This document shows, one piece after another, positions 1 through 64,000 of a DNA stretch of 64,000 bases. The stretch's first letter is position 1. Every line of letters starts with the position of its first letter. The notes beneath the pieces are model-generated. The model was not told the origin of the DNA, did no database searches, and was given only the letters and a program-made list of their open reading frames with translations. The stretch is from an uncultured Actinomycetota bacterium. Its GTDB lineage: Bacteria; Actinomycetota; Actinomycetes; UBA12327. The position numbers and the translations under genes were made by a program. The stretch lies in contig CAWKKI010000011.1 in assembly GCA_963850215.1 (NCBI GenBank), forward strand, positions 219,776 to 283,775, in the 5' to 3' direction.

Positions 1-305
1 CGATTGCATGGGCGAAGCGTGAGGGACTTGTCACACCGGAACGAACGCCACTGACTGGCTCCGTCTGCGCGGTGAGCGTCGGCATCATCGACGGCGAACC
101 GCGCCTGGACCTGCACTACGACGACGACGTGCGCGCCGAGACGGACATGAACGTCGTCATGACGGGCACGGGAGACTTCGTCGAGGTCCAGGGGACCGCT
201 GAGGGTGCGCCGTTCTCTCGCACGGAGCTGACGTCGCTGCTCGACCTCGCCGCGACTGGGTGTGAGCGGCTCACTGTCATGCAGCGCGAGGCACTGGCGT
301 CGTGA
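1..305 (+). CDS. rph: Ribonuclease PH, C-terminal part (5' end lies outside the window)
   Basis: Frame 3 is open from base 3. The translation [71 protein letters not shown] is the conserved C-terminal half of RNase PH. The stop at 303-305 overlaps the next start (GTGA). Confidence 0.85.
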
Positions 306-931
306 CTCGCGGCGCGTCCGGTGGGCTGCGGATTGCGGTCGCCTCGCGCAACGCGCACAAGATTGCCGAGATTGAACGGATCCTGCAGGCGACCGGTGTT
401 GCGGTCGAGTTGTCGTCGGCCGACGAGGCCGCACCTGGTCTGGGAGAGATCCCGGAGACCGGCCGCACCTTTGAGGACAACGCGCTGATCAAGGCCCGTG
501 CCGTCTCGGCTGCTTCTGGGTTACCCGCGATCGCCGACGACTCGGGCCTCGCGGTCGATGAGCTCAACGGAATGCCGGGAGTACTCAGCGCGCGCTGGTG
601 CGGACACCACGACGACGACATCGCCAACCTTGAACTAGTTCTTGCGCAGATCGCTGACACCCCGGACGAGCGCCGAGGCGCACAGTTCGTGTGTGCGGCT
701 GTATTGGTGCGGCCCGACGGCGCGTGGTTCTCCGAACGCGGCGTCATCGAGGGATCGTTGGTCCGCGAACCACGCGGGACCAACGGATTCGGCTACGACC
801 CGATCTTCGTTCCGAACGGCGAGTCACGAACGACGGCCGAGATGACGTCGGACGAGAAGGATGCAATCAGCCACCGGGGCCGTGCGTTTCGCGCATTGGC
901 GGCACGGCTGCCGGATCTGCTCGACGAGTGA
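302..931 (+). CDS. rdgB: RdgB/HAM1 non-canonical purine NTP pyrophosphatase
   Basis: 209 aa with [21 protein letters not shown] and SHRGRA blocks. The rph-rdgB pairing with a 4-nt overlap is typical for actinobacteria. Confidence 0.9.
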
Positions 932-932
932 A

Positions 933-2582
933 TCAGCCGCCTGCAACATCCCTCTGGGTGAAGATCGCGGCTCCCGCTGCTGCACACGCCAGCCCGATCA
1001 GCACCATCACGACCGCGGCCCACCAGTTCACCGGAGCGGCCGGATAGGCCGCCATGTGGTGAAAGACCGAGGTGTCGACCAGCCAGTGGCTCTCATGCTC
1101 GAAGCCGCTGAGCACGGTGACGAGGAATCCCCACGCGAAGACCGCGTAGGCGACGATGGACGCTCGCCGCGGCCAGCCGCCGAAGGCGAGCGCGCCGATA
1201 CCGAAGATGCAGATGGTGGGCGGCGCGACGTTGAGGCCTGCGCCTAGCAGCTGCCACAACGAGACAGCGACTCCGCTGATGAGCGCGCCGATCCACGCGA
1301 ACAGCCCGGCGATCAACGACACCGCGACGATGCAGGCGGCCGCGATGACGACCCGCTGGGCGTACCACTGCCATCTCCCGACCGGACGCACCAATAGCTC
1401 GGCGAGCCGGGTCTCGTTCTCCTCCTCGGCCATTGCGCTGACGTGCGTGACCGCAACGAAGCCGACCACGGCCGCGACGATGAGGAAGGTGAAGCCCAGG
1501 TAGGCGACGGGTCCCTCGCCGGTGACGCCGAGCTTGCCGATCGCCTCCTCGACCGTGGGTGAACTGGTCAGGAGAGTGCCACCCTGCTTGGCGATCAAGC
1601 CGAGCGTCAGAGCAAACGCGGCTACTCCGCCCGCCCATCCGAGCGTCGTCGCTCGTACCTGCCGGAACGAGAAGGCAAAGGTTCCCGACAGCAGCCGGGT
1701 GCGCGCCGTGATCCGCTCGCCGTCATGCAGCAGCGCGGCACCGACGTCACGCTGTCCGGCCAGCACTATGGCTGCGACCCGGGTGCCGGCCGCGAGCAGC
1801 ACGATCGGCACGAAGCCCAGCCAACGAGATCCGGTCAGCGGGTTGAGCGTTTCGATCCAGCCGAGCGGTGAGAGCCAGCGCAACCAGGCCAGGTCGTTGG
1901 AGCTGTCAGCGAGCATGCGGATCGCGTAGGAGACACCGAGCACAGCAGCCGCGATGGCAGCGGCCTGTCGGCGGCTCGGCGAGAGCTGGCTCGTCAGCGA
2001 GCCGATGCCGACCCACATCGCAGGCGCCGCGATGAAGCATAGGGCGAGGTACAGCGCGGCCGAGGTGCCGAAATCGACCTTCGGCGAGCGCCCGATCGCC
2101 ACGAACATGACTGCGCTAACGAGGAAGGTGACCCAGACCCCGGTCGCGAGTCCGAGCAGCGCCAGCACCGTCGCGCGCAGCCGCGTGGTCTGGCCGGCGA
2201 TGAGAAGTTCCCAACGACCTGCGTCCTCTTCGCCGCGCAGCAGTCGGGTCGCCATGAGCAGGCCCCAGACCGCGCCGATGACCATCAAGAACATCAGCGA
2301 CTTCCACACGCCGTAGGCGGCTGGGTTGTCGAGTCCGCGTGCAGGTCCGTTGATGGCCGCGAGACCCGCGTTGGTGCTGAAGAGAGCAGCGATCCGTTCG
2401 CGGTCGGCCTGCGTCGGGTAAGCGGACGAGTAGGCCAGCGTGGAGGAGGCGTAGGTCAGGCCGAATATGACGCCCCACAGCAGGCCCGACCGCATCGCCT
2501 TGCGGCTGGTGCGCCAGCCGATGACCCAACGTGCGCGCGCGACCGGCGTAAAGTGCGGCGCCGCGACGACGGCGGTGCTCAC
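933..2582 (-). CDS. ABC-2 type transporter permease
   Basis: ORF 933..3215 was trimmed to GTG 2582, which forms a GTGA overlap with the stop of the upstream ATPase gene. From there the ~549 aa consist of repeated hydrophobic helices. The discarded 211 N-terminal codons are Arg/Pro/Ala-rich and overlap the ATPase gene. Confidence 0.75.
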   Translation of the reverse strand: MSTAVVAAPHFTPVARARWVIGWRTSRKAMRSGLLWGVIFGLTYASSTLAYSSAYPTQADRERIAALFSTNAGLAAINGPARGLDNPAAYGVWKSLMFLMVIGAVWGLLMATRLLRGEEDAGRWELLIAGQTTRLRATVLALLGLATGVWVTFLVSAVMFVAIGRSPKVDFGTSAALYLALCFIAAPAMWVGIGSLTSQLSPSRRQAAAIAAAVLGVSYAIRMLADSSNDLAWLRWLSPLGWIETLNPLTGSRWLGFVPIVLLAAGTRVAAIVLAGQRDVGAALLHDGERITARTRLLSGTFAFSFRQVRATTLGWAGGVAAFALTLGLIAKQGGTLLTSSPTVEEAIGKLGVTGEGPVAYLGFTFLIVAAVVGFVAVTHVSAMAEEENETRLAELLVRPVGRWQWYAQRVVIAAACIVAVSLIAGLFAWIGALISGVAVSLWQLLGAGLNVAPPTICIFGIGALAFGGWPRRASIVAYAVFAWGFLVTVLSGFEHESHWLVDTSVFHHMAAYPAAPVNWWAAVVMVLIGLACAAAGAAIFTQRDVAGG

Positions 2583-3481
2583 GTCGCGGCCGGTCCCGCG
2601 TCGTTGCCGTAGTGCGCGAGGAAGAGCTCTTCGAGCGACGGCTCGCGACTGATCAGCTCGTGCACTCCCGATGCGGCGAGAACCTTGAGGACGGGCTCGA
2701 CAGATCCCGAGACCTGGCAACGAAGCGTGTGCCCAGTCACGTCGATGGCACTTACGCCAGGCACCTTTGACATGTCGGGCACCGATCCGTCGAAGGTTGC
2801 CTCGATCGTCAGTGCAGACAGGTGGCGCATATCGGCGAGCGTTCCGATGTCGACGAGCCGACCTTCCCGCAGGATCGCTACGCGGTCGCAGAGCGCTTCC
2901 ACCTCGCTGAGGATGTGCGAGGACAAGAAGATGGTCTGGCCGTGCGTGCGGGCTTCGGCCACCGTTTGCCGGAACGTCTGCTCCATCAGCGGGTCGAGAC
3001 CGGCCGTCGGCTCGTCGAGCAGCAGCAGGTCGGCTCGCGTCATGAGCGCCGCGATCAGGCTGACCTTCTGCCGGTTGCCCTTCGAGTACGCGCGCACCTT
3101 CTTGGACGGGTCGAGGGCGAAGGCGTCGATCAGCTCGGCGCGGTACTTCTCGTCGACCTGTCCGTGCACGCGACCGAGCAGGTGCAACGTCTCCATGCCG
3201 GTGAGCTCTGGCCACAGATTTGCCTCGCCTGCGACATAGGCGACCCGCCTGTGCGCCTCGACGGCTTGACGCTGTGAGTCCAGGCCAAAGATCTCGGCGC
3301 TACCGCCCGTGGCGTTGATCAGCCCGAGCAGCAGCCGGATGGTCGTCGTCTTTCCGGCCCCGTTGGGTCCGAGATAGCCGAGCACTTCACCGGGAGCGAC
3401 ATCAAGGTCGAGGTCACGTAGCGCGTAGGCCTGGCCGTAGCGCTTGCTTAGCTTGCGGGTGCGAATTGCAACATCTGCCAT
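2579..3481 (-). CDS. ABC transporter ATP-binding protein
   Basis: Walker A GPNGAGKTT, Walker B LLLLDEPTAGLD and H-loop FLSSHIL are present. ATG 3481 is preferred over GTG 3487 because GAGAGG lies about 6 nt upstream. Confidence 0.9.
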   Translation of the reverse strand: MADVAIRTRKLSKRYGQAYALRDLDLDVAPGEVLGYLGPNGAGKTTTIRLLLGLINATGGSAEIFGLDSQRQAVEAHRRVAYVAGEANLWPELTGMETLHLLGRVHGQVDEKYRAELIDAFALDPSKKVRAYSKGNRQKVSLIAALMTRADLLLLDEPTAGLDPLMEQTFRQTVAEARTHGQTIFLSSHILSEVEALCDRVAILREGRLVDIGTLADMRHLSALTIEATFDGSVPDMSKVPGVSAIDVTGHTLRCQVSGSVEPVLKVLAASGVHELISREPSLEELFLAHYGNDAGPAAT

Positions 3482-3515
3482 GAGCACCTCTCTCGTAGCC
3501 GACGTCGAGGCCAGG

Positions 3516-4550
3516 CTATTGGGGTACGCGGGCAGGGATGGGAGTTGGCGCGCGTTCGGGCAGCGACGGACGCACCACGATCATGATCATGCGCACGGCG
3601 CACAGTGCGAGCAGGCCGAACAACGCCAACACGTAGAGGCTGAAGAACACCCCACCCCACGACAAGTCGAAGCTGAGGAAGTTCATGCCGTCCCACATCA
3701 CGTGCGCGACGATCAACGGGGTGACTCGGCGGGTGCGGCGGTAGATCCAGATGTTGATGGCAGCCCAGATCGCCAAAGCTATGACGCCGGGGCCGTAGTA
3801 GACGTGATAGCTGAGTCGCAGCGCGATGCCGACGGCGAAGATGACCCATACCCGGGTGCCAGCTTGCTCGAGCACTGTCACCACGAGTGCCACGACGACG
3901 AGTTCCTCAACGATGCCGGCCGCAAGTGCGGCCGGTAGGTCGTAGAGCAGATTCCATGCACTCGCCGCGGGGTTAGGGTACGACGCGTTCGGAGTGATGA
4001 GGTGTAGCAGCAGGAACGACACGGCCGTGCCGATCGTGAAGAGCATGAAGACGCCAAGTGCCTGCCAACGGTATGCGGGACGACCCGCGCTCCACCTCGG
4101 CGCTAGTCCGACGTCTTGATACGACAGTCCGCGCAACTTGCTCAGGGCGAGCACAACAACGATGGCGAGGCCTGCCTGAGCAAGTTGGTCGAGGCCACCG
4201 AGCAGGTTGTGCTTGATGGTGACGATCTCGTTGGTATCGGAGTTGCCGAGGATCAACGCGGCCACGACCCCGGTGCCAAAGAAGAGCGCGAAGACCCCGA
4301 GGGCTTCGGTCCATGCCCGTCGTTTGGAGATCGGTCCGGCTGTGGCGCGAGCGAGCTTCGCGACGAACGGGGCAGCGGGGATGAGCGACTGCCACCAGCC
4401 GGACAAGCCACCGCGCCGCAGCGCCTCGTAGTGCCACCAGAACTTCCACCCAGGCGGTGCGGGCGGCCAGGTTGGATCAGGCTGCCATCCCGCGGGAGGC
4501 ACCCACCCCGACGGCGGGTCGGGCCATCCGGGCGGCGATACCCAGCGCAT
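3516..4550 (-). CDS. Polytopic membrane protein, tentatively a CPBP (CAAX/Abi-type) intramembrane protease family member, with an N-terminal Pro/Trp-rich repeat
   Basis: 344 aa. The N-terminus is WVSPPGWPDPPSGWVPPAGWQPDPTWPPAPPGWKFWW. Several TM helices follow. EELVVVAL and HVMWDGMNF resemble CPBP motifs, but the family call is tentative. Confidence 0.6.
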   Translation of the reverse strand: MRWVSPPGWPDPPSGWVPPAGWQPDPTWPPAPPGWKFWWHYEALRRGGLSGWWQSLIPAAPFVAKLARATAGPISKRRAWTEALGVFALFFGTGVVAALILGNSDTNEIVTIKHNLLGGLDQLAQAGLAIVVVLALSKLRGLSYQDVGLAPRWSAGRPAYRWQALGVFMLFTIGTAVSFLLLHLITPNASYPNPAASAWNLLYDLPAALAAGIVEELVVVALVVTVLEQAGTRVWVIFAVGIALRLSYHVYYGPGVIALAIWAAINIWIYRRTRRVTPLIVAHVMWDGMNFLSFDLSWGGVFFSLYVLALFGLLALCAVRMIMIVVRPSLPERAPTPIPARVPQ

Positions 4551-4567
4551 GCGCTTCTCCTGCTCAG

Positions 4568-4641
4568 TAGGGCCGGCGAGAGTCGAACTCGCACTGTCAC
4601 GGACCTAAACCGTGTGCCTCTGCCAGTTGGGCTACGGCCCC
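4568..4641 (-). tRNA. tRNA with anticodon UAG (Leu by the genetic code) but only a 5-nt variable region
   Basis: The reverse complement is GGGGCCG TA GCCC AACTGGCAG AGGC A CACGG TTTAGGT CCGTG ACAGT GCGAG TTCGACT CTCGC CGGCCCT A. This gives a 7-bp acceptor stem (G1-U72), a 5-bp anticodon stem, loop UU-UAG-GU, T-arm GCGAG/CTCGC with TTCGA, and discriminator A. Total length is 74 nt. Confidence 0.8.
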
Positions 4642-4698
4642 TCGCGGCGTCAGCCTAAGCCGTCAACCACTTCTCCGATCGGCACGGCGACGCCTGAT

Positions 4699-4731
4699 GT
4701 TCACCTTTGTTTCTGGTCATGTTTGCTGCCC
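4699..4731 (+). promoter_or_regulatory. Candidate PHO-box-like 11-nt direct repeat units upstream of the pst operon
   Basis: GTTCACCTTTG TTTCTGGTCAT GTTTGCTGCCC lies about 75-105 nt upstream of GTG 4805. The first unit carries the GTTCACC core of actinobacterial PhoP boxes. Units 2 and 3 are weak matches. Confidence 0.2.
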
Positions 4732-4804
4732 TGCACCCCTCGATTAGTCCGGCTTGGCAAAGGTCATCGCGGCAGGGAGCGAGTAACCAGGCGGGGGTGA
4801 GGCA

Positions 4805-5236
4805 GTGCCGCACGCGCGCTTCCTCTTCGTCACAGGTCGCCTCATCGCTGGCGTCCCTTCCCCGCACTGGCCAGTTCTTGGTCGCGCCTTCTCTGGTGCT
4901 CCCGGTTACGACGGCTCGTGGGTTGCCTGGCGCGTATCGGGCACCAACAACCGCGAGCTTGGCCGCAGTGCCGAAGTCTTCGAGGATCTCGTGTCCTGCT
5001 TTGAGTCGGCGCTGTACCTGCAGCAGAACATCGGGCGCACCACTGCGGTCGTGGCTGCAGACCATGGCACCGGTCAATGGGTGTGGCAGTTGGACCTGGA
5101 CGGCAAGGCGATGGCCGTCGCGGGTCGCACGTACCAACGCCACCGCGAGTGCCGGCACAGCTTGGCGCAGTTCAGCGAGATCGTCGCCGACCCCACTGCC
5201 CTAGAGCGCATCGTCACTCGGCCAGGCGTCGCATGA
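4805..5236 (+). CDS. Hypothetical protein with two ~45-aa internal repeats (distantly YegP/DUF1508-like), translationally coupled to pstC
   Basis: GTG 4805 is the only in-frame start. Third-position GC is high. The repeats are WVAWRVSGTNNRELGRSAEVFEDLVSCFESALYLQQNI and WVWQLDLDGKAMAVAGRTYQRHRECRHSLAQFSEIV. An ATGA overlap with pstC lies at 5233-5236. Confidence 0.5.
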   Translation: MPHARFLFVTGRLIAGVPSPHWPVLGRAFSGAPGYDGSWVAWRVSGTNNRELGRSAEVFEDLVSCFESALYLQQNIGRTTAVVAADHGTGQWVWQLDLDGKAMAVAGRTYQRHRECRHSLAQFSEIVADPTALERIVTRPGVA

Positions 5237-6261
5237 CCACAGTCATCGACTCCTTCGTGGACTCGGCCGCCCACTCCACCGAGTCGCGTCGCGTGCTACG
5301 AGCCACACCGGACGCCACCGACAAGATCTTCCGGATGTCGGTGCGCGGCAGCGGCATCATCGTTCTCGCGATCATGACGATGGTCGGCGTCTTCTTGCTC
5401 GTTCGTGCGAGCGAGGCGCTGAAGGTCGCTGGGTGGTCGTTCTTCACGACTCAGAACTGGACTCCCGACGTCGGACACGGGCAGTTCGGCATCGTCGCGA
5501 TCATCACCGGCACGATCGCCATCGCACTCGTCGCGTTGTTCGTCGCCATCCCGCTGGCGATCGGAACCGCGCTCTATATATCGGAGTACGCGCCGCGCAA
5601 GTTCAAGCAGACGTTGGTCAGCCTCGTGGACCTGATGGCCGCTGTACCGAGCATCGTCTACGGCCTCTGGGGCGCGTTCTTCCTGCAGTACCGAATTACA
5701 GGCGTCTCGCGCTGGATCTCTACCTACTTCTCCTGGATCCCGATCTTCAAAGTGCCGGGGTCCGATCCGCACGATCCGGTGTCATCGGCGTCGGCCTACA
5801 CGTCGTCCATCTTCATTGCTGGACTCGTGGTCGGTCTGATGGTGACGCCGATCGCCACGTCGATCATGCGTGAGGCTTTCCGCCAGGCTCCGGTCGGCGA
5901 GCGCGAGGGCGCGTATGCGCTGGGTGCGACGCGGTGGGGCATGATCCGCTCGGTCGTCCTGCCGTTCGGAAAGGGCGGCATGATCGGCGGGCTGATGCTC
6001 GGTCTCGGTCGTGCGCTTGGCGAGACGATCGCGGTCGTCACGATCCTGTCGTTCATCGTGCACGTGCAGCCGCACGTCTTGGCCAACGGCGGTAGCTCGG
6101 TTTCCGCCTTGATCGCAACGACCTTCGGGTCGGCCTCGCACTTCGGCCTCTCCGCGCTAATGGCGGCGGGTCTCGCACTGTTCCTCTTGACGCTTGTTGT
6201 GAACTTCATCGCGTCCTCAATCATCGTGCGCAGCCGTTCGGGCGCAGCGACGGATTCATGA
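5233..6261 (+). CDS. pstC: Phosphate ABC transporter permease PstC
   Basis: ORF 5077..6261 was trimmed to ATG 5233. The 342 aa have about 6 TM helices and the EAA-type loop MREAFRQAPVGEREGAYALGATRWGMIRSVVLPFGKGGMIGG. Confidence 0.9.
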   Translation: MTTVIDSFVDSAAHSTESRRVLRATPDATDKIFRMSVRGSGIIVLAIMTMVGVFLLVRASEALKVAGWSFFTTQNWTPDVGHGQFGIVAIITGTIAIALVALFVAIPLAIGTALYISEYAPRKFKQTLVSLVDLMAAVPSIVYGLWGAFFLQYRITGVSRWISTYFSWIPIFKVPGSDPHDPVSSASAYTSSIFIAGLVVGLMVTPIATSIMREAFRQAPVGEREGAYALGATRWGMIRSVVLPFGKGGMIGGLMLGLGRALGETIAVVTILSFIVHVQPHVLANGGSSVSALIATTFGSASHFGLSALMAAGLALFLLTLVVNFIASSIIVRSRSGAATDS

Positions 6262-7661
6262 TGACCGCCGTGATGACCGCGCCCGCGCGGACCGAAGAGC
6301 ACGGGACCACCGTTGTCGACTTGCCTCCCACGTCGCGTCGACGTGAGGTCAGGCGCAATGGGCGCTCCTACCGTCGCAGCGACGTGCTTGCCATCGTCGG
6401 CGCGGGTGCCGCTGGCCTCAGCACCAGCACGCTGTTGTTCACGACGCTGGCGCCGTTCTCTGGCCCCGTTGCCTTCGTGATCATCACGTTCTTGCTCTTC
6501 ATCGCCTTCTACGCCGTCCTCGTCTCGATCGACGAGGATGGCCCGACAGTGCGCGACCGAGTCGCCATGGTCGTCATGCACGGCCTAGCGTTCATCTTGC
6601 TGTCGGCGCTCTGTTTGATCGTCGGATACACCGCGTTCCGCGCTTGGCGTGCGCTCATCCACTGGAACTTCTACACGCAGGACCTCTCGACAGCGGGACC
6701 GACGACACCCCTGAGTCACGGCGGAATCCTGCACGCGGTCGTCGGGACGCTCGAGATGATCACGATTGCGCTGATCCTCACAGTGCCGTTGGCGATCGCA
6801 TGCGCGGTTTACCTCAACGAAGTACCAGGACGATTCGCACGATTCATTCGCACGATCGTCGAGGCGATGACTGCGTTGCCGTCGATCATCGCTGGCCTCT
6901 TTATCCTGGCGACGTTCATTCTGATTCTCGGCGCACCAAAGTCGGGTCTCGCCGCAGCTCTCGCAATCAGCGTCATGATGCTGCCGATCATCATTCGCGC
7001 GGCCGATGTCGTCTTGCGCCTCGTCCCTGGAAGTCTCAAAGAGGCGTCGTATGCGACCGGCGCCAGTCAATGGCGCACGGTGTGGCACGTCACGTTGCCG
7101 ACGGCGCGCTCGGGCCTGGCGACTGCTGTGATTCTCGGTACTGCGCGCGGTATTGGCGAGACCTCGCCAGTCCTGCTCACCGCGGGTTACACCGGTTCGC
7201 TTGCGGTGAACCCGACGCACGGTCCGCAGGTGTCATTGCCGTTGCTGGCGTATCAGCTGAGCCGGTTCCCGCAGGCAACTCTGATCCAACGCGGCTTCGG
7301 CGCAGCAACCGTGCTGCTTGGACTCGTCTTCGTGCTCTTCATCATCGCTCGATTGATCGGTGGTCGCGGGCCTGACGCGTTGTCGCCGCGGCAGCAGCGG
7401 CGCCGCGCGCGCCAGTCCGCGAGCGACGCATCACGCATCGAGGCGCACGACCGGGAGTTGGTCGGGGTCGGCGCTCCGGTCGCGATCGTCGCGTCGCCGG
7501 TGGTCGAGCACGAACCGGAGTGGTTCACGCCCGTTGATGATGACCAGCCAGGCGCTCCGCCGTGGTTCGCGCCCTTGTCGACCCCACCGCCCCCGCCCCC
7601 GGCTGGCATGTACCCGTTCGGCGCGACTGAGCCATTCAAGAAGCCAAGAGGTGCGGAATGA
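6258..7661 (+). CDS. pstA: Phosphate ABC transporter permease PstA with a long Arg- and Pro-rich C-terminal extension
   Basis: An ATGA overlap with pstC is present. The PstA loop is LKEASYATGASQWRTVWHVTLPTARSGLATAVILGTARGIGETSPVLLTAG. About 105 extra C-terminal residues end in PPWFAPLSTPPPPPPAGMYPFG. Confidence 0.9.
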   Translation: MMTAVMTAPARTEEHGTTVVDLPPTSRRREVRRNGRSYRRSDVLAIVGAGAAGLSTSTLLFTTLAPFSGPVAFVIITFLLFIAFYAVLVSIDEDGPTVRDRVAMVVMHGLAFILLSALCLIVGYTAFRAWRALIHWNFYTQDLSTAGPTTPLSHGGILHAVVGTLEMITIALILTVPLAIACAVYLNEVPGRFARFIRTIVEAMTALPSIIAGLFILATFILILGAPKSGLAAALAISVMMLPIIIRAADVVLRLVPGSLKEASYATGASQWRTVWHVTLPTARSGLATAVILGTARGIGETSPVLLTAGYTGSLAVNPTHGPQVSLPLLAYQLSRFPQATLIQRGFGAATVLLGLVFVLFIIARLIGGRGPDALSPRQQRRRARQSASDASRIEAHDRELVGVGAPVAIVASPVVEHEPEWFTPVDDDQPGAPPWFAPLSTPPPPPPAGMYPFGATEPFKKPRGAE

Positions 7662-9438
7662 CCCGCGCCAGAAAGAACAAGGACTCCGTGCGCAAGCGTT
7701 CTCTTCGTCGTGTTCGCACAATCCAACTTGTCGCTGCGGCAGTGGTGCTCGGCGCGTTGGGCGCCGCGCTGTCCGCGGGAGTGGGCCCAACCTCAGCCCA
7801 AGCTGCCTCATACGTTCCGGTCAGTGGCGCTGGCTCGACCTGGAGCCAGGTGGCGATGGATGCCTGGCGAGTCGACGTCGCGCAGTACGGGATGCGCATC
7901 GACTTCTCCGGTACGGGTTCGTCCGACGGTCGCAACCAGTTCCGCAACGGCACGGTCGACTTCGCGAACTCCGACATTCCTTACGGTCTGAAGGACACGG
8001 GCGTTATCGACCCACCCCCAACCCGCGGCTACGCATACATGCCGATCGTCGCCGGTGGCACCACGTTCATGTACAACCTCGTCATCGGTGGACACCGCGT
8101 CACCAACCTGCGGCTGTCCGGTCAGACGCTGACGAAGATCTTCACCAACAACATCACCAAGTGGAACGACCCAGCGATCGCCGCTGACAACCCTGGCTTA
8201 AGCCTTCCTGCACTGAAGATCGAGGTTGTCGTTCGTTCAGATGGATCTGGTTCAACCGCACAGTTCTCCGATTGGATGGCGTCGCAGTACCCATCCTTGT
8301 GGAACGGCTACTGCAGCAAGGCTGGGCGCCCGTCGCCCTGTGGCACCACGTCGTTCTACCCGACAGTCTCTGGACGAGTTTCACCGCACAGAACGGTGAC
8401 ACGGGCGTGGCCGGGTACGTGCAGCAGTCGCAGAACGTCGGCTCTATCGGCTATGTCGAGTACGCATATGCGATCGCGGCGCGCTTCCCGGTTGCGAAGA
8501 TCCTCAACAAGGCCGGCTACTTCACTGAGCCGACGGCACAGAACGTTGCCGTGTCTCTCCTCAAGGCTTCGATCAACACGGACAAGACGTCGCCCGCGTA
8601 TCTCACTCAGGTCCTGTCCGGCGTTTACAACGACACGGATCCGCGAACTTATCCACTGTCCAGTTACAGCTACATGATCATTCCGACTGCGACAACGTCG
8701 ACGTTCACCGCCGCAAAGGGCTACACGCTCGCCGCCTTCGGCTATTTCTTCTTATGCCAGGGGCAGCAGCAGGTCGACCAGCTTGGCTACTCCGCGCTGC
8801 CGATCAACCTCGTGCAGGCTGGCTTCGCGCAACTCAAGCGGATCCCGGGCGCCGTGGCGCAGACGATCAACATCAAGGGCTGCAACAACCCCACTTTCTC
8901 CAGCAGCGGGGCGAACACGCTTGCCACGACTGCACCGCAGCCAGCCAAGTGCGACAAGCAGAGCAAGTACCAGTGCTCTACGGGCACTGCAGGTGACTTG
9001 AGTCCAACGCCCATCTTGGCTTCGGCGGTGCTCCCGGGCAGTGGCTCGGTGTCGAACGGTGGCACGGGCAACACCTCCGGTACCGGTTCATCAGGAACTA
9101 GCGGGTCGGGGACCAATGGCGCCGGAACAACGGGCGCCGGAACAACGGGCGCCGGAACAACGGGCGCCGGAACGACCGGCGGTACCGGCACGGCAGGAAA
9201 CGGGACAACCGGTGCGGCCGGCACAGGAGGCACGGCAGGTACTACTAACACTGCCGGATCCAACCTCGCCGGGGGAGCCGCGACATCAGACGTGGCGGCA
9301 ATCGCAGTCACCGTTCCTGGCGCAGGCGAGTCGAGCAGTGACATCGCGCTGATTGTTGTGGCCGGACTGCTGCTGCTCGGCATCACGCTGGGACCTCCCG
9401 CGATGTCAGTCGCGATGCAACGAAAGAACAAGGAATGA
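7658..9438 (+). pseudogene. PstS-family phosphate-binding protein, C-terminally membrane-anchored, with its reading frame broken by a 1-nt indel
   Basis: Frame-2 ORF 7658..8677 gives a signal peptide (SAQA/AS) and the PstS N-lobe blocks SGAGSTW, GTGSSDG, VDFANSDIP and VRSDGSGST. Frame-1 ORF 8272..9438 continues with the C-lobe (NGDTGVAGYVQQSQNVGSIGYVEYAYA). A Gly/Thr/Ser linker and a C-terminal TM helix plus QRKNKE follow. The halves join only if one nucleotide is added between 8358 and 8376 (YPTVSG|TSFTAQNGD). Confidence 0.75.
9118..9177 (+). repeat. 15-bp tandem repeat x4 (GGCGCCGGAACAACG) encoding (GAGTT)n in the linker of the PstS-like protein
   Basis: Three DNA-identical copies occupy 9118-9162. 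A fourth copy at 9163-9177 has 2 substitutions. Confidence 0.9.
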
Positions 9439-11924
9439 GCACGCGCGGTCAGCACCGCGGTCGTCGGGAGAGCTTCCTGCGTGCCATGACGCGCGCAGGT
9501 GTCGGTACTTCGCTGATCGCAATCCTGGGACTTGTCGCGCTCACTTTTGCGACTGGTCCTGGACCAGCGAACGCAGCATCCACCAAGGCCAAGCCGCTCG
9601 CGGCCAGTTCGGGTTCTGCGCTCACGAAGAGTGGGTCGGGATCCTTTTCAGATCTCAAGGTCACCCTGAGTCAGACGCAAGACCTCGTGAACCAGGTAAT
9701 CAATGTCACCTGGACGGGCGCAGCCCCAACACAGCCGGCGTACGGAGGCTTCGGCATCAACTATCTGCAGATCATGCAGTGCTGGGGGGACGACTCGTCG
9801 GGGCCCACTCGCGAACAGTGCGAGTTTGGCGGCAACCCAGGTAACACCCTTGGCGGGAGTTGGACGTCGTCGCGGCAGACCACGTACAGCGGGCTGGTGG
9901 ATCCGAACGAGACCTACACCGTGCCCCCGGGCAGTTTTGCCAACGCCTACGTCCCATTCGACTCGGTCACCGGAACCGTCGAAAAGGATGGGGCTAGCTC
10001 CTTCTTCGACTCGTACACGACCAACGAGATTGACTACGCGCGCACTCACTCCGACGGCTCCGGCCAGGAGTACTTCCAGATCGACACCGGTGTGGAGGCT
10101 TCAGGGCTCGGCTGCGGCCAGTCCGAGAAGGTCGGCTCGACCTCTAAGCCACGTGCGTGCTGGCTCGTGGTCGTCCCGCGAAATGACATTGAGGTCGACG
10201 GCAGTACCCGTGACGCCACCGGTGTGAACGAGATCGTGTCCTCGCCGTTGAGTGCGACCAACTGGGCAAAGCGCATTGTGTTTCCACTCGGTTTCACAGC
10301 CGTCGGGCAGAACTGCCCAATCTCGGCGATCGCCGAGCCGACGAGCGGGGAAGAGACTGCGCTCGAGGCCGTAACCCGATGGCAACCAACCCTGTGCGCG
10401 AAGAACGGACCGGTCTTCGGTTACACCCAGTTGTCGTCGGACGTGTCGCGCAGCGTCTTGGCCTCAACCACCCCAAATCTGCAGTTCCTGTCGAGACCGC
10501 TAGACGCGACGGACGGGACCCCTGCGGGCAAGCCGGTCTATGCACCCGTATCTGTGTCGGGAGTCTCGATCGCATTCCTGATTGAACGACAGACGTCGCC
10601 AACCGCAGATCCAGCAGTGAAGGCTTCCGATGGGGTTCGAATGGGGACCCTGAATCTGACTCCGCGGCTTGTCGCGAAACTTCTGACTGAGTCCTACCGC
10701 GAGGCCGTTACCTCAGACGACGCGACTTACCTCGCGAACAACCCGCTCGACTTGACGCGCGATCCAGAGTTTCTTGCTCAAAACCCCGACTTTTCAACGT
10801 TGAAGTACCTCAACGGCATCTCGAGCATCATCGTGCCTACGGGTACGGCAGATGCGTACTACCAACTGTGGCAATGGATTTGGGCAAACGCTGACGCGCG
10901 CGCCTTCCTGCAGGGCAAGGCCGATCCCTACGGCGAGACCGTCAATCCCCACTACAAGACCCTGACTTTTCCTGCGGACAACTTCCCGAAGGCTGAACCG
11001 GCCTGCAGGACCTTCCCGTTGTCGACCATCTCCCGCCCGCCCCTCTGTGAGTTGGACGCGTTCCCGTACGCGATCAGCATGCACGCGGGAGCGCAGGCAG
11101 TCAGCGGCGGTAGCGACCTATCCAAGGACCTGTGGGACCCGACTGCGACACCGCCCTCCTACAAGGCATCGCCACCGCAGATCGAAGGCAACCGGGGACT
11201 CCTCGTGCTCGCGGACACCCCGACCGCAATTCGATACGGCCTGAATATGGCGAGCCTGCAGAATTCAGATGGTCAGTTCGTGGCCCCCACCACCACGAGC
11301 ATCACTGCGGGTTTGAAGACGTTCAAGGCGGATTCTGCTGGCGTACTGGAGCCGGTGGCGGCGACGAAGGTCAGCGGCGCATACCCGCTGACGACCATCA
11401 CCTACGCGGCAACTGCACCGTCAAAACTCACGCCTGCGTCCGCGCATGACTACGCAACTTTCCTGCGCTATGCAATCGGTTCAGGTCAAACCCTCGGCGT
11501 CGCGCCGGGCTCTCTCCCGTACGGCTACGTGCCGCTCACGTCTGGGCTAAAGGCAACAACTGCAACGGTCGCGAACGAACTCGCTGCCGTAAAGGCCACG
11601 AGTGCGACGCCGGCGTCGACGCCCACGACTGGCAACACGTCGGGCGAACTAGGTGACTCGTCAGGTGGCTCGACCGGTGACTCGTCGTCCGCTACCTCTC
11701 AGACAACTTCGAACGTTGCTGCGCCTACCGGAACCGGTAGCGCGACGCAACCAACCAGCACGTCGCCCGCTGGCGACGCGCTCTCCCTGACCCCCGCGGC
11801 CGTCCGCTCGCCATCGGTTCCGATCGGTGCTGTGCGATTCGCGCTCGTGGGCGCACTACTCATCGGAGGCATCGCGGCCGGCGCCGGTCCGTTGCTGATG
11901 AGGGCTTCACAGGTGGCGGTGTGA
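9435..11924 (+). CDS. Large secreted, C-terminally membrane-anchored protein with an unassigned N-terminal region and a divergent PBP-like C-terminal region
   Basis: 829 aa, with an ATGA overlap with the upstream gene. It has a signal peptide (GPANA/AS) and a ~300-aa Cys-containing region with no recognised family. PBP-like blocks are PVYAPVSVSGVSIAFL, LNLTPRLVAKLLT and AYPLTTITYAA. A Ser/Thr/Gly-rich linker and a terminal TM helix (FALVGALLIGGIAAGAGPLLM) follow. Confidence 0.8.
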   Translation: MSTRGQHRGRRESFLRAMTRAGVGTSLIAILGLVALTFATGPGPANAASTKAKPLAASSGSALTKSGSGSFSDLKVTLSQTQDLVNQVINVTWTGAAPTQPAYGGFGINYLQIMQCWGDDSSGPTREQCEFGGNPGNTLGGSWTSSRQTTYSGLVDPNETYTVPPGSFANAYVPFDSVTGTVEKDGASSFFDSYTTNEIDYARTHSDGSGQEYFQIDTGVEASGLGCGQSEKVGSTSKPRACWLVVVPRNDIEVDGSTRDATGVNEIVSSPLSATNWAKRIVFPLGFTAVGQNCPISAIAEPTSGEETALEAVTRWQPTLCAKNGPVFGYTQLSSDVSRSVLASTTPNLQFLSRPLDATDGTPAGKPVYAPVSVSGVSIAFLIERQTSPTADPAVKASDGVRMGTLNLTPRLVAKLLTESYREAVTSDDATYLANNPLDLTRDPEFLAQNPDFSTLKYLNGISSIIVPTGTADAYYQLWQWIWANADARAFLQGKADPYGETVNPHYKTLTFPADNFPKAEPACRTFPLSTISRPPLCELDAFPYAISMHAGAQAVSGGSDLSKDLWDPTATPPSYKASPPQIEGNRGLLVLADTPTAIRYGLNMASLQNSDGQFVAPTTTSITAGLKTFKADSAGVLEPVAATKVSGAYPLTTITYAATAPSKLTPASAHDYATFLRYAIGSGQTLGVAPGSLPYGYVPLTSGLKATTATVANELAAVKATSATPASTPTTGNTSGELGDSSGGSTGDSSSATSQTTSNVAAPTGTGSATQPTSTSPAGDALSLTPAAVRSPSVPIGAVRFALVGALLIGGIAAGAGPLLMRASQVAV

Positions 11925-12012
11925 TCAACCGCCGAATCCTTCCTGCTCCACCCGCACGACGGCAGGTCGCGACACCGGGTCTCGACTGCCGAGCACAAGA
12001 AGGAGACAGTCA

Positions 12013-13032
12013 GTGAATTTCAAGACAGCTCGACGCCTTGCGGTGGCCGCTGCCGCCGTGGCCGTCGTCGCCGGGGCGATCAGCGTGGGCTCTGCTTCCG
12101 CTGATCCGTCCGGCACTCCGACCTACCGTGAGTTTGCGGGCGTCGGTTCCGACACGGTGCAAGGCGTCTACAACGCGTTCAGCAACAACATCACCATCAG
12201 CAGCACGAAGGTCATTGGCTCGTATGACGCCACTGGCTCTGCCACGATCCAGACCAAGGCGACCGGCTGCTCGGCCGTCACGCGTCAGAACGGTTCGGGC
12301 GCTGGCAAGACCGGCCTGCTCGCGAGCCTCAACGCCAACGACGGTTGCGTCCAGTTCTCGCGTTCCTCCAGCGCGCCCTCCGGTACAACTTCGCCAAGCC
12401 TGACCTACGTCCCGTTCGCCACTGACGCTGTGACCTACATGGTCACGGCCACAAGCAACATCCCGCGCCAGCTCACGCAGGCGCAGCTCGTCAGCATCTA
12501 CGCGTGCGGTGGCGACCCGACCATCAAGGCGCTCGTGCCCCAGGCCGGTTCCGGTACCCGCTCATTCTGGGAGTCCAAGGTCAGCATCACCGACTCGAAC
12601 GTTGACTCGGTTGCCTACCCCTGCCTCAAGGACACGGTCAACTCCCAGAGCGTTGAGGAGCACGACGGTCGCGTCCTCGACGACAACTCCATCGCGCCGA
12701 TCTCCGTTGCGCAAAACATTGCTCAGGAGGAAGGCACGATCAGCGACATTCGTGGCCAGGCCGTTCTCGGCCAGATCTCGAACGCCGCTGGCACGTCCTA
12801 CGCCCTGCCGATCACGATGAACTCAGCAATTCCGTTCACTCGTGAGGTCTACAGCGTGATCCCGACCTCGGTCATCGGTGTGTCAACAGGCACGACTAAC
12901 GGCACCTCGAACGCGGATTACAACACCGTGTTTGTCGGCGGTTCGTCGCTGGTTTGTGCACAGAGCCTCACCATCCAGGCGTACGGATTCGCGATTGACC
13001 CAGCCTGTGGAACCACCAGTCAGCACACCTGA
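12013..13032 (+). CDS. Secreted PstS-like / type-2 periplasmic-binding-fold substrate-binding protein
   Basis: 339 aa. AAGGAG lies 8 nt upstream of GTG. It has a signal peptide and the blocks GVGSDTV, NGSGAGKTGL, VQFSRSS and VPQAGSGTRSFW. No anchor was recognised. Confidence 0.8.
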   Translation: MNFKTARRLAVAAAAVAVVAGAISVGSASADPSGTPTYREFAGVGSDTVQGVYNAFSNNITISSTKVIGSYDATGSATIQTKATGCSAVTRQNGSGAGKTGLLASLNANDGCVQFSRSSSAPSGTTSPSLTYVPFATDAVTYMVTATSNIPRQLTQAQLVSIYACGGDPTIKALVPQAGSGTRSFWESKVSITDSNVDSVAYPCLKDTVNSQSVEEHDGRVLDDNSIAPISVAQNIAQEEGTISDIRGQAVLGQISNAAGTSYALPITMNSAIPFTREVYSVIPTSVIGVSTGTTNGTSNADYNTVFVGGSSLVCAQSLTIQAYGFAIDPACGTTSQHT

Positions 13033-13075
13033 TCCTTCCCTCGCGCAATCCAAATAACAGAGAGAGAGAAAGCTC

Positions 13076-14638
13076 GTGTGGAATAAAAAGATTGCGCGGA
13101 CGTTCGCCGCGGTCAGTGCTACGGCACTGATCGTTGGCGGCGCCGCGATCGCAGCATCATCTGCTGCAAACGCCCTCACCGACGGCACGGCCGTCATTAC
13201 CGGTGGAACGACGACGACCTCGTCGCTCGTCCTCAACACCAACGGAACATGTGCAGACCCGAATGCCACGAACGTCGTGGTCAAGATCAGCGGTACCGGC
13301 TTCCCGGCCGGTGGCGCAAACGTCGTGGGCAACAGCCCGGCAAGCAACTTCGCTAGCGGTTCGAACTACTCGATTCCGATCAGCAACACGCTCCAGGTGA
13401 TCGGGAACGCGCAGTCTCCGGCCGTCGTCTACTCCGGCACCTACACGTTTGACGTGGTTTGCCGTACTGCGCTGAGCTCGACGTCCCTCGGAGACTTCTT
13501 GGGGACCATCACGTTCAGCACCCCCACCACATTTAGTGCCGACCCGGCCACGCCGATCGCCACTGGCACCACGTTGGCTCTCGGCACTGCAAGCCCGATC
13601 GCCTTCGGCACCTCGGAGACACTGACCGCCACCGTCACCGGTGGAGCCTCCGGTTCTGTGCAGTTCCAGGACAACCTGACCAACATCGGTTCACCGGTGG
13701 CCGTGAACGCCTCCGGCGTTGCTACCTACACGACCTCAGCGCTGGATGCTGGGTCGCACTCGCTCACCGCGGTGTTCACTGGCTACAACCCATCCAGCGT
13801 CACCGGCTCGACGTCGACTGCGCAGGACCTCACCGTCAACCAGACGACTAGTTCGACTGCCCTGAGCTTCACTCCCGCTTCAGGTGCGGACTCGAACACC
13901 TCGCTCGGCCTCACTGCAACGATCACACCGTCCGCCGCGGCGGGCACCGTTCAGTTCGTTGACGGTTCGACCAACATCGGCGGTCCGGTGAACGTCGTCA
14001 GCGGCGTGGCCTCCACGTCGGGGCTCTTCGCCGAGGGTGCTCACACGTTCCACGCGGTGTTCACACCTAGCGACCCCACCAATGTCGCGGGTTCGAACGA
14101 CGTCCAGCCGTACACCGTTTTGCACTACGGCGGCGTTACCGCTACTGACAACATCCAGACAGAGGTTCCCGCCGGTGGTCTCGTGATCAGCGTCGCGAGC
14201 CCGGGCGCCCAGGACCTCGGTCCGATGGCGCTTAACGGCACCAGCAACCTCTTGAACGTCACCGGCACTCTGCTCAACGTCACGGTGACTGACACCCGCG
14301 CTGGCACTCACGCTGGCTGGACTGCGTCCGGCATCGTCAGTGACTTCGCTGGTCCGACGGCATTCGCGATTGCTGGCGCCAACCTTGGTTGGACTCCCGC
14401 GGTCGTGAGCCACTCGCTGAACCAGACAGTCACCGCTGGACCGGCAGTTGCGTCGGCCCTTGGCGTCTACACGTCCGGCGAGACCGGCGGCCTGCACTCC
14501 ACGCAGACCCTCGCCTCTTCGGCTGCGTCGCCGAACTCGAACGGCACCGCGGTGCTGAACGCAGCGCTCAACCTGAACGCGCCCACTGACACCCCAGCGG
14601 GCACGTACGTCGCAACCCTCACGCTGACCGCCATCTGA
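13076..14638 (+). CDS. Secreted surface protein: shared N-domain + three bacterial Ig-like repeats + WxL-like C-terminal domain
   Basis: 520 aa with a signal peptide. Residues ~30-155 are the paralogous N-domain. The Ig-like repeats follow the pattern TLTATVTGGASGSVQFQD...GSHSLTAVFT. The C-terminal ~190 aa carry VTVTDTRAGTHAGWTASG and ANLGWTPAV, and end in AGTYVATLTLTAI. Confidence 0.8.
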   Translation: MWNKKIARTFAAVSATALIVGGAAIAASSAANALTDGTAVITGGTTTTSSLVLNTNGTCADPNATNVVVKISGTGFPAGGANVVGNSPASNFASGSNYSIPISNTLQVIGNAQSPAVVYSGTYTFDVVCRTALSSTSLGDFLGTITFSTPTTFSADPATPIATGTTLALGTASPIAFGTSETLTATVTGGASGSVQFQDNLTNIGSPVAVNASGVATYTTSALDAGSHSLTAVFTGYNPSSVTGSTSTAQDLTVNQTTSSTALSFTPASGADSNTSLGLTATITPSAAAGTVQFVDGSTNIGGPVNVVSGVASTSGLFAEGAHTFHAVFTPSDPTNVAGSNDVQPYTVLHYGGVTATDNIQTEVPAGGLVISVASPGAQDLGPMALNGTSNLLNVTGTLLNVTVTDTRAGTHAGWTASGIVSDFAGPTAFAIAGANLGWTPAVVSHSLNQTVTAGPAVASALGVYTSGETGGLHSTQTLASSAASPNSNGTAVLNAALNLNAPTDTPAGTYVATLTLTAI

Positions 14639-14667
14639 TTGGCCTAAGTGCGAGGTAGCTCCACACC

Positions 14668-14703
14668 GGGGGTGGGGCGGGTTCTCGGACCTGTCCCACC
14701 CCC
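14668..14703 (+). terminator. GC-rich stem-loop between the WxL-like and DUF916-like genes (possible intra-operon attenuator)
   Basis: GGGGGTGGG (14668-14676) pairs perfectly with CCCACCCCC (14695-14703) across an 18-nt loop. No U-tract follows. Confidence 0.35.
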
Positions 14704-14720
14704 ACCAAAAGCCCGGTGAC

Positions 14721-15857
14721 ATGAACGAACGATCTAGTGAACGGAAACGAGACGTGAAGCACCGCTTGCTCCGCCGTACGCGTGCAGGGGCTGCATTGTT
14801 CGCAGCACTCGCCTGTGTGCTCGCGTCGAGTGCACCCGCCTGGGCGTCCTCGCCCACCCCGTCTCCCAGTGCATCGCCCTCACCGACATCGAAGGCGGTG
14901 CCAGCGACGTTCGGGCTACAACCGGCGACAGCTGGCAAGCCCGATGCGCGCTCAGATTTCTCCTTCCAAGCCGAACCCGGCGCGACGGCGTCTGACGAAG
15001 TAGCGATCCAGAACTTCGCGTACAAGCCGATCACCCTGCAGCTCTACTCAGCCGACGGCTATAACACCTCCGACGGCGGCTTTAGCGTCCTACCGGCTGG
15101 TGACAAGTCGAGCGAGGTCGGGGCTTGGGTTGTGTTGCCCCGTGCTTCGGTGTCGATTCCTTCTCGCGGCAAAGTGATCGTGCCGTTTACGATCCGCGTG
15201 CCTGCTGCGGCCCTTCCGGGCGACCACGAAGGCGGCATTGTCGCATCTCTGACGACCTACGGGACTCGGCCAAACGGCGAGCAATTCAAGGTATTCAACC
15301 GCGTCGGCGATCGCGTGCTAGTCCGCGTGACTGGCGCCCTCACTGCGCATCTCGCGTTGAGCAACGTGCATGCCAGTTATACGGGTTCGCTTAATCCGGA
15401 CGGCAAGGGCTCTGTCCGAGTTTCCTACTCCGTCACAAACACGGGCAACGTGGTGTTGGGCGCCACCCAACTCGTCACCGTGAAAATGCTCTTCGGCTCT
15501 TCCGCCCGGACCACGGGGCTTCCGGTCTTGCCTGGCCTGCTTCCGGGTAACGGTGTCTCGCAAACGGTCACGCTGCCTGGAGTTTGGCCTCAACTCCGTG
15601 GCAAGGCCACGGTAATCATCCAGCCGTTGGCGCCTGCTGGCGTCAGCGCGCCATCTGCCTCAGAAGCTGTTGCGACCACGTCGTTCTGGGCTATCCCGTG
15701 GTCGACGATCGCGATCCTCCTGCTTATCGCGCTAGCCATGGCGGGCTGGTGGTACTGGCGCCATCGCCGAGCAACCTCGGGCGGCTCCTCGCGTGGCAAG
15801 CGCGCGCGCGGGAAGGTCCCGCCTACTCCCCAACCACAGAAGGAATTGGTGTCGTGA
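14721..15857 (+). CDS. DUF916/DUF3324-like (WxL-interacting-protein-like) surface protein with a C-terminal TM anchor
   Basis: 378 aa with a signal peptide. The N half (FGLQPA...DFSFQAEPGATASDEVAIQNFAYKPITLQLYSADGYN...GDHEGGIVASL) matches the DUF916 pattern. A second beta-rich half follows, then the TM helix ILLLIALAMAGWWYW and a basic tail. Confidence 0.8.
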   Translation: MNERSSERKRDVKHRLLRRTRAGAALFAALACVLASSAPAWASSPTPSPSASPSPTSKAVPATFGLQPATAGKPDARSDFSFQAEPGATASDEVAIQNFAYKPITLQLYSADGYNTSDGGFSVLPAGDKSSEVGAWVVLPRASVSIPSRGKVIVPFTIRVPAAALPGDHEGGIVASLTTYGTRPNGEQFKVFNRVGDRVLVRVTGALTAHLALSNVHASYTGSLNPDGKGSVRVSYSVTNTGNVVLGATQLVTVKMLFGSSARTTGLPVLPGLLPGNGVSQTVTLPGVWPQLRGKATVIIQPLAPAGVSAPSASEAVATTSFWAIPWSTIAILLLIALAMAGWWYWRHRRATSGGSSRGKRARGKVPPTPQPQKELVS

Positions 15858-16717
15858 ACTTCCGCAGGTACCGGCGTGTTCAGGCCGGATTACTAACGAG
15901 CGTCGTGGCTGTCGTGGTCATGGGCGGCGTTGTCGCCACTGCAAATGCCGCGCCAGTGCCCGCGCAATCGTCGATGAGCACTCTCTCGTTCAGCCCGGCA
16001 TCGGGCAACGACCAGACCCGCATGTCTGTCACCACGTCAGGGCCCTGCTCGGCAGGAACGAATCTGATCGTTCGCGTCTATGGGTACGGGTTCCCAACAC
16101 AGGGTCAGAACGTCGTGGGAAACACGGCCGTGTCGACCTTCGTTGAGACTGCAAACGGTGGTCGGGTAGTGCCCCTTGAAGACACGATGCGCAGTTTCGC
16201 GGCGCAGCAGGCGACCCCGTTTCTCCTGAAGGGCAAGTACACGTTCGGGCTGCGTTGCATCCAGCCGCTTCAGTGGGACACCCCGCTCGACCTGTTCACG
16301 GGTGCGATCAACTTCACCTCGGCCGGCGCTTACTCGGCGCTTCCAGCATCGGCCGCGAGCGTGCCCAAGGGTGCCAACAATGTGCCCGTCGCCACGACGA
16401 CCCCCAAGTCGTCGTCCACGACGCCAGCGAAATCGGCGACTCCTTCTTCAAGTCCGACGGCGGCTGTGAGTTCGACGCCAGCTAGCAGCGCCGCACCAAC
16501 AACGTCGGACGCTGGCTCGGTTCCAGGCGCCTCCTCGGGCGCCCAGGCGGCCGGGGCACCCGTCGCCTCAACCTCCCTGTCGGGTGGCGGTGGCTCGATG
16601 GCGTGGCCGCTCCTACTGGCGTTGGTCGCCATCGCGCTCATTGCCGCTGGCGTCTTCTGGTATTTCCGGCGCGAGCCGGCGTCCGCAAATCCGTCCGCGC
16701 ACCGCACGAGAAAGTGA
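15854..16717 (+). CDS. Secreted protein: shared N-domain + Ser/Thr/Pro/Ala-rich linker + C-terminal TM anchor
   Basis: ORF 15584..16717 was trimmed to GTG 15854 (GTGA overlap). It has a signal peptide (ATANA/AP). The N-domain carries GYGFPTQGQNVVG and YTFGLRC. The anchor is a TM helix LLLALVAIALIAAGVFWYF plus RRE. Confidence 0.75.
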   Translation: MNFRRYRRVQAGLLTSVVAVVVMGGVVATANAAPVPAQSSMSTLSFSPASGNDQTRMSVTTSGPCSAGTNLIVRVYGYGFPTQGQNVVGNTAVSTFVETANGGRVVPLEDTMRSFAAQQATPFLLKGKYTFGLRCIQPLQWDTPLDLFTGAINFTSAGAYSALPASAASVPKGANNVPVATTTPKSSSTTPAKSATPSSSPTAAVSSTPASSAAPTTSDAGSVPGASSGAQAAGAPVASTSLSGGGGSMAWPLLLALVAIALIAAGVFWYFRREPASANPSAHRTRK

Positions 16718-17946
16718 CCCCCGCAGTGAACATCTCCGACACGGCGAAGACCACTACCCGCACGACTGTGCGCCGGAGCAGGTCCGTGATGGCCGCTGGC
16801 ATCGTCTCGCTCGCCACGGCGATCGGCTTTGCCGGCGTTGCGTTGAACATGCCTGCCGCCTCGGCGGCTTCCGAGGGAGCACTGACAATCGCTCCCGCAA
16901 GCGGCACGGATACCTCATTGCTTACGGCGACGACTACAAGTACTTGTAGTGATCCGTCGGCTGACCACTTTTCAATCTCGATCTCGGGTAGTGGTTTCAC
17001 CGGTCAGGTCAATGTCGTCGGTACGTCCAGTCTCACCACGGTCACCTCGGGGAACGGCTATTCAGCTCCCATCCAGAACACGTTGGCCGTGATCGCTTCG
17101 CTCCAGTCGCCAGCAGTCGTCTACACCGGCGACTACGTCCTCGACTTCAAGTGCCGCAGTGCCATTAGCTCCACGAGTCTCGGCGACTTCACCGGAACGA
17201 TCCACTTCACCGACCCGCACACGTACACGTTCGTAGCACCAACGACGAGCCCTTCGACGTCGCCGTCAACGAGCCCCTCAACTAGCCCTTCGACGTCGCC
17301 GTCAACGAGCCCGTCAACAAGTCCTTCGACGAGCCCCTCAACCAGCCCGTCGACAAGTCCGTCGACGAGCCCCTCAACCAGCCCCTCAACCAGCCCATCG
17401 ACGTCGCCGTCCACGACCCCGTCCGACAGCACATCTGCGAGTGCAAGCCCCACCGACTCGACGAGTCAAATCACCTGTTCCGCGACCGATGACATGGGCA
17501 CACCGCTTGGCGACAACCCGACACTCGACCCGGGCCAGAACGTCAGCGTGACCGCCACGGGCTTTGCTGCGGCTGCCTCAGTTGATGTGACGGTGCATTC
17601 GACGCCGCAGGATCTCGGCACTGTTACAGCGGACTCCACGGGCACCGTCACTTACGCGTTCCTTGTGCCAACGACCCTCGAGGCGGGAGCGCACACTCTG
17701 GTGTTCACCTCGGGATCAACGACCGGGACGTATGCCTTTGTCGTCAGCACGACCGCGGCTACCACGGCGGCAGCCGACGGCGGTACGACCGATGGTGGGA
17801 CGACGGACACCGCTGGGTCGACGCTGCCTCACACCGGGGCTGATGTGGTCATCTACCTGCTTGTGGCTCTCATCCTGATGGTCACTGGAGTGGGTTTCCT
17901 CGCGTGGAGCGGTGGGCTCGTGACATCAAACGGACGGCACCGGTGA
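16714..17946 (+). CDS. LPXTG cell-wall-anchored protein: shared N-domain + (STSP)n linker + Ig-like domain + LPHTG sorting signal
   Basis: GTG 16714 forms a GTGA overlap, and GTG 16726 is an alternative start. It has a signal peptide (AASAAS) and an N-domain with GSGFTGQVNVVG and YVLDFKCR. The C-terminus is LPHTG + hydrophobic helix + GRHR. Confidence 0.8.
   Translation: MTPAVNISDTAKTTTRTTVRRSRSVMAAGIVSLATAIGFAGVALNMPAASAASEGALTIAPASGTDTSLLTATTTSTCSDPSADHFSISISGSGFTGQVNVVGTSSLTTVTSGNGYSAPIQNTLAVIASLQSPAVVYTGDYVLDFKCRSAISSTSLGDFTGTIHFTDPHTYTFVAPTTSPSTSPSTSPSTSPSTSPSTSPSTSPSTSPSTSPSTSPSTSPSTSPSTSPSTSPSTTPSDSTSASASPTDSTSQITCSATDDMGTPLGDNPTLDPGQNVSVTATGFAAAASVDVTVHSTPQDLGTVTADSTGTVTYAFLVPTTLEAGAHTLVFTSGSTTGTYAFVVSTTAATTAAADGGTTDGGTTDTAGSTLPHTGADVVIYLLVALILMVTGVGFLAWSGGLVTSNGRHR
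17245..17418 (+). repeat. Coding (Ser-Thr-Ser-Pro)n array of about 14 units of 12 nt with synonymous-codon variation
   Basis: The translation is TSPSTSPSTSP...STTPS. Ser is coded by AGC/TCG/TCA/AGT/TCC and Pro by CCT/CCG/CCC/CCA. Only short stretches are DNA-identical. Confidence 0.9.
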
Positions 17947-18947
17947 TCACGGTGCTTGAGCGCACGTTGGTAGCCATCGCTTCGGGGTCGCTTCTCGCCG
18001 GCGCCTTGGTGTTGCAGGCTGGGGCGGCCCACGCCGTTTCGGTCGGCAGTCTTACCGTTGCCCCAACCTCGGGCAGCGACGCGTCTCTCTTGACGTTGGC
18101 GACCGGAAGTACCTGCACGGATTCGTCTGCCACCTACGTCTCGGTTGCGATCAGCGGCTCCGGATTCGCTGCGGGTGGCACGAATGTTGTGGGCGCTGCC
18201 CAGATCAGTGACCTCACTCATTCGGCAACGGGGTATGTGATCCAGGTCAGCAACACGCTGGCCGCGATCGCGTCACTTCAGCATCCCGCGGTCACTTATG
18301 TCGGCGACTACACCTTCGACGTCAAATGTCGGTTGGCTCTGGACTTCACCAGCCTGGGCGACTTCACAGCAACGATCCACTTCAGCGATCCGCACACGTG
18401 GTCCGTGGTGAGCGGCACTGCGCCGCACTTCACCATCGCGGCGCACCTCACCGGAACCGCTCGTGTTGGCTACACCTCGGGTTGCTCGGCGTCGGTCACT
18501 GGCTCGACCAGCCTTCAATACGTATGGCTGCGCAACGGCGTCACCATCTCAGGCGCCACGCACTCCACCTACGTGGTGCAGCCGGCCGACAATGCCCACA
18601 CCTTGGCATGCGAGCTGATCGCCAAGAACGCTGCCGGTTCCACGACGAGCAAGGCCGCGGCCCGTTATGTCGAGCCCGGCTATCTGCACAACGTGGTGCA
18701 TCCGACTCTCTCCGGTCACGCCATCCACGGCTACACGTTGGCCTGCCGAGCGGGTGCCTGGTCACCGGCACCCAGCCATTACGCATATGGCTGGCTGCTC
18801 AACGGTGTTCACATCCGAGGCGCGGCGGCAAGCACGTTGAAGTTGGCGACCACCTACAAGGCGCACACGATCGCTTGTCAGGTCACTGCGTCAAAGACCG
18901 GATACCTCAGCGTCACAGTGCGAACGAGCGCGGTGAAGGTCAGCTGA
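17943..18947 (+). CDS. Secreted protein: shared N-domain + two Ig-like repeats, no anchor recognised
   Basis: ORF 17904..18947 was trimmed to GTG 17943 (GTGA overlap). It has a signal peptide (QAGAAHA) and an N-domain with GSGFAAGGTNVVG and YTFDVKCR. Two ~80-aa repeats follow the pattern G..L.C...W...P..YAYGWLLNG..I.GA...Y......H.IAC.V.A. Confidence 0.75.
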   Translation: MITVLERTLVAIASGSLLAGALVLQAGAAHAVSVGSLTVAPTSGSDASLLTLATGSTCTDSSATYVSVAISGSGFAAGGTNVVGAAQISDLTHSATGYVIQVSNTLAAIASLQHPAVTYVGDYTFDVKCRLALDFTSLGDFTATIHFSDPHTWSVVSGTAPHFTIAAHLTGTARVGYTSGCSASVTGSTSLQYVWLRNGVTISGATHSTYVVQPADNAHTLACELIAKNAAGSTTSKAAARYVEPGYLHNVVHPTLSGHAIHGYTLACRAGAWSPAPSHYAYGWLLNGVHIRGAAASTLKLATTYKAHTIACQVTASKTGYLSVTVRTSAVKVS

Positions 18948-18949
18948 CC

Positions 18950-20035
18950 GTGTCCCTTGACTCCGAGGCCGCTCTGGCCGTTGGTACTGAACCGGTAGCG
19001 CCGGTCGCCAACGGCCAGTCCGGTGCTGTGCCGTCCAACGGGACTCACGTAACAGAACTCGCGGCGCCCAACCCCGCGGAGATGGTCGACCTGCCGCACC
19101 CGGACCTCGGCACGCCGAGCACCGAGTTGCAGGTCGATGCCGACGATCATCTAGTCGATGACGACGACGAGGAGTCGACGGCCGCCCCACGCCGCGACGG
19201 GCTCTGGATCATGGGCGTCGCCCTGACCACACTCGGCGTCATCGTGCTCGGCTTTCTGGCTGCATTCCTGGTGATCGGCCCGATCAAGTACCACCGTGCG
19301 CAGACCGTGGAGTACGCGCAACTGCGCTACGAACTCGCGAACTCGATCGCGCCGGTCGGTCAAACCGACTACAACGGCAAGCTTCTGACCCCTGGCACAC
19401 CAGTGGCTCTGCTCAGCATCCCGGCCATCAAGCTGACGACGGTTGTGTCCGAGGGCACGACTGGCGAGATCCTGCAGAACGGGCCTGGACATCGGCGTGA
19501 CAGCGCGATGCCAGGGCAGCCCGGAGCCAGCGTCATCTATGCGCGTCGGCTCGGCTTCGGCGGTCCGTTCGGATCTCTGCCTTCGTTGAAGCCCGGTGAC
19601 CCGATCTACGTGACTACCGGACAAGGCGTCTCGACGTACACCGTTGCGGACGTGCGCTACGCCGGGGACAAAGAACCGTCGGTGCAGATCAATCACGGCT
19701 TGCTCAGTCTGGTTACCGCCGGCGGCTCGCGCTTCCTGCCCAACGGAGTTGTAGCCGTTGACGCGAATCTGACGTCGACACCGCAGCAGGCGCCCGGTGC
19801 CGTGATCGGCTCTAACGCCCTGAGCCGCTCGGAAGGCCCGATGCAGGGCGATCCGAGTGCTTGGGTCGGGCTCGTGCTCTGGGGTGAGCTACTCGTTGGC
19901 GCGACGGTCGCCATGGTGTGGGCGCGCAAGCGATGGGGGATATGGCAAGCCTGGATTGTTGGCGTTCCCGTAGTCGTTCTCCTGGGAGTTCTGGTTGCCA
20001 ACCAGATCACCACCTTGCTACCGAACATGCTGTGA
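18950..20035 (+). CDS. Sortase-fold homologue lacking the catalytic His, Cys and probably Arg (cysteine-free), with one N-terminal and two C-terminal TM helices
   Basis: ORF 18326..20035 was trimmed to GTG 18950, 2 nt after the previous stop. The blocks GPGHRRDSAMPGQPGASVIYARRLGFGGPFGSLPSLKPGDPIYV and LLSLVTAGG align by eye to the sortase GH-PG / IAGHR / GAPF / GD and TLxTC blocks. There is no Cys anywhere in the 361 aa. Confidence 0.75.
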   Translation: MSLDSEAALAVGTEPVAPVANGQSGAVPSNGTHVTELAAPNPAEMVDLPHPDLGTPSTELQVDADDHLVDDDDEESTAAPRRDGLWIMGVALTTLGVIVLGFLAAFLVIGPIKYHRAQTVEYAQLRYELANSIAPVGQTDYNGKLLTPGTPVALLSIPAIKLTTVVSEGTTGEILQNGPGHRRDSAMPGQPGASVIYARRLGFGGPFGSLPSLKPGDPIYVTTGQGVSTYTVADVRYAGDKEPSVQINHGLLSLVTAGGSRFLPNGVVAVDANLTSTPQQAPGAVIGSNALSRSEGPMQGDPSAWVGLVLWGELLVGATVAMVWARKRWGIWQAWIVGVPVVVLLGVLVANQITTLLPNML

Positions 20036-20041
20036 GCACTG

Positions 20042-21043
20042 ATGACTAACGAGGGTGAAATGACAGCCACCGACGACTTCTCCATCGCACTGCCCGACGC
20101 AAACGGGCATGCAGCGAACGGCCTCGCCGCGACCCTGCCGGCATACGCGGGAGCCCCAGCGATGACGGTCATCCCCGGACAGCCGATGCCACACGTGGCA
20201 CCGCCGGTGCCGCAGCAACCCGACGAGGTCGTGCTTCCGGGCGCTCGGCCCAACGGTGTTCGCGGCGCGATCGGAGACCTCGACGCACGCTCGATCTCTG
20301 CCTGGTTCGGCGATCACAAGGTGCTCGACCGAGTCTCGTTGCACATGCCGAGTGGCGAGGTAACCGCGCTTATTGGACCTTCCGGTTGCGGCAAGTCGAC
20401 GTTCCTGCGCACGTTGAATCGCATGCACGAGTTGATCCCGTCGGCATCCCTGGCCGGCGAGGTTCTCCTCGACGGCCAGGACATCTACGCGCCCGATCGG
20501 CGCCTCACCGAGGCACGACGACAGATCGGGATGGTCTTTCAACGCCCCAACCCTTTCCCCGCGATGTCCATTTACGACAACGTGATCGCGGGGCTGAAGC
20601 TCACCGGCAAGAAGGCGTCGACGGCTGAGAAGGACGGAATTGTCGAGACGCACTTATGAAGGCCGGGCTGTGGAAGGAAGTCAAGGACCGGCTGCGGCAG
20701 CCAGGCGGTGGACTTTCCGGTGGTCAGCAGCAGCGGCTGTGCATCGGACGGGCCCTTGCGTATCCAGCCGCGCGTGCTGCTTATGGACGAGCCATGTTCG
20801 GCGCTCGACCCGACGTCGACGCGCCGAATCGAGCAGACGATCGTCGAGCTTCGCGAAGAAGTGACGATCGTCATCGTCACGCACAACATGCAGCAGGCCG
20901 CGCGCGTCTCAAGCCGATGTGCCTTCTTCCTGGCGGAGGCCGGCACGCCAGGCGTGATAGTCGAGCACGGCTCAACCGAGGCGATGTTCGAAACTCCGCG
21001 CGACCCGCGCACCGCCGACTACGTGAATGGGCGCTTCGGTTAG
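20042..21043 (+). pseudogene. pstB: Phosphate ABC transporter ATP-binding protein PstB, interrupted by two compensating frameshifts
   Basis: Frame 2 (20042..20659) carries Walker [10 protein letters not shown] and ends at TGA 20657. Frame 1 (20656 to ~20760) carries [31 protein letters not shown]. Frame 2 resumes from 20762 with [33 protein letters not shown] and YVNGRFG. There is also an unusual ~75-aa Pro-rich N-terminal extension. Confidence 0.8.
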
Positions 21044-21072
21044 AACCGAACAATGGAAGCTGCGGTTAAACC

Positions 21073-21546
21073 TTAGGCCGCGTCGAGGCCGAACTCCGCC
21101 TTCAACGTGTCCACGTGGCCCGCAGCCATGACGCTGTGGTGCACGCTCTCCAGCACTCCGTCAGCCCCAACCACGAAAGTGCTGCGCAGGGTGCCCACGA
21201 AGGTGCGTTCCTTGAACGTCTTCTCGCCCCACGCGCCATACGCATGGGCCGTGGCGCTGTCGAGATCCGACAGCAACGGGAAGGTCAGGTCGTACTTGTC
21301 ACGGAAAGCCGCGAGATCCTCAACAGAGTCGGGGGAAATCCCGACCACGTCGAAACCTGATCGCGAGAAGGCCAGCAGGTTGTCGCGGAAGTCGCATGCT
21401 TCAGTCGTGCAGCCAGGTGTGTCGGCCTTCGGGTAGAAGTACACGACAACCCGACGTCCACGGAAGGACGAGAGCGAGACCGACTCTCCCTTGTCATCGA
21501 GCAACGTGAAGTCCGGAGCGATGTCCCCGACCTGCAGAGGGGTCAT
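21073..21546 (-). CDS. bcp: Thioredoxin-dependent thiol peroxidase (Bcp-type peroxiredoxin)
   Basis: 157 aa with APDFTL, YFYPKADTPGCTTEACDFRD and FPLLSD. Confidence 0.9.
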   Translation of the reverse strand: MTPLQVGDIAPDFTLLDDKGESVSLSSFRGRRVVVYFYPKADTPGCTTEACDFRDNLLAFSRSGFDVVGISPDSVEDLAAFRDKYDLTFPLLSDLDSATAHAYGAWGEKTFKERTFVGTLRSTFVVGADGVLESVHHSVMAAGHVDTLKAEFGLDAA

Positions 21547-21580
21547 TTGTGTCAGTGGCGGCAGAAGTCATGAGACGAGC

Positions 21581-22054
21581 CTAACCCGCGTCCAGCGACA
21601 GTTCGCGCACGAGTCGTGCCACATGCCCGGTGGCCTTTACGCCGTACATCGCCTGCTCGATCCGGCCCTTGGAGTTGATGAGAAACGTTGAACGGATCAC
21701 TCCGACGACGGTCTTGCCATACAACTGCTTCTCGCCGTATGCGCCGTACTTCTCCAGCACCTTCTTGTCCGGGTCGGAGAGCAACGGGAAGGTCAGCCCC
21801 TCCTTCTCGCGGAACTTCGCGAGCTTCTCGACCGAGTCAGGGGAGATGCCGAGTACCTGGATGTCCGCGCCCTCGAAGAGGGCGAGGTTGTCGCGGAAGT
21901 CGCACGCCTGCTTGGTACACCCGGCGGTCATCGCCGCGGGGTACGCATATAAGAGGACAGGCTCGCCGGCGAAGTCGGCGAGCCGTCGTTTCTCGCCATG
22001 GTCGTCGAGCAGCGTGAAAGCAGGGGCTCGGTCTCCGGGGGCGAGTCGGGTCAT
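21581..22054 (-). CDS. Second Bcp-type peroxiredoxin (tandem paralogue)
   Basis: ORF 21581..22291 was trimmed to ATG 22054 (MTRLAPGDRAPAFTL). It carries YAYPAAMTAGCTKQACDFRD and FPLLSD. Confidence 0.85.
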   Translation of the reverse strand: MTRLAPGDRAPAFTLLDDHGEKRRLADFAGEPVLLYAYPAAMTAGCTKQACDFRDNLALFEGADIQVLGISPDSVEKLAKFREKEGLTFPLLSDPDKKVLEKYGAYGEKQLYGKTVVGVIRSTFLINSKGRIEQAMYGVKATGHVARLVRELSLDAG

Positions 22055-22109
22055 GGCTGCTCCAGTGGGTCGGCGTGGGGACCAGTGTGGCTGTCCGGCA
22101 TCTAAGACG

Positions 22110-22132
22110 CTATTGCGAAGTCTTTGCAATAG
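22110..22132 (+). promoter_or_regulatory. Candidate Nur-box-like (nickel-responsive Fur-family) operator in the bcp / NiCoT divergent region
   Basis: The 23-nt near-palindrome is CTATTGCGAAG-T-CTTTGCAATAG. Its core TTGCGA-AGTCT-TTGCAA resembles the Streptomyces Nur consensus tTGCaa-N5-tTGCAA. It lies 128 nt upstream of the NiCoT start. Confidence 0.35.
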
Positions 22133-22259
22133 CGAGAAAGTCTCACTAGCGTTGGGTCCGTGGCACAGACCAGCCTGGCACCCGATTCGGATGCCGCCGC
22201 CGTTCGTACGCGCTCGCGTTTCTGGTCTGGACTGACCCGCGCACGAGCGGCTGAGCGTC

Positions 22260-23333
22260 TTGGGCATGGCCGCGGTCGTCATCGGTCTCACCGTCGTCGG
22301 CTGGGTGACCTTGCTGGGTTTCGTCGCCCCGCACCACTACCCATTGGGCTACAGCTCAGACGGCAAGGTGAAGCTCTACACGGTTGGGCTCGGGATGCTG
22401 GCCTACACGCTGGGCCTGCGACACGCGTTCGACGCGGATCACATTGCCGCGATCGACAACACCACCCGCAAGCTCATGGCTCAGAAGAAGCGCCCCTTGT
22501 CGGTCGGCTTCTGGTTCTCGCTTGGACACAGTTCGGTCGTCTTCGCGTTGTGCGTGCTGCTTGCCGTCGGGGTGAAGTCGCTGGTCTCGCAGGTCAGCAA
22601 TGACTCCTCGTCCTTGCAGCACTACACGGGCTTGTTCGGCACGCTTGTGTCCGGCACTTTTCTTTTCATCCTCGGCCTGATCAATCTCGTTGTGCTCGTC
22701 GGCATCGTGAAGGTCTTCACCCGCATGCGACAAGGACATTTCAACGAGGACGAGCTCGAGACCCATCTCGACAATCGTGGCTTCATGAACCGATTGCTAA
22801 AGGGAACGACCAAGGCGGTTGAGAAGCCCTGGCAGATGTATCCGGTCGGCATCTTGTTCGGGCTCGGCTTCGACACTGCGACTGAGGTGAGTCTGCTCGT
22901 CCTCGCGGGCGGTGCGGCCGCCTTTGCGCTGCCTTGGTACGCAATCATGGTGTTGCCGATCCTCTTCGCTGCCGGCATGTGCCTGTTCGACACGATTGAT
23001 GGTTGCTTCATGAACTTCGCCTACGACTGGGCGTTCTCGCAGCCGGTGCGCAAGGTGTTCTACAACATCACCGTCACGACGCTCTCGGTCTTCGTGGCAC
23101 TCGTGATCGGGACGATCGAGCTCATCTCGGTGCTGAGCGGCCAGCTGAACATCGAGTCAGGCCCCGTGGCGTGGATCGGCAATGTCGATCTCAACCTCGT
23201 CGGCTATGTGATTGTGGCTGCGTTCGTCGTGACCTGGGCCGTCGCCCTGGCGGTCTGGCGCTGGGGACGCGTGGAGGAGCGCTGGGGCGCAGCCCTCATA
23301 CCGTCCCTGGCGCCCGCTCCCGAGGCTGACTGA
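22260..23333 (+). CDS. HoxN/HupN/NixA-family nickel/cobalt permease (NiCoT)
   Basis: 357 aa polytopic protein with the signatures LRHAFDADHIAAIDNTTRKL and LGFDTATEV. Confidence 0.9.
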   Translation: MGMAAVVIGLTVVGWVTLLGFVAPHHYPLGYSSDGKVKLYTVGLGMLAYTLGLRHAFDADHIAAIDNTTRKLMAQKKRPLSVGFWFSLGHSSVVFALCVLLAVGVKSLVSQVSNDSSSLQHYTGLFGTLVSGTFLFILGLINLVVLVGIVKVFTRMRQGHFNEDELETHLDNRGFMNRLLKGTTKAVEKPWQMYPVGILFGLGFDTATEVSLLVLAGGAAAFALPWYAIMVLPILFAAGMCLFDTIDGCFMNFAYDWAFSQPVRKVFYNITVTTLSVFVALVIGTIELISVLSGQLNIESGPVAWIGNVDLNLVGYVIVAAFVVTWAVALAVWRWGRVEERWGAALIPSLAPAPEAD

Positions 23334-23399
23334 ACCCCTTCCCTGTGTGATCATTGGTCGATCGGCCAGTAATCACTGTCCGGGGCCAATGGAGGACCA

Positions 23400-23663
23400 G
23401 TGAGCCAGACAACCGCGGACACGCGCACTCCGGAGCAGATCGAAGCCGACCTCGATGCGGCCCGCGAACGTCTGGCCTCGACCGTTGACACGCTTTCGGA
23501 CGAGTTGAGTGTGCAGGCCTTTGCCCGTCGCGCCGGAAACGCGACCAGGAACTTCTTCACCACATCCGAGGGCGACTTGCGCACCGACCGCGTCCTCAAG
23601 GTGGCTGGCGTGATCGTCGGGCTGTTGGTGCTGCGACGTCTCGTGCGACACCGTTCACGCTGA
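23400..23663 (+). CDS. DUF3618-like small protein with a C-terminal TM helix
   Basis: 87 aa with the pattern RTPEQIEADLDAARERLASTVDTLSDEL and the helix VAGVIVGLLVL. Confidence 0.75.
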   Translation: MSQTTADTRTPEQIEADLDAARERLASTVDTLSDELSVQAFARRAGNATRNFFTTSEGDLRTDRVLKVAGVIVGLLVLRRLVRHRSR

Positions 23664-23668
23664 CCGCT

Positions 23669-24022
23669 GTGGTTGCTTCCTCGTCGCCGTTGAGTCCGTC
23701 CGCCGGAAAGCTCCCGGTCCGGATGTTGCACGACCGGATCCTGGTCTCTCTCGACGGCGACGTCGGTGAGCGCCGTTCGTCGGCTGGCATCGTGATTCCA
23801 GCCACGGCACGAATGGGCAAGCGGCTGTCGTGGGCTGAGGTTGTCGCTGTGGGTGGCAACGTGCGCGCGGTCGAGGTCGGTGACCGAGTCCTCTTCGATC
23901 CCGAGGAGCGCGCCGAGGTCGAGATCCACGGCACCGACTATGTGCTGCTGCGCGAGCGCGACCTCCACGCGGTGGCCTCGCCGAGACTTGACGACACGGA
24001 CTCCACGGGCCTCTACCTGTAG
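23669..24022 (+). CDS. GroES-like (Cpn10 family) protein
   Basis: It carries LHDRILV..GERRSSAGIVIP......SWAEVVAVG.....VEVGDRVLF..........G.DYVLLRERDLHAV. The exact start is uncertain. Confidence 0.7.
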   Translation: MVASSSPLSPSAGKLPVRMLHDRILVSLDGDVGERRSSAGIVIPATARMGKRLSWAEVVAVGGNVRAVEVGDRVLFDPEERAEVEIHGTDYVLLRERDLHAVASPRLDDTDSTGLYL

Positions 24023-24106
24023 CCGCCACGCCGTGCTGGCGTGCCATCCTTTGCCTGAATCAGATGGCTTCGCGCCCGCCACCAGCGGGCGCGCACGGAG
24101 GACGCG

Positions 24107-24412
24107 ATGCTTTTCGGCGGCATCTTCAGCAGTTGGACCCTGTTCTACAACTGGATCGACAACTCGAACATTGCCAGTTTGATCATGGGCATCCTCATCC
24201 CGACGATCCCGGTCATCCTCTACGTACGTTTCAAGCACTCGAAGTTGGTAAACCTGCAGATCTCGTGGCAACAGGAGGTCAAAGACCACGCCATCGCCCT
24301 GCACAAGGAGGCGATGGAACGCAACGAGCAGTTGCACAAGGAGCTCAAGGAGCACACCGAACAGATGCGCAAGGAGCTGCACGAGCACTGGGATCAGGAG
24401 AAGGCTTCGTGA
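24107..24412 (+). CDS. Small membrane protein with a Lys/Glu/His-rich helical tail (hypothetical)
   Basis: 101 aa. There are two hydrophobic segments (IFSSWTLFYNWI and IASLIMGILIPTIPVILYV). The tail is HKEAMERNEQLHKELKEHTEQMRKELHEHWDQEKAS. Third-position GC is high, and the stop overlaps the next start (GTGA at 24409). Confidence 0.55.
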   Translation: MLFGGIFSSWTLFYNWIDNSNIASLIMGILIPTIPVILYVRFKHSKLVNLQISWQQEVKDHAIALHKEAMERNEQLHKELKEHTEQMRKELHEHWDQEKAS

Positions 24413-25260
24413 TTTTGCTGACTGCGGCCAACGGGCGGACCGGCCGCGCCGTGCTGTCCGCGCTGAGTGCTCGCGGCGCGTCGGTCCGGGTGTTCGTTCG
24501 CAACGGGGACCAAAGTGCGGCTCTGCGCGCTCTAGGCGCTAGCGAAGTGGCCGTGGGCGACATGCTCGACGCATCGAGCATCCAGCCGGCGGTCGAGGGC
24601 TGCGACACCGTGATCCACATCGGGCCGCCGATGAGTCCCGACGAGGTCGAGATCACGCAGTCGTTCGTGTCGGCGTCACTCGGCTCGGGGGTCGAGCAGT
24701 TCCTCTACTACTCGGTCATGCATCCGTTCCGGCGCGGGGTGCGCCATCACTCATTGAAGCTCGACGCGACCGAGATGGTCGTCGAGTCCGGCGTTCCGTA
24801 CACGGTCATCGAGCCAGCTCGTTACATGCAGCACCTCGAGCCGATCTGGGCGACCGTGCGTGACAAGGGCGTGCATGCGATGCCGTTTGGTGTGGATGTG
24901 CCGTTCAACGTCGTCGACTTGCTCGACTTGGCCGAGGCCACTGCCCGTGTCGCCACCGAGCCGGGCCATCTGTACGCCACGTACGAGCTCGCCGGTCCCG
25001 AGGCTTTGAGTCAATCTGACATGGCGCGAATCATTGGTGAGGTGCTTGGGCGCGAGGTTGAAGCCGTCGCGATCCCGCTCGATGACATGGCGGCGTCGGC
25101 TTCTGCGCGCGGCTTCGGCGAAGACCGGGTCGCACAGATGCGCACGATGAACGCCCACTACGACGAGCACGGCTTCCTCGGCAATGCCAACGTGCTGCAC
25201 TGGCTGCTCGAACGCGACCCCACGACTTTTCGCGAGTACGTCACCCGCCTCGCTGGCTAG
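24409..25260 (+). CDS. NmrA-family / atypical SDR NAD(P)-binding protein
   Basis: ORF 24064..25260 was trimmed to GTG 24409. The N-terminus is ILLTAANGRTGRAVLSALSARGASVRVFVRN, a Rossmann motif. Confidence 0.8.
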   Translation: MILLTAANGRTGRAVLSALSARGASVRVFVRNGDQSAALRALGASEVAVGDMLDASSIQPAVEGCDTVIHIGPPMSPDEVEITQSFVSASLGSGVEQFLYYSVMHPFRRGVRHHSLKLDATEMVVESGVPYTVIEPARYMQHLEPIWATVRDKGVHAMPFGVDVPFNVVDLLDLAEATARVATEPGHLYATYELAGPEALSQSDMARIIGEVLGREVEAVAIPLDDMAASASARGFGEDRVAQMRTMNAHYDEHGFLGNANVLHWLLERDPTTFREYVTRLAG

Positions 25261-25913
25261 GGGAGCGCGTCGATCCGGCCGACGAACTCGATGGGTCGCA
25301 CGCGCCCGTCACTGAGCGCGTAGGTCGCCCCGACCACCGCGCAGGTGCCCGCTGCGATCGCATCGGCGATGACGGGGCTGAGTTCGACTAGTTCACGCGC
25401 GGTGTGCGATGTGTGTCGCGCAACGAGGTCATCAATGCTCGGCGAGTCCGGTTGGTTACCTGCTGCGTCCGCCTCATCGAGGCCGAGGCTCGGCAGCACG
25501 AGGTCCACGATGCTCGCGATGTGGCCCGGAGGCCGGGTTCCGGAATCGTGGGCTTCAACGGTGGCGCGGACAGCACCGCAGCTGTCGTGGCCGAGCACGA
25601 CGATGAGCGGAATCCCCAGCACGCCGACGCCGAACTCGATCGACCCGAGCACCGCATCGTCGACGACGTGGCCCGCCGTTCGGACCACGAAAAGGTCGCC
25701 GAGACCGCGGTCGAAGATGATCTCCGCGGCCACGCGTGAGTCGGAGCAGCCAAAGAGGAGCGCGAATGGGTTCTGCTCGTCGGCGACCTGTGCCCGCCGA
25801 TGCGCATCCTGGTTGGGATGGTCCCGGTGGCCATTCACGAACCGTTGGTTGCCTTCGGTCAACGCATCCCAGGCCTGCGCGGGCGTAACGGTCTGCGGCA
25901 CGGGCCCATCCAA
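25257..25913 (-). CDS. Beta-class carbonic anhydrase
   Basis: It carries LLFGCSDSRV, VVRTAGH and LGHDSCGAV. Its stop overlaps the convergent NmrA-family stop within CTAG at 25257-25260. Confidence 0.9.
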   Translation of the reverse strand: MDGPVPQTVTPAQAWDALTEGNQRFVNGHRDHPNQDAHRRAQVADEQNPFALLFGCSDSRVAAEIIFDRGLGDLFVVRTAGHVVDDAVLGSIEFGVGVLGIPLIVVLGHDSCGAVRATVEAHDSGTRPPGHIASIVDLVLPSLGLDEADAAGNQPDSPSIDDLVARHTSHTARELVELSPVIADAIAAGTCAVVGATYALSDGRVRPIEFVGRIDALP

Positions 25914-25997
25914 TCAGTCGGTGATTCCCATCGACGGTACGGTCGGGTCAATCGCAATCGATGCACTGGCCGATCGGGAAGGCGCGTGGCTGCCGAC

Positions 25998-26210
25998 ATG
26001 ACAGAGACCCCAGGTACCGAAGACCGAGCGAGTCTCGAAGCCGAGCTCGCGGGTCTGGAGAAGCGACGAGACGAGTTGGAGAGTTCCCTCGACGAAGAAG
26101 TGGACGACGTGCGGGACTCGGGCGATTCAGCGGAGCGGCTTGAGGAACAGGATGAGCTCGGCCGACTCAACGATCTGATCGAGCGGTTGCGCGTGAAGTT
26201 GAACGGCTAG
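25998..26210 (+). CDS. Small acidic coiled-coil protein (hypothetical)
   Basis: ORF 25800..26210 was trimmed to ATG 25998. The 70 aa include LEAELAGLEKRRDELESSLDEEVDD. Confidence 0.4.
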   Translation: MTETPGTEDRASLEAELAGLEKRRDELESSLDEEVDDVRDSGDSAERLEEQDELGRLNDLIERLRVKLNG

Positions 26211-26297
26211 TGAAGTAGCGATGAACGCTCGCTAGGACCGTCGACTTCTCCGCGTTCGAACGAGTGAACGAGCGGTCGCATCTGCAACCCTGAGGGT

Positions 26298-26771
26298 GTG
26301 TTCACCTACTTCGCCTACGGCGCCAACGTCGATCCCGGTCGCATGTCCCAACGCATTCCAGGGGCTTCGCTTCTCGGGCCCGCACGACTCGATGACTATG
26401 CCGTCGAGTTCACGATTCGCGATCGCGAGTGGGGCGGAGGAGTGCTCAACATCCGCCCCGAGCCGGGCTTGAGCGTCTACGGCGTGGTCTATCAAGGGTC
26501 AGACGAGGCCTTCGCCGCACTCGACACCTACCAAGGCGAGGCGTCGCTGATGTCGAAGGAGCATGTGACCGTGGTTGGCCCGGCGGGTCCCGTCGACGCT
26601 GTCACGTACCGGGTCGCTGCCATGGCGAACTACGTGCGTCCGACCGACAGCTACCTCCGGCACATGACGAACGCGCTGAGTGCCGCGGGGCTGCCCGAGG
26701 AGGCCGTGGAATCGGTCCTCAACGCCGACCGCTTCGGACGAGGCGATCGCGGTCCCAGCATCGTTTCTTAA
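26298..26771 (+). CDS. Gamma-glutamylcyclotransferase (AIG2/GGCT-like) family protein
   Basis: It has the FTYFAYGANVDP N-terminus and the VYGVVY...LD.YQG pattern. Confidence 0.75.
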   Translation: MFTYFAYGANVDPGRMSQRIPGASLLGPARLDDYAVEFTIRDREWGGGVLNIRPEPGLSVYGVVYQGSDEAFAALDTYQGEASLMSKEHVTVVGPAGPVDAVTYRVAAMANYVRPTDSYLRHMTNALSAAGLPEEAVESVLNADRFGRGDRGPSIVS

Positions 26772-26813
26772 AGTCGTCGCGGCCTGACTCGCCCCGGCCC
26801 GTTCTCGGGCGGT

Positions 26814-26849
26814 GTAGTAAGCCCGTACTTATCAGGCTAGCCTTACTAC
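26814..26849 (+). promoter_or_regulatory. Inverted repeat abutting the marR start codon (candidate MarR operator)
   Basis: GTAGTAAG (26814-26821) and CTTACTAC (26842-26849) are perfect 8-bp arms. The ATG follows at 26850. Confidence 0.3.
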
Positions 26850-27314
26850 ATGCCGACTCCAGCGCTTGCACGTGACCTCGATGTCCGGACGCTCGCGGCT
26901 GACCTACGCGCTGGTATCGGACTGCTCGTTCGACGGCTGCGGGCGGGTCACGCTCAACGAGCTACCCAAGGCGAGCTCACGATGCCCGAGACTTCAGCGC
27001 TCGCCCGACTCGATCGAGGCGGTCCAGCCACCGCGGCCGAGCTCGCCCGCGCGGAGCAGATCAGCCCACAGTCGATGGGCGCGACCCTGGCTGCGCTCGA
27101 GCAGCGTGGCCTGCTCGTTCGGACGCCCGATCCCAACGATGGCCGGCGACAGACGTTGTCCCTATCGCCCGACGGAATCGCGGCCCTCAGCCAACGCCGC
27201 CAGGCCAGCGTCGACCGGCTGGCCACGGCGTTGACCGATGAGTTCACACCAACCGAGATCAAGACGCTGCGCGCTGCAGCGCCGTTGATCGAGCGTCTCG
27301 CGCAGAGTTTGTAG
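26850..27314 (+). CDS. MarR-family transcriptional regulator
   Basis: 154 aa. The winged-helix block is LTMPETSALARLDRGGPATAAELARAEQISPQSMGATLAALEQRGLLVRTPDPNDGRR. Confidence 0.85.
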   Translation: MPTPALARDLDVRTLAADLRAGIGLLVRRLRAGHAQRATQGELTMPETSALARLDRGGPATAAELARAEQISPQSMGATLAALEQRGLLVRTPDPNDGRRQTLSLSPDGIAALSQRRQASVDRLATALTDEFTPTEIKTLRAAAPLIERLAQSL

Positions 27315-27341
27315 CGGTGGGTCTGTAGTGGTGGGTTTGTA

Positions 27342-29054
27342 GTGGTGAAAGCTGCGAGTGATCTCGCGCGCGTCGACGAAGACGGCAAGGGCAGGCACGA
27401 CGATCGCTACAAGTGGATCGCGTTGTCGAACACGTCGCTCGGCGTCTTCATGTCGGCGCTCGACGGTTCGATCGTCATCATCGCGATGCCAGCGATCTTT
27501 CGTGGCATCCACCTGGATCCGCTGTCGCCGGGAAACATCGGTTTCCTGCTCTGGATGATCATGGGCTACCGCCTGGTGCAGGCGGTGCTGGTCACCACGC
27601 TCGGACGCCTCGGCGACATGTTCGGCCGCGTTCGCATCTACAACGGCGGCTTCGCGGTCTTCACGTTTGCCTCGATCCTGCTCTCGCTTGACCCGTTCCT
27701 TGGCACGAAGGCCGCGTGGTGGCTGATCGGCTGGCGCCTCGTGCAAGCTGTCGGCGGGTCGATGCTCATGGCCAACGCGGCCGCGATCCTCACTGACGCA
27801 TTCCCCTCACATCAGCGCGGTCTGGCCCTCGGCAGCAATCAGGTCATCGCCTTGTCGGGCATGTTTGTCGGCCTCGTCGCAGGCGGGGTACTCGCGGCGG
27901 TCGACTGGCGCCTGGTCTTCTGGATCAATGTGCCGATCGGCATCTTCGGCACTATATGGGCGTACTTCTCGCTGCGAGACAACGGCGCCCGAAACCCCGG
28001 TCGCATCGACTGGTGGGGCAACGCAACTTTCGCTGGCGGGCTGGGCGTGATCCTGATTGCGATCACCATCGGCATTCAGCCGCACAACGGTCAGGCCATG
28101 GGCTGGTCCGACCCACCTGTCATCGCGATGCTTGTGGCGGGTCTGCTCTCGCTGCTGGTCTTTGGCGTCATCGAGCTCAAGCGACGCGACCCGATGTTCG
28201 ACCTCCGCCTCTTCCGAATCCGCTCCTTCGCTGCGGGCAACATCGCCGCGTTCCTGTCCGCGATCGCCCAGGGCGGACTGCAGTTCGTGCTGATCATCTG
28301 GCTGCAAGGCATCTGGCTGCCGTTGCATGGCTACAACTACTCAGATACGCCCTTCTGGGCCGGCATCTTCTTGCTCCCGTTGACTCTTGGGTTCTTCGTT
28401 GCCGGCCCGATCTCCGGCTTCTTGTCCGACCGCTTCGGTGCGCGCGGATTCGCGACTGCGGGCATGCTCGTCTTCACGTGCTCGTTCCTGGGTCTCATGC
28501 TGCTGCCCGTCAACTTCTCGTACTGGGTGTTCGCGCTCTTGATCCTGATGAACGGCATCGGCGTCGGCATGTTCGCCGCACCGAACACCTCGTCAATCAT
28601 GGGCAGCGTGCCCGCGCGCCAACGCGGCAGCGCGAGCGGGATGCGCTCAACCTTCCAGAACTCCGGCATCTCGCTGTCGATCGGTGTCTTCTTCTCGTTG
28701 ATGATCGCTGGCCTGTCACGCAGTCTGCCAACGACTATGACCAACGGGCTTACTGCGCAAGGAGTGTCGCCGGCCGTCGCGCATCAGATCGGCTCGCTGC
28801 CCCCGGTGTCATCGCTGTTCGCTGCGCTGCTGGGCGTGAATCCGGTCCAGCATCTGCTGTCGCAATCGGGCACGCTGTCCACGTTGCCCGCCAACGACCA
28901 AGCGGTGTTGACCGGCAAGGAGTTCTTCCCGAACCTGATCTCGCAGGCCTTTCACCAGGGTCTGATCGTGGTCTTCGCGGGTGCGGCCTTCCTTGGGCTG
29001 TGCGCTGCCCTAGCCTCATGGTTGCGCGGCGGTCGGTACGAGAATCCGGAGTAA
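27342..29054 (+). CDS. MFS transporter, DHA2 (14-TMS drug:H+ antiporter) type
   Basis: 570 aa. It carries WIALSNTSLGVFMSALDGSIVIIAMPAI and GRLGDMFGR motifs and about 14 hydrophobic helices. Confidence 0.85.
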   Translation: MVKAASDLARVDEDGKGRHDDRYKWIALSNTSLGVFMSALDGSIVIIAMPAIFRGIHLDPLSPGNIGFLLWMIMGYRLVQAVLVTTLGRLGDMFGRVRIYNGGFAVFTFASILLSLDPFLGTKAAWWLIGWRLVQAVGGSMLMANAAAILTDAFPSHQRGLALGSNQVIALSGMFVGLVAGGVLAAVDWRLVFWINVPIGIFGTIWAYFSLRDNGARNPGRIDWWGNATFAGGLGVILIAITIGIQPHNGQAMGWSDPPVIAMLVAGLLSLLVFGVIELKRRDPMFDLRLFRIRSFAAGNIAAFLSAIAQGGLQFVLIIWLQGIWLPLHGYNYSDTPFWAGIFLLPLTLGFFVAGPISGFLSDRFGARGFATAGMLVFTCSFLGLMLLPVNFSYWVFALLILMNGIGVGMFAAPNTSSIMGSVPARQRGSASGMRSTFQNSGISLSIGVFFSLMIAGLSRSLPTTMTNGLTAQGVSPAVAHQIGSLPPVSSLFAALLGVNPVQHLLSQSGTLSTLPANDQAVLTGKEFFPNLISQAFHQGLIVVFAGAAFLGLCAALASWLRGGRYENPE

Positions 29055-29064
29055 CGTCGCTCGG

Positions 29065-29991
29065 GTGCGGCCCGTCCTCGTCACAACCGCCTGCGTCGCG
29101 ACTGCCGTCCTGACGGTTGCGGCCTGCGGCGCGAGCGCGAACGTGTCGTCGCCGTCGTCTTCACCCCCGCCGGGTCCGGCGCTCGCGAGTCCGATCGCAT
29201 CGGCTACCGCGAGCCACTCCGCCACCACGCACTCGGTGACGCCAGCGGCGACAAAGGCGTCCGTTAGCGCTTCGTCGAAGGCGACTCGCACCGCCTCGTC
29301 GACTTCTTCAACTCCGAAGGCGACCTTCTCGGCGAAGCCGAAGAAGTCCACCGCCGCCGTCTCGTGCATCAGGCGGGTCACGGTCGGCTACTCGGTCAAG
29401 CACCGTGCGATCGTCGCCTGCGAGCGGGGTGATCCGAAAGGCGTCTCGCTGCTGGTCGTCGGTGTCATTCATGGCAACGAGCAGTTTGGTCTCAGCGTTG
29501 CCAGCCGCCTTGAGCACATGACCGTGCCCGCGGGTGTTGCGCTGTGGCTGATCCCGGCAATGAACCCTGACGCGGTGGCGGCAGACTCGCGTTACAACGC
29601 CCATGGGGTGGATCTCAATCGCAACTTCCCCTATGAGTGGTCGCACTCGAGCACGTCGGGGAGCAAGGTGCTCTCCGAGCCAGAGTCGAAGGCAATGGCG
29701 GCCTTCCTCGACAAGTACCGTCCGCACACGGTCGTCATCTTCCATAGCCCGTTCGACGCGGTCGACTACTCGCAAGGCGCCGACCCGGCGGCAGTCCGGT
29801 ACCTGGCCAAGGCTGCGGGGTTCGCCGCCAAGGACCTCGGGCCGCGACCCGGTGAGCTGACCGGCTGGTACAACGGCAGCGCCTGGCACCCCTCGGCCAT
29901 CACCTTCGAGTTTGCCTCGCACACGTCCAGCGCCCAGCTGGCCCGAGTCGCGCGGGCCGTGTTGGCGCTCGCTGAATGGCGGGTGTCATGA
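29065..29991 (+). CDS. M14-family zinc carboxypeptidase-like lipoprotein (MpaA-like)
   Basis: The lipobox is LTVAAC. It carries HGNE and GVDLNRNFPYEW motifs. A Ser/Thr/Ala-rich linker follows the lipobox. Confidence 0.75.
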   Translation: MRPVLVTTACVATAVLTVAACGASANVSSPSSSPPPGPALASPIASATASHSATTHSVTPAATKASVSASSKATRTASSTSSTPKATFSAKPKKSTAAVSCIRRVTVGYSVKHRAIVACERGDPKGVSLLVVGVIHGNEQFGLSVASRLEHMTVPAGVALWLIPAMNPDAVAADSRYNAHGVDLNRNFPYEWSHSSTSGSKVLSEPESKAMAAFLDKYRPHTVVIFHSPFDAVDYSQGADPAAVRYLAKAAGFAAKDLGPRPGELTGWYNGSAWHPSAITFEFASHTSSAQLARVARAVLALAEWRVS

Positions 29992-30074
29992 GGGGCATGG
30001 GCCGTGACCTTGGAGGCGGTTCGAGGCCAGCGCGACTAGGCTGGCTGGACCAATCTGAACCAGAGGGGATACGC

Positions 30075-30509
30075 ATGAGTGACGACCTCGAACTGGGGCC
30101 GATCGACTACGTAGTCATCGAGTTTCCCGGCAGCAAGATGACTGGTGAGGGTTTCCCGATCCTCGTTGACCTCGTCGATAGCGGCATCATTCGCCTGCTC
30201 GACTTGGTCTTTGTGACCAAGGGTCTTGACGGCACTGTCGAGGGAGTCGCGCTGGCCGACTTAGACGGCGACGGCGAACTCGACCTCGCAATCTTTGAGG
30301 GTGCGTCGTCCGGACTGCTCGGCGAAGACGATGTCAACGAAGCGGCCGGAGTGCTGGAGCCGGGTTCGTCGGCCGCGATCCTGGTCTACGAAAACAGCTG
30401 GGCCGGGCCGTTCGCCGCCGCCGTGCGCCGCGGTGGAGGCCAATTGGTGGCCAGTGGACGAATTCCGGTACAGGACGTGCTTGAAGTTCTCGACGCGTTA
30501 GAGGGCTGA
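30075..30509 (+). CDS. DUF6325-like protein
   Basis: ORF 29976..30509 was trimmed to ATG 30075, with AGAGGGGA upstream. The N-terminus is LGPIDYVVIEFPG. Confidence 0.6.
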   Translation: MSDDLELGPIDYVVIEFPGSKMTGEGFPILVDLVDSGIIRLLDLVFVTKGLDGTVEGVALADLDGDGELDLAIFEGASSGLLGEDDVNEAAGVLEPGSSAAILVYENSWAGPFAAAVRRGGGQLVASGRIPVQDVLEVLDALEG

Positions 30510-30555
30510 AACGCACCTCGCTAGTTAGTTCGTTAACAGAAGAAGGGACACTGAC

Positions 30556-30831
30556 ATGCCAGGTTTGATGCGTGGAGTGGCACGGACCGCAGTTATCGCA
30601 GGAACGGCGTCGACGGTTGCTGGACGTGTGAACCGCCGCCAGCAGAACAAGTGGTCGGAGCAGGACCAGCAGCAGGCGCAACAGCAGCAGGCCGCGGCCC
30701 CGCCGGCAGCGGCCCCGGCGGGTGCGGGTAGCGACACGCTTGAGCAGTTGCAGAAGCTCGGCGAGTTGCACGCGCAGGGCATCCTCACCGATGAAGAGTT
30801 CGCGCGGCAGAAGACGTTGCTGCTGGGCTAG
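30556..30831 (+). CDS. SHOCT-domain protein
   Basis: 91 aa with a Gln-rich centre. The C-terminus LEQLQKLGELHAQGILTDEEFARQKTLLL is the SHOCT pattern. Confidence 0.7.
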   Translation: MPGLMRGVARTAVIAGTASTVAGRVNRRQQNKWSEQDQQQAQQQQAAAPPAAAPAGAGSDTLEQLQKLGELHAQGILTDEEFARQKTLLLG

Positions 30832-30897
30832 AGCAAGCCGCCGATACGGGCGCTTAGTCGATCACGGTCGACTGGGCGCCCGTTCTGCTTCCTGGGC

Positions 30898-31320
30898 TCA
30901 ACCCGACCGCTCCTGTTCAGCGAGCCACTGCTTCGCGCGGGTGCGCGACGCGCGCGCCAGCCACGCTTCTTCGACTGCTTCTCGCAGTTCCTGCATGCTT
31001 AACTCGCCGATGCGCGACGCTCGGATCAATACTGAACGATGACCGTTGAAGTGCGGTGTCGTGAAGAAGGGGTTCGACTCGTCCTGCAGGAGCGCCTGCT
31101 TGTCGTCCTCCGATGCAACCCAGAAGATGATGACGTCGGTCAGTCGTTCGCCGGTGCCCGGGTCGAGCGCGTCGGCGCGTGGGCTGCGGAAGAGGACGAA
31201 CGACTTCCCGCCCACCTGGTACACGGGCAGATTCCTCGTCTCGTCGCAGACCTCTACGTGCGGCATGGCCCGCGCGAACTCGTGGATGTCCGCGACCTTT
31301 GCCCGCCTGGTCGTCGCCAC
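30898..31320 (-). CDS. MmcQ/YjbR-like protein (tentative)
   Basis: 140 aa. The pattern is YQVGGKSFVLFRSPR...FFTTPHFNGHRSVLI. The family call is tentative. Confidence 0.55.
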   Translation of the reverse strand: MATTRRAKVADIHEFARAMPHVEVCDETRNLPVYQVGGKSFVLFRSPRADALDPGTGERLTDVIIFWVASEDDKQALLQDESNPFFTTPHFNGHRSVLIRASRIGELSMQELREAVEEAWLARASRTRAKQWLAEQERSG

Positions 31321-31369
31321 GGTTCGAGGCTACGTTTTGGCAGGACTCTTTGCCACGGTGTGAATCGGA

Positions 31370-31969
31370 GTGAAACTTGAGATGACTGAGACGGTGAACG
31401 AAGGTCAGGTGCCCGAGCGCTGGTCCAAGGCCGACATGCGCGGCATGTGGCTCGACCCGGCCGACGATCCGCGTGAGGTCGAAGAGACCGAGCGGACCGA
31501 GCGCAATGTCCTCTTCGAGTACCTGCACCACTACCGAGTAACGCTCGAACTCAAGTGCGACGGCCTGACCGCGGAGCAGCTGGCCAGGCGCTCGGTGCCA
31601 CCGTCCACCATGTCGTTGCTCGGGTTGATCCGACACATGACCGAGGTCGAGCGGTACTGGTTCCGCACGGTGCTCGCGGGGGAGCCCGAGTGGCGGCGCT
31701 ACACCTCCAAGGATCGGGCGGCCGACTTCGACGAAGCGGTGGGGGAACCGGAGGCCGTGGCAGAAGCATGGGCGGCCTGGCGCGAGGAGGTCGGGTTCGC
31801 GGAGGAGTTCGCGGACTCGCACCTCGACTTCATGCTCACCGGCACGACCCGGCACGGTGACGCAGTCACAATGCGCGAGGTCCTTGTCCACATGATCGAG
31901 GAGTATGCGCGTCACGCGGGACATGCGGACTTGTTGCGCGAACGCATAGACGGTCGGATCGGCCAGTAG
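31370..31969 (+). CDS. DinB/DUF664-family protein
   Basis: It carries YLHHYRVTLELKCDGLTAEQL, LLGLIRHMTEVERYWF and MIEEYARHAGHADLLRERIDG. Confidence 0.8.
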   Translation: MKLEMTETVNEGQVPERWSKADMRGMWLDPADDPREVEETERTERNVLFEYLHHYRVTLELKCDGLTAEQLARRSVPPSTMSLLGLIRHMTEVERYWFRTVLAGEPEWRRYTSKDRAADFDEAVGEPEAVAEAWAAWREEVGFAEEFADSHLDFMLTGTTRHGDAVTMREVLVHMIEEYARHAGHADLLRERIDGRIGQ

Positions 31970-31974
31970 GCCAA

Positions 31975-32014
31975 GAGGTCAGCCCGAGGTTTCTAGGAAC
32001 CCCGGGCTGACCTC
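31975..32014. terminator. Bidirectional stem-loop between convergent genes
   Basis: GAGGTCAGCCCG (31975-31986) pairs perfectly with CGGGCTGACCTC (32003-32014). Confidence 0.6.
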
Positions 32015-32033
32015 TGATGCTGGACGTAGCGCG

Positions 32034-35000
32034 TCAGGAAACCGTCACGCGCAGTGATGGAGTCGCTGCGGTGCCATACCCGTTGTACGCAGGGACGACA
32101 ACCCGCCACAGGTAAGAGCTGGCACTGGCCATCTTGAGCGTGTAGTGGTAGGTGCGAGTGCTTGTCGAGTACGACACGGTGGGGATCCAGGCTTGGTAAC
32201 GCCAGTAACCCGCGTAGTAGTACTCCAGCTCAACGCGGTAGCCGCTGTTGGGGTAAACGGCGCCGCTGAAAGTGACGCTCGCGCCATGCTTGATCTTGGC
32301 GGGGCTGACAGCGAACGTTGCTTTCGCGGCAACGGTGACCGACACGACTGCCGAGGTGCTGGCGGACCACGTGGCGGAGCCGGCATAGATGAGCCGGAAT
32401 TGCCGCGACTGGGTTGGGACGTTGGCGAATGTCACCCCGGACGTCGTCGTTGTCAGAGTTGCCAAGTTGGACCAAGAGGTGGCCCCGCTGGGACGGTACT
32501 GAAGGGTGATCGGTACCCCCACCACAGCAAACGTTCCGGAGTGCAGCGAGCCGGACACTGTCACCTTGCCTCCGTATGTGACCAGTGAAGACGACTCAGC
32601 GATGTGTAGTGCTGTGGCCGCTGATGGGGTCACCGCGGCCGAAGGGGTCGACGCGAGGGAAGTGCCCGTGGTGTTCGTGGCGGTCGCTGTGAACGTGTAG
32701 CCGGTGCCGTTGGTGAGTCCGGTGACTGTGCATGTCAGGGCCCCGGTCGTGGTGCAGGTCTTGGCACCGGGAGTTGAGGTGACTGTGTACCCGGTGATGG
32801 TCGAGCCGCCATTAGACGCCGGTGCGGTCCACGAGACGGTGACCTGTCCGTTGCCAGCGACACCCGTCACGCCAGTCGGGGCGCCCGGCACGGCTTCCGG
32901 GGTGACCGCGGCCGATGCGGTCGAGGCCAGTGAGGGCCCTTGGGCGTTCGTGGCGATGACGGTGAATGTGTAGCCGGTGCCGTTGGTGAGGCCGGTAACC
33001 GTGCAGGTCAGGGCACCGGTGGTGGTGCAGGTGTTGGAACCGGGCGTTGAGGTGACCGTGTAGCCGGTGATGGTCGAGCCGCCGTTCGACGCCGGGGCCG
33101 TCCACGAGACGGTGACCTGTCCGGGGCCAGCGACGCCGGTCACTCCGGTCGGGGCGCCTGGCACGGCCAGCGGGGTCACCGCTGCGGAAGCGGATGACGC
33201 GGCGGAGGTGCCCGTGGTGTTCGTTGCGGTGGCTTTGAACGTGTAGGCGGTGCCGTTGGTCAGGCCGGTGACTGTGCAGGTCAGGGCGCCCGTGGTGGTG
33301 CAGGTCTTGGATCCGGGCGTTGAGGTGACCGTGTACCCGGAGATGGCAGAACCACCGTTGGCCACAGGAGCGGTCCACGAAACGGTGACCTGTCCGTCGC
33401 CAGCGACACCGGCGACACCGGTGGGGGCGCCAGGTACGACGGCCGGCGGGGTGAATAGCCACACCCCGCGGTATTGGGCGACTACGTAGGCGTTGCCCAG
33501 TGCGTCGATTGCAACCCCGTAGACGTCCTTGTAGCCGATTCCCATGGCCACGGCGGCCAGACCGTTGATGAGTGCCCCGGTAGAGGGATTGACTTCAAGC
33601 ACGCGCACGCCGCCCGAATCGGTGACGTAGACGTGTCCGTCGCCGACCGCCACACCGGTGGGAGTGACGAGTCCGTCCCCGGTGGTGGAGAAGCCGGCGA
33701 TCGCTGCTCCGGTGGTTGCGTTCAGTTCAACGACGCGCGCGTTGCCCGAGTCGCTGACGTAGAGGTGGTTGGCCCCGTCGACGGCCACGCCGGTGGGAGT
33801 GACGAGTCCGGTGGTGGAGAAGCCAGCGATCGCTGCCCCGGTGGTTGCGTTCAGTTCAACGACGCTCCCGCCTGAGTCGCTCACGTAGAGGTGGTTCGCC
33901 GCGTCGACGGCCACGCCGGTGGGAGTGACGAGTCCGGTGGTGGAGAAGCCAGCGATCGCTGCCCCGGTGGTTGCGTTCAGTTCAACGACGTTCCCACCTG
34001 ACTCGCTCACGTAGAGGTGGTTCGCCGTGTCGACCGCGAGGCCGGTTGGCGAGGAGAGTCCAGCCGCAGTGGCATCGAACGCAGTGATTGCCGCGCCGGT
34101 CGAGTCGAGTTCTTCAATCCGCGAACCGGCCTCGACGACGTATTGGTTGCCGCTTGCATCGATCGCAACAGCCGTCGGTGCCGAAGGACCGTTGACCGAA
34201 GTGTCGAATGCGGTGACAAGAGCGCCGGTCGATCCCATCTTCACAACCCGGCCATAGCCGGGGTCGGACGCGAAGACGTTCCCGGACGCGTCGACGCTCA
34301 CCGCAAGCGGGTAGCCGAACCCGTCACTGGAGGTGTTGAAGGTTGCAACGACCGCGCCGGACGTGCCATTGAGTTCGACCACGGGAGCGGTCTGGTTCGA
34401 GCCGTCTGTGACGTAGACGTGCCCCGTTCCGTCGACTGCAACACCGGTCGGAGAAACCAGTCCAGCCGCCGATGTGCTGAAGGCTGCGATCGCCGCGCCA
34501 GTCGTCGCGTTGAGTTCGACGACGGTCCCACCAGACTCGCTGACGTAGAGGTGGTTGCTGGCATCCGCTGCCACACCGGTGACGCCGGTCAGCCCAGTTG
34601 GGGCAAACGTGCCGGTGAGAGCGCCGGTTGTGGCGTCCAGTTCGACCACGGCCGTGCCTGATTCGGCCAGGTACACATGTCCGCTGCCGTCGGCGGTAAC
34701 GGCGGTGGCTCCGGTTAGTGAGTCGGCAGACGTACTAAACGCGGTGATCGGGGCACCTGTACTGCCATTAAGCTCGACGACGCTGTTGTCGCCCCCATCG
34801 GCGACGTAGACGTTGCCGCCACCGACTGCGATACCGAACGGGTAACTGAAGGTGTGCGCTGACGCATCGAAGGTGGACATGATCGCGCCGGTCGAGTCGA
34901 GTTCGACGACGCTCTGGTTGTCACCCTCGGCGACATACACGCCTCCACTGCCGTTCGCTGCGATCCCGTTAGGGTCGAACGACATCACGGAATTTTGCGA

Positions 35001-35111
35001 CGTCCAGACGCTGGCCGCGTGGGCCGCCGACGGGATCAACACCCCCGCTGCGACTACCAGGACCGCCGTTCCGGCAGTGACGAATCCATGACGACGTGTC
35101 TTTGCGCGCAC
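32034..35111 (-). CDS. Large secreted NHL-repeat beta-propeller / 3x fibronectin-III / Ig-like surface protein
   Basis: ORF 32034..35150 was trimmed to GTG 35111, with GGGAG 7 nt upstream and the signal VRAKTRRHGF...PSAAHA. It has more than 10 NHL-type repeats (HLYVSDSGGSVVELNATTG). Three FN3 units follow the pattern PGAPTGVxGVAGxGQVTVSWTAP..NGGS.I.GYTVTSTPG..TCTT. Confidence 0.85.
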   Translation of the reverse strand: MRAKTRRHGFVTAGTAVLVVAAGVLIPSAAHAASVWTSQNSVMSFDPNGIAANGSGGVYVAEGDNQSVVELDSTGAIMSTFDASAHTFSYPFGIAVGGGNVYVADGGDNSVVELNGSTGAPITAFSTSADSLTGATAVTADGSGHVYLAESGTAVVELDATTGALTGTFAPTGLTGVTGVAADASNHLYVSESGGTVVELNATTGAAIAAFSTSAAGLVSPTGVAVDGTGHVYVTDGSNQTAPVVELNGTSGAVVATFNTSSDGFGYPLAVSVDASGNVFASDPGYGRVVKMGSTGALVTAFDTSVNGPSAPTAVAIDASGNQYVVEAGSRIEELDSTGAAITAFDATAAGLSSPTGLAVDTANHLYVSESGGNVVELNATTGAAIAGFSTTGLVTPTGVAVDAANHLYVSDSGGSVVELNATTGAAIAGFSTTGLVTPTGVAVDGANHLYVSDSGNARVVELNATTGAAIAGFSTTGDGLVTPTGVAVGDGHVYVTDSGGVRVLEVNPSTGALINGLAAVAMGIGYKDVYGVAIDALGNAYVVAQYRGVWLFTPPAVVPGAPTGVAGVAGDGQVTVSWTAPVANGGSAISGYTVTSTPGSKTCTTTGALTCTVTGLTNGTAYTFKATATNTTGTSAASSASAAVTPLAVPGAPTGVTGVAGPGQVTVSWTAPASNGGSTITGYTVTSTPGSNTCTTTGALTCTVTGLTNGTGYTFTVIATNAQGPSLASTASAAVTPEAVPGAPTGVTGVAGNGQVTVSWTAPASNGGSTITGYTVTSTPGAKTCTTTGALTCTVTGLTNGTGYTFTATATNTTGTSLASTPSAAVTPSAATALHIAESSSLVTYGGKVTVSGSLHSGTFAVVGVPITLQYRPSGATSWSNLATLTTTTSGVTFANVPTQSRQFRLIYAGSATWSASTSAVVSVTVAAKATFAVSPAKIKHGASVTFSGAVYPNSGYRVELEYYYAGYWRYQAWIPTVSYSTSTRTYHYTLKMASASSYLWRVVVPAYNGYGTAATPSLRVTVS
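32630..33450 (-). repeat. Three tandem FN3-coding units (about 270 nt each) with long stretches of DNA identity
   Basis: The repeated protein blocks are GALTCTVTGLTNGT.YTF and GQVTVSWTAP. Repeated shadow ORFs on the opposite strand (32704.., 33250..) mirror them. Confidence 0.7.
33638..34028 (-). repeat. Three tandem 126-bp (42-aa NHL blade) repeats, with copies 2 and 3 nearly identical
   Basis: GTCGACGGCCACGCCGGTGGGAGTGACGAGTCCGGTGGTGGAGAAGCCAGCGATCGCTGCCCCGGTGGTTGCGTTCAGTTCAACGAC starts at both 33777 and 33903. The period is 126 nt. Confidence 0.85.
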
Positions 35112-35650
35112 AGGGTTGCTCCCATCAAGGCCAAGGTGGCAGAGGAGCAAACTACGTCAACCCAGTCCTGGGAACGGCATTCGGGGCAAAAGGCAGTCGT
35201 TTGGGCGACTCTTCGGTCCATTCGGATGACTGCTAATCCCCGAGCCGCAGAACAAGTGGGTTGTGAGTGACGGGTGAGTTTCGTGTGACTTCGTGAGATC
35301 CGCTGCCCGTTCGCGGGCCGTCTTGGTGTGTTAGTCGTGGTGCCAACTGGCGTGCTGCGCTGCGGCACTGGTAGTCGCATGTGACCCAAAGGGTTCAGCC
35401 CGAATGTGAAGAAGCGGGATCAAGCAAATACAAGGAAGTTCGGGAACGGCGCAGGCCGGAATGGGCGGTTGACGATCTTGGCGAATCCTCGAGGTCTCGT
35501 CCTCTACGACACCTTCACGCAGCACAACCGGCTCGTCGCTGAAGCTGTCGCAGGATTGAGTTCGCTCGGCGGGAGTCCGGGTATCGGAACCCTTCACTGC
35601 TGATTTCCGTCTCACTGTTGGCGATCGATTTGTTGGGACTGGGTGCGGTC

Positions 35651-36214
35651 ATGTCACAAGCTTCGCGACGGAGGGTGTGCTCACGGTTTGGTCACAGGAG
35701 TTCTCGGCCAGTGAAATCAACGCGCTGGCGGCATGCAGCTGTGGTTGTGGGCCTCTTGGTATCAGTGGCACTTGCTGGTTGCGGGGCAAGCACTGAGGGA
35801 TCAGGAGCAAGCGTTCGACCCTCGCCGAGCGTCACCGCTGGGAAGCTGGTCGGGGTGGAAGTCTCGGCAGTGGTCTGCGGCACCCAGTACCTCAATCCCG
35901 TCGGCGCTAGCCGCGTGACCGGAACGGTGGACAGTTTCGTGGTGTGCGGCATGAGCATCCCGGGACGCTCCAGTTCGACCATGACCGTTCCACGCACATC
36001 GCCTGCGTTCATCCAGTTGATGCATGCCTTGCTCGCCCCCATCCCAGCGTCGCCTGCCGCCGTTTCGGGGAGCCCGGTGGTCTGCCCGCTCTATGCAGAC
36101 GTCCCACGCGAAGTGCTGGCGAAGACAGCCACTGGTATCTGGAACTTGGTGCTACCCACCGACGAATGTCACCACTACACGCACGATCTAGTCGGCATCC
36201 TCGACTCGATCTAA
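35651..36214 (+). CDS. Hypothetical lipoprotein
   Basis: ATG 35651 lies within ORF 35618..36214. The lipobox is VALAGC. No family was recognised. Confidence 0.5.
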   Translation: MSQASRRRVCSRFGHRSSRPVKSTRWRHAAVVVGLLVSVALAGCGASTEGSGASVRPSPSVTAGKLVGVEVSAVVCGTQYLNPVGASRVTGTVDSFVVCGMSIPGRSSSTMTVPRTSPAFIQLMHALLAPIPASPAAVSGSPVVCPLYADVPREVLAKTATGIWNLVLPTDECHHYTHDLVGILDSI

Positions 36215-36848
36215 GGAAGCGGTCGCGCGTGATTCGGGCATCCAGCACCAACATGGCGTGGTACTTGTGGTGCAGAGACACCTCCCAAGTCAACGCCTGC
36301 GCAGTCGTTTGCCTTCAAAGTCAGCGCGGACTGTCTTGGTCGAAGGTCATCCGCACTCCGCCTGCAGGCAGCTGCGTGAACCGAATCCCGTACTTGGCGT
36401 ACCGAGCACCGCTACGTCGTGGTTCGTGCTTTCCGCTGAGCAGCTGTTCCCCAAGCAGAACCACAGGTGTCAATCCGTTGAGATAGGTAGGTGGAACCTG
36501 AGCGAGCAACTCGGCGACGTCATCGGCCGCGCATGGCCGCAGGAGGCCCGTTGCATTGGGTCGCTCTGCGATGGCCACAGTGCCACCATCCGGGCGTTTT
36601 AACGGTGTGAAGGGCCCTCAGCTGGGGCGGAAGAGCTTTGACCTCGGACCAGTTTGGGTCATGGGCGGACCAGTTCGTGAACTTCCGAACGCGAGTACAT
36701 GTTGGACCTGGGCCCACCACGATTGCCGGAGCGGTTCACTTCGGTTCCGCCACTTCGTTAGGCGCTCGCGTTGCTACTGCCACCGCTCCTGCCGCCGGAC
36801 GTCCAAGAGCACCGGAGAGAAAATCGGTGTGTGCCCAGTTGAGACGGG

Positions 36849-36921
36849 TGCGCCGCCAGGGACTCGAACCCCGAACCCGCGGATTAAGAGTCCGCTGCTC
36901 TGCCAGTTGAGCTAGCGGCGC
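36849..36921 (-). tRNA. tRNA-Lys (anticodon CUU)
   Basis: The reverse complement is GCGCCGCTAGCTCAACTGGCAGAGCAGCGGACTCTTAATCCGCGGGTTCGGGGTTCGAGTCCCTGGCGGCGCA. It folds as a cloverleaf with loop CU-CUU-AA. Confidence 0.95.
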
Positions 36922-36944
36922 GTGGTGGTGCGCGGGCGATGTTA

Positions 36945-37310
36945 TCAGTCGTCAGCGCCCGCCCAGGCGATGGCGGCCTCGCGCTCATCGGTTCCGAAGG
37001 CCCGCGCCTGACCCGGGATCGCCCAGCCAAAGAGGTGCAGCCCGTCGCGCATCCACGCCTGGTCGGAGACCAGGGCGACCCGCTCCCACTTGCTCCATTC
37101 CTGCACACCCATGGACAGGTCCTGCCAGAACGCGCCGCCATCCATGCCCTCGAACTTTGCGGCAAAGGCGATGACCACCCGCAGTTTTCCGTGCTCGTTG
37201 ATCGTCTTTTCTACCGCCGGGCGCAACACCTCCTGGTAGTCGGACTTCGACAATTTTCCTGACCCCTCGACGATCAGTACCCCGTTCGCCTCTTGCTCGA
37301 CCTTCATCAT
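36945..37310 (-). CDS. STAS/SpoIIAA-like (DUF3478-type) protein
   Basis: ORF 36945..37580 was trimmed to ATG 37310. The translation is MMKVEQEANGVLIVEGSGKLSKSDYQEVLRPAVEK...RVALVSDQAWMRDG. Confidence 0.65.
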   Translation of the reverse strand: MMKVEQEANGVLIVEGSGKLSKSDYQEVLRPAVEKTINEHGKLRVVIAFAAKFEGMDGGAFWQDLSMGVQEWSKWERVALVSDQAWMRDGLHLFGWAIPGQARAFGTDEREAAIAWAGADD

Positions 37311-37341
37311 GGCGGTTGCTCCCTCTCGACTCTCGATTAAG

Positions 37342-39378
37342 TCAGTCGTGCTTGCGCGCCTGTTCGTCCAGCGCCGCGAGATAAGCGTTGTACGCCTCGA
37401 CCTCGTCGTCCACCCGTCCCGATGCCTCCGCTCGGGCGACTCGTCGGTCGAAGCGCTTCGACTCTCGTTCGTCGGCCCGCATCCACTGCCACACGAGCGC
37501 GCCCACGACCAAGATGATCGGCAGTTCACCCATGCCCCACGAGATGCCGCCGCCGGTGTGCTGGTCGGCGAGCAGATCAACGAGATAGGGCCGGTTCAGG
37601 CTCGCGAAATAGCTCGACGCGAGCACCGTGGTCGATTGCATGATCGCCAGGCTGAAGAAGGCGTGCAGCGCGATCACGCCAATCAGGATGGCTAGGCGCG
37701 CCAAATAGGGAGGGCGTCGTGGGCCGGGGTCAACCCCGATGAGCGTCCAGAAGAAGAAGCAGCCGATCACAACGAAGCCCACCTCCATATAGAGGTGGCC
37801 CCAGTGGCTGCCCATCAGGTGCGGAAATAGTCCGCTGAAATAGAGCCCGTAGATACCGCCGACGAACACCGCCGCGGCCACTAGCGGGTTTGCAAGTATG
37901 GCGACCGGTCGACTGTGAACGAAGGCCAGCAGCCACTCGCGGGGACCCCGCTCGCCGTCGTGGCGAGTCGGAATCGTGCGCAACGCCAATGTGACCGGCG
38001 CACCGAGCACGAGGCAGATCGGCACGAGCATGTTCAGTGTCATGTGGTCGACCATGTGCGCGCTGAACAGCACGTGGGCATAAGTCGCAAGCCCCCCGCT
38101 CGTTGCATAAATCATGATGAGCAGGCCGATGTACCAGGCGACGGAGCGACCAACGGGCCATGCCGCCCCACGTCGATGCATGATCTGCAGGCCAATCCCG
38201 TAGAGCACCCCGAGCACGATCGCCGCGGCGAGGAAGAAGCCGTCGACATGCCACTGGGTCAGGAAATTCGCCAACGTTGGCGCTGGCGGAAGGTCGAAGC
38301 CGAGCAGATTGCGCACTGGCGAGAGATCGTCGATCGAGATCTGCACCGGGGTGGGGGAGCGGCTTAGCGCGACCGCGAGTGCGACCGTGCACGCCATCAC
38401 GGTGAGTTCGACCGCCGCGATTTGCATGAAGACCGTGAGTTCGCGCTTCTTCACGAGTGCGGGCACTGCGCGCTTGCGTTGCTGCCAGCCGAACCATCCA
38501 AGGATGACGAGCGCGGCAAACTTGCAGTCCACCAGCACCCCGTAGCGCGAAGTCCACAGCGCTGAGACTGACCCGATCCGGATCGCCGCGTTGATCACCC
38601 CGCTGATGCCCACGGCAACGAAGCACCACAGTGCAAGGCGACTGAACCGCGGCACGGCCACTGTCATCGCGCCTGCACGTGCCCGCGCGACGATCGCCAA
38701 TGCGAAGAGGCCACCAACCCAGAGGCTGACCGCGCCGACGTGAATCATCAGGCTCGAGGTCGCGAGGTCGTGGCTGCTCGACGCGGACGAGTGGCCGGTG
38801 AGCGTCGGGGGAAGCAGCGCGGCCAGGGCAAGAAGCAGAGCGAGCGCCGCTTCGCTCTGGGTCGTGACCAACCGCACCAACGCGGCGAGCAGGAAGGCCA
38901 GTGCGGCCTGCACGAGCAATGCCCGACCTTGCGGGATCTGCAGCACGTAACTTCGGATCTGCTCAGGCGTGAACGACTGAGACAAGGGTTCCCCGAGGAT
39001 GTCCGACAGTGTCAGTGCGATCTCGAACAGCGACGCGAAGCCCCAGACGACCGCGGTGGGAACGACCGCACGAATACATCGTTTGCCCGGGTCTGACAGT
39101 GAATCCCGATGCGGGGGCAAAAGGAACCCGGCCGCGAGCAAGAGCCCGACGCATGCGATGCCTGTGCCATCGGCAATCACGCGCGTGATCGGCAACGCCC
39201 ACTCGGTGAACAGCCCCGCGTACGGCAGTCCTGGCGCGACCGGCGATGGGTTGCCGCCGCCAATCAGCATCGCGACCACGAACGTCAGGAACACCGCAAG
39301 CGCAGTGACGATGATCCATCGCCGCAGTGCACTTCGTTGACTCTCCGTCATCCGCGGGGCTGCGACCGATGTACTCAC
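37342..39378 (-). CDS. Fused CopD copper-resistance / CtaG-like cytochrome c oxidase assembly membrane protein
   Basis: 678 aa polytopic protein. The N half is CopD-like and the C half is caa3-CtaG-like. It overlaps copC by 4 nt. Confidence 0.85.
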   Translation of the reverse strand: MSTSVAAPRMTESQRSALRRWIIVTALAVFLTFVVAMLIGGGNPSPVAPGLPYAGLFTEWALPITRVIADGTGIACVGLLLAAGFLLPPHRDSLSDPGKRCIRAVVPTAVVWGFASLFEIALTLSDILGEPLSQSFTPEQIRSYVLQIPQGRALLVQAALAFLLAALVRLVTTQSEAALALLLALAALLPPTLTGHSSASSSHDLATSSLMIHVGAVSLWVGGLFALAIVARARAGAMTVAVPRFSRLALWCFVAVGISGVINAAIRIGSVSALWTSRYGVLVDCKFAALVILGWFGWQQRKRAVPALVKKRELTVFMQIAAVELTVMACTVALAVALSRSPTPVQISIDDLSPVRNLLGFDLPPAPTLANFLTQWHVDGFFLAAAIVLGVLYGIGLQIMHRRGAAWPVGRSVAWYIGLLIMIYATSGGLATYAHVLFSAHMVDHMTLNMLVPICLVLGAPVTLALRTIPTRHDGERGPREWLLAFVHSRPVAILANPLVAAAVFVGGIYGLYFSGLFPHLMGSHWGHLYMEVGFVVIGCFFFWTLIGVDPGPRRPPYLARLAILIGVIALHAFFSLAIMQSTTVLASSYFASLNRPYLVDLLADQHTGGGISWGMGELPIILVVGALVWQWMRADERESKRFDRRVARAEASGRVDDEVEAYNAYLAALDEQARKHD

Positions 39379-39932
39379 GCGTCACCGCCACGTCGCCGAG
39401 TGCGCATGCCCAATCCGATCCAGCTCAGCAAGGCGAGACCGACGATGACCACACCCGCAACGATCCATCCGCCACTGTGCGATGTGGTCGTCGCCCCTCC
39501 CGCAGACGCCTGCCCCACGGCCGTACTCATCGGCACGGGGGTCGCGCCTGGCGGCAGATAGGTGAAGTGCAGCACTCGACTCACCGGGTGCCCATCTGCG
39601 GAGACGATTCGGTATTCGACTGTGTACTCGCCGGCCACGGTGAGCGGCGAGAGTGCTTGGGTGGCCGTGTTATTGAGAATGACCGGTCCACCGGTATCGA
39701 CTCGGGACGCGTTCGGAGTCTCGACGATCACCTTGTCGCCGACGTTTTGAATGTTCTCGTTGAAGTAGAGAACGACTTGTGTCGGTGCACTAGCCACGGT
39801 CGAACCGTCAGCGGGCGTCATCTTGATGAGTTGACTGTGCGCGGAGGCGGGCCCGGCAACGGCGACTACAAGAGTCGCCGCGCCGAGCATGCAAGCCGCT
39901 AGCGCAACGAGTGCTCTCCTAGTTCGAATCAT
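39375..39932 (-). CDS. CopC-domain copper-binding protein with a C-terminal TM anchor
   Basis: The signal peptide is followed by the AHSQLIKMTPADGSTV N-terminus (His1 motif). Confidence 0.85.
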   Translation of the reverse strand: MIRTRRALVALAACMLGAATLVVAVAGPASAHSQLIKMTPADGSTVASAPTQVVLYFNENIQNVGDKVIVETPNASRVDTGGPVILNNTATQALSPLTVAGEYTVEYRIVSADGHPVSRVLHFTYLPPGATPVPMSTAVGQASAGGATTTSHSGGWIVAGVVIVGLALLSWIGLGMRTRRRGGDA

Positions 39933-40642
39933 GAGATCGGCGTTTGTGGTCGTCTGATCAGCGACACCGCCAGCGCGAGTGCTGCTAGCACCAGCGCGAT
40001 GATGGCGAGCACGATCGCCCAGGGGGACGTCGAGCCGTTGGTCGAAGGGCCACTCGTCGTCGCGCTAGTCAGATGTAGGACCGGAGTCGGGTTCTCGGGC
40101 TCGTCACCGGAGGCTGGATAGGGCTCGTCCCACTTGACGACCTGGCCGTCGCTATAAGTCTGAGTTGCAGTGAACACGACCGTGTCGGACTTGGGGAGGT
40201 TCCCCACAACGACCGTGAAGAAGTCAACCAAGTCCGGCGCAATGCCATCGGCCTTTGTATTTGCCGTCCAGGTGACTGATGAAATCGCCTTGTTCACCGT
40301 GAAGTCATCCGCGGTGATCGTGTGCGTGAGCTGCTGAGTCGTGGTCGTAATCGTCCACCCCGGCTTTACTGCTGGTTGCACGGCCGCGAATGGGGTTGTC
40401 ATCGGCATTGCGATAGCGAGCTTGGTGGTCGCTGCACCAGTAGTTGATTCGTTGGGCACCCGGAAGACCAGGGTGCCAAATCCGCCTTGCACCGCATCGG
40501 TGGAGTTGACCACCACGTGAGCCGAGACAGCGGTTGCCCCGAACACAATTGCTGCGATCGCAAGTAGTGATGAAACCGCCAGTCGCCGGCAAAAGCGCGC
40601 GTGCATGAGGCCTCGTAATCGTTCGGTGACGGATGGGCGCAA
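39929..40642 (-). CDS. YcnI-family (DUF1775) copper-binding protein
   Basis: The signal peptide is followed by HVVVNSTDAVQGGFGTLVFRVPNES. It has a C-terminal TM anchor. Confidence 0.8.
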   Translation of the reverse strand: MRPSVTERLRGLMHARFCRRLAVSSLLAIAAIVFGATAVSAHVVVNSTDAVQGGFGTLVFRVPNESTTGAATTKLAIAMPMTTPFAAVQPAVKPGWTITTTTQQLTHTITADDFTVNKAISSVTWTANTKADGIAPDLVDFFTVVVGNLPKSDTVVFTATQTYSDGQVVKWDEPYPASGDEPENPTPVLHLTSATTSGPSTNGSTSPWAIVLAIIALVLAALALAVSLIRRPQTPIS

Positions 40643-40696
40643 ATTCGAAGATCACGCCCACCAGGACGTCAACGAACGACGAACCTACGGTCGCGA

Positions 40697-41218
40697 TCAG
40701 GCGAAGGTGAGAGCAACCGGAGGCCCACGTCTGACCAGTGTGTGCGCGTTTATGCGGTCCTCACCAACGCCGATCCACTCGATGCTGACAAACGCGCGCC
40801 GAAGCTCAGCGGCCACGGGATAGAAGACTTGCGGGCTAACCGCTGTGAGCACTCGCCACAGGCGCTCGCACGCGGCATCACCGCGCTGAAGCACCCAAGC
40901 GGCCACCAAGGCAGCAATGGCGTGAGTGAGGACCATTCGCGCGGACAGCGATGGATTGGCCGAGGTCGAGCCAATCCACGTCACCGCGTGGAAGCCCACC
41001 TGACCGGCCAGCAGCATGAGGAAGACCCGACGCGTCGTCCACTTGCCCCGCGCGAGCACGAACGCCAGCCCGAAGACCAGCAGGATCGGTGCCACGAGGT
41101 CGCTGCACCCACTTGTTGGTCCACCAACAGTGTGACCGAGCGCGGTAATCGCTGCCGTGGCCCCCGCCAAAGCGGCGGCTCGCCAGAGCCGAGTGTCAGC
41201 GACCGGGGCGCGACTCAC
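40697..41218 (-). CDS. Hypothetical membrane protein
   Basis: 173 aa with about 4 hydrophobic helices. No family was recognised. Confidence 0.5.
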   Translation of the reverse strand: MSRAPVADTRLWRAAALAGATAAITALGHTVGGPTSGCSDLVAPILLVFGLAFVLARGKWTTRRVFLMLLAGQVGFHAVTWIGSTSANPSLSARMVLTHAIAALVAAWVLQRGDAACERLWRVLTAVSPQVFYPVAAELRRAFVSIEWIGVGEDRINAHTLVRRGPPVALTFA

Positions 41219-41271
41219 GCGCTAACCGTACGCGCCGCCGCAACGGGTCCGCTCGGTGGCAGGCTCGGACC

Positions 41272-42033
41272 GTGGCGGAGAACCGATCGGTGCTGTCGCG
41301 AAAGGCGCGCCACCCTGATCGCTCGTGGGCGTATGGCCACCTTGCCGACAACGCGGTCGACCTATGGCTGCCCACTGCCGCGATCGATGTCGAACACCAA
41401 TACCCGCTCGTCGTGATGATTCACGGGGGATTCTGGCGACCGGAGTACGACCGATCGCATGTCGCGCCGATGTGTGATGCCTTCGCCCAACTTGGCTACG
41501 CGGCCGCCGCGATCGAGTACAGCCGCACCCCGGGATCGCCGGACGTGACAGTTAACGATGTCGCCGCGGCACTTCGTTGGATCGATGTCTGCGACGAGTT
41601 CGCGGGCATTCGTGCGGCGGGCGGAGTCGTGGTCGGCCACTCGGCAGGCGGTCATCTTGCGCTGTGGGCGGCGTCGACCATTGACGTGGGTTGGCGGCGC
41701 GCGACCATAGCGCTCGCGCCGCTGGCCGACTTGGTCGCGGCCGAGGAGGAGCGTCTAGATGGAGACGGCGTCGTCGCCTTCCTTGGCGCGTCTGCGAGCG
41801 AACGTCCAGACCTCGATCCGCTCCAATTGCCGCACCCCAGTCAGCCTGTGCATCTCATCCATGGCACGAACGACGAGATCGTGCCCATCGCGCAGTCCGA
41901 GGCCTATGCCGCGCCGCGTTCGTCGGCTTTGCTGCACGCATTAGTGGACGTGGGGCACTTTGATCTCATCGATCCGCTCAGCGACGCGTGGCGCACCGTT
42001 GCCGCCGTGGTGACTTCGGCGCTGAGCACCTGA
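41272..42033 (+). CDS. Alpha/beta hydrolase (esterase/formamidase-like)
   Basis: It has the oxyanion motif HGGFW, the nucleophile elbow GHSAGGHLA, and a C-terminal H in VDVGHFDLI. Confidence 0.75.
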   Translation: MAENRSVLSRKARHPDRSWAYGHLADNAVDLWLPTAAIDVEHQYPLVVMIHGGFWRPEYDRSHVAPMCDAFAQLGYAAAAIEYSRTPGSPDVTVNDVAAALRWIDVCDEFAGIRAAGGVVVGHSAGGHLALWAASTIDVGWRRATIALAPLADLVAAEEERLDGDGVVAFLGASASERPDLDPLQLPHPSQPVHLIHGTNDEIVPIAQSEAYAAPRSSALLHALVDVGHFDLIDPLSDAWRTVAAVVTSALST

Positions 42034-42526
42034 CTGGACATACTTCGAAGTGACACAACGAATCAGGAGAGATGGATGTCGGAGGGCGGCCCTCAGCGTG
42101 CTGGGCGTGCTCCTTGCTCGGCTTGCTCGGCGGTACCGTCCGCGTGCTCCCGAGGCCGTTGGCTACGCCGCTGCTGCGGCGGCGGCTGGGCATACCGTCC
42201 CGCCCTCGCCCACACGCGTGGGGGTCGCACGGAGCGCCTGAAGGTCGCCTGGGCTGCCAGTTCCGCAGCGAGATCGTGGTTGCCGCTCTCAATCGCAGAG
42301 TTGACCTGGGCGATGTACCAGAGTTCTCTCGTCTCCATGCCATGAGTGTCGGCAACCAACGTTTCAGTTCCGTTGCTTCGCCATGACAGTCGCGATAAAT
42401 GACGACGAATCCCGGGCGACGGTCGCGCTCGGTCCGTCCCGCCCAACCCAGGTTCCAGGCTTATCGCGCGGAAGCAGCCCTGCATGGACGAGGTTCTCGA
42501 AGCGGTGATTAACGGTGGGGTTCTGG

Positions 42527-43606
42527 CTAACGCTCCGCGTTAGCGCGTTCGACGAATGCTGCGTCGACCTCGGTGACGCCCTCGGCCTTAGCCTTCTTGA
42601 CGATGCCCCTGAGTGCCTTCTTCAGGAACGGGCGAGGGACACCGGTCAGTACTGCGGCAGCGCTAGGCGTGAAGGTGACTGACGAGTCGAGGGCGTTCGC
42701 GTCGTCGAGGATTGACTGCTGCTTCTTCGACGTAAGTACGCTCGTTGATCGCGAGGGAGTATCGGTGTCGGCGGGCTGGCTCTGTCCCTTCGTCTCGAAC
42801 CGGGCCATCACTGCGCGATCCATCCCGAACTCGGCCATCAGCTCTTCCATGTGAGCAAGAGTCACGACGGTGGCTCCTTTGCCCTTCGCATAGGTCTCGA
42901 CCTGCTCGGTCACCATCGGCCGGACTGGCGGCGGGATCTGCATGAGGCCCTGCATGGCGTCTTCATCCCAGTCAAGTGTGGTCGCGATCCTGGCGGCGAG
43001 ATGACCCCGCGGGGTCTCCTTGAGCGTGTGGTGCACGACATCTGAGGTGCGCGCGAAGTAGTACTCCATGCGGTCCTGGTCGCCGAGGCCGATCGGCAGG
43101 TTCATCGCGGCGATCCGCTCCGAGCGGTCCATCTCCTCGAGGCCTTCGTCCATCGTGATGGCGACGATGTTCGCGAAGACGATGCCGCTGCTTTGGGGCA
43201 GTCGCACGATCTCGTCGACGGTGCACTCCATGACCTGGGGGCACTGCTCGAGGGTCGGCGGCTTCACCTTGAGTGAGGGGGTCGTGGTGAAGCGCGTGTG
43301 CTCAAGTTCGTTGACGCCCTCTGGATAGAAACGCGCGGACTCCATCACGTCCTCGAGGTAGTCCGACGACGGACAGTTGATGACGAACTCGCCCGTCGCC
43401 TCGATGTTCTTGAATGTGTGCGAGTCCTGCCGGAAACCGACCATGATTCGTGGCCGCTTGTGCATTACGTCGAACTGCATGATGTGGGAGTAGGGCGCGG
43501 CGTTGAGCCGCCCTTCGGCGTCAAGAGTGGTCACTACCGTCACGAGCTTCGGGAACAGCCAGGCGTCGGAGTACCAGAACGGCCTGATCGGGACTTCCTT
43601 CTTCAT
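42527..43606 (-). CDS. Flavin-reductase-like domain fused to two PCP_red-like (protochlorophyllide-reductase C-terminal type) modules
   Basis: 359 aa. The N-terminal ~200 aa are flavin-reductase-like (VTTLDAEGRLNAAPYS). Two later modules fit the W..eA...l..iP.fvR......E..A...G pattern: LDWDEDAMQGLMQIPPPVRPMVTEQVETYAKGKGATVVT and FTPSAAAVLTGVPRPFLKKALRGIVKKAKAEGVTEV. Confidence 0.8.
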   Translation of the reverse strand: MKKEVPIRPFWYSDAWLFPKLVTVVTTLDAEGRLNAAPYSHIMQFDVMHKRPRIMVGFRQDSHTFKNIEATGEFVINCPSSDYLEDVMESARFYPEGVNELEHTRFTTTPSLKVKPPTLEQCPQVMECTVDEIVRLPQSSGIVFANIVAITMDEGLEEMDRSERIAAMNLPIGLGDQDRMEYYFARTSDVVHHTLKETPRGHLAARIATTLDWDEDAMQGLMQIPPPVRPMVTEQVETYAKGKGATVVTLAHMEELMAEFGMDRAVMARFETKGQSQPADTDTPSRSTSVLTSKKQQSILDDANALDSSVTFTPSAAAVLTGVPRPFLKKALRGIVKKAKAEGVTEVDAAFVERANAER

Positions 43607-45267
43607 CGCGACGACGCGCCGTCCGTGACCTGTCTAGTGAGCAGTGCCTTCATGTCCTCGGCGGCCTGTGCTCCGACGATCCGGTCGAGGAAACCCCAGA
43701 CCGGGTTGGTCCGTGGCGAGAACATCGCCGCACGATTGCGCCGGTCACGCTCCGCTAGGTCCTGCCACTTGGCATCGTTCGCGGCCGCTACCGGCAGCCC
43801 GCTGACAACGAGATGGATCCACTGGTCCAGGTACGCGTCGACGACGCCCGACAGCGACTTCAGTTCGTTGGGCATCACAATCGCAGCGACCATCCACGGC
43901 GATCGAACCGACCACTGCAGCGGACCCAAGGACGGGACCGGCATCACGCCCGGCTGGGCGAGTGCTTCGGCCCGCACCTCGGTGATCGGTCCGTAGACGG
44001 TCTCGGCGTAGTCAAGGCTGGCACCAAGGTCGATGCGGGGAACCAGGTCGAGGCCGAAATGAAATGTCCCGTCGGTATTCGGTGAGATCGCGGTGTCGAG
44101 GAAGAGATGGGGGATCGCGCTGGACGTCGGTGTGAACGCGTACACCTGATGGGTGTCCATGCCGAAGTCGTCGATCGAGAGCGCGCTGTAGACGACGCGC
44201 ACACCGTCATCGCGGGTGAAGACCCTGAACTCGCCGATGCGTCGACCCTCAAGGGGGCCACCTGCGCCCGTCAGCGGAAGCGCAGCGTCACCGTCGGGAC
44301 CGGGTACCTCGACCAGACCCAGAGACTTCGTGATTCGTGCCAGCGCGGAGGTCACGATCTCTCGGCCGGTGCGGTCGATCTCGGTCAACGCGCTGGGTGG
44401 CGCGGTGTCGCCGGGCACGGGCATCGTCTCGGCCTGTGTGTGGGTCAGGCGAAACCCCGTGCTCAAGAGCGCATCCACGGAAACAGGCTTCGACGGGGCC
44501 TTGAGCTCGTTGCGGTAGGTCAGGGGAGGAAGCCCGTCGAGCTCACAGAGCGCGTCGAAGTACGGCTGCATGGCCGGCGGAATCTCTTCATGGGTCAGGT
44601 TGTAGGTGCCCACCACCCGACGATCGATGGCGAACTTGACCGCGTCGACGACATCGAGCATGTGCACCCGGTAGAAGAGGGCATCTTCGAAGAACGGAAC
44701 CGAGCCGCCCAGCACTTGGTGGGCCATCCGCAGCTTATCCATGATCGGCGGGTCATCGCCTCCGGTGACGTCGGCGAGGCGCAGCACCGCGAGCCGGTCC
44801 TCGGCGGCGGCCCGGTAGGCCCGTTCGGCGGCCTGGAACATCGCTGGACTCGGGTCGTCGTCGGTCGTCAGCGGTGACGACTCGTCGATGACGTCGAGGT
44901 GGTTCGCCGCGTCGCCGTAGACCGACAGTGACGACAACATCACGAGGTAAGGCTCGCCCGGCACGCTCGATACCGACTCCGCGGTGTCCAGCAGAACCTG
45001 GCGGTAGGTGCGCTGCCGCTGCTCAATCGTCATCGCCTGCGCCGCTGCGGGCCCGGCTGCGACGACGATCGCATCCGCACCCAACGCTGCCTGGTGGACC
45101 TTCTCGGTCTCCGACCCCGTGAGTACGGCGACCTCGTCGCACACATCGCGCAGCAACTCGACCTTCCCAGGCGTGGTCGTCGTGCCCACGACGACATGGC
45201 CCTCGGCCCGGAGCTGCCTCGCCAGTTCCTTTCCGACCAGACCGCATCCGACGATGAGTACGCGCAT
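43603..45267 (-). CDS. NAD(P)-binding Rossmann (SDR/epimerase-like) domain fused to a ferredoxin-dependent-bilin-reductase-like (FDBR/RCCR-like) domain
   Basis: 554 aa with N-terminus MRVLIVGCGLVGKELARQL. The C-terminal ~260 aa carry MDTHQVYAFTPTSSAIPHLFLDTAISPNTDGTFHFGLDLVP and RDRRNRAAMFSPRTNPVWGFLDRIVG. These resemble the PcyA-type core and C-terminal helices. A 4-nt overlap with the downstream gene is present. Confidence 0.75.
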   Translation of the reverse strand: MRVLIVGCGLVGKELARQLRAEGHVVVGTTTTPGKVELLRDVCDEVAVLTGSETEKVHQAALGADAIVVAAGPAAAQAMTIEQRQRTYRQVLLDTAESVSSVPGEPYLVMLSSLSVYGDAANHLDVIDESSPLTTDDDPSPAMFQAAERAYRAAAEDRLAVLRLADVTGGDDPPIMDKLRMAHQVLGGSVPFFEDALFYRVHMLDVVDAVKFAIDRRVVGTYNLTHEEIPPAMQPYFDALCELDGLPPLTYRNELKAPSKPVSVDALLSTGFRLTHTQAETMPVPGDTAPPSALTEIDRTGREIVTSALARITKSLGLVEVPGPDGDAALPLTGAGGPLEGRRIGEFRVFTRDDGVRVVYSALSIDDFGMDTHQVYAFTPTSSAIPHLFLDTAISPNTDGTFHFGLDLVPRIDLGASLDYAETVYGPITEVRAEALAQPGVMPVPSLGPLQWSVRSPWMVAAIVMPNELKSLSGVVDAYLDQWIHLVVSGLPVAAANDAKWQDLAERDRRNRAAMFSPRTNPVWGFLDRIVGAQAAEDMKALLTRQVTDGASSR

Positions 45268-45312
45268 GTCACACTCCTGAGAACGAGAGGGATAACGATA
45301 TGGTCAAGGGTT

Positions 45313-45792
45313 ATGACCACTTTCGTCAAGGGGCCTGACCAGTCAGCGGCGGCGGCAGAGCGGGAGATGCTCGCGCTGCCTGATCATCTGCTTCGTTGGC
45401 TTGAGGCTGCACAACGACGTGTCGCGGGCGAGCTAGACGCCGCTTCAGACGAGATTCTTCGGCGGGTTCCTCAGCGACGGTTGCGCATCCTTCAGCTCGT
45501 GCCGCCCGAGGGAGCGCGCCAGAAGGACCTCGCCGAACGGGCGCTCGTGACGAAGCAGGCCATCGCCGAACTCGTCGATGCGCTGGAGTCCGACGGCCTG
45601 GTCGGCCGCACCCCGGACCCGCAGGACGGCCGCGCATGGGTGGTCACGAGGTCCGCTCGCGGGCGGCGTGTGAGCGAGAGCCTGGACGCAGCGATGAGAA
45701 TCGTTGAAGGCGATCTGGCGCGCTCCATCGGCGCCGAGCGGTACAGGGCATTCAAGGAGGTTCTCCGGCAGATCGGCGAAGGTCAGATCTGA
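45313..45792 (+). CDS. MarR-family transcriptional regulator (divergent from the FDBR-like operon)
   Basis: ORF 45094..45792 was trimmed to ATG 45313. The winged-helix block is QKDLAERALVTKQAIAELVDALESDGLVGRTPDPQDGRA. The inverted repeat ATAAC-N13-GTTAT spans 45292-45314. Confidence 0.85.
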   Translation: MTTFVKGPDQSAAAAEREMLALPDHLLRWLEAAQRRVAGELDAASDEILRRVPQRRLRILQLVPPEGARQKDLAERALVTKQAIAELVDALESDGLVGRTPDPQDGRAWVVTRSARGRRVSESLDAAMRIVEGDLARSIGAERYRAFKEVLRQIGEGQI

Positions 45793-45884
45793 CTGCGCTC
45801 TCTCTCCCGGGGGGTCGTGGGGCCCTGTCATCTCGGGTCCTTCGCATCTGCTGGGGCTGGCGCCGCCGTCGCAGAGTTTGTCTC

Positions 45885-46349
45885 GTGACGACGTCGGAGA
45901 ATTTGAATGCCACCATCCTTGACCAGAGCCGATGCATGTCGCTGCTGCGCTCGGTCGACGTCGGTCATCTTGCGGTTATCGTCGAGGACGCTCCGGAGAT
46001 CTTCCCGATCAACTACGTGGTAGATGGCGCAACCATCGTCTTTCGGACTGCGACAGGGACGAAGTTGGCTGCAATCGTCGAAGGCTCGAAGGTCGCGTTC
46101 GAAGTTGATGGACGTGACGAGGCCGGGATGGTGTGGAGCGTGGTCGTGAAAGGCAGTGGCCGCGCGGTCAACCACATAGACGACGTGATGGAGACGCTCG
46201 GACTGCCGCTCTACCCCTGGAATGCGTCGCCGAAGCCGATCTTCGTCCGCATCATCCCCGCCGCGATTAGCGGGAGAGAGTTTGCCCTCGCCGATCCCTC
46301 GACTTGGGCATCAAGGTTCGACGTGAACCGTCGGGCGGCTTCCGAATAA
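45885..46349 (+). CDS. Pyridoxamine 5'-phosphate oxidase family (Pyridox_ox_2) protein
   Basis: It carries LLRSVDVGHLAVIVEDAPEIFPINYVVDGATIVFRTATGTK and WSVVVKGSGRAV. Confidence 0.8.
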   Translation: MTTSENLNATILDQSRCMSLLRSVDVGHLAVIVEDAPEIFPINYVVDGATIVFRTATGTKLAAIVEGSKVAFEVDGRDEAGMVWSVVVKGSGRAVNHIDDVMETLGLPLYPWNASPKPIFVRIIPAAISGREFALADPSTWASRFDVNRRAASE

Positions 46350-46356
46350 TAGGCCG

Positions 46357-46392
46357 CCCGCTCTGCTCGCCCCTCCCGCTCTGCTCGCCCCT
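46357..46392 (+). repeat. Perfect 18-bp tandem duplication (CCCGCTCTGCTCGCCCCT x2)
   Basis: The copies at 46357-46374 and 46375-46392 are identical. They lie in the convergent intergenic region. Confidence 0.9.
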
Positions 46393-46513
46393 GAGGTGTC
46401 GCTGAACCGAACTCGGCGACCTTGGTCGCGCCGCTGGTTCGAGACCAGTTGGCGCACCGCATTGGGCTCCCAGACATGGTCGAAGTCCGTCTAGCGAGTT
46501 GCGACCTGACAAC

Positions 46514-47533
46514 TCACTTCGCCCCCGGGGGCGAACCTGCTTTGCCGTTCTCCCGGTAGTAATCCCGCCAGATGAGCCGATGGACGGGGACCCACCGCGG
46601 TATCGAACGCAGGCCCGGGATGAACGGGAGCAGTAGGAGCACCAGCGTCAGCAGCGCCATGATGTAGAAGATGATCGCGTCGGCATCGCTGGTCAGCGTG
46701 GCGCTGAATCCCGTTGAGCCATCGGCGGCATTGAAGACCGGCAGTTGGTACCAGGTTGAGTACCCCCAAAGCCAGGCTTGCCCCGGCCAACTCCCGGTCT
46801 CGTTCATCATTCCCCAGGTGTTGCCCTGGAGGTTCGCGGCCGTAGCCGCGTCGTCGAGATAGGAACCGTCGCCCATGAACAGGATCTGCCGCGTGTAGTC
46901 GGTCTGGTAGAAGCCGCCGTTGGCCATGAGGATGCCGTCGTAGGAACCAGAACGCGCCATCGCGGTGAGACCGCTCGCGAGTGCGGGAACGGGACCGTAG
47001 TTGCCGGGTGCGACCTTGGTGAGGTCGATGTCGCCCGCGCTGTCGGCCGTTGCGGCGATTGCGTCCGAGTATGCGCTCGCCCATGCGATGCCTTGCTCGG
47101 ATGAGGCGCTTTGCCACCGCGCCAGCGCCGCCGTCACAGAAGCCGGCTGCTGCTGGGAGGAGAGCGGCTTGATGACGAAGTCGTTGGCCGAGTCGACCGG
47201 GATCCGGACGCCCATCCATTTCTGGGGATTCAGTCCCGCAACCGAGATGCCGTCGCTGTTGGAGTTGTAGGGCGGACCGTACGACGCCGAGTCGGATGTG
47301 CCGGCGAGCTCAGTCACGGTCGTCGCGTAGAAGTCGTTCGGCGCCGTTGTTGCCCAGCCTTTGAAGGTGAGCGGCGGATCGTCCGGCGAACTGAAGACCG
47401 CGGCGAGCACGACGGTGAGCATGCCCACGACGACGAGCGCGATCACGCCCTCCTTGACGATGTCGTATCGACGCCAGGGACCCTGCCACGGGCCTGAGTC
47501 AACGTCGTGCGAACGTGCGGTCCGGGCCGTCAT
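46514..47533 (-). CDS. Hypothetical bitopic membrane protein with a large extracytoplasmic domain, coupled to cytochrome b
   Basis: 339 aa. It has an N-terminal TM helix (VIALVVVGMLTVVLAAVF) and a C-terminal TM helix (IIFYIMALLTLVLLLLPFIPGL). Its start ATG 47533 overlaps the stop of the upstream cytochrome b gene (ATGA at 47530-47533). No family was recognised. Confidence 0.65.
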   Translation of the reverse strand: MTARTARSHDVDSGPWQGPWRRYDIVKEGVIALVVVGMLTVVLAAVFSSPDDPPLTFKGWATTAPNDFYATTVTELAGTSDSASYGPPYNSNSDGISVAGLNPQKWMGVRIPVDSANDFVIKPLSSQQQPASVTAALARWQSASSEQGIAWASAYSDAIAATADSAGDIDLTKVAPGNYGPVPALASGLTAMARSGSYDGILMANGGFYQTDYTRQILFMGDGSYLDDAATAANLQGNTWGMMNETGSWPGQAWLWGYSTWYQLPVFNAADGSTGFSATLTSDADAIIFYIMALLTLVLLLLPFIPGLRSIPRWVPVHRLIWRDYYRENGKAGSPPGAK

Positions 47534-48207
47534 GACGACTCCTCAACCTTCTCCGTGCCCCGCCTTGGTCCGGAGTCGATGGGCGGCACCACACCGTGCT
47601 TACGCACGAGCAAGATGTGCGCCACGACGATCCCGCCGACGACTAGCGGCAGCAAGAAGACGTGAACGAGCAGCATCTGACCCAGATTGGCCACGTTGAA
47701 CCAGGCTCCGATCCCGACGGCATTCAGGCCGTCCTTGGCCTCGAACGAGATCCACTGCGAGTCGAAGTTGGTCTGCGTGAGGTAGCCAGTGAATGCGGCT
47801 GCGAGGGACACCATGAACGCGATGACGCCCGTGATCCAGGTCATTGCACGGTGACCGCGCCACGCGGCCATCCAGAACTTCCCCCACAGGTGAACGACCA
47901 TGAATATGAAGAACAGTTGCACGCTCCAAAAGTGCAGGCTGTTGAAAAAGTGGCCGGTCGATGACGTGTGGTACCACGACGGCCCTTCGAAAGTGAGCAC
48001 GACGCCCGAGGCAATGATCATGAGGAGCGCAGCAATGGTGAGCACACCGAAGACGTAAATCCACGACGACACGTATGCGGGTTGGCGATCGGGCAGCAAC
48101 TTGTCCGGCGGCAACGTCGCCATCCACCGGCGGCGGAGCCCCCCCGTCCACGAGCGGTCCGCGGCCTCGGAGTGGTCCGTGGGTGGCACTGGCACCGTCG
48201 CAGTCAC
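47530..48207 (-). CDS. Cytochrome b N-terminal-domain (b6-like, four-helix, di-haem) protein
   Basis: ORF 47530..48567 was trimmed to GTG 48207, with GGAGGAGG upstream. The His pairs are LHFWSVQLFFIFMVVH and HVFLLPLVVGGIVVAH. Confidence 0.85.
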   Translation of the reverse strand: MTATVPVPPTDHSEAADRSWTGGLRRRWMATLPPDKLLPDRQPAYVSSWIYVFGVLTIAALLMIIASGVVLTFEGPSWYHTSSTGHFFNSLHFWSVQLFFIFMVVHLWGKFWMAAWRGHRAMTWITGVIAFMVSLAAAFTGYLTQTNFDSQWISFEAKDGLNAVGIGAWFNVANLGQMLLVHVFLLPLVVGGIVVAHILLVRKHGVVPPIDSGPRRGTEKVEESS

Positions 48208-48680
48208 GCCCCCTCCTCCTCGTCGTGTTCGCCTTTGGGGAAGGGAAGAACGAGCGCTAGCGCGAACAGAACCACCATGATTGTGATGACGACGAGGTTC
48301 GGGACCGAGATTGCGACCCAACCCCGCGAGATGTAGTCGGGCAGTGTGATCGAGCAGCCCTGATGCGACGAGGTTGGGCATGTACGCCTCCCGTGGACGA
48401 GCGCGACGACATACGCGTGACCGAGTCTTCGCGCCCGTCAGTCGGACCGCACGGGCCCTTCGACCTGTCCTGTCCGGGACCTTTCCTGACACGAACCCGG
48501 GCCGTGCCGGGCCTTGCAGTGCATGGCACGCCCTCGTCGGGAGGATCGCTGAGGAGCACACGCGCACAGGCGAGACACGAAAACCGGTCGCGAGCCGACC
48601 GATGACCCTGATCGCCCCGATGAGGGGGCAACTAGGGCAGTCGATCTGAGGTCAACGCTCTGACCTGCATAGAAACTCGG

Positions 48681-48754
48681 GGTGAGTGACGGGACTTGAA
48701 CCCGCGACCCCCTGGACCACAACCAGGTGCTCTACCAGCTGAGCTACACCCACC
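48681..48754 (-). tRNA. tRNA-His (anticodon GUG) with encoded G-1
   Basis: The reverse complement is G GTGGGTG TAGCTCAGCTGGTAGAGCACCTGGTTGTGGTCCAGGGGGTCGCGGGTTCAAGTCCCGTCACTCACC. Confidence 0.95.
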
Positions 48755-48838
48755 ATGTTCGCTGTCGGTCTCCTCGGCGACCCTCAGCGAACGTGCCGCC
48801 GGACGCGCCGACGGCGACGCAGAGTCTATCGGTGCGTT

Positions 48839-49444
48839 TCAGCCTGCCCTGTCCGGCGCGATCTGCGCCGCGATCGCCCGTGCCGCGTCGGAGTCTGGTC
48901 CGGGCGGAGCCACGAACATGGCGGCCCGGTAGTAGCGCAGCTCCTCGATGCTCTCCCGGATATCGGCGAGCGCGCGGTGGTTGCCGCGCTTCTCCGGGCT
49001 GGCGAAGTAGATCCGCGGATACCACCGGCGGGCCAGCTCCTTGATCGAGGAGACGTCGATCATCCGGTAGTGCAGGTGCGCGTCGAGCTCCTTCATGTCT
49101 CGCGCCAGGAACCCTCGGTCAGTGGCGATCGAGTTGCCGGCCAGTGGCGCCTTGCCTGCGTCCGGCACGAACTTGGTCAGGTAGGCCATGACCTTCGCCT
49201 CGGCATCCTCGAGCGTGAGTCCGTCGGCGAGCTCGTCGAGCAGGCCCGAGGACGTGTGCATGTCGCGCACAAACGGGTCCATCTGCTCAAGCGATTCCGC
49301 TGGCGGCGCGATGACGAGATCGATCCCATCGTCGAGGATCTCGAGCTCGGCGTCGGTAACCAATACCGCTACTTCGACCAGTGCGTCCCTTTCCAGGTCG
49401 AGCCCGGTCATCTCGCAGTCGATCCAGACGATGCGGTCGTTCAT
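48839..49444 (-). CDS. orn: Oligoribonuclease
   Basis: 201 aa. It carries IVWIDCEMTGLD (DEDDh exonuclease) and HRALADIRESIEELRYY. Confidence 0.95.
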   Translation of the reverse strand: MNDRIVWIDCEMTGLDLERDALVEVAVLVTDAELEILDDGIDLVIAPPAESLEQMDPFVRDMHTSSGLLDELADGLTLEDAEAKVMAYLTKFVPDAGKAPLAGNSIATDRGFLARDMKELDAHLHYRMIDVSSIKELARRWYPRIYFASPEKRGNHRALADIRESIEELRYYRAAMFVAPPGPDSDAARAIAAQIAPDRAG

Positions 49445-49489
49445 GCGGGTCAGCCTAGGTCCGGACGCGAGCGCAGCGGCGGACGCCGC

Positions 49490-51010
49490 TCACACCTCGA
49501 ATGCCAAGGCCTCCTCCGTGCGCTCCTCCAGGTCTCGTTGAACCGCACGACCCGTGCTCCTCGGGATCATCAAGGCGGCCAGAGCGCCGCAGAGCGGGAA
49601 CAGCACCGTGATGAGGAACGCGCGCGCGTACCCGCTGGTCAATGACTCAGCCACCAGGCTCGATGCACCGCCTGCCGAGCCCACGTGACCACGTGCGTAG
49701 GCCAGCGTCGCGGTGGTCGCAATCGTGACGAGAGCAGCCAGGCCAACGGCGGCGCCTATCTGTCGCGACGAGTTGATGAGGCCCGAGGCGAGACCGGCGT
49801 CGTCGCTAGGCACGCCCGCCGTGGCCGCGATCGTCAGAGGCACGAAGGACATTCCGATTCCGAGTGACACCAGCAGCATGCCGGGCAGTACGTGCTGCCA
49901 ATAGGTTCCGTCGGCAGGGATCCGGGACATCAGTGTCATTCCGCACGCAGCTATGAGCATCCCCGAGACGAGCAGCGTGCGAGCTCCGACCTTCGCCAGC
50001 ATCCGCGTGCTGAAAATCGTGCCCGTGATGATCGCGAGGCTCCCGGGCAAGAAAGTGAACCCGGCCTTCAACGGGCTGTACCCAAGCACATGCTGTTCGT
50101 AGAGCGAACTGAAGTAGAACAGCGAGAACATCGACCCGCCCAGGAACATCGCAATCACGTTGGCCGCACTGAGCGCCTTGAGTTTGAAGATGCGCAACGG
50201 CACGAGCGGTTGCGACGACCTTGCCTCGATCACGACGAACGCGACCAACAGAACCAGCGCGATGAGCAACGTGCTGAGCGTCTGGCCAGATCCCCACGGG
50301 TGGGTGTCGGTGTTGACAATCGCGTAGACGAGCGCCGTGAGCCCCAAGGTCACTGTCAACGTGCCAGGAACGTCCAGGCTCGAGAAGCCGTGGATGGCCC
50401 CCTTCGACTCGCGCAACACGTACACGGCGCCTATGAACAGCAGAATGCCGATGGGCACGTTGACGAACAACACCCATCGCCACGTGAAGTAGTTGGTGAG
50501 GATGCCGCCCAGCAGCGATCCAAACGCGCCGCCGCTTGCGGCCGTCGCGCTCCAGAAACCCAGCGCGCGCGAGCGAGCCTTCGGCTCCCTGAAGGTGATG
50601 ACGAGCAACGTGAGGGTCGTCGGAGCCAGGATCGCCCCGCCGAGCCCCTGCAGTGCACGCGCCCCGATGAGTTGCGCTCCGTTCTGCGCGAAACCGCCGA
50701 CAAGACTCGCCGCGGTGAACATCGTCAGGCCGATCAGGAAGACCCGCTTGCGCCCGAACAGGTCGGCCGCTCGCCCACCAAAAAGCAAGAAGCCCGCGAA
50801 GGTCAATGTGTACGCGTTGATGACCCACGCAAGGCTGTTCGCCGAGAGGTGCAACGAGGTTTGGATCGACGGCAACGCGACATTCACGATCGTGATGTCG
50901 AGAACGACCATGAACTGGGCAAGGCAGGCGATGAGCAGGACAGCCCAAGCCGGACCGTGCGACGTAGCTCTGGCGGGGGTCGTTGGGGAAACTGATGCTT
51001 GAGAACTCAC
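49490..51010 (-). CDS. MFS transporter, DHA2 family
   Basis: 506 aa. It carries FMVVLDITIVNVALPSI and GRAADLFGRKR, with about 14 helices. Confidence 0.85.
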   Translation of the reverse strand: MSSQASVSPTTPARATSHGPAWAVLLIACLAQFMVVLDITIVNVALPSIQTSLHLSANSLAWVINAYTLTFAGFLLFGGRAADLFGRKRVFLIGLTMFTAASLVGGFAQNGAQLIGARALQGLGGAILAPTTLTLLVITFREPKARSRALGFWSATAASGGAFGSLLGGILTNYFTWRWVLFVNVPIGILLFIGAVYVLRESKGAIHGFSSLDVPGTLTVTLGLTALVYAIVNTDTHPWGSGQTLSTLLIALVLLVAFVVIEARSSQPLVPLRIFKLKALSAANVIAMFLGGSMFSLFYFSSLYEQHVLGYSPLKAGFTFLPGSLAIITGTIFSTRMLAKVGARTLLVSGMLIAACGMTLMSRIPADGTYWQHVLPGMLLVSLGIGMSFVPLTIAATAGVPSDDAGLASGLINSSRQIGAAVGLAALVTIATTATLAYARGHVGSAGGASSLVAESLTSGYARAFLITVLFPLCGALAALMIPRSTGRAVQRDLEERTEEALAFEV

Positions 51011-51078
51011 ATAAGCGAGTTTAGTGCTGGCTCTGACAACCGGATGAAGGTCCGGTTATCGTCAACGTGGACAAAACG

Positions 51079-51151
51079 TGCGCCCGGCAGGAATCGAACC
51101 TGCGACCAAGTGCTTAGAAGGCACCTGCTCTATCCCCTGAGCTACGGGCGC
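51079..51151 (-). tRNA. tRNA-Arg (anticodon UCU)
   Basis: The reverse complement is GCGCCCGTAGCTCAGGGGATAGAGCAGGTGCCTTCTAAGCACTTGGTCGCAGGTTCGATTCCTGCCGGGCGCA. The anticodon loop is CU-UCU-AA. Confidence 0.95.
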
Positions 51152-51235
51152 GGAGACGTGACAGTTTCATGGTCCCAGGCCTGGGTTGTCACCCGGCGTC
51201 GTGACCTGGCCGGTATCGGGTGCCGAGTCGGTGGC

Positions 51236-51403
51236 CTAGTCGGTCGAGAGATTGGCTGCAACGACCTCTGTGGCCAGTTTCGGTAAGGATTTTGTAAGGG
51301 TTGCGAGTCGCCCCATCCGCCGTGCGACGACGATGATGTCGTAGCAGTCGTGGGCGAGGCGTTCTGCGAAGGCCATGCCATTTCCAGCTTCGGCGCCGGT
51401 TAC
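51236..51403 (-). pseudogene. Remnant of a short-chain dehydrogenase (N-terminal ~55 codons only)
   Basis: The translation VTGAEAGNGMAFAERLAHDCYDIIVVARRMGRLATLTKSLPKLATEVVAANLSTD then stops. It matches the SDR TGxxxGxG + beta2/alpha3 + ADLSD N-terminal pattern. There is no start codon and no remaining part of the gene. Confidence 0.4.
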
Positions 51404-51437
51404 GGGCGCATAGTGAGGTCGACGAGGAGGTGCGCCC

Positions 51438-53261
51438 GTGCTGCTGTTGATCGCGGTCGGGTTCGTCGCCGGGCTCATCACTGGCCTCTCGCCGTGCATC
51501 CTCCCGGTCCTGCCGGTCGTCTTCGTTGCTGGCGGTTCGCAGGCGCGGGCGGGCGAGGCGGCCGCGTCGACCACCTCGGCGACAGCCGATCGGCTCAACT
51601 CCTCGGAGCGGGCAGCCGCCGACTCTGAAGACGGCGGCTCGGTTGCGACAGCCGTCCGCAGGAAGACCGAGATGCGCGAGAGCCGCAGTCGTTCGCGCCG
51701 CCCGTTCCTCGTCGTCGCGGGACTGGTGATCTCGTTCGCCTTCTTCACCCTTCTCGGCTCGTCGCTGCTCACCGCCTTGCACTTACCCGAGGATCTGCTG
51801 CGCAACGTCGGTCTCGTAATCCTCGCTGCCATCGGAGTTGGCCTGCTCGTTCCCCGATTTGGTGATCTGCTCGAACGTCCGTTTGTGCGCATCGCCAAGC
51901 CCAAGGTCAATCGCGACGGCAACGCGTTCGTACTTGGACTTGGCCTCGGTCTGGTGTTCGTTCCCTGCGCCGGTCCGGTGCTCGCCGCGATCACAGTTGT
52001 AGGCGCGAGCGGACACATCGGCTTCCGCAGCGTTGTGCTGACGATCGCATTCGCTGCTGGTGTCGCCGTGCCGCTGTTCTTGTTCGCCCTCGCGGGTGAG
52101 CAGGTAAGCACGCGCACCCGCGCCTTTCAAACGCATGCCGGCCTGTTTAGAAGGATCAGCGGCGTGGTCTTGATCGTGATGGCAATCGCGATCGCGTTCA
52201 ACGCGTCGGACTTCGTTCAGCGTGCGATCCCGACGTACACGAACGGTCTGCAAAACGCAGTCGAGGGCAACGCCGCCGCCCAGCGGCAACTTCAGTCGGT
52301 CACGAACGCGCACTCAAGCGATGCCGACCTGACCAAGTGCACGGAGGATGCGGACGCACTCGGGGAGTGCGGTCAAGCCCCAGCCATCGCCGGCATCAGC
52401 GGCTGGTTCAACACTCCGGGCAATCAACCGCTCTCGCTGAGTCAGTTGCACGGCAAAGTTGTGATCCTCGACTTCTGGACGTACTCCTGCATCAACTGCC
52501 AGCGCACGATCCCGCACCTAGAGGCCTGGTGGCGCGCCTATGGTGGCGATGGCCTCGAGATCATCGGAGTGCACACGCCGGAGTTTCCGTTTGAGCACGT
52601 GCCATCCAATGTGAAGGCGGGCGCCGCGCAGCTCGGCGTCACGTATCCGGTCGCAATCGACAACGACTACGGGACGTGGAACGCGTACGCCAACGAGTAC
52701 TGGCCAGCCGAGTACCTGATTGATTCGACTGGAACGATCCGGCACCTGCAATTCGGTGAGGGCGACTACGCGCAGTCGGAGAAGTTCATCAGGCAGCTTC
52801 TCGTCGCGGCGAACCCGAAGGTCGTGCTGCCAGCCGCGACCGAGGTCCCCGACACAACGCCCAATGCAGAGCTCACCCCGGAGAGCTACATCGGCTACAA
52901 CCGACTGGACAACATCGACAACCCGAATGTCGCCAAGGAAGTCTCCACGCTCTACACCCTTCCCGCCTCGATCGAGCCGGACGACTTCGCGCTGGGCGGT
53001 CGATGGACCATCCACGCCGAAGACGCCGTCGCAGGTGATGCCGCGACTCTTGCGCTGAACTTCACCGCCCATTACGTCTATCTGGTCCTGGGCGGCACCG
53101 GCACGGTGTCCGTTGATGTCGACGGCGCGCAGCAAAAGTCGATCACTGTCAGCGGCAACCCGCGCCTGTACACGTTGGTCAGCGGCAGCGCGCTGCAGAA
53201 AGCCGTGCTGCACATGTCCGCATCCCCTGGGGTACAGGCGTACGCCTTTACTTTCGGCTGA
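51438..53261 (+). CDS. dipZ: Cytochrome c biogenesis CcdA/DsbD-like membrane domain fused to a thioredoxin-like domain (DipZ-type)
   Basis: 607 aa. The N-terminal membrane domain has LSPCILPVLP and FVPCAGPVLA. The redoxin domain has WTYSCINCQRTIPHL. GAGGAGG lies upstream of GTG. Confidence 0.85.
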   Translation: MLLLIAVGFVAGLITGLSPCILPVLPVVFVAGGSQARAGEAAASTTSATADRLNSSERAAADSEDGGSVATAVRRKTEMRESRSRSRRPFLVVAGLVISFAFFTLLGSSLLTALHLPEDLLRNVGLVILAAIGVGLLVPRFGDLLERPFVRIAKPKVNRDGNAFVLGLGLGLVFVPCAGPVLAAITVVGASGHIGFRSVVLTIAFAAGVAVPLFLFALAGEQVSTRTRAFQTHAGLFRRISGVVLIVMAIAIAFNASDFVQRAIPTYTNGLQNAVEGNAAAQRQLQSVTNAHSSDADLTKCTEDADALGECGQAPAIAGISGWFNTPGNQPLSLSQLHGKVVILDFWTYSCINCQRTIPHLEAWWRAYGGDGLEIIGVHTPEFPFEHVPSNVKAGAAQLGVTYPVAIDNDYGTWNAYANEYWPAEYLIDSTGTIRHLQFGEGDYAQSEKFIRQLLVAANPKVVLPAATEVPDTTPNAELTPESYIGYNRLDNIDNPNVAKEVSTLYTLPASIEPDDFALGGRWTIHAEDAVAGDAATLALNFTAHYVYLVLGGTGTVSVDVDGAQQKSITVSGNPRLYTLVSGSALQKAVLHMSASPGVQAYAFTFG

Positions 53262-53396
53262 GCACATGTGGCTGAGTTAGCGAGTCCACAGGCCCTGCCG
53301 GTGCACAGTTGTCAGTGCCTGTCTCGTCAGCGCACGTACGCGATTCACCCTTGACCCCAGTCGGCGTCACGACGGACGCCCGGTCAGGGAGAGCGC

Positions 53397-53909
53397 GTGA
53401 GCGAATTCATCACCACCGTCATCGGAAATGTTGTCAACGATGTGCGTTCCTCGGTCACCAAGACCGGGACCGAGGTCTGCTCGTTCCGCCTGGCCAGCAC
53501 ACCGCGCCGCTATGACCGTGGGATCGGTCAATGGGTGGATGGCGACACGTCCTTCGTGAACGTCACCTGCTGGCGTCGCCTTGCCCGCCATGTGCGCGAG
53601 TCCGTGCATCGAGGAGATCCGGTCCTTGTCCATGGGCGGCTTCGGGTGCGCGAGTACGAGACCGAGGATGGTCGTAAGGGAACCTCGGTCGAGGTCGATG
53701 CCGTCTCGGTCGGCCATGACATGAGTCGGGGGACAAGCCAGTTCGTGCGGCCACAGCGTGAACGCGAACTAGCCCCCGGCCCCGAGCGCGATCATCTCGA
53801 CGCCGCGGCGCCGGGCTGGGATGCCGAACCTGTGGAATCGACTCCAGAGGCGGCTTCGGAAGCCGTCGGGGGCGAAGCCACGGCGGAAGAGGGCGAGATC
53901 GCTGCATAG
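53397..53909 (+). CDS. ssb: Single-stranded DNA-binding protein paralogue
   Basis: It has an OB-fold N-terminal region and an acidic tail. Its position directly upstream of ettA matches Mycobacterium tuberculosis Rv2478c-Rv2477c. Confidence 0.85.
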   Translation: MSEFITTVIGNVVNDVRSSVTKTGTEVCSFRLASTPRRYDRGIGQWVDGDTSFVNVTCWRRLARHVRESVHRGDPVLVHGRLRVREYETEDGRKGTSVEVDAVSVGHDMSRGTSQFVRPQRERELAPGPERDHLDAAAPGWDAEPVESTPEAASEAVGGEATAEEGEIAA

Positions 53910-53918
53910 GCTTGCGCC

Positions 53919-55589
53919 ATGCCCGAGTTCATCTATGTCATGTCGAAGGCCCGTAAGGCTCACGGCGACAAGGTCATCCTCGATGACGTCACCCTCGCCT
54001 TCCTGCCTGGAGCCAAGATCGGCGTGGTCGGGCCTAACGGTGCGGGTAAGTCCAGCGTGCTGCGGATCATGGCCGGCCTTGACCATCCGTCCAACGGTGA
54101 CGCAACGCTTAGCGTCGGATACTCCGTGGGCATCCTCGAGCAGGAGCCGCAACTCGACCCGACGAAGAATGTGCTCGAGAACGTCGAAGACGGCGTGCGC
54201 GAGACGAAGGACTTGCTCCATCGCTACAACGAGATCACCGAGGCGCTTACTGATCCCGATGCCGACTACGACACGTTGCTCGCCGAGATGGGCAAGCTCC
54301 AGGAGCAGTTAGACCATCGCAATGCGTGGGACTTGGACTCGCAGCTCGAACAGGCGATGGACGCGCTGCGGTGCCCGTCACCCGATGCCGACGTGACCAT
54401 CCTCTCCGGTGGCGAGCGTCGCCGCGTTGCCCTATGCCGGCTGCTGCTGCAAAAGCCAGACTTGCTTCTCCTGGACGAGCCCACCAACCACCTCGACGCA
54501 GAGAGCGTGCAGTGGCTCGAGCAGCACCTGGAGAAGTACGAGGGCACCGTCGTGGCGGTCACACACGACCGGTATTTCCTCGACAACGTGGCGCAGTGGA
54601 TCCTCGAGCTCGACCGTGGTCGCGCCTACCCCTACGAGGGCAACTACTCGACTTATCTGGAGACGAAGTCGACCCGTTTGAAGGTCGAGGGGCAGAAGGA
54701 CGCCAAGCGCGCCAAGCGACTCAAGGACGAGCTGGAGTGGGTGCGCTCCAACCCGAAGGCCCGCCAGGCCAAGAGCCGTTCGCGCCTGGCTCGTTACGAG
54801 GAGATGGCGGCGGAGGCCGAGAAGACTCGCAAGCTCGACTTCGAGGAGATCCAAATCCCGCCGGGGCCGCGCCTGGGCAACGTCGTGGTCGAGGCCGATC
54901 ACCTGACCAAGGGCTTCGACGACCGAGTGCTCATCGACGATCTGTCGTTCACGCTGCCGCGCAACGGCATCGTCGGCGTCATCGGTCCCAACGGTGCTGG
55001 CAAGACGACGCTGTTCAAGATGATCATCGGCGAGCAGAAGCCGGACTCCGGTGAGCTGCGGGTCGGCGAGACCGTGAAGATTTCCTACGTCGACCAGAAC
55101 CGTGAAGGCATGGACGGCTCCAAGACGGTGTGGGAGCTCATCTCTGACGGGCTCGACTTCATCAAGGTCGGCAACACCGAGATGCCTTCGCGTGCGTATG
55201 TGGGCGCGTTCGGTTTCAAGGGTCCAGACCAACAGAAACCCGTTGGCGTGCTCTCCGGTGGAGAACGAAACCGGCTCAATCTCGCGCTCACGTTGAAGCA
55301 GGGCGGGAACACGCTGCTGCTCGACGAGCCGACCAACGACCTCGATGTCGAAACACTGTCGTCGTTGGAAGAAGCGTTGCTGGAGTTTCCGGGCTGCGCG
55401 GTCATCACGTCCCACGACCGATGGTTCCTCGACCGCACCGCGACGCACATCCTGGCGTACGAAGGCGATTCGCAGTGGTTCTGGTTCGAGGGGAACTTCG
55501 ATTCCTACGAGAAGAACAAGGTCGAGCGACTCGGGCCTGAGGCGGCCCGACCGCACCGCGCCACCTACCGCAAGCTCACCCGAGGCTGA
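53919..55589 (+). CDS. ettA: Energy-dependent translational throttle protein EttA (ABC-F)
   Basis: 556 aa with the N-terminus MPEFIYVMSKARKAHGDKVILDDV. It has two ABC cassettes (GPNGAGKSS and GPNGAGKTT) and an arm/linker region. Confidence 0.95.
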   Translation: MPEFIYVMSKARKAHGDKVILDDVTLAFLPGAKIGVVGPNGAGKSSVLRIMAGLDHPSNGDATLSVGYSVGILEQEPQLDPTKNVLENVEDGVRETKDLLHRYNEITEALTDPDADYDTLLAEMGKLQEQLDHRNAWDLDSQLEQAMDALRCPSPDADVTILSGGERRRVALCRLLLQKPDLLLLDEPTNHLDAESVQWLEQHLEKYEGTVVAVTHDRYFLDNVAQWILELDRGRAYPYEGNYSTYLETKSTRLKVEGQKDAKRAKRLKDELEWVRSNPKARQAKSRSRLARYEEMAAEAEKTRKLDFEEIQIPPGPRLGNVVVEADHLTKGFDDRVLIDDLSFTLPRNGIVGVIGPNGAGKTTLFKMIIGEQKPDSGELRVGETVKISYVDQNREGMDGSKTVWELISDGLDFIKVGNTEMPSRAYVGAFGFKGPDQQKPVGVLSGGERNRLNLALTLKQGGNTLLLDEPTNDLDVETLSSLEEALLEFPGCAVITSHDRWFLDRTATHILAYEGDSQWFWFEGNFDSYEKNKVERLGPEAARPHRATYRKLTRG

Positions 55590-55593
55590 GCGA

Positions 55594-56022
55594 GTGACTC
55601 GGCACGTCTACCAGTGCCCTATGCGCTGGTCGGACATGGATGCTTTCGGTCACGTCAACAACGTCACCTTCCTGACCTACCTGGAAGAAGCGCGGGTGGA
55701 CCTCCTGCTCAACGCGGGCGGTCCCGAAGGTGCCCAGTTGCTCGCGACCGGTGTGGTGATCGCCCGGCACGAGGTCGACTACCGGAGGCCGCTCGTGCAT
55801 CGGATGGAGCCGGTGTCGATCGAGTTGTGGGCTAGCGAGATTCGCGCGTCTTCGTTCCGCATCGGCTACCGCGTCGTCGACTTTGCCGAGGCGGGCAGTG
55901 ACACCAAAGACATCCTCTACGTCGAGGCCGAGAGCGTGCTCGTGCCTTACGACCTGACCAGCCACTCGATTCGTCGGCTCACCGATGCCGAGCGCGAGTT
56001 CCTCGAGCGCTACCGCGAGTAG
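55594..56022 (+). CDS. Acyl-CoA thioesterase (hotdog fold, YbgC/4HBT-like)
   Basis: ORF 55345..56022 was trimmed to GTG 55594. It carries RWSDMDAFGHVNNVTFLTYLEEAR. Confidence 0.8.
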   Translation: MTRHVYQCPMRWSDMDAFGHVNNVTFLTYLEEARVDLLLNAGGPEGAQLLATGVVIARHEVDYRRPLVHRMEPVSIELWASEIRASSFRIGYRVVDFAEAGSDTKDILYVEAESVLVPYDLTSHSIRRLTDAEREFLERYRE

Positions 56023-56067
56023 CCGCCCGCACGCGGGCCCGAGCGGGAATCCCCGGCCAGGGCACCG

Positions 56068-56505
56068 CTAGTCGGCGTGCGGCAGCGACGTGCGCTCGCC
56101 CGGACTTACATCCGGCTCAGCGTCGAACGTGTTCACCATGCTGTGCGCGGCCATCACGAAGTAGTCCCAGATGGCTCGATCCAAGTCGGGCGGCAGTTCG
56201 ACCGAGTTCAAGGCATCTCGCATATGCCGCAGCCAACGGTCTCGTTGGGCCTCATCGATACGAAACGGCGCATGCCGCATCCGCAGTCGGGGATGACCAC
56301 GTTGTTCGTGGTAGGTCGCTGGTCCGCCCCAGTACTGCTCGAGGAACATGCGCAGTCGGTCATTGGCAGGCGCGAGATCATCCTCGGGGTAGAGCGCTCG
56401 CAAATCCGGGTCGGTCGAAACTCCGGAGTAGAAGGCGTCGATGAGTTTGGTGAACGTATCGTGGCCGCCGAACGCCTCGTAGTACGTCTCCGCGTCGTCG
56501 CTCAC
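56068..56505 (-). CDS. glbO: Group II truncated haemoglobin
   Basis: 145 aa. It carries FYSGVSTDPDLRALYPEDDLAPANDRLRMFLEQYWGGPATYHEQRGHPRLRMRHAPF. Confidence 0.9.
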   Translation of the reverse strand: MSDDAETYYEAFGGHDTFTKLIDAFYSGVSTDPDLRALYPEDDLAPANDRLRMFLEQYWGGPATYHEQRGHPRLRMRHAPFRIDEAQRDRWLRHMRDALNSVELPPDLDRAIWDYFVMAAHSMVNTFDAEPDVSPGERTSLPHAD

Positions 56506-56539
56506 GCCTCCACCCTAGGTGGGCCGTGCGGTGTCGCAG

Positions 56540-58663
56540 CTAGTCAAGTGCCAGTCCGCTCACATGCGCTGCGAACGCCATCGTTTCCGTGGACAAGTCG
56601 AGGGACCTGCTCACCGAACGGGCTCCGTGACCGACGTCCTTCTCGCGACGCAGCAGGATAGGCGCGTCCCCACTTGTCGCAGCCTGCAACGCGGCGCACA
56701 GCTTGCGTGCATGCAAGGGATCGACCCGGCTGTCGCTGTCGAAGACCGTAAAGAGCGTCGCCGGGTAGTCAGTGCCAGCGTGCACGTGGTGGTACGGCGA
56801 GTAGGCGTGCAGCCAGCCGAATGCCTCGGCATCCGCAGCGCTCCCGTACTCGACGGTCCACGAGGCGCCGAGCCCGAAGAGCTCTGAACGCACCATGTCC
56901 AGCAGCGGCGCCGAACACACAATTCCGCCAAAAAGTTCGGGCCGTTGAGTCACAGCGGCTCCGACCAGCAGCCCCCCGTTGGATCCGCCCATCGCCACGA
57001 TTTGGTCAGGGGTGGAGCGCCCCGCGTCGATCAGCCATTCCGCGGCTGCGTAGAAATCGTCGAACGAGTTCTGCTTGTTCGCGAGCATCCCGTCGCGGTG
57101 CCACTCCTCGCCCTCCTCGCCGCCGCCGCGCAAGTTAGTCACAACGTAGGTCCCGCCGGCCTCCACCCACGCAAGGATGGACGCAGAGAACGCCGGCGTA
57201 AGCGAGATGCCGAAGCCGCCGTAGCCGTAGAGGATGGTCGGGCGCGGTTTGGTCGCCGGGGATTCGTCCAACCCGTTATTGGACTTCTCCGAATCTGCGC
57301 CCGGCGACATCACGAACATGCGCACCGCGGTGCCATCCTTCGATGTGTACGTGACGTGCTCGGTGCGCACATCCGGCACGTCGACGTGTCCGGGCGCGGT
57401 TGCCCACGTGGTGATCGAACCGTCACGCGCGTCGAGCCGTGACACAAGCGACGGCGTGGTGTGGTCGGTGTACCCGAACCAGGCCTCGTACCCGCCCTCA
57501 GGTCGTTCGCTAAGCCCCGACAGCGTGCCCAGACCGGGCAGGGCGACCGAGTCGCGTTGCTGTCCGTCCGTCAGTGAATGGACGCTCATCTCGGAGACCG
57601 CGTGCCGACTCCAGACCACCAGCATCAACGGGTCTGGCAGCTCGGTTGTCTGATCAAGGATCGCGTACCCCTCCATCACCGCGTCCTCGCTCTGCGGGAT
57701 CAAGTCGGTCCAATGCTCGGCGGTCGGGGTTCGCGGGTCGGCGACGCAGACCCGGCCCAGCGGAGCGTCGAGGTCGGTGAAGACATAGAGCCGGCCGTCT
57801 CGACCAACTTCGACACCTGTCTGGGCATCGACGCCTTCCTGCACTGTGACCAGGTCAGGTGCCTCAAGTGAGCTTGCGGAAAGGTCGGCCAGCCAGACGT
57901 CGTTGCGGGGCGCGGTCCCTTCCGATGCTGAGATCGTGAGCCAACGACCATCACGGCTGACCGAGACACCGAAGTAAGAGGTCATCGCCTGGTCCTCGCC
58001 GAAGATGCACACGTCCTCGGCCGGATCAGAGCCAACCCGGTGCAGCCAGACCCGGCGGTGGTACTGCGTCTCGCCCTCGGGCACGAGATCGGCGGCTAGC
58101 CGGCGCACGAAGTAGTACTCCTTCCCGCCAGGGACGAAGGCGACCGGCGAATACCTGGCTCGGTCTATCGGCCCGTCGACGATGGCGCCCGACTCGACGT
58201 CCATGACTCGCAGGACCGACTCCTCATCGCCACCCTCGGAGAGTTGGTAGGCGAGCAGGTCGCCCTCCTTCGAGGGCTGCCATCCATCGAGTGTCGTGAG
58301 ACCGCTCGGGTCGATCACAGCAGGGTCGAGCAGGACGCGCTCTAGCCCGTCGCCCCCCTTGGTGATCAGCCGAGGATGCTCGGCGCCGGGATCTCGGCGA
58401 ACGAAGAATTGACGCTCACCCCGCCACACCGGCACCGACACGGCACCTGCATCCACCAACTCGTTGAGACGGGTGCGGATCCGCGCCTGACCAGGCCAGG
58501 TCAGTGCTTCGGCTGCATAGATCGCGTCCTGGGCGGTCGACCACGCCTCAACCTCGGGGTGGGCCGCGTCCTCGAGCCAGCGGTAGGGGTCGGCGACGCT
58601 GACACCATGCAGGACCTCGTTGATCTCGTCGCGTCGGGCGGCCGGATAGTCGCGGTGGCTCAT
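56540..58663 (-). CDS. Prolyl oligopeptidase (S9A) family serine peptidase
   Basis: ORF 56540..58768 was trimmed to ATG 58663. It carries VADPYRWLED, the nucleophile GGSNGGLL, and a C-terminal GHG. Confidence 0.85.
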   Translation of the reverse strand: MSHRDYPAARRDEINEVLHGVSVADPYRWLEDAAHPEVEAWSTAQDAIYAAEALTWPGQARIRTRLNELVDAGAVSVPVWRGERQFFVRRDPGAEHPRLITKGGDGLERVLLDPAVIDPSGLTTLDGWQPSKEGDLLAYQLSEGGDEESVLRVMDVESGAIVDGPIDRARYSPVAFVPGGKEYYFVRRLAADLVPEGETQYHRRVWLHRVGSDPAEDVCIFGEDQAMTSYFGVSVSRDGRWLTISASEGTAPRNDVWLADLSASSLEAPDLVTVQEGVDAQTGVEVGRDGRLYVFTDLDAPLGRVCVADPRTPTAEHWTDLIPQSEDAVMEGYAILDQTTELPDPLMLVVWSRHAVSEMSVHSLTDGQQRDSVALPGLGTLSGLSERPEGGYEAWFGYTDHTTPSLVSRLDARDGSITTWATAPGHVDVPDVRTEHVTYTSKDGTAVRMFVMSPGADSEKSNNGLDESPATKPRPTILYGYGGFGISLTPAFSASILAWVEAGGTYVVTNLRGGGEEGEEWHRDGMLANKQNSFDDFYAAAEWLIDAGRSTPDQIVAMGGSNGGLLVGAAVTQRPELFGGIVCSAPLLDMVRSELFGLGASWTVEYGSAADAEAFGWLHAYSPYHHVHAGTDYPATLFTVFDSDSRVDPLHARKLCAALQAATSGDAPILLRREKDVGHGARSVSRSLDLSTETMAFAAHVSGLALD

Positions 58664-58713
58664 GACCGGCCACCCTAAGCGTCTTGCCCGTGTGGTCCGG
58701 GTAGCGTTGCCCC

Positions 58714-59079
58714 GTGACTCGACGCGCATGGATGCGGCCGGCCATCTGGCTCGGTACTGCGGCCTCACTTGTCGTCGGCTCAGTGCTCGCGACGACAGTC
58801 AACGCATCGGCACTGACCACCGATCTCGATGTGAAGAGCCCTTCAGGTCTGACCACGTGGCAGACCGTTCTGATCTTCGTCTGTTTGCCCCTGGGCATGT
58901 GGGGCCTGATCGGGATCCTCGTGTACGCGACCTCGCGGTCAGGCGGCACACGTCGTCGAGCGGGCGAGGCATGGGAGGGGACGCCGGCGTGGTTCGGTGG
59001 CCCGAAGGCGACGTCCGCAAACGCGATCGAATCTGCTGCTCCGACGTCCGACGGAGGTGGCTCGAGTGCCGAGTGGTGA
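58714..59079 (+). CDS. Small secreted/membrane protein, possibly CtaJ-like (aa3 oxidase supercomplex-associated)
   Basis: 121 aa with a signal-like N-terminus and the TM helix TVLIFVCLPLGMWGLIGILVY. Its position next to the DUF5130 gene and pepN mirrors the Mycobacterium smegmatis neighbourhood. The call is tentative. Confidence 0.5.
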   Translation: MTRRAWMRPAIWLGTAASLVVGSVLATTVNASALTTDLDVKSPSGLTTWQTVLIFVCLPLGMWGLIGILVYATSRSGGTRRRAGEAWEGTPAWFGGPKATSANAIESAAPTSDGGGSSAEW

Positions 59080-59455
59080 GGCGTTCACCACGCAGCAGAA
59101 CACCGATATCTCCCGTGCGATCTCGCACGCTCGTGCGTCAAGCGGTATGCCGTACTCGGTCTACGTCGGCTCGATCGACGGTGACCTGCGCGAGCACGCA
59201 CTCAAGCTGCACGCGTCTCTTCCCAATTCAGCTGCATCGGTCCTTGTGGCCGTCGATCCCGATGCGCATCGGCTTGAGATCGTCACTGGGCACCAGGCCA
59301 AGCTCTGGCTCGATGACCGCGCGTGCGCGTTGGCTGCCATGAGCATGCGAACCCAGTTCGAGAGTGGCGACATCGTTGGTGGGATCTGCAACGGCTTGGC
59401 CACCCTCGCCGAGCACGCGCGTCACCCGCGCACTCTGCACACCGACCAGCCCTGA
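59066..59455 (+). CDS. DUF5130-family (TPM-like) protein
   Basis: GTG 59066 has GGAGG 8 nt upstream. The translation is FTTQQNTDISRAISHARASSGMPYSVYVGSIDGD...VAVDPDAHRLEIVTG. Confidence 0.7.
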   Translation: MPSGEAFTTQQNTDISRAISHARASSGMPYSVYVGSIDGDLREHALKLHASLPNSAASVLVAVDPDAHRLEIVTGHQAKLWLDDRACALAAMSMRTQFESGDIVGGICNGLATLAEHARHPRTLHTDQP

Positions 59456-59494
59456 CATCCAGCGACTCGCGCGACTGTCTGGCGCTCGACGCGT

Positions 59495-59569
59495 CATAGC
59501 GCGCTGAGTCCCAGACGGCTCGGGGCGTTGCGAAGCGGCATAGCGCGCGGAGTCCCAGACGGCTCGGGG
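59495..59569 (+). repeat. Direct repeat of a 31-bp core at 44-bp spacing in a convergent intergenic region
   Basis: CATAGCGCGCTGAGTCCCAGACGGCTCGGGG (59495-59525) and CATAGCGCGCGGAGTCCCAGACGGCTCGGGG (59539-59569) differ by 1 mismatch. Confidence 0.85.
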
Positions 59570-59586
59570 AGTGGGCGCGGAGGCGC

Positions 59587-62172
59587 TCAGTGAGAGGCGA
59601 TGTCGAAGGCGCGCGCCTTCAACGCCCGCACCACACCGTCGCGACCTTCGCCCACAAGTCGTCGAACCGGCGCGGCCAGCCCGTCACGAGCCAAGAAGTC
59701 CTCGGTCAGCCGCACGGTTGCCTCCTCGATCACGACCGATGGGTAGAGGCCCACGAGGATGTTGCTGGCCATCTCATTCGAGTGAGTGCTCCACGCCTGG
59801 TCCGCAACGTCGAGGTAGCGCGTCACGTAGGGCCGGATGAGATCTACGTGATCGAAACTCATAAAGCCCATGATGGTCGCCAGTTGCAAGGCGTTCGGGA
59901 GGTCGGCGGTCTCCATCACATCGCGCCACGCCTCAGCCTTGGCCTCGGCGGTCGGGCGGGATGCGCGGGCGACCGCCGCGTGTCGCGCTCCAGTCGCAGT
60001 GTTGTCGCGGGCGAGCTCGGCGTCGATCTCTTCCGTGCCTGCGTGGCCGGTGGCAACGAGTCGCTGCAACAACGCCCAGCGCATGTCCGTGTCGATCGCA
60101 AGGCCTTCGATGCCGTGCGAGCCGTCGAGCAACGCCCGCACCAGAGACACATGCACGTCGTCCTTGGCGGCTGATACGAACATCCGCGCGAACACGAGCT
60201 GCTCGTCTGTCCCGGGCTTTGCCCGCGACAGCATCTCCTGGGTCGCGACCGCGTACTCGCGCATGCCTTGGTCGCGCCACGCGGGGTCAGCGAAGGTGTT
60301 CAACGAGATATGGGCCTGACGCAGATTCTGTTGCACCGCCGCGATCGACGTCTCGCGCTCCACCGCGCCAAGAACGAGCTTCTGATAGTCGTGCGCTGAC
60401 ATCTCGCCGTCGCGCAGCATGTCCCAGGCCGCGCTCCAACAAAGGGCCCGTGCCAACGAGTCGTCGAACTCGCCGAGGTGATCGCGCATCGTCTGCAGCG
60501 AACGCTTGTCCAGCCGTACCTTTGCGAAGGTGAGGTCCCCGTCGTTGAGCAGCAGCAGGTCTGGCTGCTTCATCCCGATCAGGTCGTCGACCTGCGTCAA
60601 CTCGCCAACCACGTCGATCTCTAGCTGACTGCGGCGGCGCATGCCGTCGGCCGCGCGGTCATACAGGCCGACCCCGATCCGGTGCGGCCGTAGGACGGGC
60701 GGCAGGCCTGCCGGCTCGCTCGGCGGCAGCTGCTTGACCGCCATCGAGGCGAAAGTCCCGTCATCGTTGAGGGTGAACTCGGGACGCAACTCGTTGACAC
60801 CCGCAGTCTCCAACCAGGCCGCCGACCACTCCGACAGATCCCGCCCGGACGCGGCCGACAGCTCGGTGAGCAGGTCGATCAGTTCGGTGTTGCCCCACGC
60901 GTGCTTGGCGAAATAGGCACGCAGGCCAGCGATGAACTCCTTCTCACCGACCCAGGCCACAAGCTGTCGCAGCGCTGACGCGCCCTTGGCGTAGGTGATG
61001 CCATCGAAGTTGACCCGCACCGACTCGATGTCTGGCATTTCGCTGGCGATCGGGTGAGTGGATGACAACTGGTCCTGTCGATACGCCCAACCCTTGCGAG
61101 TCTGCGCGAAGTTCGTCCAGGCTTCCGTGAATCGGGTCGCGTTGGAGTTCGCGTAGGTGGACGCCCACTCAGCGAAGGACTCGTTGAGCCACAAGTCATT
61201 CCACCAGCGCATCGTCACGAGGTCGCCGAACCACATGTGCGCCATCTCATGCAGGATCGTGTTGGAGCGGCTCTCGTACGCGTAGTCCGTCACGCGACTG
61301 CGAAAGATCAAGTCCTCGTGGAAGGTCACACAACCGGCGTTCTCCATCGCGCCGGCGTTGTACTCAGGCACGAAGAGCTGGTCGTACTTCCCGAACGGGT
61401 AGGGCAGCGCGAAACTCTCCTCGAAGAACGCGAAGCCCTCATGTGTCGAAGTGAAGATGTCGTCGGGATCGAGGTACTCGGCCAAGGACTGCCGACAGAA
61501 GATGCCCAACGGGTAGGTGCCGTGCGGTCCGGCGTACTCGCTCCGGACCACGTGGTACTCACCGGCCACGAGAGCCGTGATGTAAGTGGACATGCGCTTC
61601 GTCTCGGCGAATGTCCAGCGCGCGACGTCATCCCTGACCGCGACTGGATCCGGTGTTGGGGAGTTGGACACGACCTGCCAGGAGGCCGGCGCGGTCACGT
61701 CGAAGACGTAGGTGGCCTTGAGGTCCGGCTGGTCGAAGCACGCGTACATGCGACGCGCATCGGTCGACTCGAACTGGGTGTAGAGGTACGCGCGCCCGTC
61801 AACCGGGTCCACGAAACGGTGCAGGCCCTCGCCAGTGCGTGAGTACGGCGCCCGAGCAACGATCTCGACAACGTTGTCAGCGGCAAGTCCGTCCAGGTAC
61901 ACGCGAGTGCCGTCGTAGCCACCGTCGACTTCAGTGCCGTTGAGGGTGACAGAGGAGACCTCGGCGCCGAGCAGGTCGATGAACGTCGAGGCTCCCGGCT
62001 GTGTGCTCGAGAACTTGATCTTGCTCGTTGTCGCGAAGTGAGTATTCGTGAGGCGCGTATTCGAACCGGCAGGGTCCGAGTCGGTCAGGTCGAGATTCAC
62101 GAAATACGTGTCGACCGTGATCAGATTCGCTCGCTCACGCGCTTCTTCGCGGGACAGATTGCTGCCAGGCAC
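59587..62172 (-). CDS. pepN: Aminopeptidase N (M1 family)
   Basis: 861 aa. It carries GAMEN and HEMAHMWFGDLVTMRWWNDLWLNESFAE (HExxH-18-E). GGAGG lies upstream of GTG 62172. Confidence 0.95.
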   Translation of the reverse strand: MPGSNLSREEARERANLITVDTYFVNLDLTDSDPAGSNTRLTNTHFATTSKIKFSSTQPGASTFIDLLGAEVSSVTLNGTEVDGGYDGTRVYLDGLAADNVVEIVARAPYSRTGEGLHRFVDPVDGRAYLYTQFESTDARRMYACFDQPDLKATYVFDVTAPASWQVVSNSPTPDPVAVRDDVARWTFAETKRMSTYITALVAGEYHVVRSEYAGPHGTYPLGIFCRQSLAEYLDPDDIFTSTHEGFAFFEESFALPYPFGKYDQLFVPEYNAGAMENAGCVTFHEDLIFRSRVTDYAYESRSNTILHEMAHMWFGDLVTMRWWNDLWLNESFAEWASTYANSNATRFTEAWTNFAQTRKGWAYRQDQLSSTHPIASEMPDIESVRVNFDGITYAKGASALRQLVAWVGEKEFIAGLRAYFAKHAWGNTELIDLLTELSAASGRDLSEWSAAWLETAGVNELRPEFTLNDDGTFASMAVKQLPPSEPAGLPPVLRPHRIGVGLYDRAADGMRRRSQLEIDVVGELTQVDDLIGMKQPDLLLLNDGDLTFAKVRLDKRSLQTMRDHLGEFDDSLARALCWSAAWDMLRDGEMSAHDYQKLVLGAVERETSIAAVQQNLRQAHISLNTFADPAWRDQGMREYAVATQEMLSRAKPGTDEQLVFARMFVSAAKDDVHVSLVRALLDGSHGIEGLAIDTDMRWALLQRLVATGHAGTEEIDAELARDNTATGARHAAVARASRPTAEAKAEAWRDVMETADLPNALQLATIMGFMSFDHVDLIRPYVTRYLDVADQAWSTHSNEMASNILVGLYPSVVIEEATVRLTEDFLARDGLAAPVRRLVGEGRDGVVRALKARAFDIASH

Positions 62173-62248
62173 GGGTAATCCTCCTGAAGATTCGTCGCGT
62201 CATCCTGCCACGACGGAGGCACCCCGTTGCTCAGGTGACAATGGAGAC

Positions 62249-62923
62249 ATGCCCATTGAAAACCTCGTGTCGGCCGCCAAACTGCCAGCCGCAGCCTCCG
62301 ATGCGCCCTCCGAGCAGCGAGGCACCACAGTCGACTTCTGGTTCGACCCCGCCTGCCCGTGGGCCTGGTTGACCTCGCGCTGGATCCTCGAAGTCGCGAG
62401 CGTTCGACCCGTTGAGCCGTACTTCCGGATCATGAGTCTGGCGGTCCTCAACGACGCGAAGGACCTCACGCCCGAGTACCGCGAGTTCATGCAACGCGGC
62501 TGGCAGGCCACTCGGCTGTTCGCGGCAATCGCGCGCGACCACGGACAGGAGGCTGTCGCAGACGCCTACACGGCCTACGGGAATCGTCGGCACGGCCATC
62601 GCGAGGAGGTCGACCACGACTTTTTCGTCAATGTCATTGCCGATGCCGGACTACCCGCTGCGTTGATCGATCGCATCGACGACGCCTCGCTTGAGACCCT
62701 GGTGCGCGAGTCGCACGATGCTGGAATGGGATTGGTCGGCGACGAGGTCGGGACGCCGATCATTTCGTTCAACGGATACGCAACCTTCGGGCCGATCGTG
62801 TCGCGAGTGCCCAACGCAGAGCAGGCCGGGGTGCTGTGGGATGCGCTGGAGATGATGTCGACGGTGCCCTTCCTCTTCGAGATCAAGAAGACCCGAACTG
62901 AGGACCCGCAGACGAGGCTCTGA
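62249..62923 (+). CDS. DsbA-like thioredoxin-fold reductase, homologue of the mycothiol-dependent Rv2466c type, with a CPWA motif instead of CPWC
   Basis: ORF 62048..62923 was trimmed to ATG 62249. It carries DFWFDPACPWAWLTSRWILEV and FLFEIKKTRTEDPQ. It lies adjacent to pepN as in mycobacteria. Confidence 0.85.
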   Translation: MPIENLVSAAKLPAAASDAPSEQRGTTVDFWFDPACPWAWLTSRWILEVASVRPVEPYFRIMSLAVLNDAKDLTPEYREFMQRGWQATRLFAAIARDHGQEAVADAYTAYGNRRHGHREEVDHDFFVNVIADAGLPAALIDRIDDASLETLVRESHDAGMGLVGDEVGTPIISFNGYATFGPIVSRVPNAEQAGVLWDALEMMSTVPFLFEIKKTRTEDPQTRL

Positions 62924-62956
62924 CGCCCGCCCAACCGGCTCTGACACACTGCGCGC

Positions 62957-63433
62957 ATGCGCGTTCACGTGGGCGGCGATCACGCGGCATTCGACCTCAA
63001 GCTCGTCATCGTTGCGTACCTGCGCGCGCAGGGGCACGAGGTTGTTGACCATGGTGCGCACGTCGATGATCCGCAGGACGACTACCCGGCGTTCTGCCTA
63101 CGCACCGGTGAAGCAGTCGCCAACGATCCCGGCAGCCTCGGCATCGTCCTTGGTGGTTCGGGCAACGGTGAGCAGATCGCAGCGAACAAGGTGAAGGGTG
63201 TCCGCGCGGCGCTTGCTTGGAGCCTCGACACCGCGCGACTCGCGCGCGAGCACAACAACGCCAACATCGTCGGCATCGGCGCGCGCCAGCATGAGGAGGC
63301 GGTTGCGTTGCAAATCGTTCAGGCGTTTGTCACCGAGCCGTTCAGCGAGGGCGACCGACACAAACGCCGGATCGCGATGATCAGCCAGTACGAGGCCGAC
63401 GGCACGCTGCCGCCCCTGCCCGCCGGCGACTGA
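62957..63433 (+). CDS. rpiB: Ribose-5-phosphate isomerase B
   Basis: 158 aa. It carries MRVHVGGDHAAFDLK, LGGSGNGEQIAANKVKGVRAA and NANIVGIGAR. Confidence 0.9.
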   Translation: MRVHVGGDHAAFDLKLVIVAYLRAQGHEVVDHGAHVDDPQDDYPAFCLRTGEAVANDPGSLGIVLGGSGNGEQIAANKVKGVRAALAWSLDTARLAREHNNANIVGIGARQHEEAVALQIVQAFVTEPFSEGDRHKRRIAMISQYEADGTLPPLPAGD

Positions 63434-63456
63434 CGTAGGCCAAGCGTCCCAACGCC

Positions 63457-64000
63457 TTACGACAAGCGCACGGGTTCGCTGATCGTGAGCCGGATGTGGT
63501 TGGCCGACTCGGCCCCGATCAGCCCCTCCAGCAGGGACCAGACCTCGTCACTCGACGGGTCGAAGAGCGTCGAACGATGGTGCGCATCGCGGGCAACCAG
63601 ACCGTCGGGATCGAGGCTGACGGGCAAGGCAGCGCCTTGCGCAAGTTCGAACCAGTGCTCCAGGTAGGCATACATCGCATCGGCCAGGTCGGGCAGTTGG
63701 GCGCTGGGCGCGGTCGCGCCGAGGATCCACGGCGAGCACAGTGCCTTGAGCCGCGGGGGTAGCTGGATTGCCCTAGCGCCATCGAGGGCAAGTGCCTGAT
63801 TCAACGTGTCGGTGAGTGGCGCATAGACGCTGTCGAGGTACTTCGTCTCGGTGACCAGGTCAACGCGCGGCATCAGATCGACATTGATGAAGACCCCCTC
63901 GGGGATGTTCGCGACATCGCTCGTGAAGTGCGGCACCGGCGTCGCTGCGTCGGCGAAGACGTGCGTCATGGTGGAGTCGATGCCGATCGCGGGGATAGAC
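63457..64000 (-). CDS. Second bilin-reductase-like (FDBR/RCCR-like) paralogue, with its 5' end outside the window
   Basis: The frame stays open upstream of the listed ATG 63969 (..SIPAIGIDSTMTHVFADAATPVPHFTSDV). The sequence is collinear with the C-terminal domain of 43603..45267. For example, RDAHHRSTLFDPSSDEVWSLLEGLIG matches RDRRNRAAMFSPRTNPVWGFLDRIVG. Confidence 0.65.
   Translation of the reverse strand, partial: SIPAIGIDSTMTHVFADAATPVPHFTSDVANIPEGVFINVDLMPRVDLVTETKYLDSVYAPLTDTLNQALALDGARAIQLPPRLKALCSPWILGATAPSAQLPDLADAMYAYLEHWFELAQGAALPVSLDPDGLVARDAHHRSTLFDPSSDEVWSLLEGLIGAESANHIRLTISEPVRLS

What the first reader, a model, noticed from the sequence alone, without database searches (positions are those of the whole stretch)
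4805..21043. Pst phosphate-importer operon split by a 12-kb, nine-gene cell-surface module (candidate undescribed system)
Canonical operons are pstS-pstC-pstA-pstB. Here pstC (5233) and pstA (6258) are separated from pstB (20042) by nine same-strand genes (7658-20035). The chain is physically tight. There are 4-nt ATGA/GTGA start-stop overlaps at 5233, 6258, 7658, 9435, 15854, 16714 and 17943. Gaps of 2 nt and 6 nt occur after 18947 and 20035. Only three larger gaps of 43-88 nt exist, after 11924, 13032 and 14638. Every inserted product has a signal peptide or an N-terminal TM helix. The set comprises three PstS/PBP-type binders, a WxL-like protein, a DUF916-like protein, four paralogues sharing an unassigned N-domain, one LPXTG substrate and a cysteine-free sortase homologue. 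I know of no described system that embeds a Csc/WxL-type surface complex inside a phosphate ABC importer operon. The simplest hypothesis is a wall-spanning phosphate capture or relay scaffold feeding PstCA.
Basis: partly seen in the sequence, partly recalled or inferred. Interest (0 to 1): 0.85.

Follow-up and report, generated by a model that had tools for sequence, protein, structure and literature searches.

The report
Phosphate importer operon with built-in surface module
A phosphate-uptake (Pst) operon carrying nine cell-surface genes between its membrane and ATPase genes is real and is kept in the same order in dozens of actinobacteria, so it looks like an undescribed, wall-reaching version of the phosphate importer, although two of its genes are frameshifted in this particular sequence.

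Summary
pstC and pstA pass NCBI's equivalog cut-offs.

One lies in the PstS-like gene at 8373/8374. Two compensating ones lie in pstB at about 20655 and about 20760.

Among 80 loci seeded with the DUF916-like gene, 34 show the full colinear order: g0, pstC, pstA, PstS, G4, G5, WxL-like, DUF916-like, head-domain paralogues, sortase-like, pstB. Thirteen more are Pst-linked.

About 25 sister loci place the same WxL-like/DUF916-like pair inside the zinc-type "anchored repeat" ABC importer cluster.

- G3 keeps all phosphate-binding motifs.
- G4 has a PstS fold with a rebuilt site.
- The sortase homologue lacks the catalytic Cys and His in all 151 sequences aligned.
- Gene fusions tie the parts together: PstA-PstS and DUF916-head.

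No paper or curated model describes this system.

Best reading: a surface-extended phosphate capture apparatus feeding PstCAB. The architecture is shown; the mechanism is inferred.

The parts
4699..4731 (+). Candidate PHO-box-like 11-nt repeats (GTTCACCTTTG TTTCTGGTCAT GTTTGCTGCCC), about 100 nt upstream of g0
   Evidence: The block is conserved in the 83%-related locus L084. A comparable footprint, GTTCAT..GTTCGG..TTCAC, is conserved upstream of g0 in three Streptomyces and one Kitasatospora. The shuffle test gave mixed results, 9/500 for the window. Inferred, not shown.
4805..5236 (+). g0: small conserved protein with no signal peptide, probably a tandem YegP/UPF0339 (DUF1508)-like protein, translationally coupled to pstC
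   Evidence: 4-nt overlap with pstC. Homologues lie upstream of pstC in many loci. The family profile hits PDB 3bid, a UPF0339 protein, at E 0.029. A faint PF07411 hit appears in L090. dN/dS is 0.05.
5233..6261 (+). pstC, phosphate ABC permease subunit
   Evidence: TIGR02138 at 252.3 bits, above the 196.45 cut-off.
6258..7661 (+). pstA, phosphate ABC permease subunit with long N- and C-terminal extensions
   Evidence: TIGR00974 at 198.3 bits, above the 193.45 cut-off. In Kitasatospora L090 it is fused to the PstS-like gene as one 969-aa ORF.
7658..9438 (+). G3: PstS-type phosphate-binding protein with a signal peptide, a Gly/Thr-rich linker of about 110 aa and a C-terminal TM anchor. It is frameshifted here by a 1-nt deletion between 8373 and 8374.
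   Evidence: TIGR00975 matches two frames (profile 2-158 and 169-311). The homologue in L084 is an intact 586-aa protein. It aligns to PstS crystal structures (8ods, E 8.8e-37) with the phosphate-ligand motifs kept: SGAGSTW, GTGSSDG, NSD, RSDGSGS. dN/dS is 0.03-0.06 in both halves.
9435..11924 (+). G4: 829-aa protein made of a signal peptide, a beta-rich N-domain (residues 60-295), a complete PstS fold with a remodelled binding site (about 300-720), a disordered Ser/Thr linker (723-799) and a C-terminal TM helix
   Evidence: AlphaFold2 mean pLDDT 82.8. Foldseek top hits are all PstS proteins (4lvq, E 2.5e-12, TM-score 0.76 on the target). At least 899 homologues exist; all that carry a source name are called 'hypothetical' or given a generic label, and none has a Pfam domain. 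The canonical phosphate motifs are replaced, judged by reading the sequence against alignment A2.
12013..13032 (+). G5: secreted, unanchored, distant PstS-family binding protein
   Evidence: The family profile hits only phosphate-binding proteins in the PDB (9l8j at 0.0035, 1twy at 0.0077). Weak PF12849 hits appear on homologues. GSG and AGSGTR motifs are invariant.
13076..14638 (+). G6: surface stalk protein made of the head N-domain, two Big_3_5 Ig domains and a C-terminal WxL-like domain
   Evidence: PF16640 occurs twice. AlphaFold2 mean pLDDT 86.6, showing four beta domains. 22 of 120 listed homologues carry PF13731 WxL. The same C-terminal domain occurs in the Micromonospora zinc-cluster protein.
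14721..15857 (+). G7: DUF916/WxLIP-like membrane-anchored scaffold made of a signal peptide, two beta domains, a TM helix and an Arg-rich tail
   Evidence: PF06030 at 26.8 bits against a 27.3 cut-off. 18 of 20 family members match, best E 1.2e-10. It is fused to the G8 equivalent in Streptomyces, Hamadaea and Kitasatospora.
15854..16717 (+). G8: head N-domain, Ser/Thr/Pro linker and C-terminal TM anchor
   Evidence: N-domain alignment. An HMM of the N-domain finds the equivalent gene in most colinear loci.
16714..17946 (+). G9: head N-domain, (SPST)n linker, a second domain and an LPHTG sorting signal
   Evidence: PF00746 at 18.9 bits, E 0.0015. The equivalents in 24 of the other 37 colinear loci scanned end in LAxTG, which from established knowledge is the class E sortase motif.
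17943..18947 (+). G10: head N-domain plus two Ig-like repeats, with no anchor
18950..20035 (+). G11: membrane-embedded pseudo-sortase with the sortase fold but without the catalytic Cys and His, one N-terminal TM helix and two C-terminal TM helices
   Evidence: PF04203 at 59.7 bits. NF033747 class E at 76.5 bits, far below the 160 cut-off. The nearest PDB entries are class E sortases 5go5 and 5cuw. Among 151 aligned sequences (the window's plus 150 representatives), the Cys position is A/S/T/G/V/L and never C, and the His position is R or K.
20042..21043 (+). pstB, phosphate ABC ATPase, disrupted here by a 1-nt deletion (20655/20656) and a 1-nt insertion (about 20760)
   Evidence: TIGR00972 matches three frame segments (profile 3-124, 127-161, 159-248). 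Codon-level alignment to 8 homologues locates the indels. The gene is intact, at 249-267 aa, in L085, L086 and L087.

Best explanation
This is one copy of a conserved, so far undescribed actinobacterial variant of the Pst phosphate importer. The permease and ATPase genes (pstC, pstA, pstB) bracket their own cell-envelope module, and the whole set is inherited and probably transcribed as one unit.

**Shown**
- PstCA and PstB are orthodox Pst components.
- G3 is a bona fide PstS. It is tethered to the membrane by a C-terminal helix through a flexible linker of about 110 residues, not by the usual lipid anchor. That is long enough to reach through a Gram-positive wall.
- G4 is a second tethered PstS-fold protein with a rebuilt pocket.
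- G5 is a free, distant PstS relative.
- G7 is a DUF916/WxLIP-type membrane-to-wall scaffold. It is paired with G6, a stalk protein with a WxL-like C-terminus.
- One family-specific head domain is displayed on four different anchors: WxL-like, TM tether, LPxTG/LAxTG, and none.
- G11 is a sortase-fold protein that cannot act as a cysteine transpeptidase.

**Inferred**
- Under phosphate limitation the module forms a wall-spanning assembly.
- That assembly concentrates or captures phosphate, or a phosphate-bearing ligand, at and within the wall.
- It hands the phosphate to tethered G3, which docks on PstCA for ATP-driven import.
- The pseudo-sortase acts as a non-catalytic organiser or receptor for the sorting-signal protein.

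In this window G3 and pstB carry frameshifts. These are either very recent lesions or sequence errors.
For: **Conserved colinearity.** 34 of 80 loci fetched through G7 show the full order, and 13 more are Pst-linked. They span more than 10 genera and several orders at 45-80% identity. Gene calls confirm the order in cultured strains: Streptomyces sp. NBC_00885, Hamadaea tsunoensis, Amycolatopsis mediterranei and Kitasatospora sp. NE20-6.

**Translational coupling.** Seven 4-nt overlaps link the genes, and there is no excess of terminator-like sites.

**Purifying selection on all tested genes.** dN/dS is 0.03-0.29.

**Rosetta-stone fusions.** PstA-G3 is a single ORF in Kitasatospora. G7-G8 is a single ORF in three genera.

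**G3 keeps the phosphate-ligand motifs**. G4 has a PstS fold. G5 is PstS-like.

**A parallel zinc system.** The sister clade of the WxL-like/DUF916-like pair sits in about 25 loci inside the 'anchored repeat' zinc-type ABC importer cluster. There too a head domain (choice-of-anchor M) appears on WxL-like, LPXTG and TM anchors. That cluster is Zn/Zur-repressed together with its surface proteins in C. diphtheriae (PMC6711530).

**A PHO-box-like footprint** lies upstream of g0.
Against: - No expression, binding or transport data exist for any member.
- The head N-domain has no recognisable ligand site, and its fold is a generic beta-sandwich.
- G4 has lost the canonical phosphate-binding residues.
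- The cluster contains no phosphatase or other hydrolase.
- PHO-box support is statistically mixed: several loci are no better than shuffles.
- G6 itself does not reach any Pfam WxL score, and G7 falls 0.5 bit under the DUF916 gathering threshold.
- In this window the binding protein and the ATPase are both frameshifted, so this copy may be non-functional.
- I could not check whether these genomes also hold a canonical pstSCAB.
Confidence: 0.55

Rival explanations
1. The Pst genes and the surface module are neighbours by history only. On this view a Csc/WxL-type adhesin or surface-decoration cluster landed inside a pst operon in an ancestor. It is carried along with no functional connection to phosphate uptake. 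The surface proteins serve adhesion, hyphal surface properties or host/particle binding.
For: - WxL/DUF916 clusters in Firmicutes are linked to adhesion and cell-surface display, not transport (PMC10599100, PMC1534035).
- G6 looks like a generic Ig-stalk adhesin by Foldseek.
- No ligand site has been identified in the head domain.
Against: - The order is kept at 45-65% identity across several orders. Rearranged variants (L004, L005, L015, L032, L036, L022) still keep the Pst linkage.
- Three of the nine inserted genes are themselves PstS-fold proteins.
- PstA-PstS and DUF916-head fusions exist.
- Nearly every resolvable locus of this DUF916-like family sits next to an ABC importer, either Pst or anchored-repeat zinc type.
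Confidence: 0.12
2. The system imports or senses something other than free orthophosphate. Candidates are another oxyanion, or a phosphate-bearing polymer or mineral surface such as polyphosphate, teichoic-acid fragments or apatite. The divergent binders G4 and G5 and the head domain would provide the real specificity. The module would mainly attach the cell to that substrate.
For: - The G4 pocket is rebuilt: the canonical T/F, GSGGG, ASD and RxDGSGT motifs are replaced, with conserved acidic residues and a Cys pair.
- G5 lacks the equivalents of Asp56 and Arg135 of E. coli PstS, judged by reading alignment A5.
- G5 shows the highest dN/dS in the cluster, 0.29.
- Several stalk and adhesin-like proteins are present.
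Against: - PstC and PstA exceed the phosphate-specific equivalog cut-offs.
- PstB is 70-81% identical to PstB of relatives in most loci.
- G3 keeps the complete orthophosphate-binding signature.
- No hydrolase that could release phosphate from a polymer is encoded in the cluster.
Confidence: 0.18
3. In this particular genome the locus is a decaying pseudogene cluster. The phosphate-binding protein and the ATPase are inactivated, and the system no longer works here, whatever it does elsewhere.
For: - Three frameshifts fall within the 16-kb cluster.
- Twenty other genes checked across the remaining window, roughly 30 kb, show full-length family coverage.
- The hits fall on the two functionally essential soluble components.
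Against: - Both halves of G3 show very strong purifying selection against the 83% relative, dN/dS 0.03-0.06.
- The out-of-frame pstB segment still encodes a perfect LSGGQQQRL signature.
- All other cluster genes are full length.
Confidence: 0.3

Closest known systems
Canonical PstSCAB high-affinity phosphate ABC importer (E. coli, Mycobacterium, Streptomyces)
   Same: - PstC, PstA and PstB are orthologous by curated models.
- G3 has the PstS fold and phosphate-ligand motifs.
- A PHO-box-like sequence lies upstream.
   Different: - The gene order is pstC-pstA-pstS...pstB, with about 10.6 kb and eight further genes lying between the PstS gene and pstB.
- PstS is held by a C-terminal TM helix on a linker of about 110 residues. 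In Gram-positives it is normally a lipoprotein (established knowledge).
- There are two extra PstS-fold paralogues.
- PstA carries long extensions.
- No phoU lies next to the cluster.
Actinobacterial 'anchored repeat' ABC transporter system (NCBIfam TIGR03769-TIGR03773, choice-of-anchor M; C. diphtheriae troA-dip0445, PMC6711530)
   Same: - It is an ABC importer whose operon also encodes several envelope proteins displaying one shared head domain on alternative anchors: LPXTG, TM, and in Micromonosporaceae a WxL-like C-terminus.
- In Micromonosporaceae and other actinobacteria it contains a homologous WxL-like/DUF916-like pair. G7 is 35-42% identical, and the G6 C-terminal domain 41-48%.
- It is nutrient-regulated as one block in C. 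diphtheriae.
   Different: - It uses a metal (ZnuA/TroA-type) transporter, not Pst.
- Its head domain (His-rich choice-of-anchor M) is unrelated to the N-domain here and is also inserted into the binding protein.
- No pseudo-sortase and no extra binding-protein paralogues were seen there.
- No TIGR03769-family hit occurs in the window.
Csc / WxL surface-protein clusters of Firmicutes (Lactiplantibacillus, Enterococcus; PMC1534035, PMC10599100)
   Same: - A DUF916-type membrane-anchored protein is paired with a large protein ending in a WxL-type domain, plus a small LPXTG protein.
- All the products are secreted.
   Different: - This cluster is found in Actinomycetota.
- G6 does not reach the Pfam WxL score, and no DUF3324 domain was detected.
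- It is embedded in an ABC importer operon.
- It contains PstS-fold proteins and a pseudo-sortase.
- The Firmicute clusters are tied to adhesion or carbohydrate use, not transport.
Isd-type heme relay of Staphylococcus aureus (from my own knowledge, not tested here)
   Same: The design principle is the same. Wall-anchored receptors sharing one binding domain sit at different depths, a dedicated sortase-family gene lies in the locus, and an ABC importer sits at the membrane end.
   Different: - No NEAT domains are present.
- The cargo would be an anion, not heme.
- The sortase homologue here is catalytically dead.
- Ligand transfer is entirely hypothetical here.
Class E sortases (S. coelicolor SrtE1, PDB 5cuw; PDB 5go5)
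   Same: - These are the best sequence matches for G11 (E 3.3e-09).
- G11 has the same fold family, PF04203, and an N-terminal TM anchor.
- The neighbouring head-domain proteins usually end in LAxTG, the class E motif.
   Different: - The catalytic Cys is replaced (A/S/T/G/V/L) and the catalytic His is replaced by Arg or Lys in all 151 sequences aligned.
- There are two extra C-terminal TM helices.
- The score is far below the class E cut-off, 76.5 against 160.

Membership tests
Pst phosphate ABC importer | PstC and PstA permease subunits reach the curated equivalog scores | tested here: met
   TIGR02138 scores 252.3 against a cut-off of 196.45. TIGR00974 scores 198.3 against 193.45.
Pst phosphate ABC importer | Intact PstB ATPase with Walker A, the signature motif and Walker B in one frame | tested here: not met
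   In the window, TIGR00972 is split over three frame segments (142, 44.9 and 120.9 bits; cut-off 343.2), with an in-frame TGA at 20657-20659. The gene is intact in relatives L085, L086 and L087.
Pst phosphate ABC importer | PstS binding protein with the orthophosphate-ligand residues | tested here: met
   G3 aligns to phosphate-bound PstS 8ods at E 8.8e-37, with SGAGSTW, GTGSSDG, NSD and RSDGSGS conserved. However, the gene is frameshifted here.
Pst phosphate ABC importer | Contiguous pstS-pstC-pstA-pstB operon | tested here: not met
   The order is g0-pstC-pstA-pstS(G3), then eight further genes, then pstB. The same order recurs in 34 relatives.
Csc/WxL surface cluster | DUF916 (PF06030, WxLIP peptidoglycan-binding domain) protein with a C-terminal TM anchor | tested here: inconclusive
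   The window's G7 scores 26.8 bits against a gathering score of 27.3. 18 of 20 family members match at E<0.01, best 1.2e-10.
Csc/WxL surface cluster | Protein ending in a WxL domain (PF13731) | tested here: inconclusive
   G6 gets no hit even at E<=5. 22 of 120 listed full-length homologues carry a precomputed PF13731 hit.
Csc/WxL surface cluster | DUF3324 (WxLIP host-binding domain) following DUF916 | tested here: not met
   No such hit appears in G7 or in the 20 family members.
Sortase (cysteine transpeptidase) | Sortase fold/domain | tested here: met
   PF04203 scores 59.7 bits against a cut-off of 26.6. There are PDB hits to class E sortases.
Sortase (cysteine transpeptidase) | Catalytic Cys of the TLxTC motif and the catalytic His | tested here: not met
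   G11 has no Cys at all. Among 151 aligned sequences the Cys column is A111/S19/T8/G6/V5/L2 and the His column is R146/K5.
Anchored repeat ABC transporter system (TIGR03769-03773) | TIGR03769 / choice-of-anchor M repeat in the surface proteins and in the binding protein, with a TroA-type transporter | tested here: not met
   No such NCBIfam hits occur in any window protein. They are present in the sister loci, for example L003.
Anchored repeat ABC transporter system (TIGR03769-03773) | One head domain displayed on alternative anchors, encoded inside an ABC importer operon | tested here: met
   The N-domain sits on G6 (WxL-like), G8 (TM), G9 (LPHTG) and G10 (no anchor). This is a resemblance in design, not homology of the head domain.
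Isd-like wall relay | Direct ligand binding by the wall-displayed domains and transfer to the importer's binding protein | not testable with these tools
   This needs binding and transfer assays. No NEAT or other known ligand-binding domain was detected.

The most novel reading that the evidence does not exclude
The cluster encodes an Isd-like, wall-spanning relay for an anion. The family-specific head domain, displayed at four depths (WxL-bound stalk, sortase signal, membrane tether, free), would bind phosphate or a phosphate-bearing ligand. It would pass the ligand inward through G5 and G4 to the tethered PstS (G3) and then to PstCA. A catalytically dead sortase would have been recruited as a structural receptor for the LAxTG signal. 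Together with the zinc-type sister clusters, this would define a general actinobacterial strategy of 'surface-extended' ABC importers built on a WxL/DUF916 scaffold.
Probability: 0.2. Interest if true: 0.85.

Novelty: new variant of a known kind. Interest (0 to 1): 0.66.

Why it matters
**Open question it touches.** Phosphate is often the limiting nutrient for soil actinomycetes, and its supply controls antibiotic production. The Pst system is the textbook high-affinity importer. How substrates cross the thick Gram-positive wall to reach membrane-bound binding proteins is rarely addressed outside heme uptake.

**What is new here.** This is a widespread, conserved Pst variant with its own envelope apparatus.
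- G4 has at least 899 homologue clusters.
- The pseudo-sortase family has 253 representatives at 50% identity.
- Carriers include Streptomyces, Amycolatopsis mediterranei, Kitasatospora and Saccharothrix.
- Its parts are a tethered PstS, two further PstS-fold proteins, a WxL/DUF916 scaffold, a head domain on alternative anchors and a pseudo-sortase.

**Why it is testable.** Cultured, genetically tractable strains carry the cluster.

**Wider consequences.**
- It gives a first functional context for several protein families that sources label only 'hypothetical' or generically.
- It extends WxL/DUF916 biology from Firmicute adhesion to actinobacterial nutrient import.
- It identifies a conserved, catalytically inactive sortase family.

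Tried and rejected
1. **Phosphate regulation through PHO boxes.** A scan for three 11-nt-spaced GTTCACC-like units upstream of g0 gave mixed results. It beat shuffles in the window, L084, L085, L089, L090 and L047, but not in L086, L087, L013, L028, L034 or L049. A conserved footprint exists in Streptomyces and Kitasatospora. I treat regulation as unproven.
2. **Relating the shared N-domain to the N-terminal domain of G4.** hhalign found no relation.
3. **Function for G6 from structure.** Foldseek against the PDB returned only generic multi-Ig stalk proteins.
4. **Direct sequence search of G4 and G5 against the PDB.** Nothing was found. G4 needed a fold comparison and G5 a family profile.
5. 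**BLASTP of G5 against G3.** Not significant.
6. **Identifying the organism.**
   - Exact-sequence look-ups returned unnamed NCBI/ENA entries on a 351-kb contig.
   - The window holds no rRNA gene.
   - The nearest species representatives are only 42-48% identical for G7.
7. **Plasmid carriage of G4.** None found.
8. **General indel problem in the assembly.** Rejected as far as tested: 20 other genes show full-length profile coverage.
9. **Locus L001.** It first looked like a block without pst genes. Its upstream edge cuts a 586-aa gene the size of G3, so it says nothing either way.
10. **Literature searches.** No paper was found that links DUF916/WxL with Pst or that mentions pseudo-sortases. 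The library lacks most subscription journals.

Full report
**1. The observation**

The window is about 64% G+C. It carries an uninterrupted same-strand chain of thirteen genes from 4805 to 21043.

- 4-nt ATGA/GTGA overlaps at 5233, 6258, 7658, 9435, 15854, 16714 and 17943;
- gaps of 2 nt and 6 nt after 18947 and 20035;
- gaps of 88, 43 and 82 nt after 11924, 13032 and 14638.

A consensus scan finds no more terminator-like sites than shuffles give, and none on the + strand in the three larger gaps.

pstC (5233-6261) and pstA (6258-7661) exceed NCBI's phosphate-specific equivalog cut-offs: 252 against 196 bits and 198 against 193 bits.

**2.

Two genes are not open as sequenced.

The PstS-type gene 7658-9438 matches TIGR00975 in two frames, at profile positions 2-158 and 169-311.
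- A close relative from a JGI metagenome, L084 (G4 83% identical), has an intact 586-aa gene.
- Alignment places a 1-nt deletion in the window between 8373 and 8374.

pstB matches TIGR00972 in three frame segments.
- Against eight homologues the window has a 1-nt deletion at 20655/20656 and a 1-nt insertion near 20760.
- These create an in-frame TGA at 20657-20659.
- They shift the perfectly conserved LSGGQQQRL signature into another frame.

Twenty other genes elsewhere in the window show full-length domain coverage. The assembly is therefore not generally indel-ridden.

Selection data argue against long-standing decay. dN/dS between the window and L084 is 0.03 and 0.06 for the two halves of the broken PstS gene, and 0.05-0.29 for the other genes. 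The lesions are either very recent or sequence errors. I cannot tell which without the reads.

**3. The components**

| Gene | Coordinates | What it is |
|---|---|---|
| g0 | 4805-5236 | Small protein with no signal peptide, probably YegP/UPF0339-like, coupled to pstC |
| G3 | 7658-9438 | True PstS on a membrane tether |
| G4 | 9435-11924 | PstS fold with a rebuilt pocket, also tethered |
| G5 | 12013-13032 | Secreted, distant PstS relative |
| G6 | 13076-14638 | Stalk with a WxL-like C-terminal domain |
| G7 | 14721-15857 | DUF916/WxLIP-like scaffold |
| G8, G9, G10 | 15854-18947 | Head-domain paralogues on different anchors |
| G11 | 18950-20035 | Pseudo-sortase |

*G3.* Its binding domain aligns to phosphate-bound PstS structures (8ods, E 8.8e-37). 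The ligand motifs SGAGSTW, GTGSSDG, NSD and RSDGSGS are kept. It has a signal peptide without a lipobox. A Gly/Thr-rich linker of about 110 residues leads to a C-terminal TM helix.

*G4.* It has no Pfam, NCBIfam or PDB sequence match. The AlphaFold2 model (mean pLDDT 82.8) shows four regions:
- a beta-rich domain at residues 60-295;
- a complete PstS fold at about 300-720;
- a disordered linker at 723-799;
- a TM helix.

The Foldseek top 48 hits are all phosphate-binding proteins; the best is M. tuberculosis PstS3 at E 2.5e-12 with a target TM-score of 0.76. Read against its family alignment, the canonical phosphate motifs are replaced, so the pocket has been rebuilt. The family has at least 899 members. 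All that carry a source name are called 'hypothetical' or given a generic label.

*G5.* It is secreted and unanchored. Its family profile hits only PstS-family PDB entries, at marginal E-values of 0.0035 and 0.0077. Homologues get weak PF12849 hits. GSG and AGSGTR loops are invariant.

*G6.* The AlphaFold2 model (mean pLDDT 86.6) shows an all-beta protein of four domains:
- the head N-domain;
- two Big_3_5 Ig domains;
- a C-terminal domain.

G6 itself gets no Pfam WxL hit. However, 22 of its 120 listed homologues carry PF13731. Foldseek returns only generic Ig stalks.

*G7.* It has the topology of a WxL-interacting protein. PF06030 scores 26.8 bits against a gathering score of 27.3. Eighteen of 20 family members match.

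*G8, G9, G10.* They share the G6 N-domain at 31-50% identity, with two invariant Cys. They differ in the anchor:
- G8 has a TM tether;
- G9 ends in LPHTG;
- G10 has no anchor.

*G11.* It has the sortase fold (PF04203, 59.7 bits) and is nearest to class E sortases 5go5 and 5cuw. It contains no cysteine.
- In about 30 syntenic homologues the TLxTC cysteine is replaced and the catalytic histidine is Arg.
- The same holds in 151 aligned sequences (the window's plus 150 representatives at 50% identity). The Cys column reads A111, S19, T8, G6, V5, L2. The His column reads R146, K5.
- It is a conserved pseudo-enzyme. The family has 253 representatives at E<=1e-30.
- I found no paper on such proteins.

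**4. Is the linkage conserved?**

I seeded a scan of 185,579 species genomes with the G7 family. I then compared all window proteins with the 80 loci returned.

| Class | Loci |
|---|---|
| Complete colinear order | 34 |
| Pst-linked, on truncated contigs | 8 |
| Pst-linked in another order (mostly Acidimicrobiales; also Frankiaceae and Mycobacteriales MAGs) | 5 |
| No pst within 10 kb (mostly anchored-repeat zinc-type clusters) | 25 |
| Contig too short to judge | 8 |

One locus (L022), counted among the 25 without pst, keeps the PstS-, PstA-, G4-, G5- and sortase-like genes nearby on the opposite strand.

The complete order is g0, pstC, pstA, G3, G4, G5, G6, G7, then the remaining head-domain paralogues, then G11 and pstB. 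These loci come from many Streptomyces and from Saccharothrix, Actinokineospora, Lentzea, Amycolatopsis, Actinocrinis, Acidothermaceae, Frankiales, Dactylosporangium, Catellatospora and Rugosimonospora. Typical identities are about 65% for PstC, 45% for G4 and 80% for PstB.

Independent gene calls confirm the order, with intact pstB, in Streptomyces sp. NBC_00885, Hamadaea tsunoensis and Amycolatopsis mediterranei. In Kitasatospora sp. NE20-6 pstB runs off the end of the fetched locus.

Most colinear loci hold two to four copies of the head domain; in a few the HMM detects one or none. Where the HMM detects G6, it ends in the WxL-like domain. In 24 of the other 37 loci scanned one copy ends in LAxTG, the class E sortase motif. 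There is often a TM-tethered copy and a free copy as well.

Two gene fusions tie the parts together:
- PstA and the PstS-like G3 form a single 969-aa ORF in Kitasatospora.
- G7 and the G8 equivalent form a single ORF in Streptomyces, Hamadaea and Kitasatospora.

G4 is not found on plasmids.

**5. The sister system**

Most of the remaining resolvable loci are from Micromonospora, Plantactinospora, Glycomyces, Asanoa and Phytohabitans. They place a homologous WxL-like/DUF916-like pair inside a different ABC importer cluster.

NCBIfam identifies that cluster as the 'anchored repeat' ABC transporter:
- TIGR03772 at 850 bits;
- TIGR03771, TIGR03770 and TIGR03773;
- the choice-of-anchor M domain.

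In L003 it lies beside alternative ribosomal-protein genes, cobW and FUR-family regulators. There the His-rich head domain appears on a protein with the same C-terminal domain as G6, on an LPRTG protein, on a TM-anchored protein, and inserted in the binding protein.

In C. diphtheriae the equivalent troA-dip0445 cluster is repressed by zinc and Zur together with its surface-anchored proteins. The function of those proteins is still unknown (PMC6711530). A 2025 paper on tethered metal-'fishing' domains also lists DUF916 as a frequent neighbour (PMC12537917).

So among the 80 best-matching loci, this actinobacterial DUF916-like family is found almost exclusively next to nutrient ABC importers, in two flavours: phosphate and zinc.

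**6. How it most likely works**

*Shown:*
- an orthodox PstCAB core;
- a phosphate-competent PstS on a long membrane tether;
- two further PstS-fold proteins;
- a WxL/DUF916-type scaffold;
- one head domain on alternative anchors;
- an inactive sortase;
- conserved order, translational coupling, purifying selection and fusions.

*Inferred:* the module forms an envelope-spanning assembly that captures phosphate, or a phosphate-bearing ligand, at or within the wall. It delivers it to G3 and PstCA.

The linkers of G3 (about 110 residues) and G4 (about 77 residues) are long enough, if extended, to span a Gram-positive wall. That is my own estimate at about 0.35 nm per residue.

Regulation by phosphate is suggested only by a PHO-box-like sequence 100 nt upstream of g0, GTTCACCTTTG... 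It is conserved in L084. A conserved GTTCAT..GTTCGG..TTCAC footprint occurs in three Streptomyces and one Kitasatospora. These can be compared with validated PHO boxes quoted in PMC3004843. The shuffle test is mixed.

Rival readings are scored in the rivals section:
- historical hitch-hiking of an adhesin cluster;
- a cargo other than orthophosphate;
- decay of this particular copy.

**7. Comparison with what is known, and novelty**

The core is a member of the Pst family. The module resembles Firmicute Csc/WxL clusters. It fails or only borders their Pfam criteria, and it has never been linked to transport.

The design matches the curated but functionally unexplained anchored-repeat zinc system. 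In principle it also matches the Isd heme relay (my own knowledge). It shares neither system's cargo-binding domain.

No paper in the searchable library joins DUF916/WxL with Pst. Pfam and NCBIfam have no model for G4, G5, G8 or the head domain.

I class it as a new variant of a known kind: an ABC importer with envelope-anchored accessory proteins. It is built from several undescribed protein families.

**8. Verdict**

The finding is real, conserved and undescribed.

Three caveats lower the score from 0.85:
- the mechanism is unproven;
- a curated analogue exists;
- this copy carries three frameshifts.

Interest 0.66.

Noticed in passing
window 4567-4641 (-): A tRNA-Leu gene lies immediately upstream of the cluster, about 160 nt before g0. 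The same tRNA-like sequence sits in the same place in the 83%-related metagenome locus L084.
   Followed up: partly
L090 3095-6004 (Kitasatospora sp. NE20-6): pstA and the PstS-like gene form a single uninterrupted 969-aa ORF. It reads permease, then TM helix, then PstS domain, then Gly/Thr linker, then TM helix. In this fused copy the Asp of the 'SD' phosphate motif is Glu.
   Followed up: partly
L085 15433-17277; L086 14803-16599; L090 11476-13158: The DUF916-like scaffold and a head-domain protein (the G7 and G8 equivalents) are fused into one three-TM polypeptide in Streptomyces, Hamadaea and Kitasatospora. In the window and in A. mediterranei they are separate genes.
   Followed up: partly
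L003 and about 25 further loci (L043-L082): In Micromonosporaceae and Glycomyces the homologous WxL-like/DUF916-like pair sits inside the 'anchored repeat' zinc-type ABC transporter cluster. In L003 that cluster lies beside L31/L28/L33/S14 paralogues, cobW and FUR-family regulators. The WxL-like protein there carries a choice-of-anchor M head.
   Followed up: yes
L087 1-1556 (Amycolatopsis mediterranei): An OmpR-type response regulator and a HAMP histidine kinase lie just upstream of the cluster on the same strand. I did not determine whether they are PhoPR-like or are conserved in other Pseudonocardiales.
   Followed up: no
window 21073-21546 (-) and 21581-22291 (-): Two adjacent Bcp-type AhpC/TSA peroxiredoxin paralogues lie directly downstream of pstB on the opposite strand. 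They are followed by a NicO-family nickel/cobalt transporter at 22260-23333 (+).
   Followed up: partly
window 32034-35150 (-): A 1038-aa ORF carries NHL-repeat beta-propeller and three fibronectin type III domains. Its GC3 signal is lower than that of its neighbours.
   Followed up: no
window 37342-39381 (-) and 36945-37595 (-): A CopD-Caa3_CtaG fusion protein of 679 aa is followed by a SpoIIAA-like protein. A tRNA-Lys lies at 36847-36921.
   Followed up: no
window 8000-20000: GC skew is persistently negative across the surface-module genes. Cumulative skew falls from about 0 to -0.9. This probably reflects the Thr/Ser/Ala/Pro-rich (ACC/TCC/GCC/CCC) composition of the secreted proteins.
   Followed up: no
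window 62042-62923 (+): A homologue of the Rv2466c-like mycothiol-dependent nitroreductase (PF22234, 204 bits) is present. This is consistent with a mycothiol-using actinobacterium. The organism itself could not be named.
   Followed up: no

What the first reader, a model, noticed from the sequence alone, without database searches (positions are those of the whole stretch)
13160..18420. Unassigned ~125-aa secreted domain shared by four consecutive paralogues
The mature N-termini of four proteins align by eye over about 125 residues. The proteins are 13076..14638, 15854..16717, 16714..17946 and 17943..18947. They share two invariant Cys about 85 residues apart (T/P-C near the start and the C of Y-x-F/L-x-V/F/L-V/K/R-C-R/I near the end). 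They also share G-S/T/Y-GF, NVVG, and F-T/L-G/A-T/A-I-x-F-S/T. Example segments are ISGSGFAAGGTNVVG...YTFDVKCR...SLGDFTATIHFSDP and ISGTGFPAGGANVVG...YTFDVVCR...SLGDFLGTITFSTP. Each copy is fused to a different C-terminal fate: Ig repeats plus WxL-like, linker plus TM, (STSP)n plus LPXTG, or Ig repeats only. I cannot assign this domain to any family I know. One head presented on four different anchors suggests a shared ligand or a shared docking partner.
Basis: seen in the sequence. Interest (0 to 1): 0.7.

Follow-up and report, generated by a model that had tools for sequence, protein, structure and literature searches.

The report
Unannotated surface domain in phosphate-transporter cluster
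Four neighbouring secreted proteins of an actinobacterium share a real, previously unannotated ~125-residue immunoglobulin-like domain, which in every related genome examined lies inside a phosphate-transporter operon next to a catalytically dead sortase; this suggests a cell-surface apparatus linked to phosphate uptake that I could not find described.

Summary
Exactly four copies of a ~125-aa domain occur in the window, and their pairwise BLAST E-values run from 1e-6 to 1e-41. Each copy follows a signal peptide and is fused to a different anchor: a divergent WxL domain, a TM helix, LPHTG, or a terminal Ig pair. An exhaustive HMMER search finds 491 relatives, all apparently actinobacterial. 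Pfam, NCBIfam and PDB sequence searches find nothing. AlphaFold2 gives a confident β-sandwich (pLDDT 95.8) with no significant structural neighbour; the best is RoxP at TM 0.51. All 155 domain copies examined have exactly two Cys in the same columns, so a disulfide is likely. In 13 of 13 loci with enough flank the genes lie between pstC-pstA-pstS plus two extra PstS-like proteins and pstB. A sortase homologue is always present, and it lacks the catalytic Cys and His in 120 of 120 relatives. My best reading is a shared binding head of a Pst-linked envelope complex of the WxL type. It most likely docks the cluster's secreted PstS-like protein, or relays a phosphorus ligand as NEAT domains relay haem. 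The function is inferred, not shown.

The parts
13076..14638 (+). Gene A (520 aa): signal peptide, N-domain, two Big_3_5 Ig repeats, divergent C-terminal WxL domain
   Evidence: ORF and translation. Big_3_5 at E 5e-21. WxL at 19.8 bits, E 8.5e-4, for aa ~402-516; orthologues score 25.7-34.4 bits against a gathering threshold of 25.
13178..13558 (+). N-domain copy 1
   Evidence: Family HMM hit at 2.5e-41. AF2 model pLDDT 95.8.
14668..14703 (+). 16-bp GC-rich hairpin between gene A and the WxLIP-like gene
   Evidence: RNA fold -43.7 kcal/mol, z = -3.0. No U-tract follows it.
14721..15857 (+). WxLIP-like (DUF916) protein with a C-terminal TM helix
   Evidence: PF06030 WxLIP_PGBD at 26.8 bits against a threshold of 27.3. 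Relatives fused to the N-domain reach E 1.3e-10. TM at aa 322-340.
15854..16717 (+). Gene B (287 aa): signal peptide, N-domain, S/T/P/A-rich linker, TM helix
   Evidence: Translation. TM at aa 253-271.
15968..16357 (+). N-domain copy 2 (the most divergent, about 30% identical to the others)
   Evidence: Family HMM hit at 1.9e-47. Alignment.
16714..17946 (+). Gene C (410 aa): signal peptide, N-domain, (TSPS)14, conserved ~95-aa domain, LPHTG sorting signal, TM helix
   Evidence: Translation. LPXTG anchor profile at E 0.0015. LPHTG at 17824-17838, TSPS run at 17245-17412, extra domain at 17470-17748. The C-terminal part is conserved in relatives.
16864..17256 (+). N-domain copy 3
   Evidence: Family HMM hit at 5.1e-41.
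17943..18947 (+). Gene D (334 aa): signal peptide, N-domain, two Ig_2-like Cys-containing repeats, no recognisable anchor
   Evidence: Translation. Ig_2 at E 3e-4. The repeat pair is always C-terminal in relatives.
18033..18425 (+). N-domain copy 4
   Evidence: Family HMM hit at 1.3e-42.
18953..20035 (+). Sortase-fold membrane protein lacking the catalytic Cys and His (pseudo-sortase); the start codon is uncertain
   Evidence: Pfam Sortase at E 3e-16. Class E sortase model at 75.8 bits against a cutoff of 160. The Cys position is A/G/T/S/V in 120 of 120 homologues, and G-R replaces G-H-R.
5077..7661 (+). pstC (5077-6261) and pstA (6258-7661) permease genes at the head of the cluster
   Evidence: BPD_transp_1 hits. 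The L001 orthologues pass the NCBIfam PstC and PstA equivalog cutoffs.
7658..9438 (+). pstS with a Gly/Thr/Ser-rich linker and a C-terminal TM anchor; split here by a frameshift near 8374
   Evidence: PBP_like_2 and TIGR00975 hits fall on two ORFs. Orthologues are continuous. Frameshift mapped. TM.
9435..11924 (+). 829-aa secreted protein with a PstS-like C-terminal part, an unassigned N-terminal half and a C-terminal TM helix
   Evidence: TIGR00975 at E 2e-10 over aa 602-713. No PDB or Pfam match for the remainder. Present in every related locus.
12013..13032 (+). 339-aa secreted, anchor-less, distantly PstS-like protein, always immediately upstream of the first N-domain gene
   Evidence: TIGR02136 at E 0.02 here and 1e-5 for the L001 orthologue. 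Only the signal-peptide hydrophobic segment is found. Synteny.
20042..21043 (+). pstB ATPase gene closing the cluster; carries two compensating frameshifts (about 20650 and 20760) and an in-frame stop
   Evidence: ABC_tran hit. Comparison with intact L001 PstB, which scores 332.8 bits on TIGR00972.

Best explanation
Shown by the analyses: the ~125-aa region is a genuine extracellular domain family that Pfam and NCBIfam do not annotate. It is confidently predicted to be an Ig-like β-sandwich. It carries two invariant cysteines, at the positions just after strand B and on strand F where Ig domains usually have their disulfide, plus an invariant G-x-G-F-P..G loop and a G-x-Y motif. It is a signature component of a conserved actinobacterial gene cluster. 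In that cluster a Pst-type phosphate ABC transporter (pstC, pstA, a TM-tethered pstS, pstB) encloses two extra PstS-like proteins, one or more N-domain surface proteins, often a WxLIP/DUF916 protein, and a catalytically dead sortase homologue.

Inferred mechanism: the domain is the common binding head of this envelope complex. The carriers place the same head at the membrane (TM-anchored B), covalently in the wall (LPXTG-anchored C), non-covalently on peptidoglycan (WxL-anchored A, held by WxLIP), and possibly free or peripheral (D). I consider the most likely single role to be protein-protein docking. On this reading the heads retain and position the cluster's own secreted, anchor-less PstS-like protein, and possibly the 829-aa one, at several depths of the thick wall. 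Phosphate captured outside would then be handed to the membrane-tethered PstS and the PstCAB permease. The overall logic resembles the Isd/NEAT haem relay.
For: The domain is real and forms a family. There are four copies with pairwise E-values of 1e-6 to 1e-41. Exhaustive HMMER finds 491 representatives at E<=1e-3 and 256 at E<=1e-10.

The fold is confident: pLDDT 95.8, pTM 0.88.

A disulfide is likely: 155 of 155 copies have exactly two Cys in the same columns.

The location is extracellular. The domain sits after an AxA signal peptide in most members. In WxLIP fusions it lies between TM2 and TM3, a topology that also places it outside.

Partner domains are only Ig stalks and anchors, never enzymes: Big_3_5 in 35 of 90, WxLIP_PGBD in 14, WxL in 4, plus LPXTG and TM anchors.

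Synteny is pstC-pstA-pstS, a ~800-aa protein, a ~335-aa protein, the N-domain proteins, the pseudo-sortase, then pstB. It holds in all 13 loci with enough flank, including a Streptosporangiaceae MAG, Streptomyces niveus and Brooklawnia.

The ~335-aa PstS-like protein has no anchor. It is always the gene just before the first N-domain gene.

The transporter is Pst-like. The L001 PstC and PstA pass the equivalog cutoffs, and PstS and PstB fall just below them.

The anchors vary between loci, but at least one N-domain protein is always present.
Against: No binding was tested, and no complex prediction could be run.

The strongly conserved residues are Gly, Pro, Cys and aromatic residues, which are structural. 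Surfaces vary, with pI from 4.1 to 9.4. A single conserved partner interface is therefore not evident.

The four paralogues in this genome are only 30-58% identical.

The disulfide could not be checked in the model because no coordinates were available.

In this window pstS and pstB are disrupted. If those disruptions are real, the surface genes persist here without a working transporter.

The Brooklawnia protein falls below the HMM threshold, so the link between the domain and the cluster is less clear-cut at long evolutionary range.
Confidence: 0.4

Rival explanations
1. Ligand relay, like NEAT domains. The N-domain itself binds the transporter's substrate or a precursor of it, such as orthophosphate, polyphosphate or an organophosphate. 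It would do so through the invariant glycine-rich G-x-G-F-P..G loop, whose backbone amides could form an anion-binding site. The ligand would then pass inward between heads held at different wall depths until it reaches the tethered PstS.
For: The system-level parallels with Isd/NEAT are close. Both have a ~125-aa Ig-like domain present in 1-4 copies per protein. Both occur in several paralogues that are membrane-inserted, sortase-anchored or secreted. Both are encoded inside an ABC-transporter locus with a sortase homologue (NEAT properties from PMC7815599). The Gly-rich loop is invariant. A Pst-type transporter is always adjacent.
Against: There is no conserved Arg, Lys, Ser, Thr or Asp constellation of the kind that binds phosphate in PstS. 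The pI is variable. A relay for a small, freely diffusing anion has no precedent. The cluster already encodes three PstS-like binding proteins. There is no homology to NEAT: no Pfam hit, no NEAT chain among the 50 Foldseek PDB matches returned, and no YxxxY motif.
Confidence: 0.25
2. Adhesin head. The domain binds an external surface or polymer, such as mineral particles, plant or fungal material, or other cells. The pst linkage would reflect only co-regulation under phosphate starvation, or the scavenging of particle-bound phosphate.
For: In Firmicutes the N-terminal domains of large WxL proteins are regarded as host- or substrate-binding (PMC10599100, PMC9772566, PMC1534035). The architecture here is a head on Ig stalks with wall anchors. 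Variable surfaces and paralogue divergence are typical of adhesins.
Against: The synteny is very tight and order-conserved inside the transporter operon, between pstS and pstB, in every locus. That is more than co-regulation needs. The membrane-proximal B-type proteins and the fusions to WxLIP place heads deep in the wall, where external surfaces cannot be reached.
Confidence: 0.15
3. Structural cap or spacer. The domain is just another Ig-like stalk module, perhaps a very divergent Big or FN3-type domain, with no binding function of its own.
For: The fold is a generic β-sandwich. The Foldseek neighbours are FN3 domains and the Ig-like domains of GH2 enzymes. The conserved residues are mostly structural.
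Against: Profile-profile comparison with the adjacent Big_3_5 repeats gives a probability of 0.3%, and with WxLIP 0.2%. The domain is kept as the only folded extracellular module in B-type proteins, which are just head, linker and TM. At least one copy is present in every cluster. Moderately conserved polar positions exist: N54, T75, Q83 and R100.
Confidence: 0.08
4. Chance or low-complexity similarity among Ser/Thr/Ala/Gly-rich secreted proteins.
For: The proteins are compositionally biased. The word-indexed homology search nearly failed on them.
Against: Pairwise E-values reach 1e-41. There are 256 database relatives at E<=1e-10. Cys, Gly and Tyr columns are invariant. AF2 confidence is high.
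Confidence: 0.01

Closest known systems
NEAT domains of the Isd haem-uptake system (Firmicutes; PMC7815599)
   Same: Both are Ig-like β-sandwich domains of about 125 residues. Both occur in one to several copies in multiple paralogous envelope proteins that are membrane-inserted, sortase-anchored or secreted. Both are encoded within or next to an ABC-transporter operon that also carries a sortase homologue. In Isd the proteins sit at different wall depths.
   Different: No sequence or specific structural similarity was found. There is no S/YxxxY motif. The transporter is Pst-type (phosphate), not haem or siderophore. The linked sortase homologue is catalytically dead. The host phylum is Actinomycetota. 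No ligand binding has been shown.
WxL / Csc cell-surface clusters of Lactobacillales and relatives (PMC1534035, PMC9772566, PMC10599100)
   Same: Both have a large WxL protein with N-terminal functional domains and a C-terminal WxL domain. Both have a DUF916-type WxLIP with a TM helix and an LPXTG protein. Both are co-encoded with nutrient-uptake genes.
   Different: Only one WxL protein is detectable and there is no small WxL protein. The WxL and WxLIP domains are very divergent and score near or below the Pfam thresholds. The cluster lies inside a pst operon and carries a pseudo-sortase and extra PstS-like proteins. Some related clusters lack WxL and WxLIP altogether (L016). One paper reports that over 91% of known WxL sequences are in Firmicutes (PMC9772566).
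RoxP of Cutibacterium acnes (PDB 7BCJ), the best Foldseek match
   Same: RoxP is a β-sandwich of similar size (chain of 142 residues); by name it is a Cutibacterium (actinobacterial) protein. The match has TM 0.51 and probability 0.97.
   Different: The E-value is only 0.078, sequence identity is 14%, and the PDB profile search does not find it even at E<=10. RoxP is a stand-alone protein and is not part of such a cluster. The resemblance is at the level of fold only.
Big_3_5 and other bacterial Ig-like stalk domains
   Same: All are all-β modules of Gram-positive surface proteins. Big_3_5 repeats lie directly next to the N-domain in the same proteins.
   Different: Profile-profile probability of homology is 0.3%. 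The N-domain is longer (~125 aa against ~90 aa). It has an invariant Cys pair and a Gly-rich loop that Big_3_5 lacks.

Membership tests
Any curated protein family (Pfam-A 2025 copy, NCBIfam 20.0) | Profile hit covering the ~125-aa region | tested here: not met
   No hit at E<=1 on the four window proteins. None on 50 diverse domain-only sequences beyond scattered single chance hits at E>=0.012. In 90 full-length relatives only the flanking domains hit.
Any solved structure (PDB) | Sequence-profile or fold match | tested here: not met
   The profile searches gave no meaningful hit: the 50-sequence profile found nothing at E<=10, and the four-sequence profile found only one partial match, to a designed protein ('Scone-R'), E 0.0016. 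Foldseek with the pLDDT 95.8 model gives a best E of 0.078 and TM 0.51, and nothing at E<=1e-3. The BFVD viral library also gave nothing.
NEAT domain | Match to the Pfam NEAT profile | tested here: not met
   No NEAT hit.
NEAT domain | S/YxxxY haem-ligating motif on strand β8 (PMC7815599) | tested here: not met
   A Tyr is invariant in G-x-Y, but the position four residues on is not Tyr in the family consensus.
NEAT domain | Ig-like fold, in several envelope proteins encoded near an ABC transporter | tested here: met
   β-sandwich model. One to four copies per protein, with TM, LPXTG, WxL or no anchor. Located inside a pst operon in all loci. This shows analogy, not homology.
NEAT domain | Haem or haemoprotein binding | not testable with these tools
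   This needs biochemistry. No haem or iron genes are in the cluster.
WxL cluster (definition of Hassan et al. 2023, PMC10599100: at least one WxLIP and at least two WxL proteins within four genes) | At least one WxLIP (DUF916 plus a second Ig-like domain plus a TM helix) | tested here: inconclusive
   PF06030 scores 26.8 bits against a gathering threshold of 27.3 for 14721-15857. A TM helix is present. Fused relatives reach E 1.3e-10. The second (HBD) domain was not detected by Pfam.
WxL cluster (definition of Hassan et al. 2023, PMC10599100: at least one WxLIP and at least two WxL proteins within four genes) | At least two WxL-domain proteins, including a small one | tested here: not met
   Only gene A has a WxL-like C-terminus (19.8 bits; orthologues 25.7-34.4 bits). 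No small WxL ORF was found in the cluster.
Big_3_5 bacterial Ig-like domain | Profile similarity to the Big_3_5 repeats of the same proteins | tested here: not met
   hhalign probability 0.3%.
Sortase (the neighbouring gene at 18953-20035) | Catalytic Cys of the TLxTC motif and catalytic His | tested here: not met
   The Cys column is A (102), G (11), T (5), S (1) or V (1) in 120 homologues. G-R replaces G-H-R. Scores on the class-specific models are 56-76 bits against cutoffs of 140-165.
Pst phosphate ABC transporter (the flanking genes) | NCBIfam equivalog scores for PstS, PstC, PstA and PstB | tested here: inconclusive
   In the intact L001 orthologues PstC scores 253 against a cutoff of 196 and PstA 220 against 193, so both pass. 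PstS scores 196 against 205 and PstB 333 against 343, so both fall just below. The substrate was not tested.

The most novel reading that the evidence does not exclude
The domain is the working head of an actinobacterial phosphorus-harvesting envelope apparatus that I could not find described in the searchable literature. In it, one Ig-like module displayed on membrane, covalent-wall, WxL and free carriers would capture and relay a phosphorus-containing ligand, or shuttle PstS-like carriers, across the thick wall to a tethered PstS and the PstCAB permease. A catalytically dead sortase would serve as a scaffold. This would be a phosphate-system counterpart of the Isd/NEAT haem relay, widespread from Streptomyces to Propionibacteriales.
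Probability: 0.2. Interest if true: 0.85.

Novelty: new variant of a known kind. Interest (0 to 1): 0.6.

Why it matters
How actinobacteria move scarce phosphate through a thick, polymer-rich wall is poorly understood. Apart from chaplins and pili, few of their surface-protein systems have assigned functions. If the inferences hold, the work identifies three things. The first is a new, easily recognisable domain family, with an HMM available from 155 copies, that could be deposited as a new family. The second is a conserved operon architecture that physically couples a Pst transporter to WxL/WxLIP-type and sortase-signal surface proteins. The third is a large family of proteins annotated as 'sortase' or 'class E sortase' that cannot be transpeptidases. 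The cluster occurs in culturable, genetically tractable genera such as Streptomyces and Kitasatospora. The hypotheses are therefore directly testable, and the mis-annotation of the pseudo-sortases can be corrected.

Tried and rejected
**Searches that failed or were uninformative**
- The word-indexed homology search was almost blind to this family. It gave 1 hit with A1 and 0 hits with A2. The exhaustive HMMER search was needed.
With A1 it found only one locus. The metagenome scan gave five loci, all close relatives.
- Exact look-ups of two window proteins found nothing, so the source organism stays unidentified. The closest relatives are JGI metagenome proteins 92-94% identical to gene A's C-terminal part and to the pseudo-sortase; the gene D counterpart P0005 is less close (64% over the C-terminal part).
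- The first AF2 model, from only four sequences, was mediocre (pLDDT 70.6) and its Foldseek hits were generic. The 50-sequence model superseded it.
- A PHO-box-like direct repeat (GTTCACN5GTTCAC, up to 2 mismatches) was not enriched: 7 matches against 6.4 expected, and none in the promoter region. There is no evidence either way for PhoP control.
- PADLOC found no defence-system hits.
- PDB sequence searches with the 829-aa and 339-aa proteins found nothing.
- Seven literature searches found no description of the domain, the pst-embedded cluster or the Cys-less sortases. A 2026 Actinoplanes sortase paper and a 2026 epibiont-defence preprint were checked and are unrelated.

**Hypotheses rejected**
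- A divergent Big_3_5 domain.
- A divergent WxLIP domain.
- NEAT homology.
- Chance similarity.

Full report
**Observation.** The region holds four intact, co-directional genes: A 13076-14638, B 15854-16717, C 16714-17946 and D 17943-18947. B, C and D each start at a GTGA overlap with the stop codon of the preceding gene. Each protein begins with a signal peptide that ends in an AxA motif.

The segments that follow align over 127-135 residues with 19 invariant columns. These include both cysteines, G-x-G-F, N-V-V-G, G-x-Y and F...I.F. Pairwise BLASTP E-values range from 1e-6 (B against C) to 1e-41 (C against D). A family HMM finds exactly these four places in the six-frame translation of the 64-kb window, at 1e-41 to 1e-47.

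The one correction is that the Cys pair is about 70 residues apart, not about 85.

**C-terminal fates.**
- A has two Big_3_5 repeats and a divergent WxL domain. A itself scores 19.8 bits, and its orthologues score 25.7-34.4 bits against a threshold of 25.
- B has a Ser/Thr/Pro/Ala-rich linker and a TM helix.
- C has (TSPS)14, a conserved ~95-aa domain, LPHTG and a TM helix.
- D ends in two Ig_2-like repeats that are always C-terminal in relatives.

**Is it a known domain?** No family covers the region.
- Pfam-A (2025 copy) and NCBIfam 20.0 give nothing on the four proteins.
- Pfam gives only isolated chance hits on 50 diverse domain-only sequences. On 90 full-length relatives only the flanking domains hit.
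- PDB sequence-profile searches find no relative. The 50-sequence profile found nothing even at E<=10. The four-sequence profile found only one partial match, to a designed protein, at E 0.0016.
- Profile-profile comparison excludes a divergent Big_3_5 repeat (probability 0.3%) and a WxLIP domain (0.2%).

**Family.** The word-indexed search nearly failed. An exhaustive HMMER scan of 1.84 billion representative proteins found 491 proteins at E<=1e-3, 256 at E<=1e-10 and 16 at E<=1e-30. In the best 150, the domain sits directly after a signal peptide in most cases. It occurs one to four times per protein, alternating with Ig repeats. In 560-760-aa proteins it follows a DUF916 module.

Those fusions have three hydrophobic segments: WxLIP, TM1, TM2, N-domain, TM3. 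This topology again puts the domain outside the cell.

All 155 full-length domain copies contain exactly two Cys, in the same two columns. Other residues conserved at 80% or more are P, G, G-x-G-F-P..G, G-x-Y and F. The pI ranges from 4.1 to 9.4. The sources name these proteins 'hypothetical protein' or name them after their other domains.

**Structure.** With four sequences AlphaFold2 gave only pLDDT 70.6. With a 50-sequence alignment it gave pLDDT 95.8 and pTM 0.88, an all-β sandwich of eight to nine strands with one short helix.

Foldseek against the PDB returned nothing at E<=1e-3. The best hit was the protein RoxP (7BCJ; E 0.078, TM 0.51), followed by the Ig-like domains of GH2 enzymes and FN3 domains. 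The viral library gave nothing.

The fold is therefore a generic Ig-like sandwich, but the family has no close structural relative among solved structures. The two Cys lie just after the second strand and on the sixth strand, the usual B-F position of an Ig disulfide.

**Context.** The four genes are part of a larger cluster, in this order:
- pstC (5077-6261) and pstA (6258-7661);
- pstS with a Gly/Thr-rich linker and a C-terminal TM helix (7658-9438);
- an 829-aa protein with a PstS-like C-terminal part and a TM helix (9435-11924);
- an anchor-less 339-aa PstS-like protein (12013-13032);
- gene A;
- a DUF916/WxLIP-like TM protein (14721-15857);
- genes B, C and D;
- a sortase homologue (18953-20035);
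- pstB (20042-21043).

Every related locus with enough flank shows the same order: pstC-pstA-pstS, a ~800-aa protein, a ~335-aa protein, the N-domain proteins with or without WxLIP, the sortase homologue, then pstB. The loci are:
- a Streptosporangiaceae MAG (L001) and five metagenome contigs (L003-L007);
- L008, L009 and L012;
- L013, which has a second pst-type cluster in tandem, and L015;
- Streptomyces niveus L016, where a single LASTG-anchored protein carries a divergent N-domain (HMM E 4e-12);
- Brooklawnia L017, where the head keeps the Cys pair and the leading LTVTPTSG motif but falls below the HMM threshold.

In the intact L001 orthologues PstC and PstA pass NCBIfam's equivalog cutoffs. 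PstS and PstB miss theirs narrowly. The transporter is therefore Pst-type.

**The sortase homologue is dead.** I aligned it with S. aureus SrtA and ten orthologues and then with 120 database homologues. The catalytic Cys of TLxTC is A (102), G (11), T (5), S (1) or V (1), and never Cys. The catalytic His of G-H-R is replaced, leaving an invariant G-R.

These proteins have an N-terminal TM helix, two C-terminal TM helices and a conserved C-terminal LPNL motif. Databases annotate them as 'sortase', 'sortase A' or 'class E sortase'. Carriers include Streptomyces, Kitasatospora, Streptacidiphilus, Actinocrinis, Plantactinospora, Actinoplanes, Agromyces, Cryobacterium, Promicromonospora, Myceligenerans and Brooklawnia. 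I found no description of them in the searchable literature.

**Interpretation: what is shown.** The region is a real, extracellular, probably disulfide-stabilised Ig-like domain family without annotation. It partners only with stalk and anchor modules. It is a constant element of a Pst-embedded envelope gene cluster that is widespread in Actinomycetota.

**Interpretation: what is inferred.** The domain is the common binding head of that apparatus.

I rank protein docking first, at about 0.4. On this reading the heads retain the anchor-less 339-aa PstS-like protein, whose gene always immediately precedes the first head-bearing gene, and possibly the 829-aa protein as well. Three points favour docking:
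- An unanchored binding protein needs a tether.
- Any anchor type would serve, which matches the observed turnover of anchors between loci while at least one head is always kept.
- The strongly conserved residues of the domain are structural rather than a polar ligand site.

Second, at about 0.25, is a NEAT-like relay in which the invariant Gly-rich loop binds a phosphorus ligand directly. The system-level parallel with Isd is striking (PMC7815599), but there is no homology and no conserved phosphate-binding constellation.

An adhesin role (about 0.15) and a purely structural role (about 0.08) are less consistent with the operon-internal position, the membrane-proximal B-type proteins and the universal retention of the head.

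**Comparison with known systems.** The cluster shares parts with Firmicute Csc/WxL clusters: a large WxL protein, a WxLIP and an LPXTG protein (PMC1534035, PMC9772566, PMC10599100). It fails their working definition, because only one WxL protein is present and there is no small one. It also adds a Pst transporter, extra PstS-like proteins and a pseudo-sortase. It works like Isd/NEAT in layout only. I classify it as a new variant of known kinds of Gram-positive surface-display systems, containing a new domain family.

**Caveats.**
- No binding data exist, and no complex prediction could be run.
- The AlphaFold DB and several InterPro member databases could not be searched.
- Most close relatives come from metagenomes without taxonomy.
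- The subscription literature is not covered by the search tools.
- In this window pstS carries one frameshift and pstB carries two compensating ones. These may be sequencing errors or real decay.

Noticed in passing
window 18953-20035 (+); also P0156-P0275: The 'sortase' next to the paralogues lacks the catalytic Cys (A, G, T, S or V instead) and the catalytic His (G-R instead of G-H-R) in all 120 homologues examined. It has one N-terminal and two C-terminal TM helices and a conserved C-terminal LPNL motif. It is widely annotated as sortase or class E sortase in Streptomyces, Kitasatospora, Actinoplanes, Agromyces and other genera. It always sits just before pstB.
   Followed up: yes
window 8374; window 20650-20760: pstS is split by one frameshift. 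pstB has two compensating frameshifts about 105 nt apart, which put the LSGGQ signature out of frame and create an in-frame stop. Orthologues in L001 and other loci are intact. These are either sequencing errors or decay of the transporter while the surface genes stay intact.
   Followed up: partly
window 7658-9438 and 9435-11924: PstS and the 829-aa PstS-like protein are tethered by long Gly/Thr/Ser-rich linkers and C-terminal TM helices rather than by lipoprotein anchors. The N-terminal ~550 residues of the 829-aa protein match nothing in Pfam, NCBIfam or the PDB.
   Followed up: partly
window 14668-14703 (+): A perfect 16-bp GC-rich hairpin (-43.7 kcal/mol for the intergenic segment, z = -3.0) lies between gene A and the WxLIP-like gene. 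No U-tract follows it. It may be an mRNA stabiliser or attenuator that sets different expression levels within the operon.
   Followed up: partly
P0023, P0039, P0046, P0049, P0085, P0097 (relatives); L008 1079-2854, L015 10001-11704: In 14 of 90 relatives the WxLIP/DUF916 protein and a B-type N-domain protein are fused into one polypeptide with three TM segments. This is a Rosetta-stone-type link between WxLIP and the N-domain.
   Followed up: partly
window 18436-18944 (gene D, C-terminal part); relatives: The pair of Cys-containing Ig_2-like repeats at the end of gene D is found at the extreme C-terminus of many relatives of quite different lengths. It may be a fifth kind of anchoring or binding module rather than plain stalk.
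   Followed up: no
L013 1-13070 and 14250-21212: One metagenome contig carries two pst-type clusters in tandem. The second starts with pstB-pstC-pstA-pstS followed by a ~900-aa PstS-like protein.
   Followed up: no
window 4567-4641 (-) and about 4820-5076 (+): A tRNA-Leu gene lies just upstream of the cluster. The stretch before pstC encodes a peptide that by eye resembles the N-terminal extension of the L001 pstC ORF. In L016 the corresponding upstream gene has a faint DUF1508 hit.
   Followed up: no
L016 8512-9903 (Streptomyces niveus): The single N-domain protein of the Streptomyces cluster ends in LASTG plus a TM helix and a basic tail, which looks like the LAxTG type of sorting signal associated (from my own knowledge, not tested here) with class E sortases. 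If so, an active sortase encoded elsewhere must process it, because the adjacent homologue is dead.
   Followed up: no

Follow-up and report, generated by a model that had tools for sequence, protein, structure and literature searches.

Two adjacent genes in the 64,000-nucleotide stretch of uncultured Actinomycetota DNA analyzed here (the window) probably code for the actinobacterial equivalents of a WxL protein of the large type (P0001) and of its WxLIP/ElrE-type partner (P0002), which together would form a chaperone-bound display module. Both belong to these families by profile and by fold, the adjacency of their genes is conserved, and so is the cluster in which they lie (Table 1). That the two proteins are relatives of WxL and WxLIP follows from profiles, fold, the order of the genes and the binding geometry of a model alike, with HMM similarity to the WxL and DUF916 families and structural similarity of P0002 to WxLIP. 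WxL clusters have recently been reread as chaperone-guided donor-strand-exchange pili, in which the DUF916 protein is the donor-strand chaperone (10.64898/2026.10.17.759780).

Table 1. Genes and features of the cluster, in map order.
Feature	Coordinates	Strand	Properties
PstC	5077-6261	+	TIGR02138 251.7 bits, above cut-off
PstA	6258-7661	+	TIGR00974 198.3 bits, above cut-off
PstS-like binding protein, TM tail	7658-8677 and 8272-9438	+	two frames; PBP_like_2 halves
PstS-related TM-tailed protein	9435-11924	+	829 aa
Degenerate PstS-like protein	12013-13032	+	339 aa
P0001 (WxL protein)	13076-14638	+	520 aa; Big_3_5 and C-terminal WxL (PF13731)
P0002 (DUF916/WxLIP-type protein)	14721-15857	+	378 aa; elsewhere called from GTG 14754, 367 aa
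Head-domain paralogue	15854-16717	+	S/T/P/A-rich linker, C-terminal TM helix, basic tail; head in alignment A3
Head-domain paralogue, LPHTG protein	16789-17946	+	(PSTS)n linker, further beta-rich domain, LPHTG signal
Tandem repeat	17245-17423		(PSTS)n linker of the LPHTG protein
Head-domain paralogue	17943-18947	+	Ig-like repeats after head; no recognisable anchor
Sortase-fold protein without cysteine	19211-20035	+	PF04203 E 6.5e-16; start possibly ATG 19082
PstB-like ATPase	20042-20900	+	TIGR00972 on both pieces; frame 0 to 2 to 0

The WxL protein

P0001 is composed of two Ig spacers and a two-cysteine head together with a C-terminal WxL domain, and it matches Big_3_5 (E 5e-21 in a Pfam search). 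The sequence blocks quoted in the original prediction are all found in the translations of both ORFs, each in its place, and the WxL layout proposed for the C-terminal ~190 aa of P0001 is borne out. PF13731 scores 20.2 bits (E 6.5e-4) against the C-terminal 191 aa, below its gathering score of 25, but all 22 aligned relatives of the domain match it (E<=0.1, best E 1.5e-8), and some pass the cut-off, such as P0041 (25.4 bits) and, within the genome itself, the paralogue on L001 (28.6 bits). Homologues of P0001 (n=279) are mainly from Streptomyces and Pseudonocardiaceae. Both frames have the GC3 excess typical of real genes (0.78 for P0001 and 0.71 for P0002). An antisense ORF at 13880-15034 has a reversed codon-position GC pattern and is rejected as a gene.

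Neither of the classical Trp-x-Leu motifs is intact in P0001 (alignment A2). The first reads GW-T-A, in which the W is invariant in the family and is followed by x-[AVLS]; the LGW at aa 437-439 is likewise invariant. The terminal motif reads L-T-L and contains no Trp, Leu standing in for the second Trp as had been noted from the sequence. In 22 of 22 relatives the WxL domain runs to the stop codon.

The AF2 model of P0001 has a core pLDDT of about 85-94 and shows the WxL domain as all-beta. The nearest solved folds to the WxL model are donor-strand-accepting pilin domains; the CfaE pilin domain aligns in VIA-align with a middling Z of 8.3 (rmsd 4.7, 129 aligned) or 8.0 (rmsd 3.1, 119 aligned). 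Foldseek gives zero matches to the WxL model at E<=0.001, the solved long WxL chain of 9i25 is absent among the matches listed by Foldseek and VIA-align, and neither single-sequence nor profile searches of the PDB sequences give anything meaningful for the WxL domain.

The DUF916-like protein

P0002 consists of a signal peptide, an S/P-rich linker, a DUF916-like beta-sandwich (aa 64-205), and a second beta-sandwich (aa 211-323). The TM anchor expected for it corresponds to a helix at aa 327-353 followed by a basic cytoplasmic tail (RHRR...), as seen in the AF2 model and the translation. PF06030 (DUF916/WxLIP_PGBD) scores 26.8 bits with the whole ORF, 28.0 with the ectodomain and 29.4 in a six-frame genome search, a borderline pass at a cut-off of 27.3 bits, and is matched by 18 of 20 relatives of P0002 (best E 1.2e-10, best 41.9 bits). 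The assignment of this gene as DUF916-like is thus upheld; PF11797 (DUF3324), also proposed for searching, is matched by none of the 20 relatives at E<=0.1.

The family profile of P0002 finds EfmWxLIP1 in the PDB with an E-value of 1.5e-8. The AF2 model (pLDDT 81.9) has as its top Foldseek matches the Enterococcus faecium WxLIP structures 9i1y and 9i25 (E 1.8e-12 to 7.8e-12, TM 0.55 by target), with alignments of about 275-287 columns that cover both domains; that to 9i1y_A has 287 columns, on a 267-residue chain. The next matches are chaperones of chaperone-usher systems (CfaA, EcpB, CupB2, FimC, CsuC and Caf1M).

Predicted structure of the complex

A model of P0002 in complex with the WxL domain of P0001 reaches an ipSAE of 0.79 (0.76, 0.79 and 0.82 in separate runs) against 0.00 for the best control, with a partner pLDDT of at least 74 and at least 80% agreement of contacts between runs. 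The mark for such scores is reached by 58 of the 80 solved complexes and by 2 of the 110 mismatched pairs used as reference, a rough calibration, as own alignments were used. The contact pairs 192-187, 193-188, 194-189, 195-190 and 196-191 describe a parallel strand: the predicted donor is aa 188-198 of P0002, the last strand of its first domain, which is parallel with the WxL domain's C-terminal strand. P0002 is thus predicted to bind the WxL domain of P0001 via a donated strand, and the same parallel donor-strand geometry is reported for ElrE-ElrD (10.64898/2026.10.17.759780). A solved complex of WxLIP with WxL, 9i25, was released in January 2026, and part of the confidence of the model may stem from it; affinity is not addressed by the model.

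Organization of the cluster

The pair lies beside phosphate-binding-fold proteins, described at first as phosphate-binding proteins, within a cluster of Pst-type transporter genes. The gene order of the upstream part (5077 to 13032) is kept in related loci. The two further PstS-like proteins have weak PstS matches. In the PstS-like and PstB-like genes the matches are split by changes of frame, which could mean either a decaying copy of the cluster or indels in the assembly. A scan for promoters and terminators finds sites no more numerous than in shuffled sequence. In a search of sequencing runs, soil-metagenome runs share at most 0.20 of words, and no RNA run is among those listed.

The head domain of P0001 is shared with its TM-tailed, LPHTG and unanchored neighbours. 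The two-cysteine head corresponds to no Pfam, NCBIfam or ESM-Atlas family; its best ESM-Atlas score, 0.80, is to unnamed actinobacterial clusters and serves as a lead only. At their mature N-termini, the head proteins alternate small and hydrophobic residues, e.g. S-E-G-A-L-T-I (alignment A3). These N-termini were considered as free donor strands of the ElrB kind; judging from the alignment, strand A of a folded domain is the more likely assignment.

Two of the head-domain genes begin with a GTG that overlaps the preceding stop (GTGA): the TM-tailed gene, which overlaps the end of P0002 and has GAAGGA about 10 nt upstream, and the unanchored one. In the LPHTG protein a hydrophobic stretch comes after the sorting signal, and then a basic tail (Gram_pos_anchor E 0.0016). 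This protein is ~385 aa long, not the small LPXTG protein that had been expected. The sortase-fold protein has LSLVTAGG at the position of the sortase TLxTC and retains the histidine (GPGH); it scores 73.9 bits with the class E sortase model, below the cut-off of 160. Across the sortase homologues of related clusters (n=39) the consensus is LTLxTAxG, with any Cys in 1 of 39. A canonical TLTTC sortase is encoded on contig C3.

Of the cscA/B/C/D logic initially proposed for this locus, the WxL protein, the anchored DUF916 protein and an LPXTG protein are present. The rest departs from it: a small WxL protein is missing, the LPXTG protein is of large size with the same head as P0001, DUF3324 is not recognised by sequence, and the sortase homologue lacks the catalytic cysteine. 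No small (cscB-like) WxL gene is found in the window or in the 76%-complete genome, which contains three WxL genes, all large (the other two on other contigs), and one DUF916 gene; a pilin gene could sit in the missing part of the genome. Among 80 related loci a single one, L010, has a small WxL gene, located after the chaperone gene, and a search for short pilin-size WxL relatives gave 10 matches, mostly contig-end fragments.

Distribution in the Actinomycetota

At least 554 stretches of species-representative genomes contain confirmed relatives of the chaperone gene; of these, 80 related loci, nearly all from Actinomycetota, were kept. The WxL gene is directly upstream on the same strand in 67 of the 72 related loci with room for it, at a median gap of 173 nt, and WxL, PstS-like and sortase genes occur together in 38 of 80. 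An even sample of 401 genomes from the phylum includes at least 56 with chaperone relatives; two of the 56 (G001 and G048) are unpublished and are used in no other count. Counted by genus, 46 of 249 actinobacterial genera are positive. The adjacency of WxL and DUF916 genes is seen in many actinobacterial families. In related loci, head-domain genes that lie downstream of the chaperone gene often carry LAxTG-type sorting signals, in a crude classification of stop-to-stop ORFs that misfiles the LPHTG protein of the window as TM-tailed.

A recent screen places the WxL system in Bacillota only, and demands that PF06030 and PF11797 be found in one protein at gathering score (10.64898/2026.10.17.759780). 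Proteins of the P0002 type fail this screen because they do not match PF11797. The distribution described here shows that the WxL/DUF916 display system is widespread in Actinomycetota too, in altered form. This makes the chaperone-WxL principle older or more mobile than had been supposed, and the pilin-less form may reveal the role of the minimal module.

Proposed working of the pair

We propose that P0001 and P0002 would both be exported by Sec, and that the Ig-like fold of the WxL domain would stop at its last strand, with one edge left open. The strand of P0002 would capture P0001 on the membrane's outer face, with the Ig spacers and the two-cysteine head held outward. Given that no WxL pilin is found here or in most related loci, a long polymer is not taken as the end product; instead, P0001 would stay bound to its chaperone or be passed on once to a neighbour that is anchored. 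The pair would act as a display module in a conserved PstSCAB-like cluster that places the same head also on TM-tailed and LPXTG proteins. In about half of the loci the module keeps the same company, a Pst-type importer, binding proteins on tethers and a dead sortase, which suggests a role in nutrition and not in adhesion to a host, and the module may contribute to phosphate capture. The same cluster is also carried by Streptomyces strains, thanks to which its role is testable.

In an assembly line of the Elr type, P0002 would serve as chaperone for a time only, and the groove of the WxL domain in P0001 would finally be filled, through donor-strand exchange, by the N-terminal strand of a head-sharing neighbour (the LPHTG or the TM-tailed protein), so that P0001 is linked to the wall or membrane or joined in short head-to-tail chains. 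This follows the published logic of ElrA/ElrE/ElrB in E. faecalis, and is in keeping with the translational coupling of the gene after the chaperone by the GTGA overlap, with the LAxTG-type signals of many downstream head-domain genes in related loci (the crude count above), with the alternating N-termini of the mature head proteins, and with the small WxL gene of L010. We regard it as not very likely, however, as the head N-terminus looks less like a free donor than like the opening strand of a two-cysteine Ig-like domain in its folded form (alignment A3), no pilin is present, and the sortase homologue of the cluster lacks the cysteine. A more elaborate version, which we judge unlikely, is an envelope-spanning strand-exchange apparatus in which the membrane chaperone would hand the WxL groove of the distal protein on to the N-terminal strand of wall- or membrane-anchored head paralogues, the Cys-less sortase would be a non-catalytic factor for assembly or for holding the sorting signal, and stacked heads would pass a phosphate-containing ligand inward to the tethered PstS and the PstCAB pump.

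Non-covalent attachment to peptidoglycan, as implied for the pair at first, would instead have the WxL domain bind the wall statically, with P0002 just stabilising it there (Brinster 2007; Hassan 2023). This is the original experimental account of WxL domains, summarised in PMC10599100 and in the discussion of the preprint. The mechanism has been revised for the Firmicute systems, however: WxL alone is reported to have no detectable wall retention after sortase removal, and the domain is assigned to strand exchange (10.64898/2026.10.17.759780). The complex model presented here has donor-strand geometry, and both Trp-x-Leu motifs are altered in P0001. Peptidoglycan and wall polymers of Actinobacteria also differ from those of enterococci, and we consider static binding very improbable in this host. 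That the two genes are chance neighbours, coding for unrelated beta-rich surface proteins with weak compositional Pfam matches, is hardly credible: the scores of P0001 and P0002 are at or below the curated cut-offs, but their relatives match the same two families, profile and fold match a solved WxLIP, the WxL gene adjoins the chaperone gene in nearly all loci with room for it, and the complex controls score 0.00.

Comparison to known systems

The preferred reading, a WxL protein displayed by its DUF916 chaperone, recalls the Elr pilus of E. faecalis (elrABCDE; 10.64898/2026.10.17.759780), with which it shares a two-domain membrane-anchored chaperone whose TM helix is C-terminal, the presence of an LPXTG protein at the locus and, by prediction, a donor strand that is parallel and comes from the end of the first chaperone domain. 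The window differs in having no small WxL pilin (ElrC/D), a second chaperone domain that is not recognisable as DUF3324, an LPXTG protein with a folded head in place of a 98-aa strand donor, a sortase homologue without cysteine, a location within a Pst-type transporter cluster, and a host in Actinomycetota, whereas the preprint screen detects the system in Bacillota alone. The csc/WxL clusters of Lactobacillales (cscA-D, Siezen 2006, PMC1534035; WxLIP, Hassan 2023, PMC10599100; 9i1y and 9i25) similarly pair a WxL gene with a DUF916 gene encoding a TM helix, and a beta-strand of the DUF916 domain would likewise, by prediction, slot in next to the WxL fold; P0001 differs from them in both Trp-x-Leu motifs, and P0002 has ~14% identity to the solved WxLIP.

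Chaperone-usher systems of Gram-negative bacteria (CfaA-CfaE, FimC-FimH, CsuC-CsuA/B) share with the pair a two-domain Ig-like chaperone, an Ig-like acceptor that lacks its last strand, and, by the model of the complex, parallel donor-strand complementation. They have no detectable sequence relation to it, however, and P0002 is membrane-anchored, in a setting with neither usher nor outer membrane. The display of one head domain on several anchors by an ABC importer has a parallel in the choice-of-anchor M/TIGR03773 systems of Actinobacteria with their anchored-repeat ABC transporter (TIGR03772), although the head domain and transporter class differ and the head of the window matches no curated family. 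In a Micromonospora locus (L045), the WxL protein carries a choice-of-anchor M-type head, and after it come a DUF916 protein, a binding protein of the ABC kind and an LPRTG protein with many such domains.

The WxL protein and its probable DUF916 partner

The adjacent genes for P0001, a WxL protein, and P0002, a DUF916 (WxLIP-type) protein, lie in a window of 62-67% G+C on contig 11 of 18 of a 2.47 Mb, 76% complete genome, and from ~5077 to 21000 the genes of interest are all on the plus strand, separated by short gaps or overlapping. Both ORFs translate cleanly and contain all of the sequence blocks cited in the original prediction of a csc-like pair; their third-position GC excesses (0.78 for P0001, 0.71 for P0002) are those of real genes of this genome, and a long antisense ORF (13880-15034) has the opposite codon-position GC pattern.

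Coordinates of features in the window and in related DNA stretches
Feature	Stretch	Coordinates	Strand	Remarks
P0001, WxL protein	window	13076-14638	+	520 aa: Sec-type signal peptide, ~125-aa head (two conserved cysteines), a pair of Big_3_5 domains, C-terminal domain
P0002, DUF916 protein	window	14721-15857	+	
Head-domain copies	window	13163-13564, 15956-16363, 16855-17247, 18024-18422		four paralogues, ~125 aa, two conserved cysteines
TM-tailed head protein	window	15854-16717	+	start overlaps P0002 stop in GTGA (15854-15857)
LPHTG head protein	window	16789-17946	+	(PSTS)n linker
Unanchored head protein	window	17943-18947	+	Ig-like repeats; GTGA overlap with LPHTG gene stop (17943-17946)
Sortase-fold gene	window	19211-20035 (or from ATG 19082)	+	adjoins PstB
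Small WxL-only protein	L010	10795-11727		~200 aa mature; between DUF916 gene and sortase homologue
Large C-terminal-WxL protein	L001 (contig C8)	685-1869		
Large C-terminal-WxL protein	L002 (contig C17)	~450-2022		

The Pfam scores of the window's own two proteins are borderline. For P0001, whose Big_3_5 domains are matched at E 5e-21, the proposed WxL assignment falls short in the query itself, where the C-terminal domain alone scores 20.2 bits against PF13731 (E 6.5e-4; gathering score 25 bits), but it stands for the family, since 22 of 22 aligned relatives match (best E 1.5e-8). The 279 relatives detected, mostly 'Ig-like domain repeat proteins' of 45-50% identity from Streptomyces, Pseudonocardiaceae and Micromonosporaceae, include many with a precomputed PF13731 assignment. 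The family strongly conserves VTDTRAG..GW, NLGW and GTY.ATLTLTAI, and the last strand ends the WxL domain throughout; neither of the two classical Trp-x-Leu motifs is intact in the P0001-type domain. An AF2 model of the domain is all-beta (core pLDDT ~85-94), and the solved folds that it most resembles are donor-strand-accepting pilin domains, with that of CfaE at the top (Z 8.3, rmsd 4.7, 129 aligned; or Z 8.0, rmsd 3.1, 119 aligned) followed by Csu, CS17, FimG/H and EcpA, the Z values being middling and indicating fold class only.

The DUF916 assignment of P0002 holds at the edge of the PF06030 cut-off of 27.3 bits (26.8 for the whole protein, 28.0 for the ectodomain, 29.4 in a six-frame search), and 18 of 20 relatives match, with up to 41.9 bits. 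The DUF3324 domain of such partners was not recovered, PF11797 matching none of these 20 relatives. A profile built from them finds the solved WxLIP1 of E. faecium (E 1.5e-8), and an exhaustive phmmer search gives 3805 representative clusters at E<=1e-3, of which 692 reach E<=1e-30. In the AF2 model (pLDDT 81.9) residues 64-205 and 211-323 each form a beta-sandwich and 327-353 a helix; the model's top Foldseek matches, with both domains aligned, are E. faecium WxLIP structures 9i1y and 9i25_C (E 1.8e-12 to 7.8e-12), followed by the chaperone-usher chaperones CfaA, EcpB, CupB2, FimC, CsuC, Caf1M and SafB.

Gene order and predicted complex

We scanned 80 related loci from species-representative genomes with HMMs from our own alignments. 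Nearly all are from Actinomycetota, including Streptomyces, Micromonospora, Saccharothrix, Actinokineospora, Frankiales, Acidimicrobiales, Acidothermaceae and Glycomyces. A model of the complex between the P0002 ectodomain and the WxL domain of P0001 yields an ipSAE of 0.79 (runs of 0.76, 0.79 and 0.82; best control 0.00), with partner pLDDT of at least 74 and at least 80% contact agreement between runs, although a similar complex that is already solved, 9i25, may account for part of the score. The calibration mark is reached by 58 of 80 solved complexes and two of 110 mismatched pairs, counts that are only roughly valid here because our own alignments served as input. The modeled complex lends support, short of proof, to binding of the WxL domain by the P0002 ectodomain. 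In it P0002 residues 63-67 run antiparallel to the first WxL strand, and the donating strand, parallel to the C-terminal WxL strand, is the last of P0002 domain 1 (E188-203), which corresponds topologically to strand G1 of PapD-like chaperones. The ElrE-ElrD pair is reported to have the same arrangement, with the chaperone strand parallel to strand F (10.64898/2026.10.17.759780).

We consider it probable that the pair would work through donor-strand complementation as a membrane-tethered device for capture and display, the binding evidence being model-based. That the chaperone-bound state is instead exchanged for a strand of an anchored neighbour appears unlikely, and peptidoglycan binding is a good deal more improbable still. 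Chance adjacency of the two genes is scarcely credible against a WxL-domain gene lying directly upstream on the same strand in 67 of the 72 loci having upstream room (median distance 173 nt), and against the complex controls.

Head domains and anchors

Each of the three genes that follow P0002 encodes another copy of the two-cysteine head of P0001 (29-50% identity in head-domain alignment A3), and no curated family matched this head. The anchor differs between the four copies, being a WxL tail in one, a TM tail in another and LPHTG in a third, with none in the fourth. The two GTGA overlaps suggest translational coupling between the DUF916 and TM-tailed head genes, and between the LPHTG gene and the head gene after it. 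The linker of the LPHTG protein corresponds to a 12-nt tandem repeat of ~15 copies (17245-17423).

Pilin-sized WxL proteins are rare among relatives of the domain, and no small WxL pilin was found in this genome (76% complete), whose three WxL genes are all large and which holds a single DUF916 gene. No DUF916 gene is near the other two WxL genes (L001 and L002); with just one in the genome, the three WxL proteins may share a single chaperone/anchor. A small WxL gene follows the chaperone gene in one of the 80 loci, from an Actinocrinis MAG (L010), and its product is a candidate true pilin.

The Pst-type cluster and sortase homologue

The module is embedded in a Pst-type cluster. Besides PstC and PstA, both above equivalog cut-offs, this cluster encodes PstB, two PstS-like proteins (one TM-tailed, the other degenerate) and a PstS-related protein of 829 aa. 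Loci from Streptomyces, Pseudonocardiaceae, Acidothermaceae, Frankiales and other groups repeat the order PstS, big PstS, PstS, WxL protein, DUF916 protein, head proteins, sortase, and WxL, PstS-like and sortase genes occur together in 38 of the 80 loci. To judge from gene company alone, the pair may contribute to phosphate capture. In Micromonospora deserti (L045, 8373-14231) the WxL protein instead has a choice-of-anchor M / TIGR03773 head, and after it come the DUF916 protein, an ABC binding protein of the anchored-repeat type and a protein with LPRTG; the pair thus behaves like a portable module for display that is attached to ABC-importer surface sets.

The sortase homologue has no cysteine at all, with LSLVTAGG in place of TLxTC and the histidine kept. 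The consensus of 39 cluster homologues is LTLxTAxG, and one of the 39 has any cysteine. A canonical TLTTC sortase (LMTLTTCNP) is encoded on another contig, C3 (L085).

The PstS-like gene at 7658-9438 reads in two frames, with a PBP_like_2 N-half in 7658-8677, the C-half, G/T-rich linker and TM tail in 8272-9438, and a change near 8300-8370 that reflects either a genuine frameshift or an indel in the assembly. The PstB-like ATPase gene (20042-20900) passes through frames 0, 2 and 0 within ~150 nt, with Walker A and signature motif on different frames, and the contig C17 WxL gene is apparently split over three frames; all these changes may be assembly indel errors or locus decay. The GAGTT linker in the PstS-like protein corresponds to a 15-nt repeat (9118-9181), and an Rce1-like CAAX-type intramembrane protease gene (3516-4550, minus strand) is found immediately upstream of the Pst-like cluster.

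Relation to published WxL systems

WxL/DUF916 clusters have been described as Firmicute features, with Firmicutes holding 91% of WxL sequences and a cluster defined as a single WxLIP with two WxL proteins (Siezen 2006, Hassan 2022/2023). In an October 2026 preprint the elr operon from E. faecalis yields a pilus with ElrD polymerised by donor-strand exchange, ElrE (DUF916, DUF3324 and TM) as chaperone, ElrA (large, C-terminal WxL) as tip, and ElrB, a small LPXTG protein, as base, the pilus being anchored by SrtA (10.64898/2026.10.17.759780). Across 4,698 genera, its screen detected operons in Bacillota only; it demanded PF06030 and PF11797 in one protein at gathering score; the chaperones included 'a small Actinomycetota satellite' (10.64898/2026.10.17.759780). 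Window-type DUF916 proteins fail that screen because the PF11797 match is absent. In our phylum sample P0002 relatives occur in 56 of 401 genomes and 46 of 249 genera, counts that are a floor because the first look was stricter; the 56 positives include two unpublished genomes (G001 and G048), on which no other count depends.
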